Positions 1 to 64,000 of a stretch of 64,000 nucleotides of DNA are shown piece by piece (position 1 is the stretch's first letter; each line of letters opens with the position of its first letter). The position numbers and the translations under genes were made by a program. Below the pieces are notes generated by a model. That model was not told where the DNA came from. It was given only the letters and a program-made list of their open reading frames with translations, and ran no database searches. The stretch is from contig NW_025767293.1 in NCBI RefSeq assembly GCF_003918875.1, forward strand, positions 186,001 through 250,000, given 5' to 3'. Source of the DNA: Haliotis rubra. Lineage: Eukaryota.

Positions 1-199
1 TTGGAAAAAGACCTCAAAATTCCGAGTCAAAAGGCAAAATTGGAACTATTTTCATGTCGACATTTTACAATATAACCGAAACTGAAATACACCTTGTTTT
101 AACTGCGACTAAATAAGTTTCCATTTTTGCTGTGAAGCAGCATTAAATAAATGTCCATGCCGAGATGAAGTAGTAATGGAAACACATTGATATTTATAG

Positions 200-415
200 G
201 CAGATACAGATACCCATTTTAATTTTATACCCCCAGGAAACATTGCTCTTTTCTTGACAGAGTTACGGTCAAGCACGTCTTGCTTGACTGTGTTGAGTTT
301 TCCAACACAAGGATAAACATTTCAAAATGAAAACAGTAAAGGATCTTTTAGCAATGTTGGTTATCCTTTAATATTATCCTTTTTAAAAGAAATTGAATTA
401 TTTGATGAATTTTGA
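200..415 (+). mobile_element. 3' fragment of an I/Nimb-type LINE ORF2 (C-terminal zinc-finger region), degenerate
   Basis: Translates across a frameshift to ...TVKHVLLDCVEFSNTR..HFKMKTVKDL..NVGYPLILSFLKEIELFDEF*, the TVKH(I/V)LxxC motif typical of I-group LINE C-termini. Confidence 0.7.
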
Positions 416-774
416 TGTAACTGTCTTCGTTTTATATATTGGTAGGATATGATTATGAACTGAGATTGTCAGTGGCTGTGCCCTTGATGGGGACTGAAGC
501 ATTGTAAACTTATTGTCCCCCGGAGAGGGTATATAAGACCATGTCTTTCAAAGTGTTCTTATAACTACCTGAATTTTAAAAGTGATGAATAATTGTTCAG
601 TTTTAATCTCTGGCTAAACCTTCGACAACCGCCAGTAACTAGTGAAAGGTGTATCCTCCCAGGGAACCATGTAGGTAGCAGAGGTACCGTAAGTCCCCAT
701 GGTCCCCTGTATGGTGTCCTTAACTGTGTTGCTGGCGTCCTCTAGCCCCATTTGTATCATTTTTGTCAAATACA

Positions 775-922
775 CAGTTTTAATGTTCTATAACCAGTTT
801 TAATGTTCTATAACCAGTTTTAATGTTCTATAACCAGTTTTAATGTTCTATAACCAGTTTTAATGTTCTATAACCAGTTTTAATGTTCTATAACCAGTTT
901 TAATGTTCTATAACCAGTTTTA
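775..922. repeat. 20-bp tandem repeat, about 7 copies
   Basis: Unit cagttttaatgttctataac repeated perfectly. Confidence 0.95.
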
Positions 923-993
923 AAAACAAATATGTTATATATTGCTGGATGGGTTATTTTCTGTCCATCAATGACGGTTTTTAAAATTATCGT

Positions 994-996
<3 letters not shown>

Positions 997-1034
<38 letters not shown>
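997..1034. repeat. (CA)n microsatellite
   Basis: Seen directly. Confidence 0.95.
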
Positions 1035-1038
<4 letters not shown>

Positions 1039-1509
1039 CCCATGACTTTTGCTTTGTCCAAATTAATATCTACACAATAATTAATACAGACTGGTATTCT
1101 TCTAACACATCTGTGCGCTCCTGGAGTCCCCATATACTATCACCAGCCAGCTTTAGACTCAATTTCCCCATAATATTCACACCAATACGTTAACCGTTCT
1201 GTTCTATATAGAAGCATACAGCTTACTCATGACACTAAGAACTGATATATCGCTGTGTGACGGACAATTCATGTCTCCTCACTTATGTACTGGAACAATA
1301 AGCAAGTCCAAGACACAAGCAAGTAAAAGTTTTACAAACATTTTTAAATAACACTGAATAACTGAATAAACATATCATTAGCATTTTTTGAAAAATTCTG
1401 AACTGAGGAAGCCATTACCTGAAGAGATACAATTTAAAGCTAACATTGCACACTACACTTATTTCTGTGTGGAAGGCATGTCCAAAATAGGACAAAACAT
1501 GTACTGATT

Positions 1510-1722
1510 TTGTTTGTTTGTTGTTTAACGACGCGCACAGCATTATTCCAGCTATATGGCGGCACCAGTCAATCCAATGATCAACGGCATGAGCATCGAT
1601 CTAAGCAATTAGTTACGATGATATGTCTCAACCATGTCAGCGAATCTGACCACCCGATCCCGTTGGTTGTCTCTCACGACAAGTATGGGTAGCTGAAGAC
1701 CAAATCTGACCCGGATCTTCAT
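1510..1722 (-). mobile_element. SINE family B copy (internally deleted)
   Basis: Matches the reverse complement of the copies at 8937 and 28226. Confidence 0.85.
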
Positions 1723-2078
1723 AAGTGATATCTTTATTATCCATTTCAGCCATGTCTGAAATACTGGCCTCAATATCAGCCGTCAAGAGTATAAAAACAT
1801 CTTCAAAATGATCCTATCATTGTCCTAATCATATATTTGGAAGACAAGTAGCCACATCACCAGATACACAAAAGCATTTGATATTTGGATGATTGGATAC
1901 AATCCTGACACATATATATAGTCATCATATTTATATTGTTCTGACTCAGTAAGCTTGTATATGTATTTTCAGAATCCAGTCACACACATACGTTGCCACA
2001 TAGACACTGATTAACTGGCTTCTGTGTAACCAAGAAGAAGTTACGTTGTTCTTTCAACAATATAAAATGAGAACTTAC

Positions 2079-2145
2079 CATGAGTTGGAAGACAGAGCTG
2101 CCAAAGGTATAGAACAATACAGAGAAACACACGCGTGTAGTCCAT
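2079..2145 (-). CDS. First coding exon (signal peptide) of a secreted/membrane protein gene, probably continuing left of the window
   Basis: ATG at 2145; MDYTRVFLCIVLYLWQLCLPTH then G|gtaagt. Phase-1 donor, same layout as exon 1 of the EGF gene. Confidence 0.7.
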
Positions 2146-3327
2146 TGTTACTTCACGTGTCCGTGCTTCCCACCAACTGACAACATCACATCAGGGAAGT
2201 AAGTATTACATACACTTGTGACATGAGTAACTTGGCTATATCTATGTCTCCAACACTGTCAACAGTGAAGCGTATTGGATAATTAGCGTTTGATTAGTTT
2301 ACATACATACATTCAGATACACTGGACTTGGAATGGTTGGAAAATACCTCCGAAACGACGTGTTATTCACAATAAAGAAGTTGACATCCATAAATCTTAC
2401 TTTTCTTATGTATACCACTTCTAAATGCCCTTCAGAAATTATAGCTTTTTGATTAGTTTATTTACATTTAGATCCATTGGAAATGGAATGTTTGAAGCTC
2501 CTTAAGCATAACTATACAGTGCATATAAGGAATAGTAATGCCCCGTGTATTTCGACATTTAAAATTATTTGAGGAAAATTATCTTGGTAATAATCGTACA
2601 TTCGCTTATGTAATGTACAATGTTTCCATGTGACTGCTGTATGTTTGGTCAAAGGGAGGTAATTCGCACTGGGATGCAATCCCTTGTACTTACTATCAAA
2701 CACAATTAAAACTATTGAAAAGAAACGGTTGTTCACCGATGTTAAGAAAGCATATCTGTGTATCATGGTGATAAGAAACTTTTAATGTATTATGTAATCT
2801 CGTATTGTTTGTCATCAAGCAATCAATTTGGCTCCATGATGGGAGTAAGGAGTACCAGTGTATTAGACACGAAGCACTCTACGGATATAGCGTTTGAAAT
2901 CATTGAATGACATTATACAATTTACGCAACTATGGTTAATTACAAATGACAGAACAGAACAATTTATCCTCGAAAACCCACCCCAATCAAACCGACTTGG
3001 CAATTGCTACAGGTGGAAAAGACCTACACATCCCATTACCCGATTCATACATGTTACGCTTACTGCCATTTTGTCTTGTAGGACCAATGAAAATTTTGTT
3101 TTGTCGGATAATCGAAGCTACACATTATCATTCCACTATACATTAACGTATAATGATACATCATGTCGAGTTTGCCATAACACATATTAAGGATATGGGA
3201 AATTATTCACAGGCTTGGTGCATTTGCTAATAATATTTCTTTTATCACAATCATTAGTGAGACGTATTTTTGTTCAAATTTCTACCACGGATACAAATAT
3301 AGGTTCTGGTAATTTTAGAGTTTTAGA

Positions 3328-3486
3328 CTGACTGACTGACTGACGCCGCTTTTAGCAATATTCCAGCAATATCACGGCGGGGTACACCAGAAATGGGCTT
3401 AACACATTGTACCCATGTGGGGAATCGAACCCGGGTCTTCGGCGTAACGAGCCAACGCTTTAACCACTAGGCTACCCCATCGCCCC
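3328..3486 (-). mobile_element. SINE family A (tRNA-derived head)
   Basis: A-box/B-box head (gggttcgattcccc), (cagt)n tail, target-site duplication ttagagttttaga on both sides. Confidence 0.9.
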
Positions 3487-3585
3487 TTAGAGTTTTAGAA
3501 GGAATATAAATATACGAAAGAAAGAATAGAAACTCATGGAGAGCAACGTCTTCGTGGTGAGTGATGGGTAACGGTAAATTCTCTT

Positions 3586-3840
3586 CCACCCCAGGGACCC
3601 CGGGTAGAATCTGTCCTGAGCACTTCATTGCTGGTGGTAAAGGGCGACTGAATTGGGCGACACTGTGTGTTTGCGATCATGTTGGTGGTTGACAGACGTA
3701 TGGTGGCTGAGGGCACAGGGGCCGGGAACCGATTTCATTTTGACCAACACACCACTTCGACCCTGGCTTTAACTGGGCAGGTGGTGATATGGGCCCAGTT
3801 CTATCAATCGGCTGCTCATATCATGCTCTGTGCCACTATA
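3586..3840 (+). mobile_element. Diverged relative of the SINE-B head (probable retroelement 5' end)
   Basis: gggtagaat...ttgctggtggtaaagggcgactgaa aligns to the SINE-B head gggttagaat...tgcttgtcgtaagaggcgactaa. Confidence 0.5.
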
Positions 3841-4528
3841 AAATGTTGCACAAAATTATTTCAAAAATGCTTTTTCAGTCTTATCCATATGATGTTTAAC
3901 TTCAAATCTTAAATGCATGCTCTCAGCTTTGTTGTATGCCCGCCCAGTGTCGTGTGGCTAGAAAGTGGTGGCGCAAAGGCCAACCTCGTGGCAAAATTAC
4001 TATCATTTCAGTTCCTTTCTGTTGGAGTATATTATCTGAACATCCTTAGTGCTGCACGTCTGTGATCTACTTGTTTTATCATTGTCTTTATGATACTCCA
4101 TCGTAGGTGCGTAGCTCAGATAATGAGACATACTCAAAGTGGTATTGTTTGTGTTTCTGTTCTCAGTAAAAGCATACTCATAGGAAGACACATTCATGAT
4201 TTAACAATTTGGAAACCTAATTATAAATCTCGGTTGTTTGTAGGGTACACTCTTACGATGTTTAACAATACATTTACACATCCCTTCGAACAAGATCTAC
4301 TCGGATGTTGAGAGTGGATGAATCATAGCTGTAATAATCTGATGACATCACTTCAGTTGCCTTATATTTAACTTAGGTCAGAAATAAATGTAATAAATAT
4401 AGATGTCAGCTGATAGGAAACAGGGACGCACCAAATGATGCGGGCCTCATACGTTTGCTAATTTGGAAAAAAACCCACCACAGTCAAGGTTCGGGGAGAG
4501 GAAGGACAGTGAGTGAGTGAAAAGAGAA

Positions 4529-4736
4529 AGAAAGAGAAATAACAAAGACAAGTGTAAGGCAACGTATATCCATCTGTTGTTTCACACTGAATGTCCAACA
4601 TGGTCGGTGTTTCCAGTGCTTTGAACAATTTCCTTATGTAGTGATCGCCCCCGAACACTGTGTCAGGGGCCAGTGTTAAGGAAATATAAAGCTCAGTCGA
4701 AACCGTCTCATTAATACATTGACATGTGGTAGTGAA
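4529..4736. repeat. About 200-bp duplicated element, copy 1 (copy 2 at 33445-33645)
   Basis: Near-identical sequence apart from a small indel. Confidence 0.9.
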
Positions 4737-7093
4737 AGACAGTGAGTGAGTGAGTGAGTGAGTCTTCACAGCAATGGTTTCATCATTGTTACTGGACTGA
4801 TAACTGTGTATAAGAGTGTATGATGACTGTCCTGTGTAAGACATTCCGGTTATGGCCTTTTATTCACCACTCAGACATTCCCCTTTGTGTCATCTTCATA
4901 GGGAATTAAGAAACACTGAAAGAGGATTTATAAACCCACTTTTTCACGTTTTAAGGGTGATCCAGTCCTCACGATGGAATTCAATTATTTATAACCATTG
5001 CAGCAAATTCCTTTGAAAATAAACAGTGGCATGCTGTAATTCATTATCTCAAAGGGTGCATCACTCATATGTATGAGTAGATTAGTTATATGAAAAATGG
5101 ACAACAGCTTCATGAATGTTTAATATACCAAATCAATTCATTACATACATATTGTTACTTACGTACAGTAGTTACTATGATCAAAGTACCATATTACTTC
5201 AGCGAATAAATCAATATACATGTTGCTTTATTACGGACACTGACTGTAACATATATCATAAAAATGTGTTTATGAATGTAATTGTGTCAAATAAATTTGA
5301 TATTTCAGGTGGCCACTAAGTGATGAGTGTTTCCTGCACCGCCGGTGTTGTTACAAACACGTGCAAAGTCAAGTCAGTTGTTCACAAGAAATATACAACG
5401 CTCTAACACGCTCTGTATTATCATTGAACTGTGAATATAAAACATGCGGATGGTACTTGTACAAGGAAGAAGTCTTATGATTATTGACATGATTATTGTC
5501 GATGCTACAGGACTTACCAACGCTCAACACCAGCAAGCATCTAAAACAAACGCCTCGATGTTAAGCACTGGTATGTTACTGATAAGGTAACGTCTAAACA
5601 TTGAAATGGTTAGTTACTGGTCCGAGGCTTGGATCACCGAGGACTAACCATTTGAATATTTCAGACACTATGGCCTGTTAACCTACTTAAAGCATGACCA
5701 ACATTCAAAGATTATTAGCACCTAAGATTGCCCCCTTTGCCTTTTCTACGTTCTTGTATACCCCGTCAACGCTGGTTATGACATGCACGTCTAGGTGCAA
5801 ATAAACATTCCATACTGGTCAACAGGAGCACATTTATCAATCATATAAGTTCTTGTAGATTTATAATAATAATTATCTGTATTTAGTGAATTAAGGCCGA
5901 GGGGTTATCCTTTCACCACCTTGATCACAATCACGCACCATATGTTATGAGATACGACTATTTTCAGGGATATAAATTTATAACCTACACCAAGCTCGAT
6001 CGTTCATCCAGTATCATTTAAGTCCCGTGCGATCTGTACACCATCCAGGTAACCACATGCAAAGCAATGTTCAGTCCCGTTACCCTTGTCTCGGCTCTAC
6101 CGCGCTGGCACACCCTGTCAATACTAAATATCTGTGTTAAAGTACATGTACTCTACACTAGCTAACTGATGCGGGGCTACTAAGATAGCATTTAGAACAC
6201 TAAACTAATTATTTAGCTATACTAAACAAATAATTCAGCTGATACTTAATCCCATTCTTAGTTTCACAGCAGCGGTGCCACCAGTGTGCCCTGGTTGTGC
6301 GTTGACATCTGGTCTGTTGAGCTACTACACTACTACTCCATGCAGGTCTCTCAACGTCCCGCTCCCCACCCCACTAACCACCCACTAACCACCCACACAT
6401 CACACACACCCCAACCTTCGTGTCATGTCCAGTTTGGAAGCCTTGCACAGAAACTTGCTACACATACAAAACCTCAAACACGACTGCTATATAAATAACC
6501 ATGAATTTTGGCAGTCAGACGTATCGTGAACCTCTTATTTTGCAGAATATTAGGATATTGGGACTGATATATGGTACAAGAAAGCTGGTGGATGAGTCCA
6601 AGGTTAAAATTCGGATTCTACATAGTCAAAAATGTACGATTTGACATCAAGATAGTTCAATCGAACAGGTCTCAGCAATTTTATTGCGAAATGCAACATT
6701 TCTTTATATTCAATGGCGGCCGTCTTGAAAAATGGTGGCCATCTTGAAGTTTAAGTGGGCTAACGGGTTTTATCAAAACAGCAATCCCACAGAAGTATGT
6801 GTGCCAATTTTGGTGCTTGTTTCCGGAAGTGAAGGATTCTCTTGAAATTTTCAGTTATCTGCTCCACTAATAAAAGATTGGCTCTGCAAATGTTCAATAC
6901 ACATGCAGATTATGTGGCATGATAATATCGCCTTGGTTATTATTTGTGGTGCTTTTCTTTCCAAATGATAGTGTATTCTCATTTGGGAAGTGTTAAGGTA
7001 CAACTACATCAAAGCTTTAGGCGCCATGGCATCCTGCGGCGTCTGTAGCGGCAAAGCAGCTGCAGGGCATGTGCTTGAGAAGAAGCATTGAGT

Positions 7094-7099
7094 TTTATT
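7094..7099 (-). promoter_or_regulatory. Polyadenylation signal AATAAA of the EGF-repeat gene
   Basis: tttatt on the plus strand, about 155 nt after the stop at 7254. Confidence 0.6.
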
Positions 7100-7253
7100 G
7101 GGCTTTGAGTGTCCACCAATTTAAAGGTATTTCTAAACCAACTGGAAAACAGTCCAACTGTTCACAGCCAGAAAGACAGCAGGATTGCCTCTGAAGATTG
7201 CTCTGGTCTCTGATTATGGTTTATGCTCTGCTAATGATCTGTGGCTCTCATCA

Positions 7254-7383
7254 TTATTCAGGACTGTTTCCCGGTTGTTGTTCGACGCTAGGAGGTCCCT
7301 GTGACCCTTGTTCTGAAGGGGGTTTGTTATTAGAGGTCCCTTCCGTCTTTCTTGACCTTGCACACAATGACTCAAGTGATTTT
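7254..7383 (-). CDS. EGF gene exon 14 (cytoplasmic tail, stop)
   Basis: Acceptor tcctttcag, phase 2; (R)KSLESLCARSRKTEGTSNNKPPSEQGSQGPPSVEQQPGNSPE*; AATAAA downstream. Confidence 0.72.
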
Positions 7384-10300
7384 CTGAAAGGATAAACAGA
7401 TGCTGTTGCAGTTTATGGCTATCTACTTGTAAGGGGAACAGGTGATGTAGGTTCCACTACACTAAATCAGAATCACATGTTCAATGAGCGAGTAGTGTAT
7501 GTAAACATCTGAAGTAATAGCGACATGTGACAGCTGTGATTGGATGAAATAGTGTAAGAATTTTTATGTTTTTTAAAAGCACAATGTCATCCATCCAGTA
7601 ATTTAAACTGACCGTGATTTTAAGTATTCAGTGCTGTCATTTTTATCAGCATGATTTGTGCTTATTGTGTGTACAGATATTTTCAAATAGGTGACATTTT
7701 GGGCGGAACAGGGGTTGGTGTGTTCCGCTTCCTGTGCTCGGAAAATTGGCAGGCTAAGTTAGCCGGAATTAGTCTTTTTATTGTAGTTTAAAGGCCAGAC
7801 TGATGTGTACATGGAATGGATGTTGACAGCCTGGGTGATTTTAAAAAAAATATAACTTTACTGACTGACTGAGTTTGGTTTTACGCCGGTTTTAGCAATA
7901 TTCCAGCAACATCACGGCGGGGGACACCAGAATGGGCTTCACACATTGTACCCATGTGGGGAATCGAATCCGGGTCTTCTGCGTGACGAGCCAACGCTAT
8001 AACCATTAGGCTACCCCACCGCCCATAACTTTACTATAGAAGTCTGTGGGAAAACATTTGGTGTTGTGTAACCTCTAGTCGTGTTAGGCACCGCAATGCG
8101 ATGTGCAGAGTTGCGTCCCTTGGGCACGCCAGTTCGCCCTGGTAATGTTTCGAGGATCGTACTGTTGTCTTGTAAACGTGGTAAACGTTTCAGATTGTTG
8201 GTTGGACTCAAGTGGTAAACATCTTCTGTCCTTCCACTTGATGCTGACACGTTGGGATATCTGAGATACTGTTCAAGCGGGGTAACTCACTCACTCACGC
8301 AGGTGTTACAATACCCGGAGTGGTTCTGAAGTGCAGGTTAGATAATGAATGTGACTGAATCAATTACTGGTGTTCCGGGTTGTGCATACGTCTACTGTTA
8401 TATGCAGTGTCTGTACATACTGGCAGTATATATCTTCTACTCTACATAATGTATATGGTTTTTCATTCCGTACTCTCACCTGTTCAGACAAGCCAGAAAA
8501 CCGAAAGTCAGAACCACGATTATTATGATCCAGACCCAGAAGAATAGTTTTGGAGAGGCTATATCTTGCTCTTCATGTTCCACGAGCTCGGTGTCTGTGA
8601 AAAAGGAGTCACTTGCACAAATAAGTAATTATTATCAACAACATTACTTGGATCTCACTCATCATTACAACTTGAAAAAATATGGCTTTGTCTACAACAC
8701 ACTACTTAAAATGTAGAGCTGGTGTTATTAGATTATAGACGGACGACTGGCTAGATATACTGGACATGATTGTGTTGACATGGGTCATATTACGGGACAC
8801 AGAAATGAAGCTTTCTTGTTTCCCATCTCCGTGTGATCTAAAATGTCATTTTGATACTAGAATGATGGCATTCATAGAATGATGCATTCATACTTAGCGG
8901 AAATTTTCCAGACCAAACTATTTACATGCTGCTGTCCCCACGAAGGTCCGGGTTAGAATATTGGTCTTCAGCAACCCACGCTTGTCGTAAGAGGCGACTA
9001 ACGGGATCGGGTGGTCAGGCGTACTGACTTGGTTGACACATGTCATCGGTTCCCAGTTACACAGAGCAATGTTCATGCTGTAGATCACTGTATAGTCTGG
9101 TCCAGACTTGATTATTTACAGACCGCCGCCATATAGCTGGAATATTGCTGAGTGTGGTGTCAAACTAAACTCACTCACTCACTCATGCTACCGTCATATA
9201 GTTTGAATACTAATGACTGCGGTGTTAACAAATAAACACGCACGAAAACTAACTAACCTACGACTGGTAGCAATACACATATTTCCCAGTTGTAACATGT
9301 AGAAGCGAAGCGAGTATTGTGACGATCAGTATTGTGACGATCAGTATTGTGACAGATTTTATGGTTATTCTAGCAGAGTCAACAAGAACTGGCTAACCAC
9401 TTATACCAATATGGGAAATCGAGCGATGATCTTTACTTATGATGTAAATGTTTTAACATATAGATACACATGCCACACATCAAGTAAGAATCCGGACACC
9501 GGGGTTCTCTCTCCGACTTTATGTATGTCTCAAGCTTCACTTATATATAACCGGGACATAAAATTATAAAATTGTTTAATATTTAAATTAAAAATGACCG
9601 ATGATTAAACTCTCAACATGACGTCATTATTTCGTAAATCATGCAAGGAGTAACTTTCAGCTTACGCTCTTCACAACGGGGACCTGTCCATCCATCTTTA
9701 CACTGGCTGTTGCAGTCACCGGTGACGTGGTGGCAGGACCCTGGTGTACATCCTCTACTACACAACCCTGAACAGTTTCGTCCGTATGTTCCGTCAATAC
9801 AAACTGCAGATGCAATGTGGTACATTGTAATAACTGCATCTGCTATATCATTATATACTACATATGGAAATGCTGCACACAACTCTCATTTCAGATATAG
9901 AATACCCATTGTAAACGATTGAAAAACACCAGAGGAAATAAAACGCTAAAACAAGTAGCAGACTACGGTGTGAACCGAACACCGGGCACCATACAGACTG
10001 ATAATAAAACCTCACTGTGTTCACATCTCCGACCTGTCCATCCGTCTTTACATTGATAGTTGCAGTCACCAGTGATGTGGTGGCAGGTCCCCGGTTTACA
10101 TCCTGGGTTACACTTCTGTGCACAGTCTCGTCCAAATGTTCCCGCATCACAGACTGAAAATGATGTACAGACATAGAGACAAACTGCCACATAACGCTGT
10201 TTAAGTGCCGGCAAACCATGACAATAAGAAGACGGAGGTCCATATAAGAGTAATCAAATAAATGCAATTGGAAAAGAAATACTAAAAAGCTTAACCCAGT

Positions 10301-13300
10301 TTACAATGAATATATGTATGGAAGGTATTTTATCTCTCATACATTTGAATTAAATCACTGCAACCATGTCATTGTCATTGTGGAACCATTTCGTTAATAG
10401 CGCTGACCGTGTCCATTTTTTTTGCCTCTATCCACTGAGTAACACCTGTTGAGATATTACCGTCTAACTGAAATATTTAAATTGACGCTGGTACCCACCG
10501 GATTGATGACGAAAACGTACTTTGTTTACATCGCTGCCCATTCCATCCGTCCTGGCACTGGTTGTCACAGTCACCTGTGACGTGGTGGCAAGACTCTGGT
10601 AAACACGTGGTACACGTCTGTGTACACTCATGTCCATATGTTCCGTCATTACAAGCTGCAGATGAAGCAATGAAACCCTGTGAAACAAGTGTTCACTGTA
10701 AGCAGTACAAGCTGCATCAGAAGCAATGGCACTCTGTGATACAAGTGTTCACTGTAAGCAGTGCAAGGTGCATCAGAAGCCATGGCACTCTGTGATACAA
10801 GTGTTCACTGTAAGCAGTGCAAGGTGCATCAGAAGCAATGGCACTCTGTGATACAAGTGTTCACTGTAAGCAGTGCAAGGTGCATCAGAAGCCATGGCAC
10901 TCTGTGAAACAAGTGTTCACTGTAAGCAGTACAAGCTGCATCAGAAGCCATGGCACTCTGTGATACAAGTGTTCACTGTAAGCAGTGCAAGGTGCATCAG
11001 AAGCCATGGCACTCTGTGATACAAGTGTTCACTGTAAGCAGTACAAGCTGCATCAGAAGCCATGGCACTCTGTGAAACAAGTGTTCACTGTAAGCAGTGC
11101 AAGGTGCATCAGAAGCCATGGCACTCTGTGATAAACAAGTGTACAAGCTGTCAGAAGCCATGGCACTATTGCAAGTGTTTATAAAAATGCATCAGAAGCC
11201 TGCGGACAACTGCGGACAGCTCGTATATTGTGTGTCGGAGAAATGTTGTCAACGATTTCCCCATATATGTCTTCTGTTAAATGCCTAGGTCACTGGATGG
11301 TCTCTGCTGGATGTAAAGAATGTAGGAATCTGCAAACGATGCTATTGCAGCAGCAGAAACGTATTTTCGTCTCGCAAGATGGAAAATTGTTTATATAACA
11401 ATATAGAGACTTCTTTAACTGAAGTATAGTACTATTTTGGGGGCAAGATAGTTTTTAAAAACTTAGGGGGATCCAAATTGTTTTGACATCCAACTTACCA
11501 GCTGACACGAAAAGGTCCAGGTATATCTATAAGCTGTTACCATACAATTCTTTAGATGTCAGCGCGATGTTATACCCGTCATCGGGCTTTATAATTAAAC
11601 ACACATTCACAGACGAGGAAGTGAACTTTACACCCATTGTATACATAAGAACTAGCATTCATCAGAGGAACTACCTTTGAACCTTTGTTTTTTCATTTAG
11701 GACTCATAGCAAAAAGTGGTCAAATAGAGATTAATGAGCTACTGTGACTACTGTAATGCTGTATTCTGTGTATCATTGCTGTCTGTACTTATCGAATTAT
11801 TAGTGTTTAACCTTTTATGTACACTCGTGTGCCATGCTGGAAAACAGCATGTTCTCTCATTCTGGAACAGTTCGTGTTCTTGTAATTAGGTGGTTTCTGT
11901 GTGTGTAGCTATTAGTCAGAAATGTCAAAATCAATATCTTTATGTCACGAGTTGATTCATGTAACCAAAATTAAATAAAACAAGAATTACATAACACAAC
12001 AATAATTATTCAAACACCACATGTATATCAGTTCCGTAATTTCAAGCTTAAATCTCAAACATGTCTGCTTTACACAATCTCCAAAATACACACACTATCT
12101 TGTTTTTAAAGCATTAAACCTGGCAATTTATATACAGCTGTAGGAAACAGTTCAAAATGCATTTGGGGATTTAGTTCAAACATGACGATTTTTGCATTTT
12201 CAAGGTTTGTAACAAATATCATATGTCCATTTATCTCATTTAATCTTTTAGACATGCGCAGAATATCACTATGAACAGTGTCTGCACATATAGTTTGTAT
12301 GCTGTATATATTCAAGACAACTGACTCAAATTAACAGTACTCTGATGTTGACTAACGTGAGCAGCTATATGATACAAACACTGACAACGGTACGTTAAAA
12401 CTTAACTCAGTGACACTGTACGACATACTTGATGTGCAGTTGGTTCCTGTCCAGCCAACCCTACATGTGCAGCTTCCATCAGTAGCGTTACAGATTCCTC
12501 CCTGACACCCAGCTGCACACCCCGTACAGTTTTGTCCGTCCATGTAAAAGCCGTCCTTGCATTCTGGAATGATATAGTAAAAGATAATTGCTTCAGTTCT
12601 ATGGTAATGACAAAATCAGGTCTATATGAAGATACCATCCTCATCCTGACTTTCGCTAACACCCGGTGTCATCACTAATTGTTGTTGATGATGATGATTT
12701 TTACGCTCATGATAATTTTTACGACTCTTTCACCTTTTATGCCTTTGAAATCTGTTTTGATGTGCACTGAAGCTGTTATTCTCAGGCGTTAACGTTTAAC
12801 AATTGTTCTGTTCTTGTGTGACTATGTATGATATTGTCGGGCGTACGGCATAGAATATATGTCAGTCTCGGACAGATCGTAAAGGTCTACTGCATATGGT
12901 TGTGTTGACAATGTTTGATTAGTTGTCAAAAAACGTCATGACTTTACATACCATTATGGATGAACAACTTCTTTATTACTACTCTAACTTTTTAATGAAA
13001 GAAGTTTACATACCATTGCAGTTACTTCCTGTCCAGCCATCTCGACAGCTACAGCTACCGTTGGCCACGTTGCATGTCTCCCTAACACATCCAGCCCCGC
13101 AGTCCACACAACTGTCTCCGTCCACGTAGAACCCGTCTCCGCACACTGGGGAACAAAGCGTTGTTGTGATCTAGGTGAGGAGACTCACGTTGGAGCACAG
13201 GAAACATTTTCTTTGACATACCTCATGTGGACATTTCGATATTTGACAAATGCCTCGTCAGCATAACATGCTTTCAAACATGCTTCTCTGATTCCTATGG

Positions 13301-16300
13301 TGTCCTATAAGTGCCATCGCGTGGCGCGTAAAAAAAGAACTACGTCGCCCACGACGTCGCATAAAAAATACTAAGTCGACGACGTCGCCCGTTATTATTG
13401 TAGTCAAAGTATATTTTACAAAGCGACGTCGCGCAAGACGTCGTCTTTTTTTACGCGCCACGCGATGGCAATTATAGGACACCATAGATTCCTGTTTGCT
13501 TCATCGTTATCCTGATTCGGAAACAAGGAAAGCTAACTCAGGAGGACATGTGGTGGTGTGTGGTTCTGTGCACTAAGCCCAGGTCCCACATCAGTTGAAG
13601 TTAAGCAACGTTGGTCATGGAGAGTCCTTGGATGGATGACCATATCTGGCAGATTGACTCCTGAGAAGTTTTAGGACTTCAGTCCTGCCCCACAACGAAT
13701 CACATATGACACATGTGGTCTCACCTAGGCAAGTGAGTTTTTTAATAAATTGCCTCTGTCCACCAAGCAGTGAATGGGTACCCGGTGAGATAGGCCATAT
13801 GGCTGTTAACCTTCTTGCTCCTCACACGCTGCTTGGGTTATCCGGGGTAATAATGTATTACCGCCTTGGAAACAGGTGCTTTATAAATAACCATTATTAT
13901 CAATAATCATGAACATAACGTTGAAAACTTGGTTCTCATGACCATTATCACTCCGATGTTTGACATGTTGTCACACTTGTAACGTCAGAATGAATCATAA
14001 CATACATGTGGAATAACGGTCGTCTGACTCGTTACTGATTACTCTTCTGAGGTTTTGATGTTTACATTTAGAATCCCTTAAAACAAATATGTCAGAAAAT
14101 ATCAATATTAGAACCTACACTCTTCACATCGCTGACCTATCCATCCGTCTTTACATTGGTTGTTGCAGTTACCGGTGATGTGGTGACAGGTCCCTGGTTT
14201 ACATCCTCGGTTACACTTCTCAGTACAATCCTGTCCATAGGTACCCTCATCACAAGCTGCAGATGATAATGTGCATTTGTACATGTTAATGTTAATAAAC
14301 GGCAAAATACATTCTAGATAGACTAATAAATTTGGCTTCAAAGGACTACACACAAAAACACACACTCACAAACATACACACCCACTCACACCCACCCCAA
14401 ACCACCTCACTCACTAACCCACTCATCCACTCACCCACCCACACATCCACACACCCACTTACTCACTTACCACTCCACTCACACCACTGAACAACACCAT
14501 TTAAAATCCAATTCCAAAACAACCATTGACATGAAATGTGACTCGGACTTCATGCACCCACTCGCATCCACTCACAAACATCCACACCCACTCACATCCA
14601 TCCCCACCTCACTCACTCACTCACCTACCCACTCACTCACTCACACCACTGAACAACACCAGTTAAAATCAAATTCTAATACAACCATTAAGATGACATG
14701 TGACTCGGACTCCATGCACCACATGGAGTAATGGTAAATCCTCACTGTGTTCACAGGTGGGACCTGTCCATCCATCGTGACACTGGTTGTCACAGTCACC
14801 GGTGACGTGGTGGCAGGAACCTGGTTTACATCCTGTGCTACACATCCCTGTGCAGTCTTGTCCATACCTACCCTCATCACAAACTGCAGAGGAAAAATGT
14901 CACATCCCGTTGGAATTATCCTCGGTAATATTGTATTTGACCAATGTATAACATTTCATTATTGATATCATATTCATATATAATTGGTAGATTATGTTGT
15001 CAACAATAGCCAAATAGAACATGTGACGTAAACCCGACTGGCAAACCATTCACCAGAGTCCCTATACACAACGTGTTCAAGGCACAATATGGCTAATATT
15101 TTGCTGATGTACCTGAAAATATTACCTCACGCACCTAAACGATTCAGTGAACTGACGTCGAGTATAGCAGGTGTTTTGTGGCTTATATGGTTATATGACA
15201 ATGCTAGGTTAAAACTTAACTCACTCACTCACTGACTCGCGTGCGACATACTTGATGTGCAGTTGGTTCCTGTCCAGCCAGCTTTACATGCGCAGCTTCC
15301 GTCAGTAGCGTTACAGATTCCTCCCTGACACCCAGCTGCACACCCGGTACAGTTTTGTCCGTCCATGTAAAAGCCGTCCTTGCATTCTGGAAGTAGGAAG
15401 ACTGTTCCTGTGACCAGTTATAAGTTTTATCGACTTTATAAAGGTATAAAGTTATCTTGAACATAACAGGTAGAAACACTGACTACTTACAGTGAAGAGT
15501 TATGCATACAGATGGATACACTCATCGCATGCAGTGCACAGTAATACCAATAATAGATTGTAATACCAACTGCATTAAGGTATACCAACTGCAGCCCTGA
15601 TTATCTGTAGCGTTATAACACTAATTGCACGGTAAGGCATATGGATTCCAACACTAATTGAATTCAGTACTCAGTGAGGCATACGGATTTACACAAATCA
15701 GGTATGCGGATTCTGCCATCCATAACATGTAGGATACTGTAAGCAACACGCATTGATTGAATGTAGCTTACAGTATACGGATTGTAACACTGATAAAGTG
15801 CAGGGCACAGTAAAGAATACAGATTATAACACTGATTATGTGTACCCCACAGTAAGGTATAAGTATTGCAACACGGGTCACATGACAAATATCCTAAGAA
15901 TTTATAACTCATACAGAATGTACAAAATAACACGTTTGCAAATAAATATTACATTTCGACATAAATATGTAAATAAATGTAGACTTTACATACTGTGGCA
16001 GCCAGTTCCTGTCCAGCCAGCTCTACAGGTACAGTTGCCGTCTCCAGAGTCACACACGTCCCCCTCGCATCCACCACCACATTTCACACAACCGTGGTCG
16101 TTTCCGTAGAAGCCGTCCATGCATTCTTTAAACAAAGCCTTGTGTCGGATAACGACGGATAATCAGGTTGTTAAAATAAATAAAAGCGAAAAAACATGAA
16201 CATAATCATAAGATAAAGTCACCTGTACAATTTCGATTATCACCACGCTCTCTTTAAACAAAGGCTTATGTTAACGACTAATAATCAAAGTATTAAGAAA

Positions 16301-19300
16301 CAATCTTAAATGCAAGCGAACAGAAAAATGAACATAATCATGAGATAACGTCCACTGTACAATTTCGAATATAATCATGCTCTCTTTAGACTGACCAATC
16401 TTAGTTTACGTCATTTTTTATCATTTTAATATTTGTATATTTTCCTCGGACAAGTCTGCAAAACATATTCAGAAACACTGAGTACATTGCAGTAAGGAGG
16501 ATGGTAGGGACATGACTGATGTCCCTTAAAACGATGAAATGGCGTTCTAGCTACACTGCTTTTATTGTATGTTTAGAGGGATTGTTAACAAATTTCTATT
16601 TCTTCGTATTGCAGTGTTAAGCTACCTTAACAGCACTATTTAACACATAATTTTCGAGAAAGAAACATTTGAAGTAAATCAAATCAAACTTTGATTTTTT
16701 TTTATTTTATGCTTTGGTCAATCGTACCTATCGTGCACCCATGTCCAGCCCAGCCAGGTGCACAGCTGCAGCGGCCGTCAGCAGCGTCACATTCTCCACC
16801 GTCACATCCGTCTCCACACTCTGTACATGCCTCTCCTTCCGTATAGAACCCAGGTGGACAGGCTGATACACAAAGACTCTGTTGAATTCCATTTTGCAAA
16901 CTTGAAACCGCGGAATTTGAGATGCAATGTCGACTAAAGGATCCATTGAAAGAAATTAACTGGTGGATGATCAAATCAAACTTCCTATGCTGTCTGAGAA
17001 TTATATCATGTTGATTGCCTTCGTCATTCTATAAAACTAGTGAATTGATATTAGATTGTTTGTTTGTCTGTTTAACGCTGCACCCAATATTCCAGCTACT
17101 AGTATATGGCTATCAATAATCGAATCTGGACCAGACAGTCCAAATATTACGACAAGCACGATATTGGAAAGGTTGAAAAGGGAATCCAATTGCTATTATA
17201 CAGCTTATTTAGACAAAGGTGTTACAAAACCGGTGTGTAAAGGATGGAATGCAACGACGAATTGGTAGTAAACGTAGAACTAGTAAACCTTGGTTTGGCG
17301 CTGAATGTGAATTTAAAAAGAAAGTCAGGTGCAGGACTTTGAATAAATCCAAAAAAGATAAGGGACCCGTTTCCCTCCGCGAATACGTGCATGCTAGAAA
17401 TAGTATGATGCTAATTGTCAAGTTAAAAAAGAACAACATCATGAACACAAACTTCGCTTGTTAGAAGAGTCACTTGAAAATCCTGAACGTTTTGTGGAAG
17501 TAATAAAAAAGTTTAAAATCCAACTTTATAGAAAATACTATTCCAAGTCATGAGTGGTACGATCACTTCAAAACTTTATTTAATGTTTCATACCCTGAGA
17601 AAGAATATATTTGTAACATGTTCAGGCCTTCCTCTGATTTTATTATGGACACTGATGTTGAAGATGAAATAACAACTGATATTCTAGATGCACCAATTTC
17701 AGAAGTTGAAATAAGAGGAAGTATTCGACATCTGAAGAATGACAAATCTGCAGGAATAGACAATATTATACCAGAGTTTTTCAAGAACGCGGAAGATGTG
17801 CTTACACCTTACCTACTAGTAATATTTAACATTAAGCTCGAAAATGCAACCTTCCCAGAACCATTGGATGCTGGTATTATCATTCGGTGTAACTACTTAA
17901 ATGATGTGCAACTAAACTATTGCCTTTGTACGTGTTTGAGATTTTTGTCGTGATCGACTGATAAATTACTGTGCATTATAAACACTGAGTGATTCTCTTA
18001 AGGTTAAGCTACAGAATAGCGTTTTGTCATACGATAGATATGACAAAACCATTGTTTCAGTTCATATTCACGTCAGTAAAAATAGCTATAATGAGTGTGA
18101 GAATAGTCTGAAAATTGGCACTGTTATTAATTAAAGCAATTATGGCCACAACGGCATGATACCACCAAGTCGGCGACATATATATTATAAATGGCAACAC
18201 AAAAATACATACATATGTGGTTGCACTACTTATGACTAATAATTCTTTTTGTATTCAAACGTTGAGAATATAAATCATGAATGAAGGGCACATGAATAAA
18301 CTCTATTAGTGAGAAGACATAACTATGCATATGTTTTATGTGTGTGTGTGTGTGTTCGTGTGTGTGTGTGTGTGTGTGTTCGTGTGTTGGGGGAGGGGGG
18401 AGTGTTTAGTTTAAAAAAAAATTATTCACAAAGTGAAAAGGATCGAGGTCAAGTTCTTGCAACTTATAAAACCCCTCTCCAAAGATATTTATAATACCTA
18501 AATATTACATCACAAGCAATTATTAGAAACACAGACAGAGGAAGATTGACAGTTCAGGGTAAGTTATATGATACAAAAGATGTATAGAAAGAAGACTGAA
18601 GTGTGTGTGGGGGTGGGGGTGATAGCCATGGCTTTGTAGTTTATGGCTGATTTAATAGTTTATACATTGGTCCTACCCACAGCTTAAAGATCGTCCTTGA
18701 GTCAGTGAGATGGGACTGTGCTCATAAGAGTTCATTTACCCATTGCCATTTTATCAGAATGTAAACATCTAAAGCGCTATTGAATCTGATTAATATCTAG
18801 AGCATGCTGATGCTGCATCGAATGTATACACACAAAAAACAATCATGTCGAAACAAAGCCACATGGAGTCAGCTCAGTTTCCTTGCTGCCTGGCCGTTAT
18901 GAAAGGTTACCTAGCTGTGTCACCAGCATGTCACACTGTATGACATTCCTTAATGTAATATCGCCATTGAAAAAGGAGTCTTATTGGCTCATTTGTAAGT
19001 GCAAACATTGGATAATGTGAAGGCCTGGGGGAATAAAACTGTTAATTGTCACTGGCATATGTAGTACTGTAAATGTGTCTAGTATTCTGAAACACTTTCG
19101 AAACATATTAAAAGTGAAAATACGGGTTAGAGAGAATCTCCAGCAACCCATACTTGTAGGGATCGGCAGGTCAGGCTCGCTGACTTGGCTGACACATGTC
19201 CTCTTATCCCAATTGCCTATATCGATGGCACTGATATTAAGCACTGGATTGCCTGGTCCAGATTCTATTATTTACAAACCGACATCATACAGCTGGAATA

Positions 19301-20667
19301 TTGCTGAAGGCAGCGTTAAACAACAAACAAACTGATGACGCATATTCGAATATATGTAATATTTGGGCCACAAAATCCACATTAAGTTCATATATGTTAA
19401 GGGGCTTGAGGTTGGAACAAATATTACGGTTATTGTGAGTTATAAACAACATAATTCACCACGAAAGTCAATGTTGCTGAAAGACATTTTGAATCACTTG
19501 GCTGGGAGGGGGTTAAAAGCGGCCGACAATAGAATACTGTAGTCATCACTCTACAGAAGTAGCAAAGGTTTCAACATACTCAGTGTACAGTAGACTCCTA
19601 GCCAGCCAGGCCTACAGGTACATTGTCCGTCTTCGCTGCTGCAGCCACCATCACAGCCCTCACTGCATTGTCCACGGCAGTCAACCCCATAACTCCCAGT
19701 CTCACATTCTTGGAGCAATTAAAGAAACAATAGACAGTTTAATTAAAATATATACTATCACGATGTAAGGGTGTTATACCCTTTTATCAGTTGTTAAATG
19801 TTGCAATTCATTTCTGTTAAATATTCAATATACATGTTGTACACCCTTTTATCAGTTGTTAAATGTTATAATTCATTTCTGTTAAATATTCCATATACAT
19901 GTTGCACACCCCTTTTGTCAGTTGTTAAATATTGCAATTCATTTCTGTTAAATATTCAGTATATGTTGTACACCCCTGTTATCAGTTGTTAAATGTTATA
20001 ATGTCAATTAAGAAACAGTATGTGTCTCCCTGTAAACAGATATAACTGCAGATATGGAGTTAAAGTAATATCAACTCGCTCACTATGAAAATTTGATTAG
20101 ACTCAGGAACTAAAGCTTGTTTTGCTACATGGTGTATTTTTCATATTAGATATACATTTTCTAAAATACTTTACAGTTCCAGTTATACGTGTTCAATGGT
20201 CATAAACCTATGGCTATCAGAATTATCAAAAGCCTGTGGGTGAGTGAGTGAGTTGGGTTTTACGCCGTGTTTTGCAATATTCAAGCAATATCACGGCGGG
20301 GGAAAATAGAAAATGGCTTCACACATTTTATCCATGTAGGGAATCGAAGGCGGGCCTTCGGCCTGACGAGCGAACTCTTTAACAACTAGGCTACCTCATC
20401 CCCCTGTCAAGAGCATTGTAATACTTTCCAGATAAAGGCAGTATATGAGTATATTCCGTTATTATAGCATACGATAGTAACAATTATATTTTTAACTGCA
20501 ACAAAAAAGTACAATCGAAAAAGCATATGAGAAATACAACAGGAGAGATTGAGCATGAGAAATGCTTACACTGAATGATATAGTGGAGGGCAGTGGTGAA
20601 AGTATCACTTACCAGCGCTTGGCTTACACTGAAGCAAGAAAAACCAAAGTACAAAGAAGCAGTGCAT
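7254..20667 (-). CDS. Multi-EGF-repeat type I membrane receptor (MEGF10/Draper/SCARF-like ectodomain), 14 coding exons, about 594 aa
   Basis: Exons 20667-20613, 19708-19580, 16862-16728, 16125-15994, 15386-15252, 14883-14746, 14256-14119, 13145-13014, 12563-12429, 10655-10521, 10153-10016, 9803-9666, 8594-8480, 7383-7254. All junctions are GT-AG and phase compatible; total 1785 nt open to TAA. Confidence 0.88.
7863..8024 (-). mobile_element. SINE family A copy
   Basis: tRNA-like head, TSD ataactttact. Confidence 0.9.
8480..8594 (-). CDS. EGF gene exon 13 (stalk and transmembrane helix)
   Basis: tttttcacag| TELVEHEEQDIASPKLFFWVWIIIIVVLTFGFLACLN(R) |gtgaga; phase 1 to 2. Confidence 0.88.
8937..9185 (+). 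mobile_element. SINE family B, full length
   Basis: Conserved ~250-bp body ending gctggaatattgctgagtgtggtgtcaaactaaac(tcac)n. Confidence 0.9.
9666..9803 (-). CDS. EGF gene exon 12 (EGF-like module 11)
   Basis: CIDGTYGRNCSGLCSRGCTPGSCHHVTGDCNSQCKDGWTGPRCEE; 138 nt, phase 1-1. Confidence 0.92.
10016..10153 (-). CDS. EGF gene exon 11 (EGF-like module 10)
   Basis: CDAGTFGRDCAQKCNPGCKPGTCHHITGDCNYQCKDGWTGRRCEH; 138 nt, phase 1-1. Confidence 0.92.
10521..10655 (-). CDS. EGF gene exon 10 (EGF-like module 9)
   Basis: CNDGTYGHECTQTCTTCLPESCHHVTGDCDNQCQDGWNGQRCKQ; 135 nt, phase 1-1. Confidence 0.92.
10651..11200. repeat. 56-bp minisatellite, about 9 copies, overlapping the exon 10 acceptor
   Basis: Unit tgtgatacaagtgttcactgtaagcagtgcaaggtgcatcagaagccatggcactc. 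Confidence 0.95.
12429..12563 (-). CDS. EGF gene exon 9 (EGF-like module 8)
   Basis: CKDGFYMDGQNCTGCAAGCQGGICNATDGSCTCRVGWTGTNCTS; 135 nt, phase 1-1. Confidence 0.92.
13014..13145 (-). CDS. EGF gene exon 8 (EGF-like module 7)
   Basis: CGDGFYVDGDSCVDCGAGCVRETCNVANGSCSCRDGWTGSNCN; 132 nt, phase 1-1. Confidence 0.92.
13295..13487. mobile_element. Palindromic MITE
   Basis: About 45-bp TIRs ctatggtgtcctataa.tgccatcgcgtggcgcgtaaaaaaaga; apparent 4-bp TSD attc. Confidence 0.85.
13541..13905 (+). mobile_element. Old SINE containing a 5S-rRNA-like segment and an L2-like tail
   Basis: gaagttaagcaacgttgg...cttggatggatgacc resembles the 5S internal control region; central ctctgtccaccaagcagtgaatgggtacc; tail gtgctttataaataaccattattat. 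Confidence 0.6.
14119..14256 (-). CDS. EGF gene exon 7 (EGF-like module 6)
   Basis: CDEGTYGQDCTEKCNRGCKPGTCHHITGNCNNQCKDGWIGQRCEE; 138 nt, phase 1-1. Confidence 0.92.
14355..14722. repeat. (CACT/CACC)-rich tract with a two-copy duplication
   Basis: ctcacaccactgaacaacacca...atgtgactcggact.catgcacc at about 14478 and 14640. Confidence 0.8.
14746..14883 (-). CDS. EGF gene exon 6 (EGF-like module 5)
   Basis: CDEGRYGQDCTGMCSTGCKPGSCHHVTGDCDNQCHDGWTGPTCEH; 138 nt, phase 1-1. Confidence 0.92.
15252..15386 (-). CDS. EGF gene exon 5 (EGF-like module 4)
   Basis: CKDGFYMDGQNCTGCAAGCQGGICNATDGSCACKAGWTGTNCTS; 135 nt, phase 1-1. Confidence 0.92.
15994..16125 (-). CDS. EGF gene exon 4 (EGF-like module 3)
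   Basis: CMDGFYGNDHGCVKCGGGCEGDVCDSGDGNCTCRAGWTGTGCH; 132 nt, phase 1-1. Confidence 0.92.
16728..16862 (-). CDS. EGF gene exon 3 (EGF-like module 2)
   Basis: CPPGFYTEGEACTECGDGCDGGECDAADGRCSCAPGWAGHGCTI; 135 nt, phase 1-1. Confidence 0.92.
   Translation of the reverse strand, partial: PVHLGSIRKERHVQSVETDVTVENVTLLTAAAAVHLAGLDMGAR
17150..17885 (+). mobile_element. Degenerate LINE ORF2 fragment (pre-RT region), intronic and antisense to the gene
   Basis: KPWFGAEC and LDAPISEVEIRGSIRHLKNDKSAGIDNIIPEFFKN...YLLVIFN...FPE motifs, broken by frameshifts. Confidence 0.8.
19115..19331 (+). mobile_element. SINE family B copy (diverged)
   Basis: Aligns to the other B copies. Confidence 0.8.
19580..19708 (-). 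CDS. EGF gene exon 2 (EGF-like module 1)
   Basis: CETGSYGVDCRGQCSEGCDGGCSSEDGQCTCRPGWLGVYCTL; 129 nt, phase 1-1. Confidence 0.9.
19775..20002. repeat. About 65-bp tandem repeat, about 3.5 copies
   Basis: Unit acccttttatcagttgttaaatgttgcaattcatttctgttaaatattc... Confidence 0.9.
20241..20404 (-). mobile_element. SINE family A copy
   Basis: Aligns to the other A copies. Confidence 0.85.
20613..20667 (-). CDS. EGF gene exon 1 (signal peptide)
   Basis: ATG at 20667; MHCFFVLWFFLLQCKPSA then G|gtaagt, phase 1. Confidence 0.82.
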
Positions 20668-21164
20668 TGCAAGCCCAACACACTCAATCAGCCAGCGAAT
20701 GTCAAACTAAAGCTTATGATTGGGGCACTTAATGGACGTCGATGCATTGCTATTAAGCAAAGAGTTGTGTTTTGTTCCCTGGTGTGTGCTGATTCACTAC
20801 ACTGTTGATCTTTTGCCGATCAGTCATCGTTGCACTCAGTAGGAACCATAGCCACAAATATGTGAAAAGAAACATAAAAGATATGTGCATCCCTTTAGAA
20901 GATAATGATTAAGAACAACCCACTCATTTGTGATAATTAACTACAAGCGCTGAATCTTTCAATAAGTTGTACGATTTGTTGGGTTTTGTTCGTTACGAAA
21001 AATACACGTTTGGAAGTTATTCTTTTGGTAACTTCTTTCTTGAAAAAATATGTGATGCATGTTTATTTCAGCAATTAAGATTTGGATGTCATACAGTCTA
21101 CAGAGTTTAAACTGCTGCTGGAACAAACACCAATCAATGTGAAACTGGAAGTCTACCAGTTGGT

Positions 21165-21305
21165 CGGTTAGTTGATGGTTAACGCCTCAATCAGCAGTAT
21201 TCCAGCCATTATGCGGCGGTCTGTAAATAATCGAGTCTGGACCAGACAATCCAGTGATCAACAGCATGAGCATCGATCTACGCAATTGGGATACAATGAT
21301 TTGTG
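21165..21305 (-). mobile_element. SINE family B, 3' part
   Basis: Aligns to the other B copies. Confidence 0.85.
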
Positions 21306-21510
21306 GTAAGTATATCAGACTGCAGAAACATATTTAGTGATATCAATCCCAATTGCAAGTAGAGACAGCGGATAATTCACAAGACTTATATGTCATCAGT
21401 GATATATGACAAATGATCACCTGTAATATGTTGTTACAATCACCAAGATCAATGTAGGAATACTCATTGTTCTAATACAGGTGACAGGGATACTGACGGT
21501 CGTACATCCT

Positions 21511-21620
21511 GGGACTACTTTCACGAAGCAACCTTGACTAAGGTTTACCTTAACTCCCATTCATTGTACTAAGGTTTCCTTAGTAACTTACGATCACCTT
21601 AGTGCTTCGTGAAAGGAGGT
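21511..21620. mobile_element. Small palindromic MITE (second copy at 37957-38075)
   Basis: ctttcacgaagca...tgcttcgtgaaag inverted ends. Confidence 0.75.
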
Positions 21621-24388
21621 TGGTTGGTTTTATAGTTTTAGGGCGACGTGGGCCAATAAGAGGCCTATTTACGCCCAACACATTGACTTGATTTAATCAA
21701 CAATCATAGGTAATATCATCGCCAAAAGGAATAGTTCAGTTAAGATAAAAGAAACGACAACACTATTAATATTAATTTGGATAGAAGTATACATATGTCG
21801 AATAACCTCTGCTTTGTGTTACGGATTAAAAACCTTAAGTAATCACTTTCATTTCTGAAACATGAAATACTCATTCATTACAAAAAGCAGTAGGTTCAGA
21901 TGACAGAGTGTTAAAATGATTTAAAACCACAGAACTAAATGTGAAAGGAGGCCCTGGTGTACAAGTATTTCCCTTGGTCCGAAAGCACGTGTTTGGTTGA
22001 GGGAACTGATCCCAGTCTAGTGCCGATTAAATCACTGGTATGTCAGCACCAAACCCATCTCATGCTGATAGTCAAGAATGTCTTCGCCCAGTTGAATCGT
22101 TTCAATTCGCTTTGCCTAGTTCGGAATATTACAGTTTTGACCAGGATCCGCTGATGCGAGTGCCACATGAAACTGATCTTATCAACACTACATCCGTTAT
22201 CATAATAAATAACAAAGGTGACACGGTCAACGACCTGTGTCACTCTAAACGAACTGCCCGGAGAATTTTTTATTGTATTTAGATCACCAACCATATTTTG
22301 TCAAATGTGGTAACAAAGAGTGCCTTGCTTTGTAATTGATTGCTAATTACAGGTCAATTCTTCAATCACATTTAACATGCGACAGATTTAAACGACGTAA
22401 GAAATTGTGACATACTCTAATCATCTCATCTTACGAAGGGATTATATGCCTCACGCAGCTTTATTCAAATTATATGTGAAGGCTTGTGAACAGTGTACCA
22501 GTCGAGGAGCGGACACTATTTGAAATGATTTTATGCCCAAAGAACCACACTGCAGATGTCTCCAAGCTAGCGGGACGTCGCTAAACTGGCATGGCTGCTT
22601 CACTTCAGGCTAAGTCTAAACGTGCGCCTAACACTTCAGACAAATAATTGGCAATATAACTGTAGAGCAGTGAAACGCTCTTAAAATATCAAAACACCCA
22701 ATGTGTCCTGACATGGATCCTGGCCCGCTGCACCACTCGTCATTAGTAGCACTTCCATTTCGACAAGCACACACTCTGAACAAACAAGTCCTGATGTGTG
22801 TGTACAAACATGTAACTAATAAGACTAAAAATAACTCTACATTGCAGCCACGTCATTCTTTAGTTTGGAAACTACAAGATGTTTGCATAAACGTTTCAAG
22901 TGCTTTGTATATTCATACAGCATTCCTGTCATTTTGTATGCAATTATAACCATAGAGGATTTGGAATACTAAACGATTATAAGAAATGGGACCAATCAGT
23001 TTCCTAACATAGCTTACAATGTCGCAGCTAGTAGAGACAAACAATTTGTAAATGCAGTACATGAAGATGGAATGCAATATAGTGAAATGGACTATGGCGG
23101 GCACACGATAATCCAGGGACATACATAAGTTAGAAACTAAGCTGGGATATTCTGAACCTTAAACGGCCAAACTGTAAACGGACCAAACAAGTTTGTAGAT
23201 GTATTCTAGAAAGAAAGAAAATATAAAGAATCTGATGTATGTGCATGTAGGATATTTCCCACGATACCACCAGGAAGTCAGCGTGAATTGTATATAGTCA
23301 GTGTAACGTCCAGGTAACGAATAATAATGATAATACCAGGTCCATTTGTCATGCACATTTCACCATGCACAATGCATGCTCGAAGCTCCCAAACAATCTG
23401 CCAGTTACCTATGATGACGAAACCTGGAACTCATTCAACCCATGTAATGTGTTGCAATAATAAAAACCGCATAGGTCATTGAAGTATTTTCTACATAATA
23501 CTTTCATAACCTTATCACCAGTACAATTACATTTTCACTTGATATGCGTACAATTTGACACGATGAAAGTTGTGTGATAGTTTGTTGACAGCCAAGCGGT
23601 GTTACTACAGATCAGCAATGCTATAGCAATGACGCAGCGTCCTACATGAGGTTTACCACATCACTGTGTAAAACATGATCCTACAGCAAGATGTAAAAGC
23701 GGTTTACTAACATGTTTTCACTTCCAAATAACATGGGTAATGATAAATTGTATTGTTGTTGCTATTATAGCTGTTTAACGCGCTGTCTAATGTCCTAGCT
23801 TTAAGACAGCGGTCTGTCCTGGTGATTGACATCATCAGCATCAATCCACGCAACTGAGATGCGATGATATGCAAGTCACTCTGCCTGACCATAGGATCCA
23901 TTAGGAGGAGCGTAGGTCGCTGTGTACCTCTGTTCCTACCAACACATCAGCTGTAATTCTGTAGTGGGTCTAGTGCCGGATGAACGGGCGGTAAACGTAC
24001 ACTTAACTACTTCCGTAATCTGAATGGCCCATGCCACATCATACTTCATTCGTACTGATACAGCCCGCTCACAATGGATATGTATGATACTGGCTTGTAC
24101 AAACCATTCGTTACTCGTCTGGGATCAGGAGGCAATACACCAGTTCTAGTATTGCGAAAGCTAAAATGGAGTTATTTAATCACCTGATATCTATTTGTCC
24201 TTCTAGACAAACCAAACTCCTTAAGCTTGATAATAACGTAATAACTTAATAACTTTCTTTGTATCTACTCGGTGTACATAAAAGGGGCCTTACGACCCTT
24301 GACAGGCACGCAAGGGGTAGACGATACCAGTACCAGGCGAAAATGCAACAGTTACTTCATTTAGCAGTCATCAAATCATTCTAAACAG

Positions 24389-26645
24389 TACTTTATACCA
24401 ATGTACACCGTGGAACATACAACGTGGTTTTCTTGATTCGAAACAAGGGAAGAACACTTATCTGACAATGATGCCGAGGCATATAAATCATTTCAACGAC
24501 AAATGAAGTGTAAGGAGTTCGGGGTTTGTCTGGTGTCCACCGCCGTGATATTGCTGGAATAATGCTAAAAGCGGCTTAAAGCAATACTCACTCACTCACT
24601 CCTTTAACTGTAATAGACCTTACCGTAATTATAAGTTTTGTCTTCTTATTGTGATATTTTAAACTCGATACATCAGTTAAGATCATACGGATTTACAGCT
24701 AAAGGTATATATATAACATGTTAGTTCATCTGGTGACATGATAGTGGATATCTTCGCTTGTGGCAGTTTATCTGGTCCAGTGACATGATACATGGATATG
24801 TCCACCAGAGAAAATATTAACTGCATAAGCTCACTAGTTGAAATTACAATGTATTTGGACAGAAAAATAGAACTATCCTGAAAACACTTTCAGCTGTTTC
24901 TCAGAGTTCGTTTCTACATATCAAACCATTCTGACAGTTCAGTATTTACGCTGCATATCTGGAAGGGGAAGCAACCCATACATCCTCAGCATATACGCCT
25001 ATGTCAGTATTCTGTCAGTCTCCTGCAGCCCAACCGCACACAGAGCACTTGCTGTCGGTACTCGTTCAGTGTCAGTCACTGTTGTCATGGAAAGGGGAGC
25101 AACTCTTGCTATCATAAAGAATCTGCTCCAACTAAAACTGTAAACATTTCTACTACCAAATTTAAGCGTATCTGGGGTGACAACGTATTCCACCTCCCAG
25201 CTATAATTAACACCTTCGTTACTCTGCCTTATAGTTTATGTTACATTATATTACTTTCTACCATTTAAGCGTATCTGGGGTGACAACGTATTCCACCTCC
25301 CAGCAATAATTAACACCTTCGTTACTCTGCCTTATAGTTTATGTTACATTATATTACTTTCTACCATTTAAGCGTATCTGGGGTGACAACGTATTCCACC
25401 TCCCAGCAATAGTTAACACCTTCGTTACTCTGCCTTATAGTTTATGTTACATTATATTACTTTCTACCATTTAAGCGTATCTGGGGTGACAACGTATTCC
25501 ACCTCCCAGCAATAGTTAACACCTTCATTACTCTGCCTTATTGTTTATGTTACATTATATTACTTTCTAAAAGATTCATAACTTGTTATTCAAGCATTTC
25601 AGTGATTGCAAACCCACATATCTTACAAATTGGATATCTGATGACGCACCCACTTGCTAACACGGCTGCATTGATATCATCCTTTAGAGAATCGGGTACC
25701 GATTGTACCTATGAGGAGAACGGAACCAGGCGGTTTTTCTACGTTTCTAAAATATTACACATAAAGTGTTCATAACAATACTGTATATTGTTAAATTGGT
25801 GAATCCTAAATTTTCACGTGAGCCGTAGACAGGGTAACACATGTTTCTTTTCATTGATAAAAACAGTTTGTGAAAATATCTACTTTATACCAATGTACAC
25901 AGTGGAACATATAACGTGGTTTCCTTGATTCAATACAAGCGAAAAACACTTATCTGACAATGATATGATGCCATATAAATCATTTTCAGCCACAAATGAA
26001 GTGTAAGGAGTTCGGGGTTTGTCTGGTGTCTCCCGCCGTGATAGGATAGCACATGTTTCTTTTCATTGATGAAAACAGTTTGTAAAAATATTTTCATGTT
26101 TATCTCATCTAGTGCCATTATACATGAATAAGTCCGCTTGAAAATATTAAGTCACTTGTTGAGATAATAATGTTATTTGAGAGAAAAATAGAAAACATTT
26201 TCAGCTGTTTCTCAGAGTTCGTTTCCACATATCAAATCATTTTGACAGTTCAGTATTTACTCTACATATACGGAAGGGGAAGCAACGTGTTCAGTGTCAG
26301 TCACTGTTGTCATTGAAAGGGGAGCAACTCTTGCTATCATAAAACATCTGCTCCAACTAAAACTGTAAACATTGCTACTACCAAATTTAAGCGTATCTGG
26401 GGTGACAACGTATTCCACCTCCCAGCTATAATTAACATCTTCGTTGCTCTGCCATATATTTTCTGTTTCATTGTATTACTTCCAACAGTCATGACTTGTT
26501 ATTCAAGCATATCAGTGATTGCAAACCCACATTTCTTACAAAAAGGATATATCTGATGACGCACCCACTTGCTAACACGGGTGCATTGACATCATCATTG
26601 AGAGAATCGGATATCGATTGTACCCATGGGGAGAACGGAACCCGG
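24389..26645. repeat. Local tandem segmental duplication (24389-25730 versus 25882-26645)
   Basis: Several collinear near-identical blocks. Confidence 0.85.
25154..25569. repeat. 103-bp tandem repeat, 4 copies
   Basis: tttaagcgtatctggggtgacaacg recurs near 25161, 25264, 25367 and 25470. Confidence 0.95.
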
Positions 26646-27897
26646 GTAAGCAAACGCATTGCCAACATGGTTACACTACCACCGAGAAGGGACCATTGGC
26701 AACACGCCCTGACAAACAGTCGGGTTAGATGAACATTAGGTAGACTGTTTTCACGATTCTTTGTGAATAGACCACCTATATTAAACATGTTTGATTAAAG
26801 TGTCAATAGACGAAATACAATACTAAACGATAACATTTTAAAGATGTATAAACAAATTCTGGGTATGAGACAAAATGGTGATCAGTGATACTACTTCCTA
26901 AATGGGTGATCGAAAGTCCCATTGATAATTGATATAACATCCGCTACTCAACCATCCAATTTATCCAGACAGTAAACACCGCCACCATTTTAGCGACACC
27001 GATTCTCAACCAGACAATTGCGAAGTTAATAGTAAAAGAAACACAAAAGAAGTAAGAAAAACACCTTTTCGTCCATACTAACTTGCTTGTTGCTCTCTTG
27101 CCTTAATGCTCATTGTTATTCAGTAGATAAAGCGTTCTCTCCTCACGATAAAGACCCGGGTTCGATTCCCCATATGAGAACAATGTGTGAAGCCCTCTGG
27201 TGGCCTCGGACTTGATATTGCTGGCATATTGCTAAAAACGACGTAATGTAATACTCACCCACTCGTTATGCGATTCAAAGAACAAAACCGTTGAATGCAA
27301 AAAGCAGTTTTATTTTCTGCCAGCAGCATAACACTATATAACCTCGGTACCATAACTAGAGCATCAAATAGCAATCAAGAGCTTTTATATATAGAAAAAT
27401 ATACATCAAACATATAAAGACACATATAGCTAACAATACTTCTGCACTATCTCTATTCTGCGGTGCGTATGGAGATGCAGCGATTCATTGTGCCGGCTGC
27501 ATCTCATAAACATGCATAGGTGTTCACCTTAAAGAGGTGTCAAACGCACAAACTCACTACTATCAGTGCAAATTAAAATCATGCAAAGAAATATTTCGAA
27601 ATATCTAGTTATCTGAAAGATGTAAACATTGGAATTATACTTATTTCTAATCTTTGAAGTTTGGCATATATCTCACTAACTCAGCGACTTAAAGTACATA
27701 AGACAATGTAGGATACCTATTTGTCTAGGTTTGTCATACATAGCGTGTATCGTAAACAGGGTAACTCAACACATGGTTTTTTTTATTGATAAAACAGTTT
27801 GTAAAAATATTTACATCTTTAGTCATGAAATACCAAGAAACAATTGAACTATCTACACACGTTTGTCGGAACATGTTCTTTTGATCCCGACAGGATG

Positions 27898-28474
27898 TAG
27901 GAACATTAAATCAAACAAGGAAGATTGACTGAACATTGTATCCACAACCCATAAAAACTCAAGAGTGTCATTTGTTATTAAAATATGCAACTGGTTAATA
28001 ATCACTTTATTTGCATAATGGACGCTTCCACGTTATATACGATCCCGACCCCAAGGTTTCTGTTGATAATGTCATGTAACGTGAATTTGTTAATTAACGG
28101 TATTTTGGAAAGTTATATTTTCTGTTACGCTTAACGATAATCCTGGAACATCACACTTAGATACATAAAAGGAAGGAATATGAAACATTCAGCTCTAGAG
28201 TGCAATCACTCTTAGTTATCTAGAACCCGTGAAGGTCCGGGTTAGATTGAACCTTCAGTAACCAATGCTTGTCGTAAGAGGCGACTAACGGGATCGGGTG
28301 GTCAGGCTCGCTGGCTTGGTTGACACATGTCATCGGTTCCCAATTGTGCAGATCGATGTTCATCCTGTTGATCACTGGATTGTCTGGTCCAGACTCGATT
28401 ATTTACAGACCGCCGCCATATAGCTGGAATATTGCTAAGTGCGGCGTAAAACTCAACTCACTCACTCACTCACT
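27898..28474. repeat. About 570-bp direct duplication, copy 1; includes SINE B at 28226-28474
   Basis: Matches 31431-32000; this SINE retains its TSD tagttatctaga. Confidence 0.92.
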
Positions 28475-28641
28475 AGTTATCTAGATATTCCATAAACAAA
28501 CTAGCGATGAAACTTGCATGGATCACATAAAGTCTGTGATGGCACTGGGTGTTCTCTGAAAGAGTAAACTGTGCCCTTTGGGATGCTTAATGTCCAGATG
28601 TAATCAAGTGTTAACTGGTATATGCACCCTTGTTTGTTGAA

Positions 28642-30646
28642 TTAAATATCATCTTCTGAAGATGCAGGATCTGGTTTCTTTGGCGATGGTTGGCCTGGTA
28701 ACCTCATTGCAAGTTTTTCCTGGAGTTGCTTCGTTACTTGTGAAAACGCCATGAAATTGACTGGAGTAGGACCAGATTTGGGTATTGCTTTGGTTTGTGT
28801 GGTGAGTTTGGAATCTTTTCGTGGTGGTGGAGGTGGTGGACCGCCTTTGCCTGCTGGTTTCAGTGATGAGGAAGTTGGCCGTTGACCAGAATTTTGATAG
28901 TCCCCATCAAAGGTCTGTAGATCGTCACTAGATGTGGAGCCTCGGCAGCTAGATGAGGAGCCTCGGTGGCTAGATGAGGAGCCTCGGCGGCTAGATGAGG
29001 AACCTCGACTATCTGAAAATGTGCTATCTCTGTCACCAAACCTATGATCAGCTAGCTTTGACCTGATAGGCTGTGGTGATATCTCGGGTGGTCCATGGCA
29101 GGCCTGTTTTGGCAGTGGTGGTAGTGGACGTTTCTGTATTGGTATCGTTTCATTTGAAGACATTTCATTTTGACGACCAGAACTGCACAAGGAAGTAAGG
29201 GATGGGTATTCTTTCACATCAGGTGGGTCTGATGGTTTATCCGTTTCTCTTAAGTTTCCAGGACTCTTGGTTAATTTTGGTATTGGAGGGAAAGAAGGCA
29301 GTTTGGGAACTGTTGATACCTCTTCATTTTCAGCACCCTTTTCCTTCATTCCAAGCAGTTTCTCCTTATTTTCATAGGTATCCGACAATCTCGGGATTGG
29401 TGGAAAAGATAAATCATCAACCTTAGGTTCTCTTTGACGTGAACGACGAGCATCCGAGAGGTTCCGCGAAAGATGACTGGTTTTGGCTTTTAGTGGCAGT
29501 CGTGGAAGTGTAGATGGTCCGGATGGTTGCATTTGACCACGAGTATAAGAGAACTGCCTTTTCTGGGACTCCATTTCAATACTTGTCAGTTCATCATATT
29601 CTGAAGACTGTGATGTTGTAGAAGCACGCCCAAAGTGAGCATCATGTGTTTTGGTAGTTTCGTTTGATGCTGGATGTAACTCGAGCAAGTTTCTTGAAAG
29701 AGGCAAGGTTTTCGTTTTAGGCAAGAGTGATACAGTGGATTTTCCTGCTGACCCCGGCAGATCACAGTCATCAAGAGATTCCTTATTATTCTTTGAGGAA
29801 AAATTATCACTGATCATATCAATGATGTTTTGAGACATTTCCTGGATATTTGGCACACCACTTTCCAATATGGGATGGGTAACGTCCTCTTCGGGTATGA
29901 ACATCCCTTCTGTTTCCATGGAAACAACTGAGCCAGCAGATGCGTACACGGACCCAAAGTCCGCATCTGCTGCGGGTGGCATGTCGAGCCAGGATTTTCT
30001 GAAAAGTGTAGACATTGCAGATTGACGTGAATTCGCATCTAATGATTCTCGAAGGATAACATCATCTCCCTCTTCCGGAGTAACTCGTGTGAGGACAATA
30101 TCCATGTTTTCGTCTTCATCAGGTACGAATGTGTCTGTTTTCTTAGTGTTGGAAAGGTACGCCATCTTGCTGGTTTCGAAAGTAGATACTGTGCTGTCTC
30201 CCCTGCTGTCGTCTACATGAACGTAATCATTTGTTAGATTTGAACTGACACTTCCACGTGCCAGGGCTCCTTTGTAGTTAGATTTAAAACGATTATCGCT
30301 TTTACGCCATCCACGACCGAGTTTCTTCAGTAGGATTCCGCTCAATGTTGAACATTTCTTTGGGGGTTGAGGGGGTTGAGGCCTACCAGTTACTGCAAAT
30401 TCTGTTACTGCTTTAATAGATTCTTCAGAAGATGCTGCACCACAAGAATCATTTGACACAGGCCTTTGTGCACCTAAATACTCATACGAATGACCGTCAC
30501 TCTCATTTGATGATGTGTCTGAGTTGCTTTCGCTTCTCTTCTGCTTTCTTAAGGGTACAGCATCACCCTGGTTCTCGTAGATTGCAGCAATGTCCAATAT
30601 GCTGAAGGACAGGTCATTCAGCCTTTGGTCTCGTTTGCAGCGTCTC
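28642..30646 (-). CDS. Adaptor A terminal exon (cytoplasmic tail)
   Basis: 2-kb uninterrupted ORF; acceptor ccttttcaaag; motifs YENQ, YEYL, YVHV, YDEL, YENK, YQNS, RPLPPLP, PPPPPPRK. Confidence 0.92.
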
Positions 30647-33060
30647 CTTTGAAAAGGTTGAAACAAGTCATATCAAGAAAGGTACCAACTATGTAAAATA
30701 GTTTTTTCTTTATACAGGATATACTATAACATACAAATTCAAAACATTTGTACAGATATACCAATAGAAGTATATACACACCGCGGTTCAAAGGCTACAA
30801 GGTGCTTTTAAGCTATGATTTTGAGAGACAGCTGTCTGGACTCGGTGATAAGAGTACTAGTATATGTGTGAGACATTTCACGAATCAAACAACACACTTT
30901 TGTGAAAATCACCACATAAAAGAGAAGCTAATCAATTACTTGTATGTTGTCACAGCGAATGTTCTCAGCAGTTTTCGTCTTGACAGGACGTCCAGTGAAC
31001 AATTTTAAAACAATTATTCAGTATTCTTTGGATCAAATTGTTCCTTTCTTGTGAGAATATATCTACTTCCTGTATAAAATGACAAGCTATTTGTACTTAC
31101 TTGGTAAACAACAGGATAGCCCATACGAGGAGGAGAAGCAGGATATATACGCCTATGAACCCCAGCGATATATATTCTGGAAAAGGAGTAAATAAAAAGG
31201 TACATGTGACATTTTGTAGAAACAACTAGCTACGTTAGAATCGGCCCTAATTTAATCAGATATACCTACTGGTTATACAAGGTTCGGTTGCATTTACATG
31301 ATTCTGAAAAAGGATTGGGTTTCTTTAAAACATATTTCAATCACCAGCTCTACTTTGTTAAAAAAATTCTGAAAAATCGAAATTGTGAAAACATTATTGA
31401 ATTCATTTGATGCTGAGTGCTGACAGGTTATAGGAACATTAAATCAAACAAGGAAGATTGACTGAACATTGTATCCACAACCCATAAAAACTCAAGAGTG
31501 TCATTTGTTATTAAAATATGCAACTGGTTAATAATCACTTTATTTGCATAATGGACGCTTCCACGTTATATACGATGGCGACCCCAAGGTTTCTGTTGAT
31601 AATGTCATGTAACGCGAATTTGTTAATTAACGGTATTTTGGAAAGTTATATTTTCTGTTACGCTTAACGATAATCCTGGAGCATCACACTTAGATACATA
31701 AAAGGAAGGAATATGAAACATTCAGCTCTAGAGTGCAATCACTCTTAGTTATCTAGAACCCGTGAAAGTCCGTGTTAGAATTGCTCTTTAGTAACCCATG
31801 CTTGTCGTAAGAGGCGACTAATAGGATCGGGTGGTCAGGCTCGCTGACTTGGCTGACACACGTCATCGGTTCCCAATTGCGTAGATCGATGCTCATGCTG
31901 TTGATCACTGGATTGTCTGGTCCAGACTCAATTATTTACAGACCTCCGCCATATAGCCGGGATATTGCTGAGTGCGGCGTAAAACTAAACTCACTCACTC
32001 TGACTAAGAGGGAATGTCCCGACTCATGAAACGTTAGATATATTCAAATGTACAACTTCCGGTTGTGGCATTTCGTCAAGGACAGTATTCCAGTTTTATC
32101 AAGGAGTGTCAGCATGATGTGTGAATGATGCATTTCTCTTATTTAACACTTCGGTGAATCCCATAAGTAAGTCATATGATGCTATGACAACATATACGAC
32201 TGAGCGAACTCCCACTCATGTTAAGTATCGTTAACACAAGCTGCAACATGTCATATCGATTGAGTACGGGTACGATACTATGATGCTATACATCGAGTGA
32301 CGACGTCAATGAGGAGACGTGTGTATGGCTGCCCAGGGTGGTCGCACTCACCATTGATGACGTGTCCCCTGTCTCATGTCTTATTATATGACTCTTTATG
32401 CACTTTTTGAATGAAATCTAATTTGTGTAATTTTTAATTTTGACCCCTGGACCCTTTCTAGGTACCGATCCACAAGGCGTATGAAGCGTTACGACCTGTG
32501 GTAATTCTATGGTGTATCATAGACTTCCGAATGTCGTAGCGTTCAGGACCCAGCATTACAAAGAATTTTCAGTCAAATTGTTGGAAAATGATTTCTGTTT
32601 GTAAAATAATTATCATAAATCTCACAAACATCTTTGTTTCTATTTTTTCGGTCAAGTGAGGTCGGTGATAACTTTCTTTTGCCCGGTAGCTTAGTAACTG
32701 TAACTTGAAAACGGTAAAAACACACACTACCAAACCTCTGCAACAATGTAACCTTGTCATCAACAGCTATGACACTCAGAAAATGAATAATTCGACTCGA
32801 ACTTGAGCTATCATTAATATGAATTTACGATTCAAACATATACAGCAAAACGAAATCCCATACATGTTTAGTATCGTAAAACAATTTGCAACATGTCACT
32901 TCACCTATGAGCAAAGTCATATAGATTGCTTTTCCATGATTCATATTTGGGCAACCATCAGCCCAAGTCTAATGCGAGGCATTAAGTTTGTCTAGTATAT
33001 TAAATAAGAACTCTACATACCCGGTCTCATGTCTTTAAAGGACCATCCGTCCCAAGACAT
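28642..33060 (-). CDS. Single-pass membrane protein with a tiny ectodomain and a long Tyr/Pro-motif tail (transmembrane-adaptor-like, adaptor A), 3 coding exons, about 706 aa
   Basis: Exon 33060-33021 MSWDGWSFKDMRP, G|gtatgt, with an in-frame TAG two codons upstream of the ATG. Exon 31176-31101 (E)YISLGFIGVYILLLLLVWAILLFT(K)|gtaagt. Exon 30646-28642 is the 674-aa ORF from RRCKR onward. Phases 1 and 2 are compatible. Confidence 0.85.
31101..31176 (-). CDS. Adaptor A transmembrane exon
   Basis: ccttttccag|...|gtaagt, 76 nt, hydrophobic stretch of about 23 aa. Confidence 0.88.
31431..32000. repeat. About 570-bp direct duplication, copy 2; includes SINE B at 31759-32000
   Basis: Matches 27898-28474; no TSD after this SINE. 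Confidence 0.92.
33021..33060 (-). CDS. Adaptor A first coding exon
   Basis: 40 nt, ATG with an upstream in-frame stop, phase-1 donor gtatgt. Confidence 0.7.
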
Positions 33061-33444
33061 CCTCTAGTCATCTTTACTTGGGCCGAGTGTTACTCAACCC
33101 TGTGTTAAACATACTTTCTGCTGTGATTATTTATTTCCCTCTTTACATTACAGTTAACGTTCCTATTCCGCTTAACAGGGAAATAAAGCATCAACGATAA
33201 GGAATGTTGTAGACTGAATTCATGTTTACAATGAGTGTGGACTTTATAAAATGTTAAACATAACCAACGTCTTCAGCAATTAAGTTCAATTTTACCTGCA
33301 CCGTTTTGTTTAAAAAATGAGGTATATTATACAAGGCCTGTGAACTGTTAATAGTACGGCAACATCTAATATGGTATTTCTTTCATTAAAGTGAGAAATG
33401 GTGAAGAGGTTTGATTTTGTAAAGGAAGATAGTTTTCAAAGTTT

Positions 33445-33645
33445 GAAAGAGAAATAACAAAGACAAGTGTAAGGCAACGTATATCCATCTGTTGTTTCAC
33501 ACTGAATGTCCAACATGGTCGGTGTTTCCAGTGAACAATTTCCTTATGTAGTGATCGCCCCCGAACACTGTGTCAGGGGCCAGTGTTAAGGAAATATAAA
33601 GCTCAGTCGAAACCGTCTCATTAATACATTGACCTGTGGTAGTGA
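33445..33645. repeat. About 200-bp duplicated element, copy 2
   Basis: Near-identical to 4529-4736. Confidence 0.9.
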
Positions 33646-33661
33646 CAGACGGAATTTCATA

Positions 33662-33829
33662 CGAGTGAGTGAGCGAGTTTAGCTTTATGCCACTGTCAGC
33701 AATATTACAGCAATATCTCAGCGGGAACACCAGAAATGGGCTTCACACATTGTACATATATGGGGAATAGAACCCGGGCCTTCGGCGTGACGAGCGAACA
33801 CTTTAACCACACGGCTACCCTCACCGCCC
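33662..33829 (-). mobile_element. SINE family A copy
   Basis: Aligns to the other A copies. Confidence 0.88.
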
Positions 33830-34467
33830 CACACAACGAAGTGATATTGCAGGATAAACGTTATGTTCTAAAAGAATAAGATGTGTGTGTTAAAAATTGA
33901 AGAGCAATCCTTAAACGTGACTTCATACGACAAGGTATTTGAACCTGGAATAATCACAAACCATGAACGATAACTGGTTTTAGCAACCCGTCTTGTAGAT
34001 ACCACTTGTATTGACTTGTAGTCTTGTAGTCATCACATGTGTTAACGTAAGTGAATGATAATGATTTTATGCCGCATACCTTTTATTCCGGCATATTACA
34101 TCACGGCGATTTCACCAGAAATGGACTTTACCTCGAACCCGTGTCTTGAGAGCTAGGAGTGAAAACCTAAACTACTATGTTACCAAACTAACACAGCGTT
34201 AACGTTAATTTGGTACGAGGAATAATATAACTCAAAGAATGAAGTCTTCTGGAAATATATATACTAATATATATACGTTTGGTGTTTTTCAGAAAAGAAT
34301 GCAATTCGCTAACAGAATAGAAAGCTGCGTCTTCAAGATGGAGGTTCAGAAAACAAATTAGGTTTGATGAGATTGCCGATTAAAACACAACTGGATGCTG
34401 ACGGCGTGGCAAAGGGGTTATCTTCGCGTGTGACTTGGATGACGTTTCTTCCTTACCAATCTCAGGA

Positions 34468-34730
34468 CACGTGTCTCCTGGTGTCAAGGTGAAGGTTACG
34501 TGTGTCTCCTGGTGTCAAGGTGAAGGTTACGTCACGCCATGTGTTCTCGATGGCGATAAAGGTGGTCAAGGTGAAGGTTACGTGTGTCTCCTGGTGTCAA
34601 GGTGAAGGTTACGTGTGTCAAGGTGAAGGTTACGTGTGTCTCCTGGTGTCAAGGTGAAGGTTACGTGTGTCTCCTGGTGTCAAGGTGAAGGTTACGTCAC
34701 ACCATGTGTTCTCGATGGCGATAAAGGTGG
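34468..34730. repeat. 31-bp minisatellite with a higher-order duplication
   Basis: Unit gtgtgtctcctggtgtcaaggtgaaggttac; spacer ccatgtgttctcgatggcgataaaggtggt present twice. Confidence 0.92.
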
Positions 34731-34908
34731 TAGCGTTGTGACGGATCCATACCGTACTGTTTCTGATGATTCCCTGAGCAGCCGACCTTTCCTCTAACCT
34801 GTCATAGTTGTTTGATAGGGATTCAGAAACACAACACATGCTCAGGACAAAATCGGAATCGTACACATATATTTCAGCACTATTAAACCAGACGATATGT
34901 TGCCAGAG

Positions 34909-35054
34909 TGAGTGAGTGAGTTTTACACCGCTTTTAGCAATATTGCAGCAATATCACGGCGGGGACATCGGAAATGGGCTTCAAACATTGTACCCATGTG
35001 GGGAATCGAACCCGGGCCTTCGACGCTTTAACTACTGGGCTACCCCATTTCCCC
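34909..35054 (-). mobile_element. SINE family A copy
   Basis: TSD atatgttgccagag. Confidence 0.9.
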
Positions 35055-35203
35055 ATATGTTGCCAGAGGTATGCAGAATTACATGATTGAAAACAATGCT
35101 ACTACGTATCGTGGTCTGGTAGCTACCCTCGTCTATCACATACATGTACTTGGGTTGAAATGCTCCTCAGTTCCATCCCCGGAAGACATACTTATATTAT
35201 ATA

Positions 35204-36479
35204 TACTGAACCGCTAAAGAAACGCGACACCGATAAAGGTTTCGTAAACCACACACTTTAATTCGCTCTAATTAACAATCAAAACGGAGGATTGCGTTCA
35301 AACTTGAGAGTTATGGTTGACACATTTTCGGGAATCACATTTAGAGTTCACACTACCCAAATCACCAAAAATGGTACCAATAAGATACCTCAAATTCAGT
35401 ATGGTGTGTCGCCTCCATGGGCATCGATGACGGCGTTGCGTCGTCTGTACATGGAATGAAGTTGTCGGCCTTGGTTGGAGGTCGTTCAGTCTTGTTTGAA
35501 TCTCAACCCAAAGGTGTTCTATTGGACTTAAATTCGGCCTGAGTGCAGGTCGGTGAAGGGGTTTGGATGCCATGTTGTCGTAGGAAGTCCAGTGTTGCTC
35601 TGGCAGTGTTGACACGAGCTTTATCTTGCTGGAAGATGTGATTTCTGTGACGTTTAAAAATGTGGTAGAAAGTGGGGTCTTATAACTTGGTCAGTATAAC
35701 TAGCAGCTGTCACGCCATTTCCTCGTCCTGGACCGAGATTCTGGAACACCACGGGGCCAACTCTCTGGTTCAGATAGATTGCACCTCACACCATGATGCT
35801 TGGACCACCCCTCGAGTCTCTTTCAACAATACCCGCATTGGATAACCGTTCCCCGCGCCTTCGCCATACTCTCACTCCGCCATCGGCTGTCGAAACACAA
35901 TATCGGCTTTCATCAGTAAAAGCACAGTTCTTCATTGTCGATAACGCCAATTGCGATGCCGAACTGCCCATTGCAGTCGGTTTTAGCGGTAACGAGCGGT
36001 GGGGACAGGACCCACCGCACTGCGTGGACGGTCTTGGATGCTGTTAATGGCTTGATACCGTTCCTGCAGTCGGTAGATTGTCCTAACATGAAATTAAAAT
36101 GATTGGCTACCCTCCGTGCAATCTGGCAAACTTGCAATCGTCCCAAGGCTTGGTTCCTTTGATCTCTCGTAAGTCGTACCATGGCGATTGTGTCAACACA
36201 AGAATGATTTCAAGTGAGTTTGGGACTCGCTTTCAATGGTAGGGTTGTCACGAAATGCACGTGCATTTTCATTTTCACGAATGTCATACGGAACCTTTTA
36301 CCACGTCTGTCTTTTTTGCTACGTTTGGTCGATATGCTTGTTCATCAGAGAAAACACTGACGTTGGTAATAACTGTCAATTTGGATTGAAAAACATGTTA
36401 ACTAAACGCTGCAATCATACAAAAACACCACATTTTGCATTTGGTTTTGTAAAGTCGCGTTTCTTTTTGCGGTTCAGTA
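35204..36479 (-). mobile_element. Tc1-like DNA transposon with a decayed transposase
   Basis: TIRs tactgaaccgc.aaagaaacgcgac at both ends, TA flanks. Fragments MVRLTRDQRNQALGRLQ (HTH), FTDESRY, QQD.AR and PNLSPIEHLW, broken by frameshifts. Confidence 0.92.
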
Positions 36480-36957
36480 TATTACCTTCGTTGCATGTAT
36501 GTGTTAATAACCTTTGCCTAGGCCCCTGTCAACGGATCTTGCAATGGGAAAAGGAGGATGACGTTTTTAGTTGACATTGCTGGTTTTCCCTGGTCCATTT
36601 GCCGCTGTTTCCTTTTGTGTCCGGTTTTATCAAATGCTCGAAACAGGTTAATCTCTTGCTTTGACATTATATGTTATCGCTGTGGAATTGTTTCTTTATT
36701 TTATCTCGTTCTATAACTTCGTGTTCATGTTTGTATGTATCGATAACATTGGTTTTAACGAGACTTACACTACGCGCGACAACTAAGTTCGACAACTGAC
36801 ACATATATTGTTCGAGTAATACCTAGTAGGGCAGAACATAATGTCCTATTCACAAGCATACACATTCAATCACGAGCAAATACGGATGTTAACAGGCGTT
36901 CGCAAGTTGTTTGTTTGTTGTTTGTCGCCAGCAATCGGCAATATTCCAGCTATATGG

Positions 36958-37127
36958 GGGCGGTGGGGTAGCCTAGTGGTTAAAGCGTTGGCTCGTCACG
37001 CCGAGGACCCGGGTTCGAATCCCCACATGGGTACAATGTGTGAAGCCTATTTCTGGTGTCCCCCGCCGTGATATTGCTGGAATATTGCTAAAAGCGGCGT
37101 AAAACCAAACTCAGTCAGTCAGTCAGT
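36958..37127 (+). mobile_element. SINE family A inserted into an antisense SINE B (36906-37200)
   Basis: TSD tccagctatatgg duplicates SINE-B sequence. Confidence 0.92.
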
Positions 37128-37512
37128 CCAGCTATATGGCGGCTGTCTGTACATGATCGAGTCTAGACCAGACAATCCAGTGATCAACAGCATGAGCATC
37201 CTGGTGAGCGTGTCCCATTTCGCCCGTCATGAAGGAACTCAGTACGTACTTGTATGTACCCAGGATGTCACAAGTACTCGTTGTCGGTAAACATGGGCAA
37301 CAATGTGGCGAAAACTGAAACCACAGGCAACGTTTAAATGTTTCCTTCTAAACTTCATCAAATGTGTCGTACTTTCATAGTATGGCATCGAAGATTCCAA
37401 AACAGAGTTGTGTAAATACAAGACTTAATTTCTGTCAGAAGTAAGTACCTTGTCATTTATATTTTGCCATTGAATTTGATTCTGTTACCAGTATGTTTAT
37501 GTAGTATGTTTC

Positions 37513-37612
37513 ATACATTAGTCCATTATCCACGTGTATATTCCATACATTAGTCCATTATCCACGTGTATATTGCATACATTAGTCCATTATCCACGTG
37601 TATATTGCATAC
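37513..37612. repeat. About 32-bp tandem repeat, 3 copies
   Basis: Unit catacattagtccattatccacgtgtatatt(c/g). Confidence 0.9.
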
Positions 37613-37956
37613 AACTAAAATGCTTATGCATTTGATAAGCTTGTTACTCGTCATTCACAACAACAACAGTGTAATAACAGTTCCTTACCGCTAACACCCG
37701 GTGTCATCACTGATTTTCAGTGCTCCATTAATGCTATTTTCAATGCCAGGTTGCCTTTACGCCATATGGCCAATGTTTCGCTGGATAATCGGAATTGGTT
37801 ACTCCTAGGCCTTGCCTTGGCGTTATGTAGATATTATCGACATTTAGAAATAGCATTGTGCGTATCTATTTTATTCGTTTCCTTATTATTTTTATTACTT
37901 TCATCATTTATGATGATGTCAAGCATGTACTGCATTTGCAACAATGGAACAGAAAT

Positions 37957-38075
37957 AGGGGCTCCTTTCACGAAGCAACCATTACTAAGGTTAACCTTAA
38001 CTCCCATTCTTTAACAGTGCACTAAGGTTACCTTAGTGACTTACGATCACCTTAGTCCTTCGTGAAAGGAGGCCC
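37957..38075. mobile_element. Small palindromic MITE
   Basis: ctcctttcacgaag...cttcgtgaaaggag; second copy at 21511. Confidence 0.78.
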
Positions 38076-38212
38076 TGGCTCACAAGTCCACAAGTTAAGG
38101 TCGATGTTCATAACGTGTCCCTATAAACATTTTTAATGCATGGTCCACTTTCATAATATTCACTCCCTATATGTCATCGGTGATCCATGTGAAGTATCTC
38201 CGGTTATCATAT

Positions 38213-38762
38213 ATACAAAGAACTTAGTTAAGCACCCCCTGATTTTTTGCAATGATAGGTTTTCAACACGTACATAAAACGTTTTCTGGCCCGTATGAAC
38301 CTTTGACCAATAAACCGACAAAATGGTTGGAATCAATGTTGATTGTATGGTGACAATTGCTCATTTTAAAAAAAAACACCGAGTGACTGGTTTACATAGA
38401 AATTTGTCTGTACAAGTATGGCCCTGGGATGTTTAATGTTGGATTTATTGGTGAATGTGAACATTCAAAATGTCATTTTGCGTGTCTTACACGATTCAAG
38501 GTCAATACCGAATATAACCTCCATGTGACAGCCAGCAGTCACCTCCTCATACCCCCTGCCAGCCTATTGATCCGCTTAAGGAGCAGTCTACGCCATTCCT
38601 CGTGTAAAGCAGCTTCCAACTGGGAACGGTTTTGTACAGGAGGATCCATTTGTTGCACACGACGACCAATCGTGCCCCAGATCAGTTCCAAAGGGTTCTG
38701 AACGGGGCTCATTGAAATCGTGAGATAGGTCATGGGGCGCTTAAGTTATTTCCAGTTGCATA
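38213..38762 (-). mobile_element. Internally deleted Tc1-like element
   Basis: Transposase C-terminus SPVQNPLELIWGTIGRRV...QLEAALHEEW...GMRR; imperfect TIRs ttaagc(a/g)cccc. Confidence 0.75.
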
Positions 38763-40071
38763 CACCCGTGGTATAAACCTGAATACCGTTCCTTTATTAG
38801 CATTATCATGGGGGTGGGGCCGCGGGGGTAGCCTGGTTGTGAAAGCATTTGCTCTTCACGCCGAAGGCCGGTTTCGATTCCTCAATTGCATACAATGTGT
38901 GAAACTCAAACCACTACAAAGGGCATTTGGCTGCCAAACAGTATGCCGTTTATTAAAACTTTCTCTAAGTTGTCAACGACGTCGCCACTACCACCAAGTA
39001 CAGATAAACCTGAAATAGGTAGGACTGATGCAATGTTAAAGGATAGCGTGTCACATTGATATTTCATGATCATCCTAAAAATCGCTAAAGTTAGGATTAA
39101 GCCGGTGTGCAAATGTAATCGATGATATTTTTCCGGTCACAAATTAATATATACAAATGTAAAAGGAGAGAAGTTCATTTCAAAACAATAATTTCCAAGT
39201 AATATTAGTATTCATATGAATATAAAAGAAAGAATGCTGCAGCGGACCAGAATATATAACTCCTGCCAGGTAAATGCAAATATTAAAACACAACTCCGAG
39301 TAAGAGTACAGTCAGTGCCACGCCCATTTTGAAAGTGCTAGTTTATCTTAAGATGATTCCATGATGTTTCGACAAAAGATAATAAACTCTCTTTTTTGAA
39401 ACTCAATATAATATATTCACATTGACATATTTTTGCTGATTACGGGTAAAGATGTGAAGTCTTACTAACTGCTCAGTATCATTATGTAATATTCTTAATA
39501 TTGGGACGAATCCACACAGCAACAAGGTCCTTTCACTTCTAAGACATCCCCCCAAAATTGTTTATGTACATACGTCCATTTGAATGGACATCCCAGCCCC
39601 ACCCCTCCTCCACTTTTCCCATATAAATCTAATGATCAATGTGACAGGATACATTTACGTATTCTCAGTGAGACGATTCCCTCTATATGAGAATAACGTG
39701 GTATCATGTCATATCCCACGGAGTCACGTACACACGAGTATCCATACACGTATTAACTAAAGAAAACAATGGGGCAAAACTGTTCACATCCGCGTAAAGT
39801 TGAGAAAAGTCGGCCGTGTACGAGAATACAACGGAAACGGAAAAGTGACAGGTGCATCCAAGAAATGTATTTTTAATTTTAGTCTGTCGACAAGTTGGGT
39901 TTCCGATATATTTTTGAAAAAGATATTTTACATAAGTAGCGAACTGTATCCAATTTTGCTATTGTTAAAAACACCTGGCATTGTAACTGTTAGTGCAGTC
40001 AAAATCAGACAGCGATATTATAGGCTGGTTTACATGACAGGACCAGAACCATTAAGTGAAGACTGACATGG

Positions 40072-40073
<2 letters not shown>

Positions 40074-40153
<80 letters not shown>

Positions 40154-40161
40154 GAGAGAGA
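40074..40161. repeat. (GA)n microsatellite
   Basis: Seen directly. Confidence 0.97.
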
Positions 40162-40196
40162 GGTGTTATATTAATTGCTTGTATTTTCATTTCCAG

Positions 40197-40284
40197 TGAA
40201 TAACATCATCATTGCATGGACAATTGCTGGGATTGGAATGGCCCTTGCCTGTTTCTTCCTATTACTATATCTATGCTTGAAATG
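40197..40284 (+). CDS. Adaptor B transmembrane exon
   Basis: 88 nt, phase 1 to 2, hydrophobic helix ending in CLKC. Confidence 0.87.
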
Positions 40285-40449
40285 GTAAGTCTTTCCAAAT
40301 AAATCTTGATTTGTGAAATACGTTTTCCCTATGGCATCAACAGATAATATACGCACACTGGAAATGATACCTTTCACAAAGTCGTAATAACTAAAAACGA
40401 GACAAAAGTGTGACATGGATTCTGTTACGGTTTAAATCAGTGACCAACC

Positions 40450-40480
<31 letters not shown>

Positions 40481-41874
40481 GAATTTGTAACGCGCCAATC
40501 TCACGCCAGCTGGTATGCTCATGGCGCTACAAGTAAAGTTATTTCTTGCTTTTGTTTTAAGTTTTACGTTGTTTGTGATAGTATATGCCGTATGTATTCA
40601 TTTCTTATTCCAGTAAAGACAAGTGTCACGGATGTTCAAGATTTGCATCAGCCTTTCCATCAGATATCGCTACCTTCTACAGGCAAAACTCTTGGGTGGA
40701 CTGTGACCACGAGTACGAGCGTATAAGCTTACAGGACAGGTCCCGGGAGAAAGACACTGTATGCAGCAGTCTACAACCGCATCATGAGGCGCGTCCGGGT
40801 GGGGAGAAAGGAGAAGACTATATAGATCCCCGAGCTTCATCATCAACAGAACATGTCGTAGATGATGTTAGGATATCCAGGTTATCCCATCTTCTGAGAA
40901 CATCGTTCTGGAGTAAAACCAACTCTGAGGAGGTTTTAGAATCTGACCACATACCAACATGTGGAAGCAGCGGGCAAAGGAGAACTCGAAGCTGCCGCAA
41001 GGTGAAGTCAACTGATATTTGTTCGAATACTCTCACTGCGGGGCATTTCATACCAGACTCGGGGGAGATTCGTGCACGGGGACTACCATCCGGAACAGCA
41101 GAAACAATGCCGGATGTCACAGACAGCATGGTTGACATTTTTCAAGAAATCTTCAATCCTTCCAACAACACTCTTAGAAGCCTGCTTCTCAGAACAATTC
41201 ACCCCGCAACTGAAAAAAATAAAAGTCTATCCAAACGTCTCTCTAAGTCTGAGACAGATGTCACCATTGCCAAAACATTCAGATCGTTCGGCAATACAGA
41301 CTACGATCCCTCTACAGACCCACAAATACAAAGTGGCGATGATGACCATTATGTCGCTGTCTCCGATATCAGAGTAACGCCTATACCAAAACGACGAAAA
41401 TCATTGTCCCGGAAGAAACACATCCTTGATGATAAGCAAACGGAAAACGAGTCTGAGCTCAGAAAATTGCCCGGCAGAAGTTTAATTAAATATATTACAA
41501 TCCCCATGTTCGAGGAAAGAAGAGAAGCAAGTATGCCTGTTCCGAGATCCAAACCCATGAGCCCCAGGCAGTGTCAACCAAGCAGCATCTTCAAGACTTC
41601 CTCTGACAAGAAAGGAGGTGGTGAATCTCCCACAAATCGTATGATAGAGGAACACGTACAAGCACCTGCGATGCATCTTGACACCTATGAAAATGAAATC
41701 CTAAGTGGAGTAGGCAGTCAAGAGAATCCGCAAAGCTTTCATGGATCCTTCAGGCGGAGTGTGCAAAAAGCAAGAAATGCTACATGTCTAGACGGACAAG
41801 CAAAAACAGGAAAAGAATATTCGAACGTAAGGATGGTCGTGAAGAATTTGTCATGCTCAATCGAAAACATTTGA
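40197..41874 (+). CDS. Transmembrane-adaptor-like protein (adaptor B), paralog of adaptor A, about 449 aa; 5' exon uncertain
   Basis: Exon 40197-40284 (x)NNIIIAWTIAGIGMALACFFLLLYLCLK(C), acceptor ttttcatttccag, donor gtaagt. Exon 40614-41874, acceptor tttcttattccag, in frame with the 429-aa ORF. Confidence 0.85.
40614..41874 (+). CDS. Adaptor B terminal exon (cytoplasmic tail)
   Basis: 1.26-kb ORF; motifs YERI, YIDP, YVAV, IKYITI, YENE, YSNV. Confidence 0.9.
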
Positions 41875-42343
41875 ATGGATTCAGAATTGTTGAACACTTG
41901 AATTGATGAATAATGATTTTTTATACGAAAAATATTATTAGTTCACATATATATGGTCTCCTTGTTGAGTAGAATATGACCTTCGTGTCCATTGCCAAAC
42001 CTTTTGTAGAACACATGGTGTCATCACGGATGTTTACTGATGCACTCGCATAATATTCACCACGTTAGGCCGTATCAAATCTGTTGGGACAGAAAAGTGA
42101 GACTGGCTATTTCTGGGAGGTATCGTATCTATATCACCCATATGGGAAGGAGGACACAGGGTAGTATTGTAGTCCTTAGGTAGATTACACCTTTCGGAGA
42201 ACGGTGATTGGCTGATTATAGCCAATGAAGTGAAGCCGCATCATAAGCGTAGGGATTTGGGTATTCCTTACATCACAGGTTTCCTCATAGAGAAACTGGT
42301 GTTTTCATTTTAGCGGGTTTTTTTATCGAAGACTGATACGTGT

Positions 42344-42349
42344 AATAAA
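42344..42349 (+). promoter_or_regulatory. Candidate polyadenylation signal of adaptor B
   Basis: AATAAA 470 nt after the stop. Confidence 0.45.
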
Positions 42350-42477
42350 AACAATAACCACCTCGTGACGGGGAATGACAGATGATCTTTCCCTCGTTAT
42401 ATTAATTTTGTAGTATTAGTTATTGTCTAAATATTTGTAAAGGACGATCCATGAGGAACGTGCGGTCGTGCTATTTA

Positions 42478-42712
42478 TGTTTGTTTATTTCTTGTTTAAC
42501 GCTGCACTCAGCAATATTCCAGCTATATGACGGCGGTTTGTAAATATTCGAGTCTGGACCAGACAATCCAGTGATCAACAGGATGAACATCGATCAACAC
42601 AAATGGGATACAATGACATGTGTCAAAATAGTCAGCGAGCCTGACCAGACGTTCCCGTTAGTCGCCTCTCACGACAAGCATGGGTTACTGAAGATCAGTT
42701 CTAACCCGGATT
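42478..42712 (-). mobile_element. SINE family B copy
   Basis: Aligns to the other B copies. Confidence 0.88.
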
Positions 42713-43704
42713 TTTTAAAGTATTATTCATAGTAGGAATAGTAGTATGATATAGTAGGAATAATATATTGACTCTTATTTTGGAAGATATTTCGTATACT
42801 TTGTACTGAATGTTTCAAGATACGTAGACAATAGTCGATAAGCCAAACTCATGATTGATAACATGAAAGACGACACAAGCCACCAGGTTACGACAAAAAC
42901 GGCAACTCGCAATTTATATCAGCATAGGCATTGTATACCAAGGTACACAGACCGATGCTCATGATGTCAAAAAGTGGATTGTCTGGTCCAGGCGCGTTCA
43001 TTTACAGTATGACGTCATAAAGCTGGACTATTCTGAGGCAGGCGTTAAACAATAAACAAACATACCAGGGAACAGTGTTCGGTTTATGATCGGTTTCCAA
43101 AGGGGCGATAAGGTAACCAACTGGTGGAAGCGTTGGCTCTTCACCCAGAAAGCCGGAGTTCGATTCCGGACATTGCTACAGTGTGTGAAGCCCAATTATG
43201 GTTTCCCTTGCTGGGATATTACCAAAAGCGGCGTAAAGCCATGTTCACTTATCTTTACTTGAAAATATGTATTAGACCTGAGAAAATGAACATAACTCTT
43301 CTTAACCTGCATGTATCTCTCCTTTCGCAGTATATACCAGCAAAATGTTTACTGTCAATTTTTTCAAGCTCACGTGCTTGACATTTCTTGTCGTTTTGTT
43401 TCGGTCTCTGTTGACCTGTTCAATTACTTCCTGGTACGCAAGTCGATGTTTCTATATTCAGTAAGCATAGAGTACACAGCAGTCACGAACGGAATGTGTT
43501 TATTATTATTTCCCTGTAATGACCGAGGGACATACTGCGACTCCAACCTGAACAAGGAAGTAATTGTTTTAGTCGTATGTGTCAACTCTCTTGTACACTT
43601 GCGAGGCTTGTTTGTTTTTGCGTAGCATACTTTCAAATATTTTCCCTGTGATGTTAAGTTGACTCAATTCATGCTTGTGCATAAAACATAGGGTCACAAT
43701 GTCA

Positions 43705-45640
43705 TCAACGTAGAAGATACTTTCATGTACGTACATGTAGGTTATACTTGCTGCGTCCACGAACATGGTACCAACGTCTACACAGAATACACTTTCATCC
43801 ACGTAGATAATACTTTCATGTACGTAGATGATACATCTGCGTAGATGATACTTTTATGTATGTAGATGATACATCCACGTAGATGATACTTACATCCAGA
43901 TACTTTCATGTACGTAGATGATACTTTTGTCCACGTAGATGATACCTATAGCCATGTAGATAATACTTTCATGTACGTAGATGATATATCCATGTAGATA
44001 ATACTTCCATGAACGTAGATGATATATCCACGTAGATAATACTTTCATGTACGTAGATGATATACCCACGTAGATAATACTTTCATGTACGTAGATGATA
44101 TATCCATGTAGATAATACTTTCATGTACGTAGATGATATATCCACGTAGATAATACTTTCATGTACGTAGATGATATACCCATGTAGATAATACTTTCAT
44201 GTACGTAGATGATATATCCATGTAGATAATACTTTCATGTACGTGAATGATATATCCATGTAGGTAATACTTTCATGTACGTAGATGATATACCCATGTA
44301 GATAATACTTTCATGTACGTAGATGATATATCCATGTAGATAATACTTCCATGTACGTAGATGATATACCCATGTAGATAATACTTTCATGTACGTAGAT
44401 GATATATCCATGTAGATAATACTTTCATGTACGTAGATGATATATCCATGTAGATAATACTTTCATGTACGTAGATGATATATCCACGTAGATAATACTT
44501 TCATGTACGTAGATGATATACCCACGTAGATAATACTTTCATGTACGTAGATGATATACCCACGTAGATAATACTTTCATGTACGTAGATGATATATCCA
44601 TGTAGATTATACTTTCATGTACGTAGATGATATATCCATGTAGATAATACTTTCATGTACGTAGATGATATACCCATGTAGATAATACTTTCATGTACGT
44701 AGATCATATACCCATGTAGATGATACTTTCATGTACGTAGATGATATATCCATGTAGATAATACTTTCATGTACGTAGATGATATACCCATGTAGATAAT
44801 ACTTTCATGTACGTAGATGATATATCCATGTAGATGATACTTTCATGTACGTAGATGATATATCCATGTAGGTAATACTTTCATCTACGTAGATGATATA
44901 CCCATGTAGATAATACTTTCATGTACGTAGATGATATATCCATGTAGATGATACTTTCATGTACGTAGATGATATATCCATGTAGGTAATACTTTCATCT
45001 ACGTAGATGATATACCCATGTAGATAATACTTTCATGTACGTAGATGATATATCCATGTGGATAATACTTTCATGTACGTAGATGATATACCCATGTAGG
45101 TAATACTTTCATCTACGTAGATGATATACCCATGTAGATGATACTTTCATGTACGTAGATGATATATCCATGTGGATAATACCTTCAAGTACTTAGATGA
45201 TACATCCATGTAGATAATACTTTCATGTACGTAGATGATATACCCATGTAGGTAATACTTTCATCTACGTAGATGATATACCCATGTAGATGATACTTTC
45301 ATGTACGTAGATGATATATCCATGTAGATAATACTTTCAAGTACTTAGATGATATATCCAAATGGATAATACTTTCATCTACGTAGATGATATACCCATG
45401 TTGATGATACTTTCATGTACGTAGATGAAAATATTATATCCATGTAGATAATACTTTTATGAACGTAGATGATATATCCATGTAGGTAATACTTTCATGT
45501 ACGTAGATGATATATCCATGTAGATAATACTTTTATGTATGTAAATGATATATCCACACAGATAATATTTACATCCACGTTGATAACACTTTCATCCACG
45601 TTAATGATACTTACATCTACACTGAAGAAACTTTCATCTA
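43705..45640. repeat. 38-bp satellite array, about 1.9 kb
   Basis: Unit tagataatactttcatgtacgtagatgatatatccatg, degenerate at both edges. Confidence 0.97.
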
Positions 45641-48600
45641 CAGTAGTAGTAGTTATTTGCTTTATCTAACGTCGCACGCACAACTAAGGTATTTCGGCGA
45701 CGGGGTAGTACACTTATTAAGAAATGAGGGGGAACAAAATATAGAAATTTTGAAAGAGTGGTGTTACTACCCCAAAAAGATTGTATTAGTGTTTGTTGAA
45801 TTTGGTAGAGTGGATAATGTTTTCCTATTCATTGCAAGTTATAATTGAATTTATCTATTATTGTGTTGTTAACTTTATTTGTTAGGTCTGTTTTGGAGTT
45901 AGGTATTTCTATTTTGTTTGGCAGCTTGTTCTGCCATTTCGTTGCCATGGGCTCCGATATGTGACGAGACCCAGATAAAATGTACTTGATTATTTTTATT
46001 TTGGTGGTATAGTATTCTTCTGTATATGTTATTGATTAGATCTAGTCTTTTTGTTGTAGAGTAATTTTTGAGAGCTTGTATGGAGCTTAAGGAATCCGTT
46101 AAAAAATGCAGATGGTAGTGCTTGTTTGTTTGCAAATCCTGAACTATGGCTGCGAGTTCTTCTGTGAAGATACTGGAGTTTGCTGGGAGATTATAGGATT
46201 GTTTCTGGCTTTTTTTGGATTTGTAGATACCAAAACCAGTATTATCATTTTGGTCCTTGGATCCGTCAGTATAGATGTAAAGATTATCTTGTGGATTGTA
46301 ATTTTGTTGTATGAATTCTTGCACTGTGAATTTATTAAGTATATAGTTTTCAGTAAGTTTTGTGTTGGCCAATATTTTTGGCAGTAATGCTGGAGGAAGA
46401 GATTTGTAATATGGGTTTGTATTATATTCTGTTGTATATAAATCAAGTTGTTGTTTCATTTCCTGTATTTTTTGTCCAAAAGGTTTTGGGTATTTGCCTT
46501 TATTGATAATGATTTTATTTTTATTTTTAAGAGATGTATAGTAGTTTTCAGTTTTGTTTGTAATGGGGTTGTTAAGGGATCAGTTACATATTTCATTGTA
46601 CATCTTTCCCATTGGAGAGTGAGGTCTAGTTCCCCGCATTCTACCAATAATGCTTGGAGGGATGTACCTGGGAAGGCCCCAGTTTTACATTTAAGTGCTT
46701 GGAATTGAATGAAACTGAGTTTGTTTATATGTGTTTGTGCCATATCTTGAAATATTTCGCAGCCATAGACTAATTGAGATTTGATGAGTGATTTATATAG
46801 TAATAGTAATGTTTGTTTGTTGCTAACCTATTTACTTTGTGATGAGTATTTAATAATGTTGAGCTCTGACTTGCATTATTCTTGTATGAATTGAATGTGT
46901 TTGTTCCATGTTAAGTGCTGGTCAAGGATTAGACCTAGAAATTTTACTGTATCTGATTGCTGTAACTTTTGTTTGTTAATATAAAGATGTACATTTTGTT
47001 TTCTTCGATGTTGTGCTTTGAATACTACAGTTGTTGTTTTAGTGGTAGAGAGTTGGAACCTTCATTGGTTGGCCCAGTTTTCAATATGGTTAAGTGTAGC
47101 TTGAATTTGTTTTTGTGTATATTTTTTCATTTTTCATTAACCCATATTGCTCCATCGTCGGGAAACTGGGATTTGTTTATGTTTTCACTGAGTTTGTTGA
47201 ATATATCATCAACCATAACATTGAAGAGAGTGGGTGAGATGATACTTCCCTAGAGTGTGCCATTTTCTAGTGTACATTAAACGCCAAAAGAAACGTTACC
47301 CCCCTTCCTGAATGACGTAGCTACCTATCTTCAACTGGTGTTGTGATGCGTGGACGTCCTCTTCTTGGTCTGTCTACGGGGACCCCAGTCTGTCTGAAGC
47401 CCTGACTCAGTTTTATATAACCGTGATACGACCCCGCCTGCGCCATTACAATGGCTCGTTTTCTCTCTTCAGCTGTTAATCGGGGCACAGTTCTCTTACT
47501 TGTGTATAATATCATGCATTCTAGGCTCTCTTTATAACCTATATAATCATTCTACATGTGAAATGGAAGCAAATACTGCTTAAATATTGCTGCGTTTTGG
47601 CGATTGATCATTGCTATGTATTAACAGAAAATGGAAAAATGTTACTTTGCAAGCAAAAAGTTTAACAAAGATAATTGTAGATGTTCCCAAACATTTGTTC
47701 ACAATATGAAAGACACGTTTTACTTGTTTTCACAATTGCAATTCAGCAGAAAATGTTTTAAAAGACTGAAATCATAGGAATGATTATTTTACATTTTACA
47801 CACTCTGCAACAGTTGTTTCTTGTTTAAATACATTGTAGTTGAAAAACGGTGACTTTAAAAGGGTTAATCTTTGTCTCAACGCGGAATTTTATTTAAACC
47901 TTTCTTTTGGACATCTAAATCACTGTTATTAGTTTATTTCGGCATGGACGAAAATAGGACAATTTAACTCTTCTGAAAAAGATGTATTTCACCTAAATAT
48001 GAATGCATTTGAGAAATTTTTTCGTGATTTGCATAAAGCTGTGTTTATAAGCTTTCTTGCAAACTAATACCTTCTTAAATATATTTGATAGTTTTTAAGT
48101 AATTCATAATTGTAGGAGGGTAACGTTTCTTTTGGCATTTTGTGTATAGTTTTGCGTCTATGGAGACTTTAAAGTCTCTGCCTGTTAGAAAGGCTGATAC
48201 ACAATTTAGAAGTGCCCCTTTTAAACCATCTTTTGTACTTTTTGGATGACACCCCCTCTCCGGAGCATATCAAAGGCCTTGGGGAAATCCAAAAAGACTG
48301 CAAATGTGTATTTTTTGTATTTTGTGCAGTTCTGATTTAGTTATGGATTTGTGCTAGATGATCTATGGTGGAGCGATGTTTGAGGAAGCCTGATTGAGTT
48401 ATTGTGTAAGGCGGTTGTTAACCATACCCTCCATGGTTTTGCATATGTTAGATGTAAGAGATATTGGCCGATATGATTCGGCTTTGTTTACGTCTTGGCC
48501 TTGTTTGTGTACGGGTATGATAAGGGAGTGTTTCCAGGCTTTTGGTATTTGACCGTTTATCCAAGCTGTATTATAAAGTTTTAGTAGTTGGTTTATTAAT

Positions 48601-50400
48601 GGTGTAGGGGCGTATTTTAACATGATATAGCTGGCATTATCTTGACCTGGGCCAGTACCTTTTTTTTGGTTGATAACGTTGTAAGGTTCCAATTCAATAA
48701 AAGGTATATTGTAAATTAGATGCGTTTGGGGGTTTTGTAGATTGTAGGCTGCTGCTTTTTGAGATTTGTTTTGAAAATGTTGACAGTCATTTGCAGTTCT
48801 ACTAGTTCTTGTTGTTTGTTTCTATTGTTGTTTATAACTGGAATGTATTGTTTTCTATTTTTATCCCTCATTGAGTTTATTTTTTTCCAGACTTTTCTGG
48901 AATTTGTTTTGAAGCTTAGGTTGCTGCAGAAATTGTGCCAGTCCTGGTCTCTGGCCTTTTGTATTATTTGTTTTACATTTTGTCTAGCTGCCTGTGCCAG
49001 AGGAATTTTATTTTTATCTTTGCGTGCTTGTGGGAGATCTAAGTGCCACATCCGTAATGAATTCAACCAAAGTATTGAAATTGGGTTGGTTGTAAGAGCT
49101 GTGACCTGTTGTTTGGTACAGGTCATTGGACTGATTGATTTGGTGTATTTTGAGTAGTTTAGTCGTCTTGCAGCATTCGATTTGTTTGTGCTTTTCACTT
49201 TCTTTTGTGGGTTTATTTTGTTTTTCTTTGTAAGTGCTCAAAGCTGATGTTTGAAATGTTACTGGTTGAGGTTTTCCTTTATTTTGTGATTTCTCATGCT
49301 GTACCAGAGGTTTTTTCAAACTCAGAGAGAAGTGTTTGATGTTTTGTTTATCCCTGGAATCATTTATAGAAAGATCCATTTTGAGTAGTACCTTGTTACT
49401 GTTTGGAGTTGAGGTGTTTGGTTTTTCCCGATTTAGATCAATAGACTGATTGTATCTATCTTGTGTGTGGGTTTTATGATAGTTGTTGTTTGCCTGTTTA
49501 GTGTATTTGGTTTTCTTGGTTACATGTCTGTTGAGTTCAGCTGTGAGCTGTTGTTTATATCGACACTTATGGGAAAGTGAGCTATGGCCTGATATCCGGC
49601 AATGGATGCAGGAAAGACAAGCTTTACGTTTATCGAATGTATGGTTATTTCTGCTGCATTTAGTGCAATGTTGGTTTTCTGTACAATCTTTTTGAATATG
49701 GTCATATTGGAGACACTTTGTACATTGTGTATTTTTTTAAGGTGAGGTTCTACCTTGCGATCAATGATGCTAGCAATGGTATATTTGTTGTCAGGCTAGT
49801 GCCTTGGAAGGCAAGAACTACATAGTTGGTTGGTTTTTCTTTTGACATGATTCTGTTGGCAGAAAGAGTTTAGGTTTGTGTTCTGTTGTTGTTGGCTGTT
49901 TGGACGAGAGAATCTAGTTGTTGTTGTGTTATTGTTGGGTCTAGTTGTATAACCCCTTTTATTTGTTGACTCAAGTGAGGTGTTACATTTTTATCTGGAA
50001 TGTTTCTGATTTTGTTTATTGCTTTGTAGTTTGGTGCAAAAGCTTTTTGTGTGAACTCGATGAGATATCCATGACCACAGTTTTAAGTTTAGCAGGTGGT
50101 ACTCAATTCTGGCTAAGAGCCACACCCAAATTGGTCTACTATTAAGGTTTGAGATAGGCTTATATCCTTCAGTGTACTCGTAATGAGTACTTGTGTGTGG
50201 CTTACTGGTTTGTTGGGGTTTAGAATGTCCTTAGTGATATTGACAGAACTGTCAGATGATACTGATGTATCTGTAAGGGTATGATTATTGATTTTGTTTT
50301 CTTTTGTTGCTTGGTCTTGTTACTTGGGTGAAGTGAAACTCCTGTTGAGGTTCTGGTTTAGTTTTAACATTACTGAAGTCCAGAAGTCTTGATCTTGGTC
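45641..50400 (-). mobile_element. Decayed I/Nimb-clade LINE (ORF1 zinc knuckles, RT, RNase H)
   Basis: ORF1 CTKCLQYDHIQKDC plus two further Cys/His knuckles near 49550-49730. RT motifs YRPISLTSNICKTME, AVFLDFPKAFD, GSIISPTLFNVMVDD, FPDD, KFLG. RNase H motifs IYTDGSK, TDSLS, WVSSHIGAHGNEMAEQAAK. Many stops. 5' boundary approximate. Confidence 0.9.
47275..48144 (-). mobile_element. Non-autonomous Tc1-like element nested in the LINE RT
   Basis: TIRs ...gccaaaagaaacgttaccc, TA TSD; HTH remnant PRLTAEERKRAI...DRPRRGRPRITT. Confidence 0.92.
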
Positions 50401-50805
50401 TGGAAAATTGAGTTGTGCTTGGCTTTTATAGGTTTGGATATCTACATAGATGAAAGTATCTACTATATAGAATATAAAGTTTTTATAACTGTCACAGCAT
50501 TCTCAAAGTATTGCTTTGTCATTGTATAAACGTTGTGGTAGGTTGTCTCCATTTCAAAACATGACAGGAAACGTATGAAACATGACCCTATGTGTGGTTT
50601 TATTCTGAAGGCGTCACTTCCTTTGTATTCCGCTGTATCAATCCACAGACTCAACACATGGCAGACAAAGCTTTTATAGTATCCTTCACAGCGTATCTGA
50701 ATATTTTCTTAATAGCTTAAATGAACTTGATATTTTGCGTTTAATGCAGATGTTAATTTCATCCTTTTATTTATTTTGAATGTCGCTTTGATTGAGATTA
50801 TACTG

Positions 50806-50959
50806 GCTGGCTGGCTGAGTATGGTTTTACGCCGTTTTTAGCAATATTCCAGCAATATCACGGCGGGGGACACCAGAAATGGGCTTCACAAGTTGTACCC
50901 ATGTGGGGCCTTCGGCGTGACGAGCGAACGCTTTAACCACTAGGCTACCCCACTGCCCC
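50806..50959 (-). mobile_element. SINE family A copy
   Basis: TSD tgagattatactg. Confidence 0.9.
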
Positions 50960-52719
50960 TGAGATTATACTGATTTAACTCATGTTATTTTGGTTTACAT
51001 TTTGTAACACTGTCAATATTTTCTCACCGTAAGTTTGCTGATGCGGAAACAACTCTTAATCCATAATGAATTCAAGTCAATTGTCATAGTGATCCTGTTT
51101 CTTCAGTGATATTTGCCCATGAGAATGTGAATGAGTGTTGTTGCATGCCGACTATATGTATATTTATGCAGTGTCATCAGTGGAGGACATCCGAAATGGA
51201 CTTCACACATTGTATCTACGTTCTAGGGAATGAAACCCGGGCCTTCGGTGTGATGAGGAAACGTTTACCTACTGGGTTACGCAATGAACGAGGGAGTCAA
51301 AAGCTTAATTATATTGTCTACACAATCACCATACATCCTCACGTCTGTTAAAGAATTTTTTAGTTATTAACGTCTTCAGCTGGGTTAGGAATACGTTGAG
51401 CCAGTGGTCACATTTAGGTGTTAACATGTTTACCATATTCAGCTTTTTCAACATGAGTGTTGTGAAGGTGGTAGTGTCAGTAAGGCCTTGTTGAAAAATG
51501 CGACGGTAGTCGGCAAAAATTAAATATCCAGCCTACGAAAATGACATGGTGAAATACACAGGGATGATTCTATTTTTTAAAGTTTAGAAACTCAATATTT
51601 GTAAATATTTCCGAATTTGTTCTTGACATGAAAACACAATCATGAAAACATGGATGGTTCGTCCCATGTAGTTTCCGCCCATCGTCCTTCATGCAGATGA
51701 GCCTCACCGTGAAGCTAGGGCGGACGATAGCATGCACATTTACTTCCTCATTGCTCACTCGTTTTAGGACTCACATGTTTGCGTGGTTTACAGATTAAAA
51801 TTAAAAAGCTCGAAAATCCAGAAGAAAATATAACAATGATCCTGGCTTTATTTTCAGGAGAAAAACTTCTATTTTTGGTTTTATGCCATTTGTATCAACT
51901 GATTGCAAGCATTGTACAATTCCACTGAGTATGTATGTTGACCAGTCCATTCCGTGTGTTAGGACGCCCAAGCAGTCAGAATGCTTATATATAGTTCACA
52001 GAGCCAAACAGTAACCGTATATGGTCAAAAGAAATTCAGTTTCAAGAACGTAACTTACAAAAGCCTTGACCCAACCCTATATGATACTGACAACCAACAT
52101 AACGCTGGAGCCTCGCTGGTAGAAGTAATCAACATAAGTAAATAATCAATTGATCGAAATGCATGACAATCGCTTGACATGTTTATGCAAACTACATTTC
52201 TGTCAATCTTCTGCCCCTCCTGTGTCCGTTTCCGGAAACGGTTTCCATTTTCGGTTTTCAAACCTCGCCAGTTTATCTTTCAGGTGATATTCTAGTCCTC
52301 GTAAATAGACACATGGGAGATATTTGATAAAGGGAAGTTGAAACGTGTCGCTTGAAGTGCTAGGCGTTGATGCTGTTCTAATGTTACACCGGAAACCGTG
52401 ATGTCATTTTAACCAATGAAACAACGTATGTCATATGCTCACAACCCAATGCTACTGCGCTTGACAACACCATTGCCTGTTTCATATATTAGCCACAAAA
52501 AGTAGCGGGTCGTGAAAAATATATAGTCGCCACATAGGAAATAATGGGAAATAAAATATATATTAGAACTATATATGTACACAAATACAGATGTAAATAC
52601 TGTAAATAGTGAACTGAACACATATGCTTTTCGTTTCGTGACGTCGGTTGTTTCGACATGGACCTGTGAATCGCGTTTGTGTATATACCTCTCGATACAG
52701 TGAGTGTAGCACTTGAGAG

Positions 52720-52966
52720 AGTGAGCGAGTGAGGTTAGTTTTACGCCGCACACAGCAATATTCCAGCTATATGGCGACGGTGTGTCAATAATCGAGTCTG
52801 GACCAGACAATCCAATGATCAACAGCATGAGCATCGATCTACGCAATTTGGTTACTATGACATGTGTCAACCAAGTCAACGAGCCTGACCACCCGTCCCC
52901 GTTAGTCGCCTCTTACGACAAGCAAGGGTTACTGGTGATCAATATTCTAACCCGTATCTTCACGGT
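52720..52966 (-). mobile_element. SINE family B copy
   Basis: Aligns to the other B copies. Confidence 0.88.
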
Positions 52967-53534
52967 TGTACTTGAATGACAAAACCGCTGTCGATTTGAG
53001 AAGCTTAATAGCTTGACGTTTGATCGCTCAAAAAATATATGAGACAGCAATGAAGTTGCCGATCGCGGATGTGTAGGACGTCCACGTGTTACAACGCAGG
53101 TCAGGACAGACTTATAGGTGACAAGTTCCAGACTGCTCAGACCATTCCAGGACGTCAGCGTATCCACACCAACACAGACAGGAACTGATCACGTCATTAC
53201 GGGTTACGACCGCCGTCCCACAATACGACCTAACCTGACACAACGTCACCTAGAAAACTGTCAAAGGATGGTGCCAAATTCATGTCCTCCAACCTCGGTC
53301 CAGATTTATTGACGGATTTGGCCGTTGCTAAAGACGTCTTGCAATTGGGGGAGTCTAAAGTTTATACCTGTCATAGAGAGGAATTGCTATGGAGATGGTT
53401 CCATGGTGATCTCGCGTTCGTCAAATGCACGTCAGAGAACCCAATTTGTTCAGAGCAAAGTGACATGCGTGGGCTGCAGAGATATTTTCGGATCATTGGC
53501 AATTCCTTTTTCCGACTTTATGGCCCAGGATTAA

Positions 53535-56076
53535 AGAACCACTAAACTTTGTTTTTTGTTACTCTTTTAACCATTACATATGAAAGATTTGTGGTTAGTC
53601 TTATGCGGAACACCAAATTTATTCTTTAAAAACTTGTGGTTAATTAATACCGAGCGATTAAAAGTGGCCAAAAAGTCGCCTGCTTCACTCTCGCCCGCCA
53701 ACGAAACCACAGACAGGTTACGTAACTCTGTCGCCAGAGCACTGCAGTGACGTCATATGAGGAACGATTTTCAGTTAGTTGTATAGAAAATGTGTAGCAC
53801 GCTCATCATTTTGATGATTTCTCGACATCAACGACGACATGCCGAATCGTTGCTTTGTCGTCAATTGCTCCTAGGGGTCGGGCGATGGTGTCCCCATGCA
53901 CAGATTTCCACAGGAACCCGCAGTTCGTGCTAAATGGGTTATGTTTGTGAGTGCGAAGCGAGCGTTGTGGAAGCCTGAAACGATATCTTACTTGTGTTCA
54001 GACCGCTTCACGGAAGTTAAAGAATCAAAACTACTTACTAATTCTAGTAAAATATGCATATGATTGATGACCATAAAGATTTTCTATGACACAACTTGTA
54101 ACCTAACGATTTCTTCCTCGGAAGTGAGTTTGTGGTCGAAGTAACAAATTAATAATATTGTAAGTAGTATTATATTGACACCCACCTCGCTGCCACGAGA
54201 GAAATTGTTATGTTATACGCTATGTCATGCAAAATCCTATTGGCCATCAATAAAATACATATTTCACTACCAGTAGAAAGTAGTTTTGATTTTGTAACCC
54301 GGTGAAAACAAACCTAAATACCATTTATCCTCAGACTGGCGGATGTTCCCGACAGGGCGCCGCCATTTTTAAAAATAAAAAAATCTGTTAGAATTAATGA
54401 GATTATAGTTTGTTTTCATCAAGTTAGAAAATCAAGACTACTTTCTACTCGTAGTTAAATATGTATTTGAATCATAACCAAACGGATTTTGCATGACACA
54501 ACTTATAACATAACGATTTCTTCCACGGAAGCGAGGTGGGGGTCGAAGTCACAATACTGCGCGACAAATTCCTTCTACATTCCCATGGTTAATGACCATC
54601 ACCAGTATGTAGATACTAGTCAATGTGCGTCTGTATATTTGGTCTTATAATCCTAATTAGTTTATTATCATACTTGTATGCATTTTGAAACGAAATAAAA
54701 AGCAGACGATCTGCTGATACTTATAGTGAATTTATAACAGAACTGTAATATCTAGACATTTTATAGTTTGCCAATGTGAATCATAATTCGCACACACACC
54801 CTAGTGCATGTTGTCTGTCTCATTACACTTCACGGCGAAAACAATGATTCTGTTGAATGCTACGACAAATGAATAAAAACAAAATGCAAATATTAAAATT
54901 AAAACAGATTAAAGTTATGGGAACAATATCAGGCCATTACCTTGTTCGAGGAATGTATCCATCAATATCCACAAAACTGTTCCAAATGATGTGTCTTTTA
55001 ACAGTTTAATATACGAAAAAGTGATAAATCTTTTCAGGTATTGGTGTCTCATTGGTCACCCAATATAGCACACCTGGCAACTAATTGCATAATGTCCGCC
55101 TTTCTTTAAAAACAGTAATTTAGTTAGCCAATAATGGGCAATCAATCAATGTATTGCCGGTTAATCCTTTGAAAGAAGGACGTTGTTTTTACGCAGACAC
55201 CGACACGACAGAGTGTATTCAGTATAGATTAGTAAATCTACATACATAAACACTACCTTTTGACAACTCCGCTGTGTAAGATAAAAGTAATTAATCAATC
55301 AGCGTGTTATCGGTTAATCCTTTGATCGATGTTTATAATGTTGAATATTTACTCCAGACACAAGAAATGCCAAATGGGAACCTTTGTCGGGTAATCTAAG
55401 TGGTGTTACCACTAATTATACCTGTTATAAATTCATCAACTGACCATCAAGTGAATGATGACAAATAACATGTGTAGGTTTATACCACCTAACACGGGTT
55501 ACAACAAGGGAGTATTAATTGCTGTATTGCATCTGAAAACTTATGGGCCGACACTGTTTTGAGAATACAAACAGATTTTTACATGACATGATTAAATGTC
55601 GAGGTAAAAAAACACAGAAATGGGATCAATTTGGATCAGTCATTATACAAATAGGGCCTAACGACACCAATCGATTTTGACAGAATCGTCTATGAAAACA
55701 AGTTGTAACTCGGAAACTAGGCAAAGCAGGAGACAAAAGTAAATGACAGTAGATTGTGAGAACATATAGCTTTAATTTTCCACAACAATTGTCACGATTT
55801 CAGGTTTATACAGGCCTGTAAACAAGATAATTTAACCCCTAAAATGTAGATGAATTCTGCATCGGCCCTCAAAGCTATTCCTCATATGACGTCACAGAGG
55901 CGCGCCGCTCTGATTGGTTGAAATTTCGTTCGCGGGTGAGAATTGTGCACTGTTGTCAAAAAGGTCGATTTAAGTCAATTAAAGGTCGAAATGAGTAGTT
56001 TTAATGACGGGGTTTCATTTATAACGATGCCAGTTAGTGATTTATGTATTTGTACCCCCTTGGGTTTATGTGACCT
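53535..56076 (+). mobile_element. TTAA-flanked Kolobok-like DNA transposon with a decayed THAP domain
   Basis: TTAA at 53531-53534 and 56077-56080; ends ag...taaac; perfect 18-bp subterminal inverted repeat gtgacgtcatatgaggaa (53747-53764 / 55878-55895). Confidence 0.8.
53839..54016 (+). pseudogene. Degenerate THAP zinc-finger coding segment
   Basis: MPNRCFVVNCS*GSGDGVPMHRFPQEPAVRAKWVMFV...YLCSDRFTE: THAP CxxxxC/FP/W/CSxHF pattern with an in-frame stop and an H-to-R change. Confidence 0.8.
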
Positions 56077-56225
56077 TTAACATTCCAGCAGCACAGTGCC
56101 CATCCTCACACAGCTAGGGTTACTGTGCCTTGAATTGACATTTGATAGGATATCTCCCATAGAGCATATGTGGGATGAAATGGAGACGAGTACAAAATAT
56201 GACAGATAATGTTTATGATACACCT

Positions 56226-56440
56226 ACAGAATACCAGATACCTACCAGCCATATTGTTTAGTGTCACGTCACCCTAACCCTAACCCTAACCCTAAACCAT
56301 ACCCTAACCCTAAACCTAACCCTAACCAACAGAATACCAGATACTTACCAGCCATATTGTTAAGTGTCACGTCACCCTAACCCTAACCCTAAACCTAAAC
56401 CTAAACCTTACCCTAAACCTAAAGCTAAACCCAAACCGTA
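56226..56440. repeat. Interstitial (CCCTAA)n-like tracts in a two-copy ~105-bp unit
   Basis: acagaataccagatac.taccagccatattgtt.agtgtcacgtcac followed by cctaac repeats, present twice. Confidence 0.9.
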
Positions 56441-56960
56441 AACTCGCGTGCTTTCAAAGATTACGTTATTCTTGAATCTTACCAATTTGAGGGCAGAATT
56501 GCAGAGGATATTACAAGTCATTTCACGAGCCTTTTTTTCTTACAGACCAGGCGATGTACTACTGTTCTCGCTCAACGCCAAAAATGTTTTCGACAGTAAA
56601 GGGGAATAGAAATTTATTAATATACTGAACTTTAGTACGGGTTGACGCCTTAGTTTTACTGTACACAGCCAGTGTCCAAAATATTTTTTACTGTAGAGAA
56701 AATAATTGTAGAATGACGAAAAAGCAAGACTTAGGTGTTTTTTGAAAATGTTGGAACATGTTTTATACACAGAGCAATAACACCTGTCTGAATCATTATG
56801 ACGCTGAGAATGCGTGCATTTAGTTGATTCACACACGGAAGCAATATTATTTACTTTCGTGTAAGATAGTCCCCCTGAAGAAAATACTACTAAAGTACTC
56901 CCAAGTGTGGTAGAGATAGTAATGAACAAAACTTACATTTAAATAATTACAGATTATAAT

Positions 56961-57200
56961 TGGTTGGTTTGTGATTTAACGCCTCACTCAGCAATATTCC
57001 ACCTGTATGGCTGCGGTCTGTAAATAATCGAGTCTGGACCAGACAATTCAGTGATTAGCATCATGAACATCGATCAACGCAATTGGGATACAATGACATG
57101 TGTCAAAATGTCAGCGAGCCTGACCACCCGATCCCGTTAGTCGCCTCTTACGACAACCATGGGTTACTGAAGACCATTTCTAACCCGGATCTTTACGGGT
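56961..57200 (-). mobile_element. SINE family B copy
   Basis: Aligns to the other B copies. Confidence 0.88.
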
Positions 57201-57776
57201 CCAGACTATTTATGACATGGATGATTGTGTCTGATGGGCCGTTGGACGTGCATTCATCAACTGATTTACCGATTTACCTGTCTTCCGATGTGTCTGACAA
57301 AATGCGTCCTTGATAAATGTTTAAATTATTATTCACAGTAGGAATAGTAGTATGGTATAGTAGGAATGATATATTGGACTCTTATTTTGGAAGATATTTC
57401 GTTTACTTTGTATTGAGTGTTTCAAGATTCGCAAACAATAGTCGATGATCCAACCTAATGATTGATAGCATGAAAGACGACACAAACCACCAGGTTACGA
57501 CACCCGCATCTTCACTGGTAGAGATGACTTTTTGTAACATCATACTCAAATGCTATTTCAGAAGTGACTGTTTTAATTGTCTTGTCTGTGCGGATTCTTA
57601 CAAATTGCAACATTTTAGATTCTTTCGATTTTTTTAACAGATTGAGAGTGAAAGACACTAATTAAATGAGATGTAACGTCCCTGTACATTATAGCAGCTA
57701 ATTGTTTCGATATTGACATATTTCCATACAGTTATACGTGATAGATATTAACTTACAACTTACATTAGAATAGAGG

Positions 57777-57934
57777 GAGTGGGTCAGTATGGTTTTACGC
57801 CGCTTTTAGCAATATTCCAGCAATATCACGGCGGGGACAGGGGACAGAAATTGGCACTACACAATGTACCCATGTGGGTAATCGAATCCAAGTCTTCGAG
57901 CGAACGCTTTAAAAGTAGGCTACCTCACCGCCCC
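57777..57934 (-). mobile_element. SINE family A copy
   Basis: Aligns to the other A copies. Confidence 0.85.
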
Positions 57935-57937
57935 TTA

Positions 57938-58198
57938 NNNNNNNNNNNNNNNNNNNNNNNNNNNNNNNNNNNNNNNNNNNNNNNNNNNNNNNNNNNNNNN
58001 NNNNNNNNNNNNNNNNNNNNNNNNNNNNNNNNNNNNNNNNNNNNNNNNNNNNNNNNNNNNNNNNNNNNNNNNNNNNNNNNNNNNNNNNNNNNNNNNNNNN
58101 NNNNNNNNNNNNNNNNNNNNNNNNNNNNNNNNNNNNNNNNNNNNNNNNNNNNNNNNNNNNNNNNNNNNNNNNNNNNNNNNNNNNNNNNNNNNNNNNNN
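57938..58198. other. Assembly gap (N run)
   Basis: Seen directly. Confidence 1.
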
Positions 58199-58738
58199 CA
58201 TGCATACTTATCTTAACTTCATGTAAAATACTTTAATTTCATTGGTCAATGACGGTTTAACAAGTTTCCGTGTCACCCTCCCAGTGGCAACTGGGAAAAG
58301 TATTACCCGCTGCCAGGGTAACCGCCAAGCTCTCCGCCGAGAAGCTGAAGCTCAAACAATCGTATGACGTCATAATATGACGCATGCCGTGCCCGGAGTT
58401 TGAAAACCGTTTGATCAGCTGTTATTGTGTTCACTTTGTACAGATTTTTTTTTACTGACTTTGACTGCTTTATTTAAACTATTTCATACAGTGAATGGTT
58501 TGCACACTCGCTTTAACATAATTAACAATTTTTATAGCAGTTATATGCTTGTCAGAATATGTTTCACTGTTGTTAAAAATCCAGTTGAGAGACAGACGCC
58601 ATCTTGTTTGCATGTCATGTAGTCGGTAGCGATCTTTAACATAAAATAAAATGATATCTTGTACATTTGACATGGCGGTAAGATAAATACGTTGTATGCT
58701 TCTCTCTCGGGTAATACCCTCGAGAGAAGCATACAACT

Positions 58739-58780
<42 letters not shown>

Positions 58781-58830
58781 TACATACATGTACATACATA
58801 CTTACATACATGATACACACATACATACAT
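58739..58830. repeat. (CA)n/(CATA)n microsatellite
   Basis: Seen directly. Confidence 0.95.
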
Positions 58831-59147
58831 TTGTTTTATTCAAGTGGTGCTCGGTCAAAGAAATAGCCGCATTAAGAATGAAGATTCCATTCAAATATTT
58901 ACTCAAAATGTTTCTGTGTAAAACATTGTTTAGCAATATGTTACGATTAAGGAAGAAATTTGTATCTTTCCTAAAAACAGTGGTATTAGTACGCTGTGTA
59001 AGAGTGTAGTGAGCACGGCGCCTCGTCAAAAGCCTTATTTTAGAACAAGGAAGATGTTACATAGAAACCCTATATCCGTTACTGTATGAGTCTTTAAGAG
59101 GGGCTCATCCCAATGACCACTGCCACATGTAGCGAGGACATCAGGCC

Positions 59148-59214
59148 ATGGAGGTGTGGACCATCTGTGTACTTATTTCTGGGATAGCAATTACTGGATT
59201 ACCTGACGTTCAAT
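59148..59214 (+). CDS. Candidate first coding exon (signal peptide) of a further secreted/membrane protein gene
   Basis: gccATGg context; MEVWTICVLISGIAITGLPDVQ then T|gtgagt, phase 1; no second exon identified in the window. Confidence 0.6.
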
Positions 59215-60000
59215 GTGAGTACAACAGTTGAAGGGTTTTACAGAAATTTGGTCTTAAGAACTTGTCTGAAGTACCCCATGTTTGTCGTAAGAGGCGACTA
59301 ACGAGTGGTCAGGCTCGTTGAATTTGTAGGTGCTTGTCGTATCCCAGGGATGAACACTTCCCGATGTACTGAAAATTAATGATTAACAAGACAACATTGT
59401 ATATGAAACGCCATTGTGAGAAAAAAGAATAACAAGAGGAGCGCAGAAGTGAAACTATCCCGATTGTCTGTTATAAGGGAGGTAACTGCTACTAGCTTAT
59501 CTAAACTAACGGGCAAAAGGAACGATACCAAGTCGAAATCACCGATATTACAAAACGACAAACCACCATTATGAAAAAGGAAAGTGAATTTTAATATCAG
59601 GTGTATGGTCACATGCATGGTATCTTTTCTTTTGCCCGTTGGAGTATTTGTAGTACACAGATTAAAACGTTTTAACATCATGAACAACGACTGATCAGCT
59701 GCCTCAGCGTCTAGTGGTGACCGCACATGTATACATCCGGGTGCCTAACACTTTGCGGATGAGTCTGTTTGACTTTGTGATTGAGATCATTATTTCTTAC
59801 TATTTGTGTTTTTGTCATGTTTGCGACTTTATTGCAACTGTATCGTAACTGTGTGTGTTTCCTGATGACGCGGATGGCCTAGTCGCGGTTTACTGTGCAG
59901 TATTGCTTCCCTTAGAGCTACCTTAGAGCATGTGTTCGAATCCCATTTCGCCCTGATTGTGTTTATGACCATCATTCCCGTATCAGTGGGTCTGTGGAGA

Positions 60001-60244
60001 CCCGTGAAGGTCCGCATTAGAATTGATCTTCAGTAACCCATGCTTGTCATAAGAGGCGACTAACGGGATCGGGTGGTCAGGCTCGCTGACTTGGTTGACA
60101 CATGTAATTGGTTCCCAATTTCGTAGATCGATGCTCATGCTGTTGATCACTGGATTGTCTGGTCTAGACTCGATTATTGACAAACCGCCGCCATATAGCT
60201 GGAGTATTGCTGAGTGCGGCGTAAAACTAAACTCACTCACTCAC
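60001..60244 (+). mobile_element. SINE family B, full length
   Basis: Aligns to the other B copies. Confidence 0.9.
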
Positions 60245-60484
60245 TAGAGGGTTTGCGGTATGTCCGAGACCTGTATAACCTTGGGCGCCCTCTTTCGTCA
60301 AACTGGCCCCCCGTAACTGTAATACTCACCCACCCACCCATCACTCACTCAGCCACCCACCACTCAAACCACCCACTCACTCAATCGCATAACGGTCGAT
60401 TTGCACCACTTGATCTGCATATTTAAAACAACAGCCGGCCTAGGAATGCATCTGTAATGTGTCCTCGTGTGTTGTGTACATGTA

Positions 60485-60978
60485 CAGACCCGTGCCAGTT
60501 ATATTAAGACACTTGACGTACTTCCATAGACTTACATGTTAATTTAGTGTGGCATAAATAATTTTCATGAATATAATTTTTGTAAGATCCAAGTCAAATT
60601 TGGCACATTTATGAGGAATCATCTTACCTACAATCACATAATTTCTGTTTAATTTTCCGTTCCTTATTTATCGAATGGCAACAATTTAATCAACATGGGA
60701 CGTACAGTGCCGTGAACTCCTTCAATATGGCGGCCTATGGAGTTGTGCATCGTGGAACCATACGAAAGTTGATAAATGTGATGTCATTAGTTATATAGTG
60801 GTCGGAAAACTGAACTTAAATTATGTGCGCAGAGCAGAGATGATTTCAAATTTGCCTATCACATTTTACAACGATCCATCCTAAGCTCACTTCATGAAAA
60901 TTATTTATGCTACACTGAAATAACATGTAAGTCTATGGAAATTACGTCAGGTGTCCGAATATATTTGGCACGGGTCTG
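60485..60978. mobile_element. Tc1/mariner-type MITE
   Basis: About 85-bp imperfect TIRs starting cagacccgtgcca; TA TSD. Confidence 0.88.
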
Positions 60979-61024
60979 TAGATCTGATGAAGTTCTTGAG
61001 AGGCATTTTGGAAGTGGTATTCAA

Positions 61025-61195
61025 GTAAAGGGCAAATATTATGGATGACAACTTCTTCTTTATTGTATGTCACAACGTTTCTGGGCTATTCCTTGTCCGT
61101 TCGTCAGGTGAATTGTCGAAGGGGCAAGGAATAGCCCAGACACGTTGTGACATACAAACAAGGAGAAGTTGTCATCCATAATATTTGCCTTTTAC
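61025..61195. repeat. About 170-bp foldback palindrome
   Basis: ggcaaatattatggatgacaacttct...ctgggctattccttg pairs with caaggaatagcccag...agaagttgtcatccataatatttgcc. Confidence 0.92.
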
Positions 61196-61486
61196 ATGCA
61201 GGTCTGTGTTAAGACCAACGTTCCTGATTCCTGTATTTCGCACTTATGTCCCATAGTTTGGTGCCACAGTATCATCGGAGGCATATGTGAGAGAGGTTAC
61301 TTTAATGCTACTAACGACGCCTGAATATAAGGTTCACATTGGTAAGCAAGCATACTTCAAAACAAATAACATCAATATTTTAAACCTAAACAATCAGTTA
61401 TCCGTATCGTACATCTGCCGAAGATATTTCTCAGGGCGGAAAAAGGCATAACTACTGAGGACTAGAATGCCACAAATCAGTGATTA

Positions 61487-62520
61487 TACGAGAGGAGGTC
61501 AAAAAGTTTTGATTATCTGATGTACAATTAACAGTTAGAGCAGGTTTCGAACTTTTTAGTCTTTTCACTGGTCCTTAAACCAAGCTTCTGTTGTAGCCTT
61601 GATTTCATTATTGGCAAATCGACTTCCACGCAAGTCAGACTTTAAATTTCGAAACAGGCTATAATCACGAATCCAGGACAAACCCCCCCAAAAAAACAAA
61701 AAACAAACAACAAACAAACAAACAAAACAAACGAACAAAAAAATAAAAACCCAACAACAACAACAAAACAAAGCACCCCGGACATTAACACACACACACA
61801 CCCACCCCCCACCCCAACCCCCATCCTTAAAATAATACGGACAAACAAAATCCCCTACTCATCACTAGCTTTAGCTTTAGATTAAAGGTTCTACTGATCT
61901 TTGATCAACACTTAATCCCCAGATTTCTTGCATGGCATTGGCTGCTGTATCCGAACTGATGTTTGAACTGATGTTTGAAATAATGGGATGATGTGCTATG
62001 ATCCACTAATATAACTGATAAATGAATAATTGTATACACATTGGCATTGTATCAAAATGTCACATAATGTATGAATAATTGTATGCTCATTGCCATTCTA
62101 TACATATGTCAACACAAAATATATGTGCTATGAATGATGGGGAAAATGTGCTCAAAATATGTGCTATGTGCTCTTTGACCTTGTTGAATGTTGAAATATT
62201 GATAAATATATAAATGGATATAATCCGGGGGGATTTTGTCCGGTTACCATAATCGAGTGCCAGGTCAGGATTGTACACATGGATTCTGCTTGCATTGGTG
62301 TGAGGACATGAACTACAGCTGTGTACTTAGTTTTAGAATTCTCCATGATATCAGTAGGGTATTGCTCTTCCAGTTATCACAATATTAATACTGTTTGTTG
62401 CGAGGTGTTGAAAAATTCATAGGTATCTCGTGAATGATCAATGTATGCAATACTACTAGCGGCGTAGCTGTTTCACAATTTAAGTAGTAAGTTCTCAAAA
62501 CTTTTTGACCTCCCCTCGTA
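61487..62520 (-). mobile_element. Decayed mariner-type element
   Basis: TIRs tacgag(a/g)ggaggtcaaaaagtttt; C-terminal remnant DYSLFRNLKSDLRGSRFANNEIKATTEAWFKDQ. Confidence 0.85.
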
Positions 62521-62529
62521 CCTGGTGGT

Positions 62530-63110
62530 GACAAAAAATGCATAGCTATATAGATAGCTGCATAGATATATAATTGCAGCTTTCCTTGATAATGAAAAGG
62601 CCTTCGATAGAATATGACTCTTCTACAAACTGCATAACTTAGGAATACATGGTCATGTTTGGCACCTACTACACCAGTGTTACACAAATAGTATAGCATT
62701 TGTTTCTTATGGTGGTTAAAATTCAGATGTGTACATCAAGGAGTAGGACAGGGCAGAGTTATCTCAGCATGGTTTTTCCTTGTATTCATTAACGATCTTA
62801 TAACCTTGTTAAGACAAGCAAACTGTGGTATTCAAGTGTATGGCTTAAGTGTTCCAAGTGTCCTACTAGCAGATGACACAACGTTTGTCAGTACTTCGCC
62901 GAGGGGCTTACAATCCTTACTTGACGTTGTTCATGACTATGCTTCAAAATGGCGCCTGACCTGCAATCCATCCAAAAGTACCGTTACAACCTTCTCCAAG
63001 AGTAACCTCAAACACGTTACTTATGACCTAAAACTTGGACATCTCCACATTCCGAAATCTACCTCTACTGTGTATGGTGGTGTTTACCTTACAAGCAATC
63101 TTTCTTGAAA
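62530..63110 (+). mobile_element. Decayed LINE reverse-transcriptase fragment
   Basis: KAFDR, QGVGQGRVISAWFFLVFINDL, LLADDTTFVS, LQSLLD, KWRLTCNPSKS. Confidence 0.85.
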
Positions 63111-64000
63111 AGGAAGAGTTGACAAATATTGCCGTGTGGAAACAACATCAGTTCAGTGGGATACTTGCCCATGGAAGGTGTAGTGCAGGGGTTTGTGTAA
63201 TTCTGTGGGAATTTCATGTTAATTTTTGGAACCAATACTACTGTAATTGTAATCACTATTGTGCATGGATTCAGGAAAATCATGGTTCCATTTTTTCTGT
63301 TTGCTATAAGTGTCACTGTGGGGTGTTTGAATATGAGTTACCACAATTGCTTGCGACACCATTTCGAGAAAAACAAGTTTTCATAAACCTATCACAACAT
63401 AGTCATGTAGCATATCAAAAGGCAGTTTATGATGCATGATAAAGAGATAACCACATAATATTCTTCGAATTTCAATTTGGTGACATAAAATATGACAAAA
63501 TAAATTCATCAAATATTGTCTTTCCTTCATCGGACACCAACGTTGTAAGTATTGACCTGTCTTCATTGAAACCATTTATTCAATTAATGTATTCTCCCAT
63601 TCGTCCCATTATATATACTACCATGACACGCTTTTATAGTGATGCACAAGTGTCAAATCAGGCCTACCGGTACAGTAAGAATTGACACACTGACACTCGT
63701 GTCTGGGTAATTAAATGACAAATGACATAAAGCCAAATCTGCAGTCAATATAAACTGAATGTATTAATACAGGAGTGACAAATTATATCACAGTGAACAA
63801 ATAACTACATATTGCAAGTGGGGTATGCACTATATTTGCACATGCTTTACAGCAATTTGATGCATGATCCTCGTGCAGTTCATCTGCATAACGTTTGCAG
63901 GTGGTTCCCTAAAATTATTGGAGAAATTCATAGTCCATGTAACCGCACGCACACACACACACATACACACTAACACACACACAGAGATAACATATAGTGA

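What the first reader, a model, noticed from the sequence alone, without database searches (positions are those of the whole stretch)
7254..41874. Possible split receptor system: EGF-repeat receptor with no signalling tyrosine clustered with signalling tails that have no ectodomain
Seen: the EGF gene ends in a 43-aa tail with no tyrosine. Established: Draper/CED-1/MEGF10 signal through NPxY and YxxL motifs in their own tails. Seen: its neighbours are TM-plus-tail proteins, and all three genes use the same phase-1/phase-2 TM exon followed by one terminal exon. Inference: recognition and signalling may be divided between separate genes, or the adaptors arose from receptor genes by ectodomain loss. 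Caveats: no TM helix has a charged residue, so DAP12/FcR-gamma-style pairing is not supported, and phase 1-2 TM exons are common in general.
Basis: inference. Interest (0 to 1): 0.75.

Follow-up and report, generated by a model that had tools for sequence, protein, structure and literature searches.

The report
Abalone EGF receptor beside two adaptor-like genes
In blacklip abalone a short-tailed EGF-repeat surface protein sits next to two abalone-only membrane proteins that look like signalling scaffolds; all three genes are real, but nothing beyond their adjacency shows that they work together.

Summary
The window is Haliotis rubra DNA. Gene A (minus strand, 20667-7254) encodes 594 aa: a signal peptide, eleven 8-Cys EGF repeats (one per phase-1 exon), a TM helix and a 43-aa tail with no tyrosine. 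RNA contigs show the last four splice joints and read through the stop codon. Genes B (706 aa) and C (435/449 aa) each have a tiny ectodomain, one TM helix and a long disordered tail with several tyrosines. All three TM exons are phase 1 to phase 2 and are followed by one terminal exon.

The interpretation stays unproven.
- An exhaustive profile search of 1.84 billion proteins found B/C-like tails only in B and C, so origin by ectodomain loss has no support.
- B and C occur only in Haliotis.
- The order C-B-A is kept in H. asinina, and B-C in H. rufescens. That is expected within one genus.
- There are no TM charges and no ITAM.
- In H. asinina the gene that starts with the orthologues of A's exons 1-2 is annotated as 1297 aa with two tyrosine-phosphatase domains. 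A may therefore be a short-tailed derivative or isoform of an EGF receptor phosphatase.

I could not search for A's full-length relatives, because its spliced protein has no reference. Earlier scan notes report EGF receptor arrays with phosphatase or Tyr tails elsewhere in this genome.

The parts
20613..20667 (-). Gene A exon 1: start codon and signal peptide (MHCFFVLWFFLLQCKPSA), ends in phase 1
   Evidence: Sequence. The annotated CDS start maps here. 83% identical to exon 1 of the H. asinina gene.
9666..19708 (-). Gene A, eleven EGF exons, all phase 1-1, one 8-Cys EGF repeat each: 19580-19708, 16728-16862, 15994-16125, 15252-15386, 14746-14883, 14119-14256, 13014-13145, 12429-12563, 10521-10655, 10016-10153, 9666-9803
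   Evidence: Exon model. Alignment A2 has 8 invariant Cys and two repeat subtypes. The closest solved repeats are Tie2 and SCARF1 EGF. Joints of the last three exons are seen in RNA contigs.
8480..8594 (-). Gene A TM exon (115 nt, phase 1 in, phase 2 out)
   Evidence: Sequence. RNA joints 9666|8594 and 8480|7383.
6742..7383 (-). Gene A terminal exon: CDS 7254-7383 (stop at 7254-7256; the 43-aa tail has no Tyr), then a 3' UTR covered by RNA contigs to at least 6742, with sparse pieces down to about 5233
33021..33060 (-). Gene B exon 1 (MSWDGWSFKDMRP, no signal peptide, ends in phase 1)
   Evidence: Sequence. Protein P0001.
31101..31176 (-). Gene B TM exon (76 nt, phase 1 to phase 2)
   Evidence: Sequence. 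P0001.
28642..30646 (-). Gene B terminal exon: a 667-aa disordered tail with conserved YxN, YExL and SxYDEL sites, RPLPPLP, a poly-Pro run, a conserved C-terminal block and an EDD[IV] end
   Evidence: dN/dS 0.25-0.34. 56-70% of its sampled words are held by four apparent RNA runs.
40197..40284 (+). Gene C TM exon (88 nt, phase 1 to phase 2)
   Evidence: Sequence. P0004 and P0005.
40614..41874 (+). Gene C terminal exon: CKDKCHGC right after the TM helix, then a 419-aa tail
   Evidence: Intact in H. asinina. dN/dS 0.39-0.41.
38943..39018 (+). Candidate alternative first coding exon of gene C (…SPLPPSTDKPEI, ends in phase 1), resembling the N-terminus of the H. rufescens protein
   Evidence: Sequence compared by eye with P0005. 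It is not part of the 449-aa product on record.

Best explanation
These are three separate, neighbouring membrane-protein genes, not a demonstrated receptor-adaptor unit. Gene A is a short-tailed member of the abalone family of receptors built from 8-Cys (Tie2/SCARF1/MEGF-type) EGF repeats. It can bind through its ectodomain but carries no signalling motif of its own. I take it to be a non-signalling derivative of an EGF-repeat receptor tyrosine phosphatase, or a short isoform of one. It would act as a decoy or as a co-receptor that pairs through its EGF ectodomain with full-length relatives (inference). Genes B and C are fast-evolving, Haliotis-restricted proteins that work like vertebrate transmembrane adaptors. 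They would be anchored N-out without a signal peptide, probably palmitoylated on juxtamembrane Cys, phosphorylated on conserved Tyr, and would recruit SH2 and SH3 partners (inferred from motifs only). Shown: the gene models, transcription of A's short-tail form, and the restriction of B and C to Haliotis. Inferred: every functional step.
For: - A's 594-aa model matches the length on record, and the short-tail joint and stop are seen in RNA contigs.
- The introns upstream of the terminal exon are empty while the 2 kb downstream of the stop is covered. This fits a true terminal exon with a long UTR.
- The H. asinina gene at the syntenic place, whose exons 1-2 are 83-84% identical to A's, is annotated as 1297 aa with EGF plus two Y_phosphatase domains. 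1297 minus A's 551-aa ectodomain and TM leaves about 746 aa, the size of a tandem-PTP cytoplasmic part.
- B and C have no Pfam family. Their only relatives are in three Haliotis species. They are under purifying selection.
- B's Atlas model is disordered (pLDDT 0.41), and its nearest feature-neighbours are short-ectodomain TM adaptors: UL135, LIME1/PAG, A36R and SCIMP (a lead only).
- B keeps YxN at two sites, YExL, SxYDEL and RPLPPLP in all three species. C keeps CxxC and YERI.
Against: - The H. asinina model comes from a submitter annotation that also missed gene C, so the EGF-phosphatase join could be two genes fused by the predictor.
- I could not see the DNA left of the window or A's full-length relatives.
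- Tyr residues in B (8 of 12 invariant) are no better conserved than the protein as a whole (64% invariant).
- The adaptor-like function rests on motifs alone.
- Conserved C-B-A order and the presence of A and B in one RNA sample are compatible with coupling.
Confidence: 0.55

Rival explanations
1. Split receptor: A recognises a ligand and passes the signal to B and/or C, which supply the tyrosine motifs.
For: A's tail has no Tyr, and this is the tail seen in RNA. B and C have Tyr-rich tails and no ectodomain. C-B-A order is kept in H. asinina. Sample X2 holds both A and B transcripts.
Against: There is no TM charge, no ITAM and no extracellular Cys for pairing. B and C have almost nothing outside the membrane to contact A. 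Synteny within one genus and co-occurrence in bulk RNA are null expectations. B and C have no paralogues, whereas earlier scan notes (unverified) report many EGF receptors in this genome, so no general pairing rule can exist. A's H. asinina orthologue is annotated with its own phosphatase domains.
Confidence: 0.1
2. In H. rubra too, A is a full receptor tyrosine phosphatase. The phosphatase exons would lie left of the window, and the 43-aa tail would be an alternative short isoform.
For: The H. asinina orthologue is modelled with two Y_phosphatase domains and the right length arithmetic. Earlier scan notes report EGF-repeat phosphatase receptors elsewhere in this genome (unchecked leads).
Against: There is no phosphatase signature in window 1-7254. 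The longest product on record for the H. rubra gene is 594 aa. The only listed joint leaving the TM exon goes to 7383. However, contigs drop rare forms and three joints were not shown.
Confidence: 0.25
3. B and C arose from EGF-receptor genes by loss of the ectodomain exons.
For: The layout is shared: a phase 1-2 TM exon followed by a single terminal exon.
Against: The exhaustive profile search found no protein with a B/C-like tail behind any ectodomain; the single extra hit, a plexin-like protein at E 7.5e-4, is spurious. There is no sequence similarity between A's TM or tail and those of B or C. The shared phases have a chance of roughly 0.07.
Confidence: 0.05

Closest known systems
Draper / CED-1 / MEGF10 / SCARF1 engulfment receptors
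   Same: Type I membrane proteins with a row of 8-Cys EGF repeats. A's repeat profile matches the SCARF1 and Tie2 EGF repeats among solved structures.
   Different: A has no EMI domain: the signal peptide runs straight into EGF 1. Its tail has no NPxY, no YxxL and no Tyr at all. It is not an orthologue of these receptors.
Vertebrate transmembrane adaptor proteins (LAT, PAG/Cbp, LIME, NTAL, SIT, SCIMP)
   Same: B and C have a very short N-out segment without a signal peptide, one TM helix, juxtamembrane Cys (CxxC in C), and a long disordered tail with YxN, YxxL and proline motifs. A language-model search puts LIME1/PAG/SCIMP clusters among B's neighbours.
   Different: There is no sequence homology. 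No Pfam LAT/PAG/LIME1/SCIMP hit was found, and there are no relatives outside Haliotis. Phosphorylation, palmitoylation and binding partners are untested.
Receptor-type tyrosine phosphatases with EGF-repeat ectodomains in abalone
   Same: The H. asinina gene orthologous to A at its 5' end is annotated as EGF repeats plus two phosphatase domains. Earlier scan notes describe such receptors in this genome.
   Different: The H. rubra transcript seen here stops 43 aa after the membrane, and no phosphatase exon lies in the window.
Polymorphic clusters of single-pass transmembrane genes in Biomphalaria snails (PTC1/PTC2)
   Same: These are gastropod genomic clusters of single-pass membrane genes with assorted ectodomains. 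One PTC2-linked gene carries a weak SIT-adaptor domain hit (PMC10635097).
   Different: No homology was tested or claimed. Those clusters are defined by extreme polymorphism and a link to parasite resistance. Here I saw only a handful of variants.

Membership tests
Draper/CED-1/MEGF10 | N-terminal EMI domain | tested here: not met
   The 594-aa model has an 18-aa signal peptide followed directly by EGF 1, leaving no room for an EMI domain.
Draper/CED-1/MEGF10 | Row of 8-Cys EGF repeats plus a single TM helix | tested here: met
   Eleven repeats with 8 invariant Cys. Matches to SCARF1 and Tie2 EGF repeats. TM exon at 8480-8594.
Draper/CED-1/MEGF10 | NPxY and YxxL motifs in the receptor's own tail | tested here: not met
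   The tail has no Tyr. This tail is the one seen in RNA contigs.
Transmembrane adaptor proteins (LAT/PAG type) | Very short ectodomain, single TM helix, no signal peptide | tested here: met
   P0001-P0005. The ectodomain is 4-25 aa.
Transmembrane adaptor proteins (LAT/PAG type) | Juxtamembrane CxxC palmitoylation motif | tested here: inconclusive
   C has CKDKCHGC or CRGC. B has a single Cys (RRCKR). Lipidation cannot be tested here.
Transmembrane adaptor proteins (LAT/PAG type) | Sequence membership in a LAT, PAG, LIME1, SIT or SCIMP family | tested here: not met
   No Pfam hit at E up to 0.1. The exhaustive search found only Haliotis B and C.
Transmembrane adaptor proteins (LAT/PAG type) | Inducible Tyr phosphorylation that recruits SH2 proteins | not testable with these tools
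   Only motifs are available: YxN at two sites, YExL and SxYDEL conserved in B; YERI in C.
DAP12 / FcR-gamma ITAM adaptors | Charged residue in the TM helix and an ITAM | tested here: not met
   No charged TM residue and no Yxx[LI]-x6-12-Yxx[LI] pattern in B or C.
Receptor-type tyrosine phosphatase | Cytoplasmic PTP domain (HCx5R) | tested here: inconclusive
   None in window 1-7254, and the transcript ends at 7254. The H. asinina orthologue is annotated with two. DNA left of the window could not be read.

The most novel reading that the evidence does not exclude
The conserved C-B-A block is a functional module. An EGF-repeat receptor phosphatase line (full length in H. asinina, short-tailed in H. 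rubra) would control the phosphorylation state of two genus-specific LAT/PAG-like scaffolds encoded next door. This would be an invertebrate counterpart, arisen independently, of the CD45/CD148-adaptor relationship.
Probability: 0.08. Interest if true: 0.7.

Novelty: new member of a known kind. Interest (0 to 1): 0.3.

Why it matters
If A truly signalled through B or C, it would be the first invertebrate example of a recognition chain paired with ectodomain-less tyrosine scaffolds that lacks the charged-TM rule of vertebrate immune receptors. On present evidence the solid results are more modest. Abalones carry two lineage-restricted, selected, adaptor-like membrane proteins with no relatives elsewhere. 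An EGF-repeat receptor line appears with a phosphatase tail in one species' annotation and with a bare 43-aa tail in another's transcripts. That is a tractable case of how receptor families make non-signalling variants.

Tried and rejected
1. Pfam scans of the B and C tails and of single EGF exons gave no family for B or C and only sub-threshold EGF hits.
2. I tested whether B and C are homologous.
   - BLASTP finds only the TM plus juxtamembrane stretch (E 7e-4).
   - hhalign gives probability 7.5%.
   - HMMs of one gene do not score the other above shuffled copies.
   - Ordinary alignments are no better than shuffles.
   - A cheap-gap collinear test gives z 3-3.8 in two of four settings.
   - Paralogy is therefore suggestive only. 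It rests mainly on the motif SxSxxDIAxIY at the same distance from the membrane, the shared exon layout and the head-to-head position.
3. A motif scan for phosphatase exons in the window found none.
4. The search for full-length relatives of gene A was left out, because its spliced protein has no reference and long sequences may not be typed. A workaround failed: an alignment of the eleven exon translations under a long unrelated first row (A5) returned only that first row's own protein. This used the last word-search call to no effect.
5. Scan-note look-ups by sequence and by words were blank.
6. Literature searches found no paper on abalone EGF phosphatase receptors or on mollusc LAT-like adaptors.
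7. H. rufescens gave no information on A: the 10 kb downstream of B holds only repeats.
Full report
**Source and layout.** Protein searches identify the window as Haliotis rubra contig QXJH01000592.1. The window runs from about position 186,001 to 250,000 of that record. The finding covers three genes: A on the minus strand (20667-7254), B on the minus strand (33060-28642) and C on the plus strand (coding 40197-41874, annotated from 37440).

**Gene A.** Stop-free Cys-rich frames mark eleven EGF exons on the minus strand. Choosing phase-1 acceptors and donors, plus a signal-peptide exon, a TM exon and a terminal exon, gives a 14-exon CDS of exactly 594 aa. That is the product length on record for the gene beginning at window 20667.

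- The protein reads: 18-aa signal peptide, eleven repeats of 43-46 aa with eight invariant Cys in two alternating subtypes, a short acidic stalk, a TM helix and a 43-aa tail without Tyr.
- The repeat profile matches the EGF repeats of Tie2 and SCARF1 best among solved structures. An Atlas look-up of one repeat lands on mollusc EGF_laminin/EGF_PEAR1L clusters.
- There is no EMI domain.
- Exons 5/9, 6/12 and 7/11 are 82-89% identical at the DNA level, so the row grew by exon duplication.

**RNA support for the short tail.** Four runs of one study behave as RNA, because their contigs are spliced. Laid on 5200-11199 they show the joints 10521|10153, 10016|9803 and 9666|8594 in three samples and 8480|7383 in two. 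One contig runs from the TM exon across the joint, through the stop at 7254, to 7052. Unique intron sequence between these exons has no cover, while 5233-7200 downstream of the stop is covered at exon-like depth. This fits a genuine terminal exon with a long 3' UTR; AATAAA signals lie near 7095 and 6688. No other joint from the TM exon was listed, but contigs drop rare forms and three joints were not shown.

**Genes B and C.** B's 2-kb terminal ORF finds LOC124255109 (706 aa, 100% identical) and single orthologues in H. asinina (84%) and H. rufescens (68%). C finds LOC124255100 (435 aa isoform, 449 aa longest product) and a 474-aa H. rufescens orthologue. C's terminal exon is also intact, though unannotated, in H. 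asinina.

- B is made of three coding exons: 13 aa, a 76-nt TM exon and a 2002-nt terminal exon.
- C has an 88-nt TM exon and a 1258-nt terminal exon, with at most about 25 aa in front.
- Both TM exons, like A's, enter in phase 1 and leave in phase 2.
- Neither protein has a Pfam family.
- B's Atlas model is disordered (pLDDT 0.41). Its nearest neighbours by language-model features are short-ectodomain TM adaptors: UL135, LIME1/PAG, A36R and SCIMP. These score 0.77-0.90 and are only a lead.
- dN/dS is 0.25-0.34 for B and 0.39-0.41 for C, so both are real, selected, fast-evolving genes.
- Conserved in all three B proteins: IAAxY[EQ]N, HSYExL, SxYDEL, YPSL, Y-Q-N, RPLPPLP, a PPPPPPRK run, a C-terminal block and an EDD[IV] end.
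- Conserved in both C proteins: CxxC next to the membrane, YERI, EDYI and HYVAV.
- Tyr residues are not better conserved than the rest: in B, 8 of 12 Tyr are invariant against 64% of all columns.
- There is no ITAM and no charged TM residue.

**Are B and C related to each other?** The evidence is weak. It consists of BLASTP E 7e-4 over TM plus juxtamembrane, hhalign probability 7.5%, no HMM signal above shuffles, and z 3-3.8 in a cheap-gap collinear test under two of four settings. The motif SxSxxDIAxIY at the same distance from the membrane, the identical exon plan and the head-to-head position make an old duplication likely but unproven.

**Test of 'ectodomain loss' and of fusion proteins.** A profile of the five B and C sequences was run by HMMER against 1.84 billion cluster representatives with no length filter. 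It returned only the B cluster, the C cluster and one marginal hit (E 7.5e-4), which is a plexin-like PSI/TIG protein. At HMMER's sensitivity no known protein joins this kind of tail to an EGF ectodomain or any other. B and C have no further paralogues.

**Synteny.** H. asinina is collinear with the window from C through B to the first two exons of A. H. rufescens keeps C-B head to head, but the 10 kb downstream of B holds only repeats, so A's position there is unknown. Conservation inside one genus is the null expectation.

**The phosphatase lead.** In H. asinina the gene that begins with the orthologues of A's exon 1 (83%) and exon 2 (84%) is on record as 1297 aa, with EGF_laminin/EGF_PEAR1L hits followed by two strong Y_phosphatase hits. 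A's ectodomain plus TM is 551 aa. The remaining roughly 746 aa fit a tandem-phosphatase cytoplasmic part and leave no room for a second ectodomain. That annotation is a submitter's and it missed gene C, so a predictor fusion is possible. In H. rubra no phosphatase signature lies in window 1-7254, and the longest product on record is 594 aa. Earlier scan notes (unchecked leads) report arrays of EGF-repeat receptors in this genome ending either in phosphatases or in abalone-only Tyr tails. The most economical reading is that A belongs to that receptor family and is a short-tailed derivative or isoform.

**Expression together.** Run X2 holds A's exons and 70% of the sampled words of B's terminal exon. 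At most four runs per study are listed, so nothing can be said about the other samples or about C. This is no test of co-expression.

**Verdict.** The functional reading is not supported by anything beyond adjacency, and one of its two branches (ectodomain loss) failed a direct test. I rate a dedicated A-to-B/C signalling unit at about 0.1. I rate a hidden long phosphatase isoform of A in H. rubra at about 0.25. I rate the plain reading at about 0.55: three neighbours, with A a non-signalling variant of an EGF receptor phosphatase line and B and C orphan adaptor-like scaffolds.

**Limits.** Gene A's spliced protein has no reference, so its full-length relatives were not searched, and a workaround failed. 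DNA left of the window could not be fetched. Exons 1-9 of A rest on the length match with the annotation, not on reads.

Noticed in passing
window 8525, 9717, 9718, 10046, 10055, 10565, 10611, 10616, 10623: RNA contigs of three individuals differ from the reference at nine sites in gene A's last three EGF exons and its TM exon. Eight of the nine change the amino acid, and several are shared by two or three samples. The numbers are too small for a test (P about 0.3 against a 3:1 expectation). The pattern fits weak constraint or diversifying selection on the ectodomain.
   Followed up: partly
window 7862-8024, 20237-20404, 33663-33831, 34906-35055, 36954-37128, 43101-43249, 50816-50961, 57773-57936: A tRNA-like SINE of about 165 bp is present in at least eight copies, and also in H. 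rufescens and H. asinina. RNA contig depth over it is about 1e5, so it is abundantly represented in transcripts.
   Followed up: no
window 1509-1706, 8942-9165, 28253-28452, 31778-31985, 42474-42712, 52738-52943, 56960-57205, 59999-60245: A second short interspersed repeat family of about 200 bp is shared with the other two abalone genomes and also lies at high depth in RNA contigs.
   Followed up: no
window 45899-49379 (-): Fragments of a non-LTR retrotransposon: RNase H-like and reverse-transcriptase-like ORFs in an AT-skewed stretch.
   Followed up: no
window 35298-36182 (-): Decayed Tc1/mariner-type transposase ORFs (…SPIEHLW… motif) lie between the 5' ends of genes B and C. The 4.4 kb between the two genes is therefore largely repeat-derived and is not a compact shared promoter.
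   Followed up: no
window 10647-11180: A minisatellite of about 56-bp units in the intron just upstream of gene A's EGF exon 10. Its last unit overlaps the start of that exon.
   Followed up: no
window 40070-40150: A long (GA)n microsatellite lies about 50 bp upstream of the acceptor of gene C's TM exon.
   Followed up: no
L003 654-1997 (H. asinina): Gene C's terminal exon is intact in H. asinina (76% identical over 428 aa), but no gene is called there. That annotation is incomplete, which tempers trust in its 1297-aa EGF-phosphatase model.
   Followed up: partly

What the first reader, a model, noticed from the sequence alone, without database searches (positions are those of the whole stretch)
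28642..41874. Head-to-head pair of ectodomain-less, tyrosine-rich membrane proteins resembling LAT/PAG-type transmembrane adaptors in an invertebrate
Seen: both long anonymous ORFs splice, via phase-matched GT-AG junctions, onto small TM exons absent from the ORF track. Neither shows a signal peptide or extracellular-domain exon. Both have juxtamembrane Cys and long Ser-rich tails with repeated acidic-context Tyr motifs. Established: a short ectodomain, one TM helix, palmitoylated Cys and multiple pTyr docking sites define vertebrate TRAPs (LAT, NTAL, PAG1, LIME, SIT, TRIM). Inference: this is an unannotated family of invertebrate immune or signalling adaptors, probably convergent with vertebrate TRAPs rather than orthologous.
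Basis: partly seen in the sequence, partly recalled or inferred. Interest (0 to 1): 0.9.

Follow-up and report, generated by a model that had tools for sequence, protein, structure and literature searches.

The report
Abalone membrane-anchored disordered scaffold gene pair
Two neighbouring abalone genes, already in RefSeq as unnamed proteins, each encode one membrane helix at the very start and a long floppy tail with a few conserved docking motifs; they look like vertebrate LAT/PAG-type adaptors, but tyrosine signalling or an immune role is not shown.

Summary
The window is Haliotis rubra. Gene A (28642-33060, minus) equals RefSeq LOC124255109 (706 aa). Gene B (37440-41874, plus) equals LOC124255100, so the genes are annotated, though unnamed. 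Both encode a 3-16 residue outer stub, one strongly hydrophobic helix, a basic Cys-containing juxtamembrane stretch and a 420-670 residue tail that AlphaFold2 models as disordered.

The head-to-head pair is conserved in four Haliotis species. It evolves under purifying selection (dN/dS 0.24-0.45). No relative was found outside Haliotis in a search of 1.84 billion representative proteins, and no Pfam family matches, including LAT, PAG, LIME1 and SCIMP.

The tails are not tyrosine-rich (1.4-1.9% Tyr). Tyrosines as a class are no better conserved than other residues: 8 of 12 in A against 65% overall, 3 of 8 in B against 53%. A subset is invariant: two YxN, YVxV and SxYDEL in A, and three membrane-proximal Tyr in B. 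The best-conserved elements are proline motifs (RPLPPLP, PPPPPPRK, two FPPIP) and non-tyrosine blocks.

My reading is lineage-restricted membrane-anchored scaffolds, TRAP-like in architecture. Phosphotyrosine dependence is plausible, and there is no evidence for immunity.

The parts
33021..33060 (-). Gene A, first coding exon: ATG at 33060, 13 codons plus 1 nt. Only the last 3 codons are coding in H. asinina and H. rufescens.
   Evidence: The spliced translation equals P0001. An in-frame TAG lies two codons upstream of the ATG. The orthologous exons start at a downstream ATG.
31101..31176 (-). Gene A, TM exon (76 nt). It is preceded by a phase-1 intron and followed by a phase-2 intron, and encodes the 24-residue hydrophobic helix.
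   Evidence: AF2 pLDDT is 75-85 over the helix.
28642..30646 (-). Gene A, terminal exon: 667-residue predicted disordered cytoplasmic tail plus stop codon.
   Evidence: dN/dS 0.24-0.34. pLDDT below 50.
30631..30645 (-). A: basic juxtamembrane RRCKR with invariant Cys42, a candidate palmitoylation site.
30568..30594 (-). A: DIAAIYENQ, a membrane-proximal Y[EQ]N invariant in 4 species. B has DIATFYRQN at the same distance from its TM helix.
30202..30360 (-). A: most constrained block (residues 135-187), a basic amphipathic stretch ending in NDYVxVDD.
   Evidence: dN/dS 0.11-0.12 in the sliding window; alignment.
29785..29916 (-). A: conserved acidic/hydrophobic block (residues 283-326) with FIPEED and a low-confidence helix at 306-318.
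29587..29604 (-). A: S[EG]YDEL, an ITIM-like [SILV]xYxx[ILV] motif invariant in 4 species.
29272..29406 (-). A: two conserved copies of SFPPIP[RK] (EVH1-ligand-like) flanking the non-conserved DTYENK. That Tyr is Phe in H. rufescens and H. cracherodii, and the Asn is Ser in H. asinina.
29110..29130 (-). A: RPLPPLP, identical to the class I SH3 ligand consensus and invariant.
   Evidence: Literature: PMC11842026, PMC7703624.
28816..28905 (-). A: invariant [DE]YQN (a YxN motif) followed by invariant PPPPPPRK (class II SH3 / profilin-type ligand).
   Evidence: (dN/dS 0.09).
28687..28752 (-). A: invariant C-terminal 22-residue segment with a low-confidence predicted helix (672-684).
37440..37440 (+). 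Gene B, last base of the 5' exon. It supplies the A of the split start codon A|TG and is followed by a gtaagt donor. The start of this exon is not determined.
   Evidence: The CDS range of the 449-aa RefSeq isoform begins here. Sequence. The reconstruction equals P0006. H. rufescens has the same arrangement.
38980..39018 (+). Decayed homologue of the 39-nt mini-exon that encodes SPLPTSTVKPET in H. rufescens. In H. rubra the AG acceptor reads GA and the TG reads CG, so the exon is skipped.
40197..40284 (+). Gene B, TM exon (88 nt), with phase-1 and phase-2 flanking introns as in gene A.
   Evidence: AF2 pLDDT 88-90.
40614..41874 (+). Gene B, terminal exon: 419-residue predicted disordered tail plus stop codon.
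   Evidence: dN/dS 0.39-0.45. pLDDT below 50.
40615..40635 (+). B: juxtamembrane KDKCHGC. The two Cys of KCKDxC are invariant. The CxxC is present in H. rubra, H. rufescens and H. cracherodii but reads CLGW in H. asinina.
40663..40830 (+). B: the three invariant membrane-proximal tyrosines (YRQN, YERI, YIxP).
40870..41196 (+). B: conserved non-tyrosine blocks (RISRLSHLL..SFWS, HFIPDSGE, SMVDIFQEIF..LRSLLL) with low-confidence helices.
41338..41415 (+). B: DDDHYVAV..PKRRKSLSRK block. The Tyr is Phe in H. asinina.

Best explanation
Shown. These are two real, divergently oriented Haliotis genes, RefSeq LOC124255109 and LOC124255100. Each encodes a protein with a 3-16 residue, non-conserved N-terminal stub, one 24-25 residue hydrophobic helix, a basic Cys-containing juxtamembrane segment, and a long tail without a predicted fold. 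The tail evolves under moderate purifying selection, with islands of strong constraint.

Inferred. The helix acts as a reverse signal-anchor (type III, N-terminus out, C-terminus in), which follows from the positive-inside charge balance. The juxtamembrane Cys residues are palmitoylated. The cytoplasmic tail works as a multivalent docking scaffold built from short linear motifs.
- In A, constitutive contacts would run through the invariant RPLPPLP (class I SH3 ligand), PPPPPPRK (class II SH3 or profilin) and two FPPIP motifs (EVH1-like).
- Also in A, inducible SH2 contacts would use the invariant tyrosines: two YxN of Grb2/Drk type, YVxV and SxYDEL.
- B would use three invariant membrane-proximal tyrosines and two amphipathic helices.

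On this reading the proteins work like vertebrate transmembrane adaptors (LAT, PAG, LIME, SCIMP) or viral mimics (A36R, UL135) without being related to them. The tyrosine-dependent part is the weakest link.
For: - Gene models and junctions.
- The pair and its orientation are conserved in H. rufescens, H. asinina and H. cracherodii.
- dN/dS is 0.24-0.34 for A and 0.39-0.45 for B at dS 0.26-0.66.
- One hydrophobic segment; C-flank charge +2 to +4 against N-flank 0 or -1.
- The ecto stub varies from 3 to 16 residues through start-codon shifts and loss of a mini-exon.
- AF2 gives pLDDT above 70 only for the TM helix. The Atlas model of A has pLDDT 0.41.
- Invariant motifs.
- RPLPPLP is the class I SH3 consensus and binds Fyn SH3 at 8.2 uM: PMC11842026 and PMC7703624.
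- Language-model neighbours of both proteins include LIME1, PAG, SCIMP, A36R and UL135.
- TRAP definition: PMC4861716 and PMC2213442.
Against: - Tyr makes up only 1.4-1.9% of the tails and is not preferentially conserved: A 8 of 12 against 0.648 overall, B 3 of 8 against 0.527. Flank conservation is not significant.
DTYEN is lost in both genes, KEYSNV is lost, the YVAV Tyr is Phe in H. asinina, and the CxxC of B is lost in H. asinina.
- Enrichment of YxN and of an acidic residue at -1 is modest and fades in H. rufescens.
- Short motifs arise by chance in disordered sequence.
- I saw no transcript, expression, topology, palmitoylation or phosphorylation data.
- B keeps 7 of its 10 Cys invariant along the tail, which is unusual for a cytosolic disordered region.
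- The Atlas scores are in the range the tool itself calls leads only.
Confidence: 0.45

Rival explanations
1. These are membrane-anchored disordered proteins whose function has nothing to do with phosphotyrosine. They might be a cytoskeletal or trafficking tether, or a scaffold regulated by Ser/Thr phosphorylation. The Tyr motifs would be chance features of a fast-evolving tail.
For: - Tyr density is low and Tyr is no better conserved than average.
- The most constrained windows are the basic amphipathic block, the proline motifs and the C-terminal helix.
- Pro is among the best conserved residue classes: 0.77 in A, behind only W and I, and 0.79 in B, the highest.
- Ser is 13-15% of the tails, with many basic-Ser contexts.
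Against: - Seven Tyr in A and three in B are invariant across all species available. Two of the A sites keep the YxN context exactly.
- YxN and an acidic residue at -1 exceed shuffles in H. rubra (p 0.01-0.03).
- The A block with the lowest dN/dS ends in NDYVxVDD.
Confidence: 0.3
2. The topology is reversed or the protein is secreted. The N-terminal hydrophobic segment would be a type II anchor or an uncleaved signal, and the Ser-rich tail would be extracellular or luminal (mucin-like).
For: - The hydrophobic segment lies at the extreme N-terminus.
- The tails are Ser-rich.
- Seven of ten Cys in B's tail are invariant.
- There are 2-7 N-x-S/T sequons per tail.
- I have no direct topology data.
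Against: - The C-flank carries +2 to +4 net charge against 0 or -1 on the N side.
- The hydrophobic run is 24-25 residues, too long for a signal-peptide core.
- Invariant cytosolic-type ligands (RPLPPLP, PPPPPPRK) make no sense outside the cell.
- The number of sequons is not conserved between species.
Confidence: 0.1
3. The gene models are 5'-truncated. The real proteins would be type I receptors whose signal-peptide and ectodomain exons lie upstream and were missed.
For: - Both TM exons are entered through a phase-1 intron, as is common for receptor ectodomain exons.
- One RefSeq model (H. cracherodii gene B, P0007) carries an extra 80-residue N-terminal stretch.
- I could not inspect RNA-seq.
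Against: - RefSeq models from four species agree on short N-termini.
- An in-frame stop lies just upstream of A's ATG within the same exon in H. rubra. H. asinina also has one, by my reading of the exon sequence printed.
- The split start codon and its donor are conserved between H. rubra and H. rufescens.
- Only 4.4 kb separates the two first exons, and its ORFs have no Pfam domain.
- The H. cracherodii extension has no hydrophobic signal and no Pfam hit, and it is absent from H. rubra and H. asinina DNA.
Confidence: 0.07
4. The ORFs are non-functional: pseudogenes or chance ORFs.
For: There are no homologues outside one genus and no known domain.
Against: ORFs of 2.0 kb and 1.3 kb stay intact in four or five species at dS up to 0.66, with dN/dS well below 1.
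Confidence: 0.03

Closest known systems
PAG1/Cbp (vertebrate transmembrane adaptor)
   Same: PAG is a type III layout with a 16-residue outer stub, a TM helix followed directly by a Cys motif and basic residues, and a roughly 400-residue tail with 10 Tyr plus proline-rich SH3 ligands (PMC2213442). Gene B of H. rufescens also has a 16-residue stub. Tail lengths and Tyr counts are comparable: 8-12 Tyr in 419-667 residues.
   Different: There is no sequence similarity and no hit to the Pfam PAG model even at E 10. No Csk-type Y[ST][AS][VI] site is present. Nine of PAG's 10 Tyr sit in YxxV/L/I contexts, against 4 of 12 in A and 4 of 8 in B. Raft association, phosphorylation and Csk binding are untested.
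LAT / NTAL (LAT2) / LAX / GAPT: Grb2-recruiting TRAPs
   Same: They share the tiny ectodomain, the juxtamembrane Cys, and YxN (Grb2-type) motifs in acidic context. Members of this functional class also lack sequence homology with one another (PMC4861716).
   Different: LAT has nine highly conserved tyrosines (PMC4861716). Here only two YxN in A and none in B are conserved across species. The tails are 2-3 times longer and much poorer in Tyr. There is no Pfam match. These genes occur in one gastropod genus only.
Viral N-terminally anchored adaptors: vaccinia A36R (OPG164) and HCMV UL135
   Same: Both are among the nearest language-model neighbours of both abalone proteins (scores 0.81-0.90). 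From general knowledge, they combine an N-terminal TM anchor with a disordered tail that recruits SH2/SH3 adaptors and actin regulators.
   Different: There is no sequence homology. The viral proteins are much shorter. The similarity scores are below the tool's own threshold for anything more than a lead.
Cytoplasmic tails of type I receptors such as semaphorin 6A
   Same: This is a high-ranking language-model neighbour cluster for both proteins (0.87 and 0.90), and it too is a disordered proline-rich tail after a TM helix.
   Different: Those proteins carry large ectodomains. The abalone genes have none in four species' models.

Membership tests
TRAP class (functional/architectural class; PMC4861716) | Extracellular part of only a few residues, with no signal peptide | tested here: met
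   Stubs are 14, 4, 4 and 4 residues for A and 3, 3 and 16 for B. They vary by start-codon shifts and loss of a mini-exon. One outlier model has an unconserved 80-residue extension.
TRAP class (functional/architectural class; PMC4861716) | Single TM helix with a long cytoplasmic tail (N-out, C-in) | tested here: inconclusive
   A single TM helix and a long tail are shown. The orientation is only inferred from the positive-inside charge balance.
TRAP class (functional/architectural class; PMC4861716) | Juxtamembrane palmitoylation motif (most but not all TRAPs) | tested here: inconclusive
   Conserved Cys residues lie 2-9 residues after the helix: A Cys42, and B KCKDxC. The CxxC of B is lost in H. 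asinina. Acylation itself cannot be tested here.
TRAP class (functional/architectural class; PMC4861716) | Several conserved tyrosine motifs that dock SH2 proteins once phosphorylated | tested here: inconclusive
   Motifs exist and a subset is invariant: A has 7 of 12 across 4 species, B has 3 of 8. As a class, Tyr is not enriched and not better conserved than average. Phosphorylation and binding cannot be tested.
TRAP class (functional/architectural class; PMC4861716) | Acts downstream of immune or other receptors; expressed in the relevant cells | not testable with these tools
   No expression data were reachable. The only Logan contig is genomic because it retains the intron. No paper mentions these loci.
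PAG, LIME1, SCIMP, LAT sequence families (Pfam) | Significant match to the family profile | tested here: not met
   hmmscan of all orthologues against Pfam-A at E up to 10 returned none of these families. A profile search of 1.84 billion representative proteins found only Haliotis.
ITAM-bearing adaptors (DAP12 / FcR-gamma type) | Yxx[LI]-x(6-12)-Yxx[LI] | tested here: not met
   The regex finds no ITAM in any species of A or B.
One gene family comprising A and B (paralogy) | Significant sequence similarity between A and B | tested here: inconclusive
   BLASTP gives E 0.03. hhalign gives E 0.0047 with the TM segment and E 0.11 for tails only. Five of 100 column shuffles reach the observed score. 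Smith-Waterman shuffles give p 0.08-0.7. In favour of paralogy: the same exon plan and intron phases, adjacency, and a shared DIAxxY at the same distance from the TM helix.

The most novel reading that the evidence does not exclude
The pair is a convergently evolved, lineage-specific invertebrate counterpart of vertebrate transmembrane adaptors. Palmitoylated, ectodomain-less scaffolds would be tyrosine-phosphorylated by Src-family kinases and would recruit Grb2/Drk-, Shp2- and Ena/VASP-type partners. That would show that the TRAP design arose independently outside vertebrates. It might act together with the receptor tyrosine phosphatase gene that lies next to gene A in H. asinina.
Probability: 0.2. 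Interest if true: 0.6.

Novelty: new member of a known kind. Interest (0 to 1): 0.33.

Why it matters
Transmembrane adaptors of the LAT/PAG type are treated as a vertebrate device for organising immunoreceptor and Src-kinase signalling. Metazoans in general have Src, Csk and Grb2 (PMC3492796 for Src and Csk), but I found no description of an invertebrate membrane scaffold of this design. If these abalone proteins prove to be phosphotyrosine scaffolds, they would give an independent, experimentally tractable example of the same solution. They would also give a handle on how Src-family signalling is organised at molluscan membranes.

As the evidence stands, they are two genus-restricted orphan membrane proteins with disordered tails. 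That is a common kind of gene, and motif resemblance alone does not establish the function. The practical value of this report is a corrected gene structure and a short list of invariant motifs to mutate.

Tried and rejected
- Distant homologues. Word-index searches with both tails and with the B alignment, an exhaustive profile search with the A alignment, viral contigs for both and metagenome contigs found nothing outside Haliotis.
- Pfam at permissive thresholds gave only sub-threshold noise (Vpu, Caskin Pro-rich, DUF2718).
- Transcript evidence. The single Logan contig encoding a B orthologue (DRR299178) retains the intron, so it is genomic.
- Structure. AF2 on both alignments gave only the TM helix with confidence, so I ran no fold search.
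- A-B paralogy by BLASTP, hhalign and shuffles was borderline at best. One hhalign shuffle script timed out.
- Ectodomain exons in the 4.4 kb between the genes and in B's first intron: no ORF there has a Pfam hit.
- The neighbour as a phosphatase in this window: no PTP signature motifs appear in any frame, and the neighbour's ORFs have no Pfam hit.
- Literature: no paper names these loci. None of the top-ranked hits pairing 'transmembrane adaptor protein' with mollusc terms used that phrase.
- I rejected the ITAM, ITSM, YxxM and Csk-site readings because the regexes found none.
Full report
**Identity of the window.** The 674-aa ORF at 28642-30666 (minus) is 100% identical to NCBI 'uncharacterized protein LOC124255109 [Haliotis rubra]' (P0001, 706 aa). 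That protein lies on a 689,454-bp contig of assembly GCA_003918875.1. The 429-aa ORF at 40585-41874 (plus) belongs to LOC124255100, with isoforms X1 (P0006, 449 aa) and X2 (P0004, 435 aa). Both genes are therefore annotated but carry no name or function. No paper in the library mentions them.

**Check of the observation, gene A.** Joining 33060-33021, 31176-31101 and 30646-28642 on the minus strand gives a 2121-nt CDS whose translation equals P0001 exactly. Both introns are GT-AG with pyrimidine-rich acceptors. The 76-nt middle exon encodes a 24-residue hydrophobic helix followed by KRRCKR.

**Check of the observation, gene B.** The last base of a 5' exon there (A, followed by gtaagt) completes a start codon with the TG that opens the TM exon. 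My reconstruction equals P0006.

H. rufescens has the same split start codon but splices through an extra 39-nt mini-exon encoding SPLPTSTVKPET. Its H. rubra homologue at 38980-39018 has lost the AG acceptor and the TG, and is skipped.

**The outer stub is short and not conserved.**
- For A it is 14 residues in H. rubra but 4 in H. asinina, H. rufescens and H. cracherodii. The upstream ATG of H. rubra is closed by a stop in H. asinina and mutated in H. rufescens, while the exon itself is homologous.
- An in-frame TAG sits two codons before the H. rubra ATG.
- For B the stub is 3 residues in H. rubra and H. asinina and 16 in H. rufescens.
- One model, H. cracherodii P0007, adds 80 basic residues encoded in the intergenic DNA. 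That stretch has no hydrophobic signal and no Pfam hit. It is 90% conserved in H. rufescens DNA, where RefSeq does not use it, and it is absent from H. rubra and H. asinina.
- ORFs between the two genes and in B's first intron have no Pfam domain.

**Topology and disorder.** Each protein has a single segment with 19-residue Kyte-Doolittle mean 2.5-2.85. Nothing beyond residue 60 exceeds 0.92. The C-terminal flank carries +2 to +4 net charge, against 0 or -1 on the N side. By the positive-inside rule (established knowledge) this predicts N-terminus out and tail in the cytosol. That is inference, not measurement.

AlphaFold2 on the orthologue alignments gives pLDDT 75-90 for the helix and below 50 for nearly everything else, with mean pLDDT 37 and 34. 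The ESM Atlas model of A has pLDDT 0.41. The alignments are shallow, so 'disordered' means 'no confident fold'. Low-confidence short helices coincide with conserved blocks: A 306-318 and 672-684, and H. rufescens B 125-138, 215-222 and 228-237.

**Conservation and selection.**
- The head-to-head arrangement is present in H. rufescens and H. cracherodii.
- It is also present in H. asinina, where B is an intact ORF that is not among the called genes. Its TM exon there uses a GC donor.
- A fifth B sequence comes from a Logan contig that still contains the intron, so it is genomic DNA and not a transcript.
- Nei-Gojobori estimates on the terminal exons give dN/dS 0.24-0.34 for A and 0.39-0.45 for B at dS 0.26-0.66. 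These are real coding genes under moderate constraint.
- In A the strongest constraint (dN/dS about 0.1) falls on residues 135-187, a basic amphipathic block ending in NDYVxVDD, and on the C-terminal 100 residues with [DE]YQN, PPPPPPRK and an invariant 22-residue segment.

**The tyrosine test.**
- Tyr makes up 1.4-1.9% of the tails. This is below a typical proteome average of about 3% (general knowledge) and a little below PAG's 10 in 397 (PMC2213442). 'Tyrosine-rich' is wrong.
- Across three species, 8 of 12 H. rubra Tyr in A are invariant, against 64.8% of all residues (hypergeometric p 0.58). In B it is 3 of 8 against 52.7% (p 0.89).
- The ±3 flanks of Tyr are not significantly better conserved (p 0.15 and 0.36).
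- Adding H. cracherodii removes one more A site, where YKGAL becomes FKGAL.
- A subset is invariant in every species. In A these are Y[EQ]N at residue 62, YExL at 93, YVxV at 180, YAS at 273, S[EG]YDEL at 389, YPSL at 519 and YQN at 622. In B they are YRQN, YERI and YIxP, all within 75 residues of the membrane.
- In H. rubra, YxN (3 in A, 2 in B) and an acidic residue at -1 (5 of 12, 4 of 8) exceed composition-preserving shuffles (p 0.01-0.03). In H. rufescens the same tests give p 0.09-0.31.
- The DTYEN site shared by A and B in H. rubra, which looks striking in one genome, is lost in other species in both genes. KEYSNV is also lost, and the YVAV Tyr of B is Phe in H. asinina.
- No ITAM, ITSM, YxxM or Csk-type site exists.

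**Non-tyrosine motifs are the better conserved signal.** Pro is among the best conserved residue classes: 0.77 in A, behind only W and I, and 0.79 in B, the highest. A carries an invariant RPLPPLP. This is literally the class I SH3 consensus (PMC11842026), and as a peptide it binds Fyn SH3 with Kd 8.2 uM (PMC7703624). A also carries an invariant PPPPPPRK (class II PxxPx[RK]) and two conserved SFPPIP[RK] copies.

FPPIP resembles the Ena/VASP EVH1 ligand FPPPP (PMC7703624). That it fits the broader FPx-hydrophobic-P consensus is my recollection and was not tested here. A also repeats F[VI]P[DE]ED, and B has HFIPDSGE.

**Homology.** Nothing outside Haliotis was found in any of these searches:
- word-index searches;
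- an exhaustive hmmsearch of the A profile against 1.84 billion representative proteins, which returned one hit, its own cluster;
- viral and metagenome scans;
- Pfam at E up to 10.

Membership in the LAT, PAG, LIME1 or SCIMP sequence families is therefore tested and not met. TRAPs are a class defined by architecture and function, and its members lack mutual sequence homology (PMC4861716). The relevant comparison is therefore 'works like'.

**Are A and B paralogues?** Sequence evidence is borderline:
- BLASTP gives E 0.03.
- hhalign gives E 0.0047 when the TM helix is included. It aligns DIAAIYENQ with DIAsIYRQN and HSYEYL with HEYERI.
- hhalign on tails only gives E 0.11, a score reached by 5 of 100 column shuffles.
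- Smith-Waterman shuffles give p 0.08-0.7.

In favour of paralogy are the identical exon plan (tiny 5' coding part, TM exon between a phase-1 and a phase-2 intron, one large terminal exon), adjacency conserved in four species, and the same spacing of the first Tyr from the helix. I rate paralogy at about 55-60%.

The two first exons are 4.4 kb apart with transposon-like debris between them. This is not a compact bidirectional promoter.

**Language-model neighbours.** Independently for A and B, the ESM Atlas feature search lists the same classes: a semaphorin-6A tail cluster, vaccinia A36R, HCMV UL135, LIME1, PAG, SCIMP, C1orf185 and TMIE. Scores are 0.77-0.91 with 121-167 shared features, which the tool itself rates as leads. 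This says the proteins look like N-terminally anchored, disordered adaptor tails. It does not show kinship or function.

**Interpretation.**
- Shown: two real, genus-restricted genes for N-terminally anchored proteins with tiny, labile outer stubs, conserved juxtamembrane Cys, and long tails that lack a predicted fold but contain invariant short motifs.
- Inferred: type III topology, palmitoylation, and a scaffold role through SH3/EVH1-type proline ligands plus a handful of SH2-type tyrosine sites.
- I give about 0.45 to that scaffold model as stated and about 0.2 to a genuinely phosphotyrosine-driven TRAP analogue. An immune role gets no more than the base rate.
- The main rival (0.3) is a membrane tether unrelated to phosphotyrosine. 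Reversed topology (0.1), 5'-truncated receptor models (0.07) and non-functional ORFs (0.03) are less likely, for the reasons given in the rivals section.

**Novelty and score.** The genes are already in RefSeq, and the architecture class is known. A lineage-restricted orphan membrane protein with a disordered tail is a common kind of gene. The candidate assignment to the TRAP-like class in a mollusc is new but rests on motif resemblance, and it fails the class-level conservation test. I score interest at 0.33. I did not examine it, and it is not independent support.

Noticed in passing
window about 20667 downwards (minus strand); L003:22045-23779: The next gene downstream of gene A on the same strand starts near window 20667 (a 594-aa RefSeq product that runs off the locus). 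Its H. asinina counterpart is a 1297-aa receptor-type tyrosine phosphatase with EGF repeats and two Y_phosphatase domains. No PTP signature lies inside this window. Adjacency to putative Tyr-motif scaffolds may be coincidence.
   Followed up: partly
window 40068-40150: A long (GA)n microsatellite lies about 45 nt upstream of gene B's TM exon acceptor.
   Followed up: no
window 45899-46459 (-) and 48716-49198 (-): The 186-aa ORF has an RNase H domain (PF00075, E 5.6e-15) and is probably a retroelement remnant. The 160-aa ORF nearby has no Pfam hit. The 46-50 kb region shows strong GC and AT skew.
   Followed up: partly
window 35298-36182 (-), 38539-38733 (-): ORF fragments between the two genes and in B's first intron look by eye like Tc1/mariner transposase pieces. 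None reaches Pfam E 0.01.
   Followed up: partly
L006:10001-10243; L004:7445-7687: The H. cracherodii RefSeq model of gene B starts with an 80-residue arginine-rich extension encoded in the A-B intergenic DNA. The stretch is 90% conserved in H. rufescens but absent from H. rubra and H. asinina. It is a possible mis-annotation or a lineage-specific exon.
   Followed up: partly
L003:654-2250 (-): H. asinina has an intact gene B orthologue (TM exon with a GC-AG intron, 416-residue tail) that is not among the genes called in that locus.
   Followed up: yes
window 57938-58198: A run of N, either an assembly gap or masked. Left untouched.
   Followed up: no
window 29785-30130 (-) and 41041-41067 (+): A conserved unnamed motif F[VI]P[DE]ED occurs twice in A (residues 212-218 and 288-294) and once in B as HFIPDSGE. 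It gives the best tail-to-tail hhalign match (E 0.11). I know of no binding partner.
   Followed up: partly

What the first reader, a model, noticed from the sequence alone, without database searches (positions are those of the whole stretch)
28642..33060. Adaptor A: three YxN sites, an ITIM-like site and textbook SH3 ligands
Seen: YENQ, YENK and YQNS (Grb2-SH2 consensus YxN); SEYDEL (fits ITIM S/I/V/LxYxxL); YEYL and YVHV; RPLPPLP (canonical class I Src-family SH3 ligand); PPPPPPRK, FPPIPR/FPPIPK and PPQPPQPPKK; a possible C-terminal amphipathic helix FSQVTKQLQEKLAMR. The predicted extracellular part is only about 14 aa. Inference: a scaffold recruiting a Src-family kinase and Grb2.
Basis: partly seen in the sequence, partly recalled or inferred. 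Interest (0 to 1): 0.75.

Follow-up and report, generated by a model that had tools for sequence, protein, structure and literature searches.

The report
Abalone-only membrane scaffold with docking motifs
This is a real, transcribed abalone gene for a membrane protein with almost no outside part and a long floppy inside tail carrying conserved docking motifs, so it looks like a signalling scaffold, but it has no relatives outside abalones and its binding partners are only guessed from short motifs.

Summary
A three-exon gene on the minus strand (33060-33021, 31176-31101, 30646-28642) translates exactly to RefSeq "uncharacterized protein LOC124255109" of Haliotis rubra, 706 aa.

Probable RNA contigs tile the exons and skip the intron. 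dN/dS is 0.24-0.34. Only the membrane helix folds; the roughly 670-aa tail is disordered, with conservation in short islands.

- The ATG at 33060 is H. rubra-specific. The start shared by all three species is at 33030, leaving about 4 outside residues.
- YENK and the second Tyr of YEYL are not conserved.
- The ITIM-like match is no more than chance.
- FPPIP x2 fits the Ena/VASP EVH1 motif at least as well as an SH3 ligand.
- The most constrained blocks (residues 133-181 and 671-692) carry no recognised motif.

An exhaustive profile search, word searches and Pfam find relatives only in H. asinina and H. rufescens. It belongs to none of the PAG, LAT, LIME, SCIMP, UL135 or A36R families.

Best reading: a genus-restricted, LAT/PAG-like membrane scaffold built from short linear motifs. 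Src-SH3 plus Grb2 docking is plausible but untested. The scan had noted this same stretch before, including as a pair with the neighbouring gene.

The parts
33021..33060 (-). Coding part of exon 1. H. rubra-specific ATG at 33060; GT donor follows 33021.
   Evidence: the joined CDS equals P0001; this ATG is not usable in H. asinina (in-frame TGA after it) or H. rufescens (ACG).
33028..33030 (-). Start codon conserved in all three species (residue M11 of the RefSeq model).
33027..33071 (-). Upstream ORF of 14 codons, open in all three species. Its TGA overlaps the conserved main ATG (ATGA).
   Evidence: Whether it is translated was not tested.
31101..31176 (-). Exon 2, encoding the transmembrane helix (residues about 15-37).
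   Evidence: AF2 helix 13-48, with mean pLDDT 85 and 75 for residue blocks 21-30 and 31-40. Cover in run X2 equals the exon length.
28642..30646 (-). Exon 3, encoding the whole cytoplasmic tail (residues 39-706) plus the stop at 28644-28642.
   Evidence: Probable RNA contigs tile 28441-30645. dN/dS 0.24-0.34.
30637..30639 (-). Cys42, five residues after the helix within KRRC, invariant. Candidate palmitoylation site.
   Evidence: Acylation is inferred, not tested.
30568..30579 (-). Y62 YxN site (YENQ; YQNE in H. rufescens). It is preceded by the invariant island at residues 50-60, with Ile or Val at position -1.
30475..30486 (-). Y93 YExL site behind an acidic, Ser-rich run. The second Tyr is not conserved.
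30220..30366 (-). Basic and hydrophobic block, residues 133-181, ending in NDYV (Y180). One of the two most constrained parts of the tail (dN/dS about 0.11). No known motif assigned.
29785..29856 (-). Invariant island at residues 303-326 with a weakly predicted helix (306-318).
29587..29604 (-). SEYDEL (SGYDEL in H. rufescens). ITIM-like by pattern, with a YDEL core.
   Evidence: The pattern count is at chance level.
29389..29406 (-). FPPIPR, the first [FWYL]PxPhiP (EVH1-type) motif, invariant.
   Evidence: PMC8789275.
29275..29292 (-). FPPIPK, the second EVH1-type motif, invariant.
29197..29208 (-). YPSL, conserved in all three species (YPxL / YxxPhi type).
29110..29130 (-). RPLPPLP, a class I SH3 ligand. 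It lies inside a 13-residue invariant island in an otherwise fast-evolving stretch.
   Evidence: PMC4140816.
28927..29007 (-). 21-nt tandem repeat encoding RGSSSS-x units. Copy number differs between species (about 4, 3 and 1).
28888..28899 (-). Y622 YQN site, conserved, in the most constrained C-terminal part.
28816..28839 (-). PPPPPPRK. Fits class II SH3 (PxxPxR) and Px[PA]xPR, and is a six-proline run.
28687..28752 (-). Longest invariant run (22 aa, residues 671-692), with a weakly predicted amphipathic helix at 672-684.
28645..28656 (-). Conserved C-terminus, EDD followed by I or V. Possible PDZ-type ligand.
   Evidence: This is inference only.

Best explanation
The gene encodes a Haliotis-restricted single-pass membrane protein. 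Its N-terminus faces outward with only 4-14 residues. Its tail of about 670 residues is intrinsically disordered and cytoplasmic. The tail works as a membrane-anchored scaffold made of short linear motifs.

Shown here: the gene model, its transcription, purifying selection, the disorder, and the island-like conservation of the motifs.

Inferred mechanism:
1. The basic KRRCKR flank fixes the tail on the cytoplasmic side.
2. Cys42 may be palmitoylated.
3. An SH3 protein, most likely a Src-family kinase, docks on RPLPPLP. Such docking also opens the kinase.
4. The kinase then phosphorylates conserved tyrosines. Y62 has the Ile or Val at -1 that Src kinases favour.
5. The two conserved pYxN sites (Y62, Y622) recruit Grb2/Drk.
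6. In parallel, and independent of phosphotyrosine, the two FPPIP motifs, the six-proline run, the basic block at 133-181 and the C-terminal helix bind further partners. Candidates are Ena/VASP, profilin or CIN85-type SH3 proteins, and acidic lipids or calmodulin.

My odds: a real gene with this architecture, about 0.95. A motif-based membrane scaffold of some kind, about 0.55. Specifically a Src-SH3 plus Grb2-SH2 adaptor, about 0.3.
For: - Exact match to the RefSeq model.
- Three small runs, probably RNA, cover exon 3 up to its 5' edge at 30645, with zero depth in intron bin 30755-30951. The DNA run has 60-70x there.
- One contig carries 21 further letters that match the depth seen in the exon 2 bin. 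Cover in X2 over the exon 2 bins equals 48 + 28 = 76 nt, the exon length (the arithmetic is mine).
- dN/dS is 0.24-0.34. Five of six within-species differences are synonymous.
- AF2 shows only the TM helix as confident, with pLDDT below 50 for 652 of 706 residues. The Atlas model has pLDDT 0.41.
- Invariant runs of 10 or more residues: 11 observed against 2.7 expected.
- YxN and PxxP-type motifs exceed shuffles and are conserved.
- RPLPPLP is the VSL12 core, which binds the Src, Fyn, Hck and Lyn SH3 domains.
- The language-model neighbours share one architecture: UL135 0.90, LIME1/PAG 0.82, A36R 0.81, SCIMP 0.77. These are leads only.
Against: - No binding, phosphorylation or acylation data exist.
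- Only three congeneric sequences are available, so conservation discriminates weakly. Tyr is 71% conserved against 64% overall.
- Short motifs are common by chance: 4,994 EVH1-type matches occur in the human proteome.
- The Atlas scores lie in the range that shuffled proteins sometimes reach.
- The most constrained blocks have no assigned ligand.
- There is a single juxtamembrane Cys, not the CxxC of LAT or PAG.
- The tissue of expression is unknown.
Confidence: 0.5

Rival explanations
1. An actin-regulatory membrane scaffold that does not depend on phosphotyrosine. The two FPPIP motifs recruit Ena/VASP through EVH1. The six-proline run recruits profilin or CIN85/Abi-type SH3 proteins. The invariant C-terminal helix binds an actin-related partner. 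The result is actin assembly at a membrane, in the manner of HCMV UL135 or the zyxin/ActA type of Ena/VASP recruiters.
For: - Both FPPIP motifs are invariant and fit [FWYL]PxPhiP.
- PPPPPPRK fits Px[PA]xPR, and the segment it shares with the C-terminal helix (about residues 600-690) is among the most constrained in the tail, dN/dS 0.09-0.15.
- The best language-model neighbour is UL135, at 0.90. UL135 binds Abi-1 and CIN85/CD2AP through motifs (PMC7411667).
Against: - The EVH1 core motif is very frequent by chance.
- The motifs have basic flanks (R or K after FPPIP) rather than the acidic flanks that strengthen EVH1 binding. That preference is reported, citing Niebuhr 1997.
- Pfam finds no WH2 or other actin-binding domain even at E up to 10.
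- The UL135 score lies within the chance range stated.
Confidence: 0.2
2. An accessory or trafficking subunit. The membrane helix pairs with another membrane protein, such as a receptor, a channel, or the neighbouring EGF-repeat receptor tyrosine phosphatase. The tail supplies sorting signals (YxxPhi sites, YPSL, acidic clusters) and regulatory Ser phosphorylation, rather than assembling an SH2/SH3 signalling complex.
For: - Four conserved YxxPhi sites in the tail, including YPSL.
- The tail is Ser-rich (104 Ser), with RKDS and RGSSSS units.
- The TM segment is well conserved.
- The gene order with the receptor phosphatase is kept in H. asinina and the window. The H. rufescens flank held no called downstream gene.
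Against: - The YxxPhi count is not significantly above shuffles (4 against 1.7, P = 0.08).
- There is no charged residue in the TM helix of the kind that usually mediates pairing with a receptor.
- Adjacency of genes in animal genomes rarely indicates a shared function (general knowledge).
- This reading does not explain the invariant RPLPPLP and FPPIP motifs.
Confidence: 0.15
3. The motif matches are coincidental features of a young, fast-evolving disordered protein. Its function, if any, is unrelated to SH2, SH3 or EVH1 recognition.
For: - No relatives outside the genus in 1.84 billion representative proteins or in the word searches.
- No Pfam domain.
- The ITIM-like pattern is at chance, and one YxN is species-specific.
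Against: - Purifying selection, dN/dS 0.24-0.34.
- Significant clustering of invariant residues into islands, several of which coincide exactly with the motifs.
- YxN and PxxPx[RK] counts exceed shuffles.
- The gene is transcribed.
Confidence: 0.15

Closest known systems
Vertebrate transmembrane adaptor proteins (PAG/Cbp, LAT, NTAL/LAT2, LIME, SCIMP)
   Same: - A very short ectodomain; PAG has 16 aa (PMC2213442 abstract).
- One TM helix and a cysteine next to the membrane.
- A long disordered tail with YxN-type tyrosines and proline-rich SH3 ligands.
- A conserved C-terminus that could be a PDZ ligand, as in PAG (the PAG detail is from my own knowledge).
- LIME1/PAG and SCIMP clusters appear among the language-model neighbours.
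   Different: - No sequence homology: Pfam PAG, LAT, LIME1 and SCIMP models do not match even at E up to 10, and HMMER finds nothing.
- One Cys rather than CxxC.
- The tail is about twice as long and Tyr-poor (12 Tyr).
- It contains large conserved blocks without Tyr or Pro motifs.
- It occurs in a mollusc genus rather than in vertebrate leukocytes.
HCMV UL135 (PF25733)
   Same: - A membrane-anchored, disordered protein that works through SH3-binding motifs for Abi-1 and CIN85/CD2AP (PMC7411667).
- It is the best language-model neighbour, at 0.90.
- The abalone protein also has a Px[PA]xPR match.
   Different: - No Pfam match.
- 706 aa against about 308 aa.
- The 0.90 score with 163 shared features is below the level typical of true family members.
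- It is a cellular gene with introns, conserved in synteny in three abalone genomes.
Vaccinia A36R (PF05950)
   Same: A short ectodomain, a TM anchor and a disordered tail. Its phosphotyrosines recruit Nck and Grb2 to drive actin assembly (from my own knowledge). It appears among the neighbours at 0.81.
   Different: No Pfam match, and the score is below the level at which it counts as more than a lead.
Ena/VASP recruiters with repeated FP4 motifs (ActA, zyxin, LPP)
   Same: Two invariant copies of a motif that fits [FWYL]PxPhiP.
   Different: - The copies are about 33 residues apart, against the 5 or 15 enriched among strong binders.
- The flanks are basic rather than acidic.
- There is no LIM or other domain.

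Membership tests
Transmembrane adaptor proteins (functional class: LAT, PAG, NTAL, LIME, SCIMP) | Very short extracellular N-terminus and a single TM helix, with the tail in the cytoplasm | tested here: met
   4-14 residues precede a 23-residue hydrophobic helix. The C-side flank is KRRCKRDQR, which by the positive-inside rule places the tail inside; that step is inference. AF2 helix 13-48.
Transmembrane adaptor proteins (functional class: LAT, PAG, NTAL, LIME, SCIMP) | Juxtamembrane CxxC palmitoylation motif | tested here: inconclusive
   A single invariant Cys42 lies five residues after the helix, but there is no CxxC. Acylation cannot be tested here.
Transmembrane adaptor proteins (functional class: LAT, PAG, NTAL, LIME, SCIMP) | Several conserved tyrosine motifs for SH2 proteins in a disordered tail | tested here: met
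   Eight of 12 tail tyrosines are invariant, including two YxN sites. YxN is enriched over shuffles, P about 0.01. The tail is disordered. The comparison is only three species deep.
Transmembrane adaptor proteins (functional class: LAT, PAG, NTAL, LIME, SCIMP) | Tyrosines are phosphorylated by Src or Syk kinases and then bind SH2 proteins | not testable with these tools
   This needs phosphoproteomics and binding assays.
PAG (PF15347), LAT, LIME1 (PF15332), SCIMP (PF15050) as homologous families | Significant sequence match to the family model | tested here: not met
   hmmscan of the three orthologues and of three fragments at E up to 10 lists none of these families. The exhaustive profile search finds only Haliotis proteins.
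UL135 (PF25733) and Orthopox A36R (PF05950) | Significant sequence match to the family model | tested here: not met
   No match at E up to 10. There is only language-model proximity, 0.90 and 0.81.
ITIM-bearing inhibitory receptors | The pattern [S/I/V/L]xYxx[I/V/L] in the tail of a receptor that has a ligand-binding ectodomain | tested here: not met
   The pattern occurs once and is conserved, but that is at chance frequency: 1 against 0.52, P = 0.41. There is no ectodomain.
Class I SH3 ligand (Src-family type) | RxxPxxP, ideally RPLPPLP | tested here: met
   The exact heptad is invariant in all three species and is identical to the core of VSL12. Binding was not tested.
Ena/VASP EVH1 ligand | [FWYL]PxPhiP, strengthened by acidic flanks or trailing prolines | tested here: inconclusive
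   The core is met twice. The flanks are basic, not acidic, and there are no trailing prolines.

The most novel reading that the evidence does not exclude
A mollusc lineage invented a LAT/PAG-type transmembrane adaptor independently of vertebrates. It would form part of a small conserved locus: a second ectodomain-less Tyr-motif protein lies head-to-head upstream, and an EGF-repeat receptor tyrosine phosphatase lies downstream. Together they would act as a lineage-specific phosphotyrosine signalling module.
Probability: 0.2. Interest if true: 0.6.

Novelty: new member of a known kind. Interest (0 to 1): 0.35.

Why it matters
Transmembrane adaptors of the LAT/PAG type are known from vertebrate immune cells. 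It is not known how invertebrate Src, Csk and Grb2 modules are organised at membranes without them; a full-text search found no paper on such adaptors in molluscs.

A genus-restricted protein with the same architecture and conserved SH3 and YxN motifs would be an example of convergent evolution of a scaffold from short linear motifs. It would also give abalone immunology and cell biology a concrete, testable candidate.

As it stands, this is an annotated but uncharacterised gene with a motif-level hypothesis. It is a useful lead rather than a surprise.

Tried and rejected
- Homology searches. A word search with exon 3, a word search restricted to the best-conserved region 124-330 at E up to 10, and the exhaustive HMMER profile search of 1.84 billion representatives found nothing outside Haliotis.
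- Pfam on the whole proteins and on fragments at E up to 10. The only result is a sub-threshold Vpu match over the TM segment (20.3 bits against a cut-off of 24), which I take as TM-helix similarity.
- Atlas searches with the C-terminal part and the central block gave no usable hits.
- AF2 gave no fold to search with, so no fold search was run.
- Paralogy with the head-to-head neighbour at 40585-41874. BLASTP gave E = 0.033 and profile-profile comparison gave E = 0.14. Only a collinear membrane-proximal resemblance remains (Cys, then DIAxxY, then H-x-YE). This is not significant, so common origin is left open.
- WH2 reading of the C-terminal helix: rejected for lack of any Pfam signal and of an LKKV-like element.
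- Strict LYPxL (ALIX) reading of YPSL: position -1 is E or D, so it does not fit (the strict pattern is from memory).
- Splice joints from read laying: the joint table was swamped by SINE copies at 28.2-28.5 kb and 31.7-32.0 kb. The exon borders therefore rest on contig ends, on depth arithmetic and on the match to RefSeq.
- A citation for FPPIP in ActA could not be retrieved from the held texts, so that point is not used.
Full report
**What is there**

The window is eukaryotic, about 38-44% GC, with scattered repeats. On the minus strand a 674-codon open frame runs from 30666 to 28642. Reading the sequence upstream, I joined three exons:
- 33060-33021, ATG to a GT donor.
- 31176-31101, AG acceptor to GT donor.
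- 30646-28642, AG acceptor to stop.

The result is a 2121-nt CDS. Its translation is identical to protein P0001, "uncharacterized protein LOC124255109 [Haliotis rubra]", 706 aa.

**Is it expressed and selected?**

Three small runs (about 50 Mb of contigs each, probably RNA) tile exon 3 from 28441 to 30645. They have zero depth in the intron bin 30755-30951, where a DNA run of the same species has 60-70x.

One contig ends at 30645 with 21 unplaced letters. The depth in the exon 2 bin (0.48 x 197 / 4.47) corresponds to 21 nt.

In a second run, the cover in the two bins that hold exon 2 corresponds to 48 + 28 = 76 nt, exactly the exon length. That run also has cover in the exon 1 bin (the arithmetic is mine).

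The joint table was swamped by SINE copies, so I could not read the junctions directly.

Between the three Haliotis orthologues dN/dS over exon 3 is 0.24-0.34. Five of six within-species differences in the CDS are synonymous. This is a real protein-coding gene under purifying selection.

**Architecture**

AlphaFold2 on the three-sequence alignment gives one confident element, the helix at 13-48. Helices at 306-318 and 672-684 are weak, and 652 of 706 residues have pLDDT below 50. The Atlas model agrees, with pLDDT 0.41.

The hydrophobic core (residues 15-37) is followed by KRRCKRDQR. By the positive-inside rule the long tail is cytoplasmic and the N-terminus faces out. This is an inference, not shown.

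**The start codon**

The ATG at 33060 is preceded by an in-frame stop two codons upstream, so the frame cannot be extended within that exon. It is not conserved, however. H. asinina has a TGA five codons after it, and H. rufescens has ACG there.

All three species share the ATG at 33030-33028, residue M11. The outside part is therefore 14 aa at most and about 4 aa in the conserved form.

A 14-codon upstream ORF (33071-33027) is open in all three species. It ends in a TGA that overlaps the conserved ATG.

**The motifs**

Against 5000 shuffles of the tail:
- YxN: 3 against 0.47, P about 0.01.
- PxxPx[RK]: 5 against 0.72, P about 0.001.
- [RK]xxPxxP: 3 against 0.72, P about 0.03.
- ITIM-like pattern: 1 against 0.52, not above chance.

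Conserved in all three species: Y62 (YxN), Y93 (YExL), Y180 (NDYV), Y389 (YDEL), Y519 (YPSL), Y622 (YQN), RPLPPLP, both FPPIP, PPPPPPRK, the 22-residue C-terminal island, and the last residues EDD followed by I or V.

Not conserved: YENK, which is YESK in H. asinina and FENK in H. rufescens, and the second Tyr of YEYL.

Tyrosines as a class are not better conserved than other residues (71% against 64%). The tail has only 12 of them.

**Pattern of constraint**

Invariant residues cluster into islands. There are 11 runs of at least 10 residues against 2.7 expected, and 7 runs of at least 13 against 0.7. This is the signature of a disordered protein that works through short linear motifs.

RPLPPLP lies in a 13-residue invariant island inside a stretch where dN/dS is about 1, which argues that it is functional.

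The lowest dN/dS values are elsewhere:
- Residues 124-213 (0.11-0.16): a basic and hydrophobic block ending at Y180.
- Residues 598-687 (0.09-0.15): YQN, the polyproline run and the C-terminal helix.

Several other long islands carry neither Tyr nor Pro motifs (193-201, 212-224, 283-293, 303-326, 349-359).

**What the motifs could bind**

- RPLPPLP is the core of VSL12. That phage-display peptide binds the SH3 domains of Src, Fyn, Hck and Lyn with similar affinity and activates the kinases by SH3 displacement (PMC4140816).
- YxN is the Grb2 SH2 preference (established knowledge).
- Y62 has Ile or Val at -1, which Src-family kinases favour (my knowledge).
- The two FPPIP copies fit the Ena/VASP EVH1 motif [FWYL]PxPhiP (PMC8789275) better than either SH3 class. 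That core motif is very common, with 4,994 human instances, and the flanks here are basic rather than acidic.
- PPPPPPRK fits class II SH3 and the Px[PA]xPR pattern of CIN85/CD2AP (the pattern is from my knowledge).

None of these interactions was or could be tested here.

**Relatives**

Only H. asinina (86% identity over the alignment) and H. rufescens (73%) have detectable homologues:
- Word search with the exon.
- Word search with the best-conserved region at E up to 10.
- Exhaustive HMMER profile search of 1.84 billion representatives.

Pfam finds no family at E up to 10, and that includes PAG, LAT, LIME1, SCIMP, UL135 and A36R.

The language-model search puts the protein next to clusters that share its architecture:
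- HCMV UL135, 0.90.
- Semaphorin-6A, 0.87 (a 409-aa cluster with no common Pfam family).
- LIME1/PAG, 0.82.
- Vaccinia A36R, 0.81.
- SCIMP, 0.77.

These scores lie in the range that shuffled sequences sometimes reach. I use them only as a statement about what the protein resembles, not as kinship.

**Locus**

Gene order is largely kept across the three species:
- A second gene lies head-to-head upstream (large exon 40585-41874, plus strand). It is present in all three genomes.
- A receptor-type tyrosine phosphatase lies downstream on the same strand as the adaptor. It has EGF-laminin repeats and two phosphatase domains.
- The phosphatase was called in the H. asinina locus. Its EGF exons are visible in the window below about 19.7 kb. 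In the H. rufescens flank no downstream gene was called.

The two adaptor-like proteins are not demonstrably paralogous: BLASTP E = 0.033 and hhalign E = 0.14. What aligns is the membrane-proximal segment: Cys, then DIAxxY, then H-x-YE.

**Verdict**

The protein has the build of a LAT/PAG-type transmembrane adaptor and carries a conserved, textbook Src-type SH3 ligand and two conserved YxN sites. Against that:
- It belongs to no known adaptor family.
- Its partners are untested.
- EVH1 and polyproline ligands suggest a cytoskeletal side.
- The most constrained blocks are unexplained.

I rate it a new, genus-restricted member of the functional class of motif-based membrane scaffolds. Interest is moderate to low until binding or phosphorylation data exist.

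A full-text search found no paper on transmembrane adaptors in molluscs.

Noticed in passing
window 33027-33071 (-): A 14-codon upstream ORF is open in H. rubra, H. asinina and H. rufescens. Its TGA stop overlaps the conserved main start codon (ATGA), an arrangement typical of termination-reinitiation control.
   Followed up: partly
window about 9600-19720 (-); L002:22045-23779: The downstream neighbour on the same strand is a receptor-type tyrosine phosphatase, called in H. asinina with EGF_laminin and two Y_phosphatase domains. Its EGF-repeat exons are visible in the window as Cys-rich ORFs at 19551-19718, 16702-16974, 14108-14365, 12352-12543, 9963-10214 and 9613-9882.
   Followed up: partly
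window 40585-41874 (+): The head-to-head neighbour has a 429-codon exon and is present in all three abalone genomes. It shares with the adaptor only a weak, collinear membrane-proximal resemblance (Cys, DIAxxY, H-x-YE), with hhalign E = 0.14.
   Followed up: partly
window 27716-28474 and 31441-32000: The same composite repeat (SINE-like, very high depth in all runs) lies both just downstream of the stop codon and in intron 1. Further copies occur at about 1.5, 9.0, 19.2, 42.6, 52.8, 57.0 and 60.1 kb. They swamped the joint table of read laying.
   Followed up: no
window 28927-29007 (-): An in-frame 21-nt tandem repeat encodes RGSSSS-x units. Copy number differs between species (about 4 in H. 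rubra, 3 in H. asinina, 1 in H. rufescens).
   Followed up: partly
window 30308: A C>A difference is seen in the DNA run X5 and in one probable RNA run. It would change the otherwise invariant Trp152 to Leu inside the most constrained basic block. It is the only non-synonymous one of six differences seen.
   Followed up: partly
window 17618-17953 (+), 45899-46459 (-), 48716-49379 (-): ORFs that look like fragments of retroelements, by eye from their translations: a reverse-transcriptase-like stretch, an RNase H-like stretch, and a Lys-rich ORF in an A-rich region with strong skew.
   Followed up: no

What the first reader, a model, noticed from the sequence alone, without database searches (positions are those of the whole stretch)
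40197..41874. Adaptor B: CxxC directly after the TM helix, plus mixed activating and inhibitory Tyr motifs
Seen: ...FFLLLYL-CLKC-KDKCHGC spans the splice junction; the tail has YERI, YIDP (YxxP), YVAV, IKYITI (ITIM-like), YENE and a near-terminal YSNV. Established: a juxtamembrane CxxC is the palmitoylation/raft signal of LAT, NTAL, PAG1 and LIME. Inference: B is raft-targeted while A has a single Cys there, so the paralogs may be functionally paired.
Basis: partly seen in the sequence, partly recalled or inferred. Interest (0 to 1): 0.72.

Follow-up and report, generated by a model that had tools for sequence, protein, structure and literature searches.

The report
Abalone membrane-anchored adaptor-like orphan protein

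Summary
The window is Haliotis rubra. Region 40197-41874 holds the last two exons of RefSeq gene LOC124255100 ("uncharacterized protein"). An 88-nt TM exon (40197-40284) joins at 40284/40614 to a 419-codon tail exon and reads LCLKC|KDKCHGC. The junction is used in the Gnomon models of three species, and its splice sites and frame are kept in five Haliotis genomes. No RNA evidence could be obtained.

The protein is leaderless with a 3-17 aa outside stub, net +3 charge after the helix, and a tail AlphaFold2 leaves unstructured. dN/dS is about 0.4. No relative outside Haliotis turned up among 1.84 billion proteins, and no Pfam family matches.

- **Cysteines:** only two juxtamembrane Cys (C-x4-C) are invariant. 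Each species keeps at least three Cys and one CxxC, but a different one.
- **Tyrosines:** only three are invariant (FYRQN, DHEYERI, EDYIxP). The ITIM-like IKYITI is rubra-only, YENE and YSNV are in rubra and asinina only, and YVAV is F in asinina.
- **A versus B:** A/B paralogy is suggestive, not demonstrable. A's single Cys is also invariant, so a raft/non-raft contrast does not follow.

Best reading: an S-acylated, phospho-regulated scaffold that works like a LAT/PAG/LIME adaptor but is not a family member.

The parts
37300..37440 (+). 3' part of the 5' (mostly untranslated) exon of gene B. Its last base A (37440) supplies the A of a split start codon A|TG. Transcription start unknown.
   Evidence: Donor ...CAGAA|GTAAGTAC is conserved in rubra, asinina, rufescens and cracherodii. 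In rufescens the RefSeq CDS begins at this last A.
38943..39010 (+). Relic or alternative mini-exon. It is homologous to the exon that encodes MSPLPTSTVKPET in North-Pacific species. In rubra the AG acceptor is lost, but the donor ATAG|GTAGG is kept.
   Evidence: tblastn hit SPLPPSTDKPE. Alignment shows the conserved donor, the lost acceptor in rubra and a 17-nt deletion in asinina.
40197..40284 (+). TM exon (88 nt, phase 1 in, phase 2 out). It encodes (M)NN-IIIAWTIAGIGMALACFFLLLYLCL-K plus the first two bases of the junction Cys.
   Evidence: AlphaFold2 helix at residues 2-36 is the only confident part.
40285..40613 (+). Intron (GT..AG) containing an (AAT)n microsatellite.
   Evidence: Genomic contigs of other individuals cover it.
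40274..40284 (+). First half of the juxtamembrane Cys cluster. It holds Cys TGC 40274-40276 (rubra/asinina only) and the first two bases of the invariant junction Cys.
40614..40635 (+). Second half of the Cys cluster: last base of the junction Cys, then KDK, Cys (40624-40626, invariant), H, G, Cys (40633-40635, Trp in asinina).
40614..41874 (+). Tail exon: 419 codons of predicted disordered cytoplasmic tail plus stop TGA 41872-41874.
   Evidence: ORF. (pLDDT below 50 for residues 31-449). (dN/dS 0.39-0.45, ORF intact in 5 species).
40678..40680 (+). Invariant Tyr 1 (DIAxFYRQN).
   Evidence: Aligns to invariant DIAAIYENQ of gene A.
40714..40716 (+). Invariant Tyr 2 (CDHEY[E/D]RI). It resembles the Src-family SH2 motif pYEEI and is also a YxxPhi sorting-type motif.
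   Evidence: Aligns to invariant HSYE of gene A. The YEEI/V motif of PAG is described in PMC3492796.
40819..40821 (+). Invariant Tyr 3 ([E/K]DYI[D/N/H]P).
   Evidence: Aligns to invariant NDYV of gene A.
41350..41352 (+). Tyr of DDDHYVAV, Phe in H. asinina.
41485..41502 (+). IKYITI, which fits the ITIM consensus in H. rubra only (FRYNTI in asinina, Cys in the other three species).
41686..41688 (+). Tyr of TYENE, present in rubra and asinina, Leu in North-Pacific species.
41818..41820 (+). Tyr of EYSNV, present in rubra and asinina, His in North-Pacific species.
28642..33060 (-). Neighbour gene A (LOC124255109), head-to-head with B. Exon 1 is 33060-33021, the TM exon 31176-31101 (76 nt, same phases 1/2), and the tail exon 30646-28642. 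It has a single invariant juxtamembrane Cys (KRRC).
   Evidence: Head-to-head synteny is kept in rufescens, cracherodii and asinina.

Best explanation
Region 40197-41874 is the coding body of a genuine, fast-evolving gene known only from Haliotis (H. rubra LOC124255100).

**Shown**
- It encodes a leaderless type III single-pass membrane protein.
- The start codon is created by splicing (A|TG).
- Only 3-17 residues lie outside the cell, followed by a 25-residue helix and then a basic, Cys-rich juxtamembrane segment.
- That segment has an invariant C-x4-C plus one or two further Cys that change position between species.
- The cytoplasmic tail is about 415-430 residues and intrinsically disordered, with short conserved islands.

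**Inferred**
- The juxtamembrane cysteines are probably S-acylated by DHHC enzymes (about 65%). This would hold the start of the tail on the inner leaflet and bias the protein towards ordered membrane domains. The species-to-species shift in Cys position fits this better than a fixed metal site.
- The conserved islands would act as docking and phosphorylation sites.
- These islands include three invariant Tyr, two of them in acidic contexts (DHEYERI, EDYIxP; FYRQN is not).
- They also include several invariant basophilic Ser sites (RISRLS, KRLSKS, RRKSLS, RRSV) and short helix-prone blocks (SMVDIFQEIF, LRSLLL).
- Together this would make the protein a membrane-anchored scaffold that works like the vertebrate LAT/PAG/LIME/SCIMP adaptors.
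- pTyr/SH2 docking specifically is about 35-40% likely.
- It is not a homologue of any of those families.
For: **Gene reality**
- RefSeq models exist in three species, plus an unannotated intact ortholog in H. asinina and one more Haliotis genomic contig.
- The ORF is intact in five species, with dN/dS 0.39-0.45 at dS 0.26-0.65.
- Splice sites are conserved.

**Topology**
- There is no signal peptide.
- Net charge is 0/-1 before the helix and +3 in the 15 residues after it.

**Cys cluster**
- 3-4 Cys lie within about 12 residues, P about 1e-3.
- Two are invariant and the others turn over, but each species keeps at least 3.
- CxxC, CxC or single juxtamembrane Cys are acylated in LAT, NTAL, LIME, PAG, SCIMP and FcgRII (PMC7655920, PMC2194115, PMC3492796).

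**Disorder**
- AlphaFold2 mean pLDDT is 32, and only the TM helix is confident.

**Conserved Tyr**
- Three Tyr are invariant, two of them in acidic contexts.
- All three align to invariant Tyr of neighbour A.

**Architecture class**
- Language-model neighbours of both A and B are LIME1, PAG, SCIMP, poxvirus A36R and HCMV UL135. All scores are 0.90 or below, so these are leads only.
- The rubra protein passes the operational screen used to discover LIME (PMC2194115).

**Background**
- ITIM/SH2 signalling is reported in an oyster, by that paper's abstract (PMC11841013, seen only in the listing; not read).
Against: - There is no RNA, protein, acylation or phosphorylation evidence. RNA-labelled runs of the species hold almost none of its words.
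- Tyr residues are not preferentially conserved (3/8 invariant against 50% overall). Most of the SH2-type motifs are lineage-specific.
- Motif enrichment disappears in three of five species.
- The authors of the TRAP screen say most proteins that pass it are false positives (PMC2194115).
- There is no homology to any TRAP family.
- Seven of ten tail Cys are invariant, which is unexplained by an adaptor model.
- Language-model hits at these scores are reached by shuffled proteins a third of the time.
Confidence: 0.45

Rival explanations
1. It is a membrane-anchored disordered protein whose function does not run through phosphotyrosine. It would be a Ser/Thr-phospho-regulated scaffold or trafficking/regulatory subunit. 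YERI would act as a YxxPhi AP-2 sorting signal, and the short amphipathic helices would bind a partner or the membrane. The Cys cluster may still be acylated.
For: - Invariant basophilic Ser motifs (RISRLS, SCRxV, KRLSKSE, RRKSLS, RRSVQK) and helix-prone blocks are the best-conserved parts of the tail.
- Tyr is conserved below the tail average.
- Language-model neighbours also include non-adaptor stub-TM-tail proteins such as TMIE, FAM163, opalin and C1orf185.
Against: - All three invariant Tyr, two of them in acidic contexts, are matched by invariant Tyr in neighbour A.
- DHEYERI resembles the Src-SH2 motif YEEI (PMC3492796).
Confidence: 0.35
2. The juxtamembrane Cys/His cluster is a metal-binding (zinc-clasp-like) or redox site that tethers a cytosolic partner, rather than an acylation site.
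For: - Rubra has C-x2-C-x4-C-H-x-C, and 7 of 10 further tail Cys are invariant.
- There is a weak, sub-threshold Pfam match of residues 7-38 to the LITAF-like zinc ribbon (E=0.28).
Against: - The His is not conserved (R or L elsewhere).
- The Cys positions shift between species, with only two invariant. That is atypical for a tetrahedral metal site and typical for acylation.
- The Pfam hit is far below the cut-off (11.8 against 23.8 bits).
Confidence: 0.1
3. The topology is reversed, or the gene is spurious. Either the 419-residue part is extracellular or luminal, or the ORF is not a functional gene.
For: - The tail has ten Cys and five N-x-S/T sequons in rubra (read directly from the translation).
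- No transcript evidence was obtained.
Against: - Positive-inside rule: +3 after the helix, 0/-1 before it.
- Polybasic runs and a disordered composition.
- The sequons are mostly not conserved.
- dN/dS is about 0.4 and the ORF is intact in five species.
- RefSeq predicts two isoforms. Gnomon adds extra isoforms only with transcript support (my own knowledge, not checked here).
Confidence: 0.05

Closest known systems
Raft-associated transmembrane adaptor proteins (TRAPs): LAT, NTAL/LAB (LAT2), PAG1/Cbp, LIME1
   Same: - Leaderless type III topology with a very short outside stub (LIME 4 aa, B 3-17 aa) and a single TM helix.
- Cys motif with basic residues immediately after the helix.
- Long unstructured tail without domains, carrying Yxx[ILV]-type motifs.
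- H. rubra B passes the three-part sequence screen that discovered LIME (PMC2194115).
   Different: - No detectable sequence homology.
- The CxxC is not positionally conserved. The invariant pattern is C-x4-C, and in three species the first CxxC starts 6 residues after the helix, outside the 0-4 range of the screen.
- The tail is longer (about 420 aa), and only three Tyr are conserved.
- The taxon is a gastropod, with no immunoreceptor context known.
- Nothing has been tested experimentally.
SCIMP and LST1/A (small palmitoylated adaptors with CxC or Cys motifs)
   Same: Stub-TM-Cys-tail architecture. SCIMP clusters are among the language-model neighbours.
   Different: SCIMP is about 145 aa with a proline-rich Lyn-SH3 site. 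B has no obvious SH3 ligand (A does: RPLPPLP). There is no homology.
Viral membrane adaptors: vaccinia A36R (OPG164) and HCMV UL135
   Same: These are the top language-model neighbours of B (0.89) and A (0.90). They have an N-terminal membrane anchor and a disordered tail that recruits host adaptors through phospho-Tyr (A36R) or SH3 ligands (UL135). The functions are from my own knowledge.
   Different: Scores are at or below the level that shuffled sequences often reach. There is no alignment-based similarity. They are viral proteins and unrelated in origin.
Neighbour gene A (LOC124255109) in the same window
   Same: - Head-to-head neighbour in four species.
- Same three-part gene structure and intron phases (1 then 2), with TM exons of 76 and 88 nt.
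- Same topology.
- Collinear short blocks: DIAxxY, DHxYE, DYVxVDD/DYIxP, LLRTSxW, FIPD/E, IIDMISxNFSSKNN against MVDIFQEIFNPSNN, and PIPK.
   Different: - A is 690-706 aa and proline-rich, with SH3-ligand-like motifs and a single juxtamembrane Cys.
- BLASTP E=0.03, hhalign probability 0.4-4%, and hmmsearch scores are no better than shuffles.

Membership tests
Raft-associated TRAP class (operational definition of Brdickova et al. 2003, PMC2194115) | N-terminal peptide of 5-50 aa followed by a TM helix, with no signal peptide | tested here: met
   Rubra X1 reads MNN plus a 25-aa helix (3 aa, borderline; LIME itself has 4). Rufescens has a 16-aa stub plus helix. The only confident AlphaFold2 element is the helix at residues 2-36.
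Raft-associated TRAP class (PMC2194115) | CxxC palmitoylation motif starting 0-4 aa downstream of the TM helix | tested here: inconclusive
   Rubra and asinina have CLKC straddling the helix end, which meets the feature. Rufescens, cracherodii and DRR299178 read YMKCKDSCRGC, where the first Cys is at +2 but the CxxC starts at +6, which does not meet it strictly. Asinina lacks the second CxxC (CLGW).
Raft-associated TRAP class (PMC2194115) | At least one Yxx[I/L/V] motif in the cytoplasmic tail | tested here: met
   Y[E/D]RI is invariant in five species. YVAV is present in four.
Raft-associated TRAP class | Experimental S-palmitoylation, detergent-resistant-membrane flotation, inducible Tyr phosphorylation, and SH2 partner binding | not testable with these tools
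   No biochemical data are available. No RNA evidence was obtained either.
LAT / LAT2 / PAG / LIME1 / SCIMP sequence families (Pfam) | Significant match to the family profile | tested here: not met
   No TRAP family appears even at E up to 10 for full-length B and A of two species or for the tails. An HMMER profile of B against 1.84 billion representatives finds only Haliotis.
ITIM-bearing inhibitory proteins | [I/V/L/S]xYxx[I/V/L], conserved among orthologs | tested here: not met
   The consensus is matched only by IKYITI in H. rubra. Asinina has FRYNTI, and the three other species have Cys in place of Tyr.
ITAM-bearing activating adaptors (DAP12/FcRgamma type) | Two Yxx[L/I] motifs spaced 6-12 residues apart | tested here: not met
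   The only Yxx[L/I] motifs in rubra are Y34 (YERI) and Y293 (YITI), which are 259 residues apart (positions).
Paralog of neighbour gene A | Statistically significant sequence similarity | tested here: inconclusive
   - BLASTP E=0.03.
- hhalign probability 4% and 0.4%.
- hmmsearch no better than 900 shuffles.
- Loose-gap collinear chain z=1.3-4.0.
- The 3 invariant B Tyr align to Tyr of A: 3 of 3 in five of six species pairs, 2 of 3 in one. In one of the 3/3 pairs the third lands on a different A Tyr. The 3/3 outcome is reached in 1-5% of window shuffles.
- Identical intron phases and adjacency in 4 species.

The most novel reading that the evidence does not exclude
A and B are an anciently duplicated, head-to-head pair of S-acylated transmembrane adaptors. 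They would have arisen independently of the vertebrate TRAPs in the abalone lineage and sit next to a receptor-type tyrosine phosphatase gene. Their three shared invariant tyrosines would be Src-family kinase targets that dock SH2 proteins (Src/Csk/Shp2/Grb2 orthologs). That would make them the first LAT/PAG-like membrane scaffolds described in a lophotrochozoan and an example of convergent invention of this signalling device.
Probability: 0.25. Interest if true: 0.6.

Novelty: new member of a known kind. Interest (0 to 1): 0.38.

Why it matters
Transmembrane adaptors of the LAT/PAG/LIME type are described for vertebrate leukocytes. My literature searches found no invertebrate counterpart, although that is limited evidence.

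If this abalone pair really is acylated and tyrosine-phosphorylated, it would show that the device (stub, helix, acyl-Cys, disordered pTyr tail) can be invented repeatedly. It would also give mollusc immunology and cell signalling a handle on how Src-family and Csk activity is organised at the membrane.

The comparison among five Haliotis species gives a concrete lesson for motif-based annotation. Most 'textbook' SH2/ITIM motifs in a disordered tail turn over within a genus, while Cys number near the membrane is kept and Cys position is not.

As it stands the finding is a sound annotation of an orphan gene with a plausible but untested mechanism.

Tried and rejected
- **RNA evidence.** The look-up of sequencing runs (kind rna) listed no RNA holder. 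The four best holders, once laid, were genomic contigs covering the intron and intergenic DNA, so they say nothing on splicing.
- **Distant homologs.** The word search and the full HMMER profile search found nothing outside Haliotis.
- **Pfam.** Scans at E up to 10 gave only sub-threshold noise such as CytochromB561_N, zf-LITAF-like and Vpu.
- **Structure.** AlphaFold2 gives no fold to search, so no fold search was run.
- **A/B paralogy by standard tools.** BLASTP, hhalign (twice) and hmmsearch against shuffles were all negative.
- **N-terminus.** I first considered that rubra's N-terminus is encoded by the SPLPPSTDKPE mini-exon from an in-frame ATG at 38943. I rejected this as the main form because rubra has lost that exon's AG acceptor and asinina carries a 17-nt deletion there. 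The conserved 5' exon ending in A plus the TM exon starting with TG explains RefSeq X1.
- **Other readings.** Reverse topology, a Zn site and a spurious ORF were considered and ranked low (see rivals).
- **Unused search.** The third homologous-protein search was not spent. A profile of near-identical orthologs would add little.
Full report
**What is there.** The window is Haliotis rubra. The 419-codon ORF at 40615-41871 is 100% identical to RefSeq XP_046544898 and XP_046544897, 'uncharacterized protein LOC124255100' isoforms X2 and X1.
- An acceptor tttccag| precedes 40197.
- The 88-nt exon encodes NNIIIAWTIAGIGMALACFFLLLYLCLK and ends AAATG|gtaagt at 40284.
- The next exon begins at 40614 after ttattccag|.
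- The split codon TG|T gives Cys, followed by KDKCHGCSR and a tail ending at TGA 41872-41874.
- Without splicing the frame stops at once (LCLKW*).

**Is the junction used?** I could not get RNA evidence. No RNA run holds the stretch. The four best holders proved to be genomic contigs that run through the intron. The comparative evidence is strong instead:
- Gnomon models of H. rubra, H. rufescens and H. cracherodii all use the junction.
- I found an unannotated intact ortholog in H. asinina and another on a Haliotis genomic contig from run DRR299178.
- Donor, acceptor and frame are conserved in all five. Asinina has a GC-AG intron, which may be why it is unannotated.
- The tail ORF is intact in all five (415-431 codons), with dN/dS 0.39-0.45 at dS 0.26-0.65.

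This is a real protein-coding gene under moderate purifying selection.

**N-terminus.** A 5' exon ending ...CAGAA|GTAAGT at 37440 is conserved in four species. The start codon differs by lineage:
- In rufescens the CDS starts with that last A, spliced to a mini-exon beginning TG TCG CCC. The start codon A|TG is made by splicing, giving MSPLPTSTVKPETD.
- In rubra the mini-exon's AG acceptor is lost, and in asinina it carries a 17-nt deletion.
- In both of those species the TM exon itself begins with TG, so direct splicing again makes A|TG (MNNIII..., MEDIII...).

The outside stub is therefore only 3-17 residues in every species. Net charge is 0/-1 before the helix and +3 in the 15 residues after it. 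The long part is cytoplasmic by the positive-inside rule (inference).

**The cysteines.** The juxtamembrane segment differs by species:

| Species | Juxtamembrane sequence |
|---|---|
| H. rubra | LCLKCKDKCHGC |
| H. asinina | LCLKCKDKCLGW |
| H. rufescens, H. cracherodii, DRR299178 | LYMKCKDSCRGC |

- Only the junction Cys and the Cys five residues later are invariant (C-x4-C).
- Every species keeps at least three Cys and one CxxC, but not the same one.
- Three or more Cys in ten residues has P of about 1.4e-3 at the tail's own Cys frequency.
- Conservation of number and proximity, but not of exact position, is what one expects of S-acylation sites rather than of a metal site (inference).
- The premise that juxtamembrane CxxC is the palmitoylation and raft signal of LAT, NTAL, PAG and LIME is correct (PMC2194115, PMC7655920, PMC3492796).
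- Those same sources show CxC (SCIMP) and single Cys (FcgRII Cys208) being acylated too.
- Gene A's single Cys is invariant in a KRRC context.

**The tail.** AlphaFold2 with the ortholog alignment gives mean pLDDT 32. Only the TM helix is confident, and residues 31-449 are all below 50, with a few low-confidence short helices. No Pfam family matches. A profile of four orthologs against 1.84 billion representative proteins finds only Haliotis.

Of 419 tail positions, 50% are invariant in five species. By residue type this is Cys 7/10 and Tyr only 3/8.
- **Invariant Tyr:** DIAxFYRQN, CDHEY[E/D]RI and [E/K]DYI[D/N/H]P.
- **YVAV:** FVAI in asinina.
- **IKYITI:** fits the ITIM consensus in rubra only (FRYNTI in asinina, Cys elsewhere).
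- **YENE and YSNV:** present only in rubra and asinina (Leu and His elsewhere).
- **Enrichment:** Tyr in YxN/Yxx[ILVM]/YxxP contexts is enriched in rubra and asinina (6/8, P about 0.005, motif classes chosen after the fact). It is not enriched in the other three species (P 0.11-0.23).

'Mixed activating and inhibitory motifs' is therefore not a conserved property of this protein. The best-conserved islands also include basophilic Ser motifs (RISRLS, KRLSKSETD, RRKSLS, RRSVQK) and helix-prone blocks (SMVDIFQEIFNPSN, LRSLLL).

**Relation to gene A.** A (LOC124255109, minus strand, exons 33060-33021, 31176-31101 and 30646-28642) lies head-to-head with B. The arrangement is kept in rufescens, cracherodii and asinina. 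Both genes have a small TM exon entered in phase 1 and left in phase 2 (76 and 88 nt), followed by one large tail exon.

Standard tests do not show homology:
- BLASTP E=0.03.
- hhalign probability 4% and 0.4%.
- A B-profile hmmsearch scores the real A proteins no better than 900 shuffles.

Weaker evidence points towards paralogy:
- A loose-gap collinear alignment gives z=1.3-4.0.
- It lines up DIAxxY, DHxYE, DY, LLRTSxW, FIPD/E, the IIDMISxNFSSKNN / MVDIFQEIFNPSNN block, and PIPK.
- All three invariant B tyrosines fall on A tyrosines in five of six species pairs, and two of three in the sixth. In one of the five the third falls on a different A Tyr than the invariant NDYV.
- That 3/3 outcome is reached in 1-5% of window-preserving shuffles.

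I rate ancient paralogy likely (about 70%) but unproven.

**What it works like.** The ESM-Atlas feature search puts both A and B nearest to poxvirus A36R, HCMV UL135, LIME1, PAG and SCIMP. It also puts them near TMIE, FAM163, opalin and C1orf185. All of these are stub-TM-disordered-tail proteins. Scores are 0.90 or below, which the tool says shuffled proteins often reach, so this only confirms the architecture class.

H. rubra B passes the three-part sequence screen that discovered LIME (PMC2194115), but those authors warn that most proteins passing it were false positives. My best explanation is an S-acylated, phospho-regulated membrane scaffold that works like a TRAP without being a family member. 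I put acylation at about 65% and pTyr/SH2 docking at about 35-40%. The main rival is a scaffold or trafficking protein driven by Ser phosphorylation and YxxPhi sorting.

**Context noticed.** About 8 kb downstream of A, on the minus strand at 9616-19718, lie about a dozen MEGF/laminin-type EGF exons. They are collinear with the 5' part of an H. asinina gene that carries EGF repeats and two tyrosine-phosphatase domains. A receptor tyrosine phosphatase next to two Tyr-motif membrane proteins is suggestive but may be coincidence.

**Verdict.** The gene is already modelled in RefSeq but uncharacterised. If the mechanism holds, it would be a non-homologous new member of the transmembrane-adaptor kind. 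Interest is moderate-low until acylation or phosphorylation is shown.

Noticed in passing
window 37440 | 40197 (and L002 10001 | about 12026): The start codon of gene B is assembled by splicing (A|TG). The 5' exon ends in A in four species. The downstream partner that supplies TG is the mini-exon in the North-Pacific species but the TM exon itself in rubra and asinina. The N-terminal stub was thus swapped while the split ATG was kept.
   Followed up: partly
window 38943-39010: This is a relic mini-exon (SPLPPSTDKPE) homologous to the rufescens coding exon. The acceptor AG is lost in rubra and asinina has a 17-nt deletion, yet the donor site is still conserved in all four species. It may still be used in some transcripts.
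   Followed up: partly
L004 684-2249 (minus strand), H. asinina: An intact ortholog of gene B is present but not annotated in H. asinina. Its TM-exon donor is GC (ATG|GCAAGT) instead of GT.
   Followed up: yes
window 41872-41901: The rubra and asinina stop TGA aligns to a Gly codon (GGA) in the three North-Pacific species, which read 9 codons further (GLDSEFW[S/N]S) to a TGA that is still present in rubra. The C-terminus therefore differs between lineages.
   Followed up: yes
window 9616-19718, minus strand: About a dozen exons encode MEGF/laminin-type EGF repeats (C..DG.YG..C...C..GC..G.C....G.C...C..GW.G..C). They are collinear with an H. asinina gene that has EGF repeats plus two Y_phosphatase domains, a receptor-type tyrosine phosphatase immediately downstream of gene A.
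   Followed up: partly
P0004 residues 1-80 (H. cracherodii model; L003 10001 onwards): The 80-residue N-terminal extension of the cracherodii model (…VTDRPGSGRSPVITP…) looks like a Tc1/mariner-type transposase fragment. It is probably a gene-model artefact.
   Followed up: no
window 36896-37293; 40064-40163; 40441-40483: There is an extremely high-copy repeat just upstream of B's 5' exon, with summed contig depth in the millions. A (GA)n tract lies just before the TM exon and an (AAT)n tract lies in the intron.
   Followed up: no
window 45899-46459 (minus strand), 48716-49379 (minus strand), 17618-17953 (plus strand): These ORFs look like retroelement pieces: an RNase H-like motif (DGSK…GFGIY) and reverse-transcriptase-like fragments.
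   Followed up: no

Follow-up and report, generated by a model that had tools for sequence, protein, structure and literature searches.

The locus analysed here raises a key question: are the two neighbouring genes A and B ancient duplicates of each other, and does the block shared by their cytoplasmic tails represent a conserved binding site? The first-pass annotation, which was made from the letters of the DNA, proposed both. It described collinear motifs in two adaptor-like tails, including a non-tyrosine block that matched no recognised motif, and took them to support ancient paralogy and a binding site. The window, i.e., the whole stretch of 64,000 nucleotides that was analysed, belongs to Haliotis rubra (contig NW_025767293.1); gene A corresponds to LOC124255109 and gene B to LOC124255100.

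Structure and neighbourhood of the two genes

The exons of both genes were read singly, with database entries (P0001-P0005) supplying the full-length proteins. On the plus strand, the first coding exon of B (38943..39018) encodes a short ectodomain, MPFIKTFSKLSTTSPLPPSTDKPEI, ends in a phase-1 donor and corresponds to the N-terminal end of P0002, the orthologue from H. rufescens; an in-frame ATG upstream, at 38895, is an alternative start. It is followed by an 88-bp exon (40197..40284, plus strand) that encodes only the transmembrane (TM) segment, is entered in phase 1 and left in phase 2, and produces the junction LYLCLK/C/KDKC in P0001. The last exon (40614..41874, plus strand) carries the entire cytoplasmic tail, and the open reading frame to which it belongs (40585-41874) shares 98% identity with "uncharacterized protein LOC124255100 isoform X2". 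Gene A, on the minus strand, consists of a first coding exon (33021..33060) with the short ectodomain MSWDGWSFKDMRP and a phase-1 donor, a TM-only exon of 76 bp (31101..31176; phase 1 in, phase 2 out) and a last exon with the entire tail (28642..30646), lying in the reading frame 28642-30666 that corresponds to LOC124255109. All splice sites of A and B are canonical. Thus, the two genes share the same three-coding-exon plan, in which a phase-1 and then a phase-2 intron flank the TM-only exon.

The encoded proteins are also alike. Approximately 13-20 residues precede the TM helix in A and 17-25 in B, or ~40 when counted from the upstream ATG. Each protein has a single hydrophobic stretch, on its separate exon, which AlphaFold2 (AF2) modelled as a helix (residues 13-48 in A and 12-47 in B; pLDDT 70-90). 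The AF2 models, built on shallow alignments with a mean pLDDT of 34-37, display a confident TM helix, a disordered tail and very few further helices in A and B alike. Next to the membrane, A has a single Cys, in KRRC, while the corresponding part of B reads CHGC in H. rubra, CRGC in H. rufescens and CLGW in H. asinina, so that the CxxC is not conserved. The tail of A additionally contains proline-rich stretches.

A and B are located head to head, with start codons 5.9 kb apart, and are transcribed divergently. The same arrangement was found in H. rufescens and H. asinina, i.e., in three Haliotis species in total. The orthologues of A are 84% (H. asinina) and 68% (H. rufescens, LOC125382123) identical to it, and the B orthologue of H. 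rufescens, LOC125382124, is 60% identical. In H. asinina the B gene is unannotated, yet its last exon forms an intact reading frame of 416 codons, which is of use for the annotation of that genome. Since the arrangement is the same in all three species, the duplication, if real, took place before H. rubra, H. asinina and H. rufescens diverged, and the word "ancient" can only be read in that sense.

The pair adjoins a gene for a multi-EGF receptor tyrosine phosphatase. A tblastn search of the entire window with A and B as queries revealed no further exon of either family, and none within this neighbouring gene. Word-index protein searches with both tails, covering proteins of 0.55-1.75 times the query length, retrieved Haliotis proteins only. 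A and B are best read as abalone-restricted single-pass membrane proteins, each with a tiny ectodomain and a long cytoplasmic tail that is predicted to be disordered.

Codon comparisons with the orthologues, which involved three species per family and six sequences in all, indicated overall purifying selection on both tails, with dN/dS of 0.24-0.34 for A and 0.39-0.45 for B. Among the sequencing runs, none on record as RNA contains the A/B stretch. The contigs matching 38800-41950 include introns and thus represent DNA, either from this species or from a close one. A single contig of 151 bases at 40779-40929 came from a run only guessed to be RNA. Transcription of A and B is supported by the NCBI gene models and by purifying selection.

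Conserved motifs of the cytoplasmic tails

The six string pairs matched by eye in the first-pass annotation were all found where it had placed them, and in the same order in both proteins: they start at residues 27, 42, 96, 151, 175 and 366 of the B reading frame and at residues 25, 59, 214, 252, 274 and 429 of that of A. Close to the membrane, B carries the tyrosine motifs DIATFY (40663-40680) and HEYERI (40708-40725), which together span 40663..40725 on the plus strand and are invariant in the three species. Their counterparts in A (30475..30594, minus strand) are DIAAIY (30577-30594) and HSYEYL (30475-30492). The Tyr of DIAxxY and that of HxYEx(L/I) are invariant in 6/6 sequences. When the full families were compared with hhalign, the alignment was confined to DIAxxY, HxYE and the end of the TM helix, with P of 0.005-0.007 and a probability of only 6-8%; over the 60-100 residues that follow the TM helix, the similarity of A and B was not significant when tested against shuffles. 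The last pair, DTYEN, did not survive comparison with the orthologues as a shared conserved motif. At the position of B DTYEN (41680..41694, plus strand) H. rufescens has DNLDQN, and at that of A DTYEN (29368..29382, minus strand) the orthologues read DTFEN (H. rufescens) and DSYES (H. asinina), which makes the identity a coincidence of H. rubra.

The block proper comprises three islands, designated m1, m2 and m3. With h standing for a hydrophobic residue, m1 has the pattern RxSxhSxLh..S(F/W) and is basic and rich in Ser; m2, a hydrophobic-proline-acid peptide, has the pattern TxGxF(I/V)P(D/E); and m3, an acidic amphipathic helix, has the pattern hhDhhx(D/E)xF. In B (plus strand), m1 is RISRLSHLLRTSFW (40870..40911), identical at 13/14 residues in each orthologue and predicted to be helical with low confidence; its second RxS has been lost, reading STS (STSFW) in H. 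rufescens and RTP (RTPFW) in H. asinina. The m1 of A is RQSAMSTLFRKSWL (29986..30027, minus strand). In neither protein is m1 amphipathic.

The second island is TAGHFIPD in B (41035..41058, plus strand) and TEGMFIPE in A (29890..29913, minus strand). Measured over intervals that took in the following SGE in B and the following ED in A, identity to the two orthologues was 10/11 and 10/11 with dN/dS of 0.01-0.08 in B, and 10/10 and 10/10 with dN = 0 at dS of 0.5-1.0 in A.

The third island, MPDVTDSMVDIFQEIFNPSNN in B (41107..41169, plus strand) and IQEMSQNIIDMISDNFSSKNN in A (29785..29847, minus strand), is among the very few predicted helices of either tail and coincides with a local rise of pLDDT in the AF2 models (helix at residues 215-222 of P0002 for B and 306-318 for A). 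Its predicted amphipathicity is high in both families (muH 0.48-0.59, reached by 0.6-2.6% of the islands' own shuffles), with values of 0.48-0.59 and 0.6-1.3% for B and a muH of 0.50 for A. In A, m3 is nearly unchanged (24/24 and 23/24 identical, dN/dS 0-0.03). In B, it is 20/21 identical to H. asinina with dN/dS of 0.06 and 16/21 identical to H. rufescens with dN/dS of 0.64; the core SMVDIFQEIF is invariant, and the H. rufescens changes sit in the flanks of the helix.

The spacers between the islands have lower identity, with dN/dS of 0.26-0.46, and evolve like the remaining tail (0.23-0.48); synonymous change continues throughout, and spacer lengths differ between A and B. Such fast spacers of variable length indicate that the block is a set of three short linear motifs and not a folded domain. 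The most constrained part of A lies elsewhere, in KKCSTL...DIVL (dN/dS 0.08-0.11), and is without a counterpart in B except for its end. This end, which we refer to as unit 1 (SNTKKTDTFVPDEDENMDIVL; 30091..30153, minus strand), is a second copy of FxP(D/E) plus MDIVL (TDTFVPDEDE...MDIVL) and is invariant or nearly so in the three species.

Similarity between A and B measured against chance

Another important question is whether the similarity of the two tails exceeds that expected by chance. The first-pass annotation had named alignment against shuffled controls as one check, and the answer was divided. With standard procedures no excess was found: BLASTP of A against B never aligned the block; the Smith-Waterman score with standard gaps was reached by 47/500 shuffles; and the best score of a local alignment of the family profiles, taken over the whole A x B matrix, was reached by 26/400 column shuffles. 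HMMER models of the block or of the full family, run against the other family together with 3,000 shuffled decoys, ranked the real sequences between 25th and 1,655th, and hhalign of the tails alone yielded P of 0.10-0.13 and a probability of <1%. Nor did conserved columns of A and B coincide in excess (odds ratio 1.4, p 0.31).

Under cheap gap costs, which suit disordered tails with variable spacers, the score did rise above the controls. Column shuffles then attained the profile-profile local score in 3/400 cases and window shuffles in 7/400, and whole-protein alignments gave z of 3.3-5.3 against full shuffles and of 2.1-3.4 when shuffling was confined to windows of 25 residues. The best profile-profile local alignment of A and B is the m2-m3 segment itself, ending exactly at the NN of the block, with a spacing of 43 versus 45 residues. 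The block compared with the block had a score reached by 1/2000 and 0/2000 shuffles (z of about 5-5.7), and by 0/1000 shuffles when profiles were used (z 5.7), these values applying to a block picked by hand post hoc, after the data had been seen. MAFFT, run unguided, arrived at the by-eye alignment of the block, in which 15 columns do not vary among the six sequences. Taken by itself, the A-B sequence comparison thus yields marginal evidence, with p of ~0.003-0.07 depending on gap costs. Collinear motifs collected by eye in disordered tails lie at the edge of statistical support and call for caution.

The pairing of individual strings is complicated by unit 1 of A. The strings TAGHFIPD and TEGMFIPE, paired in the first-pass annotation, are present and in order, but TDTFVPDEDE of unit 1 pairs with B at least as well: over the whole matrix, unit 1 is the top ungapped match to SNTLTAGHFVPDSGE of B (score 33.3 versus 26.3 for TEGMFIPE), and it is the first hhalign match on the tails alone (P ~0.1). 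Its similarity to B was reached by 4/1000 shuffles, and that between unit 1 and the block of A, or unit 2, by 36/1000. Likewise, ISRLSHLLRTS of B aligns about equally with TSKMAYLSNTK and with RQSAMSTLFRKSW of A. Because of this second similar unit, the pairing of both m1 and m2 is ambiguous, and, to judge from the sequence, A may contain two units of one module.

What do these results mean for the relationship of the genes? With gene structure included, we consider it probable that A and B are paralogues. The case is founded on their adjacency, on the same unusual architecture and on identical intron positions and phases around the TM-only exon, all kept in three species, at least as much as on sequence. 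The ancient paralogy proposed in the first-pass annotation is therefore likely, mainly for these structural reasons, while the motif similarity that had been offered as its basis is statistically marginal. A and B could instead be unrelated neighbours that share a simple architecture, with their similarities due to chance or composition, as might be argued from the lack of significance in any standard sequence test. Such an origin is distinctly improbable, given divergent adjacent genes with the same architecture and a phase-1/phase-2 TM-only exon in three species, the hhalign match that takes in the last part of the TM helix and the juxtamembrane tyrosine motifs, and whole-protein cheap-gap alignments that exceed window shuffles.

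Paralogous genes could still bear a block whose similarity is accidental, short hydrophobic/acidic and Ser/Arg matches having been chained by eye or by a cheap-gap aligner. The standard-gap and HMMER tests and the hhalign result for the tails are in line with this, as are the two alternative pairings of about equal score, the uncorrelated conservation patterns and the one-species coincidence of DTYEN. We nevertheless find an accidental block rather unlikely, since m2-m3, which are spaced alike in A and B, are where the highest-scoring local alignment of the entire matrix lies, the restricted block reaches the z given above, the islands are among the most constrained parts of both families, and a predicted amphipathic helix occupies the same relative place in each. 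On balance, we marginally favour common descent and function for the block. At present, A and B represent a lineage-restricted orphan gene pair whose internal similarity is weakly supported.

Possible role of the block and comparison with known systems

The statement that the block corresponds to no named motif was confirmed, Pfam and the PDB both being empty. Pfam searches with both blocks matched 0 families; with the full proteins and blocks at E up to 10, only unrelated matches below the cut-offs were obtained, and no LAT or PAG family. The best PDB match to the block profile (CCT theta, E 0.38) is noise. A coherent wider family, for which the first-pass annotation had proposed a search with a block HMM, did not emerge: among 1.84 billion cluster representatives only A, B and P0006 were retrieved, and no third family. 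P0006 was rejected as a relative of the block, being an artefact: a tandem-repeat reading frame of 1,267 residues whose score is the sum of 17 spacer matches worth 1.7 bits apiece. According to this search, the block is confined to these two families from abalones, as far as a 92-column profile can detect it; in a library of this size, a match needs an estimated ~40 bits. Several motif classes were also compared by eye. A 14-3-3/RxS-h site was dropped because two B orthologues lack the second such site, and DEF FxFP, LxVP, TRAF, tankyrase, beta-TrCP, FFAT and dileucine motifs were set aside, none fitting all six sequences.

It is plausible, as judged from sequence, that the block is a lineage-restricted cluster of linear motifs with a putative binding role. 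The conserved binding site suggested in the first-pass annotation fits both the strong purifying selection on 2/3 islands and the predicted amphipathic helix. If so, m1, m2 and m3 would be short linear motifs inherited from the common ancestor of the pair and retained for docking at least one cytosolic partner to the membrane. In contact with a hydrophobic groove of the partner, m3 would adopt its helical form, and m2 would serve as an adjoining F-(I/V)-P-acid peptide anchor, the two together forming a bipartite docking site; the RxS of m1 might act as a phospho-switch. Islands of this kind would constitute a non-tyrosine recruitment module in mollusc scaffolds resembling transmembrane adaptor proteins (TRAPs), and the short m2 and m3 peptides would make the partner directly fishable. 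To our knowledge, membrane-proximal signalling in molluscs is almost unstudied.

Two more specific forms of docking deserve consideration. Unit 1 suggests an abalone-restricted tripartite module (SxhxxL..., F-(I/V)-P-(D/E) and an hhDhh amphipathic helix) that would be present twice in A, in a compact (30091-30153) and a spread (29785-30027) form, and once in B, recruiting one common cytosolic partner to both scaffolds. We regard this as improbable; if true, it would be a previously undescribed class of linear motif in a lophotrochozoan signalling scaffold. A version of the preferred docking reading that appears very improbable is that m3 is an LD-motif-like helix, which would bind an LD-binding domain of the helical-bundle or CH type and so link the scaffold with proteins of adhesion or of the cytoskeleton. 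It counts against this version that acidic, amphipathic helices of the kind are common and that the likeness was noticed rather than retrieved by a search. LD motifs have the consensus LDxLLxxL, form an amphipathic helix and bind an LD-binding domain (PMC7703752). Like those of the paxillin type, m3 is an acidic helix, predicted to be amphipathic in both families, in a disordered scaffold, and in IDMISDNF of A and VDIFQEIF of B the positions 0, +3 and +7 are hydrophobic while +1 is Asp. However, position +4 is Ser in A and Gln in B instead of Leu, and there is no Leu anywhere in the motif. Membership of m3 in the LD class was accordingly rejected, leaving a resemblance only.

A parallel to the proteins themselves is offered by the vertebrate TRAPs (LAT, NTAL/LAB, PAG/Cbp and LAX). 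We know of no counterpart of the non-tyrosine islands m1-m2-m3 among them. TRAPs are a functional class defined by a short extracellular part of a few to ~16 residues, one TM helix and a non-enzymatic tail with tyrosine motifs that are phosphorylated and bind SH2 proteins; a juxtamembrane CxxC palmitoylation motif occurs in some of them but not in LAX (PMC3342071). A and B resemble these proteins in their short outside part, single TM helix, membrane-proximal Cys and long tail, which is free of enzyme domains and bears tyrosine motifs as well as, in the case of A, stretches rich in proline. They differ in having no sequence relation to them (Pfam, E up to 10), in being found in Haliotis only and in the non-conserved CxxC of B. 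By analogy, A and B would fit the definition of TRAPs as a functional class, without homology to the vertebrate members.

Gene adjoining A

A run of laminin/MEGF-type EGF exons (for example, CDEGRYGQDCTGMCSTGCKPGSC...DGWTGPTCE) occupies positions of about 9600-20700 on the minus strand of the window and corresponds by synteny to the gene that adjoins A in H. asinina, A being one member of the head-to-head pair of membrane protein genes A and B. The product of this H. asinina gene comprises 1,297 residues and yields EGF_laminin/PEAR1-like hits together with two Y_phosphatase hits. Therefore, A is followed in tail-to-head arrangement by a multi-EGF receptor tyrosine phosphatase gene, whose start is about 8 kb past the 3' end of A. 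Searches of this gene with tblastn revealed no A/B-like exon.

Repeats around and inside B

Two short stretches of high depth were detected at positions 38800-38905, immediately upstream of the B start codon, and 40484-40601, within B intron 2. Their summed contig depth reaches the thousands in three DNA runs, and loose ends are numerous and, near 38866, contain a tRNA-like GGTTCGATTCC box; both stretches look like SINE-type repeats. Simple repeats are also present in the B introns: a (GA)n microsatellite is located in the first intron immediately ahead of the transmembrane exon (40056-40160), and an (AAT)n run is located in the second (40450-40478). Elsewhere in the window, two ORFs (45899-46459, minus strand; 17618-17953, plus strand), judged by eye only, look like pieces of retroelements, one ending in an RNase H-like sequence (...HIGAHGNEMAEQAAK) and the other resembling a reverse transcriptase fragment (...DKSAGIDNIIPEFFK).

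Variation of B between organisms

In the contigs of a second organism, which are about 95% identical, 2 + 7 = 9 bases are missing at positions 41304-41313, and this loss is an in-frame deletion of three codons in the B tail, downstream of the conserved motif block. The last exon of the B orthologue was identified in H. asinina on the minus strand of CM074532.1 (positions 678-1928 of the A/B locus L001), where the orthologue is absent from the called genes; this exon shares 76% identity with H. rubra B, and its frame is intact over 416 codons. The CxxC site directly after the B transmembrane helix (40624-40635 in the window; around position 1900 of the H. asinina locus) reads CHGC in H. rubra, CRGC in H. 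rufescens and CLGW in H. asinina; thus, given the H. asinina sequence, the CxxC of B is not invariant.
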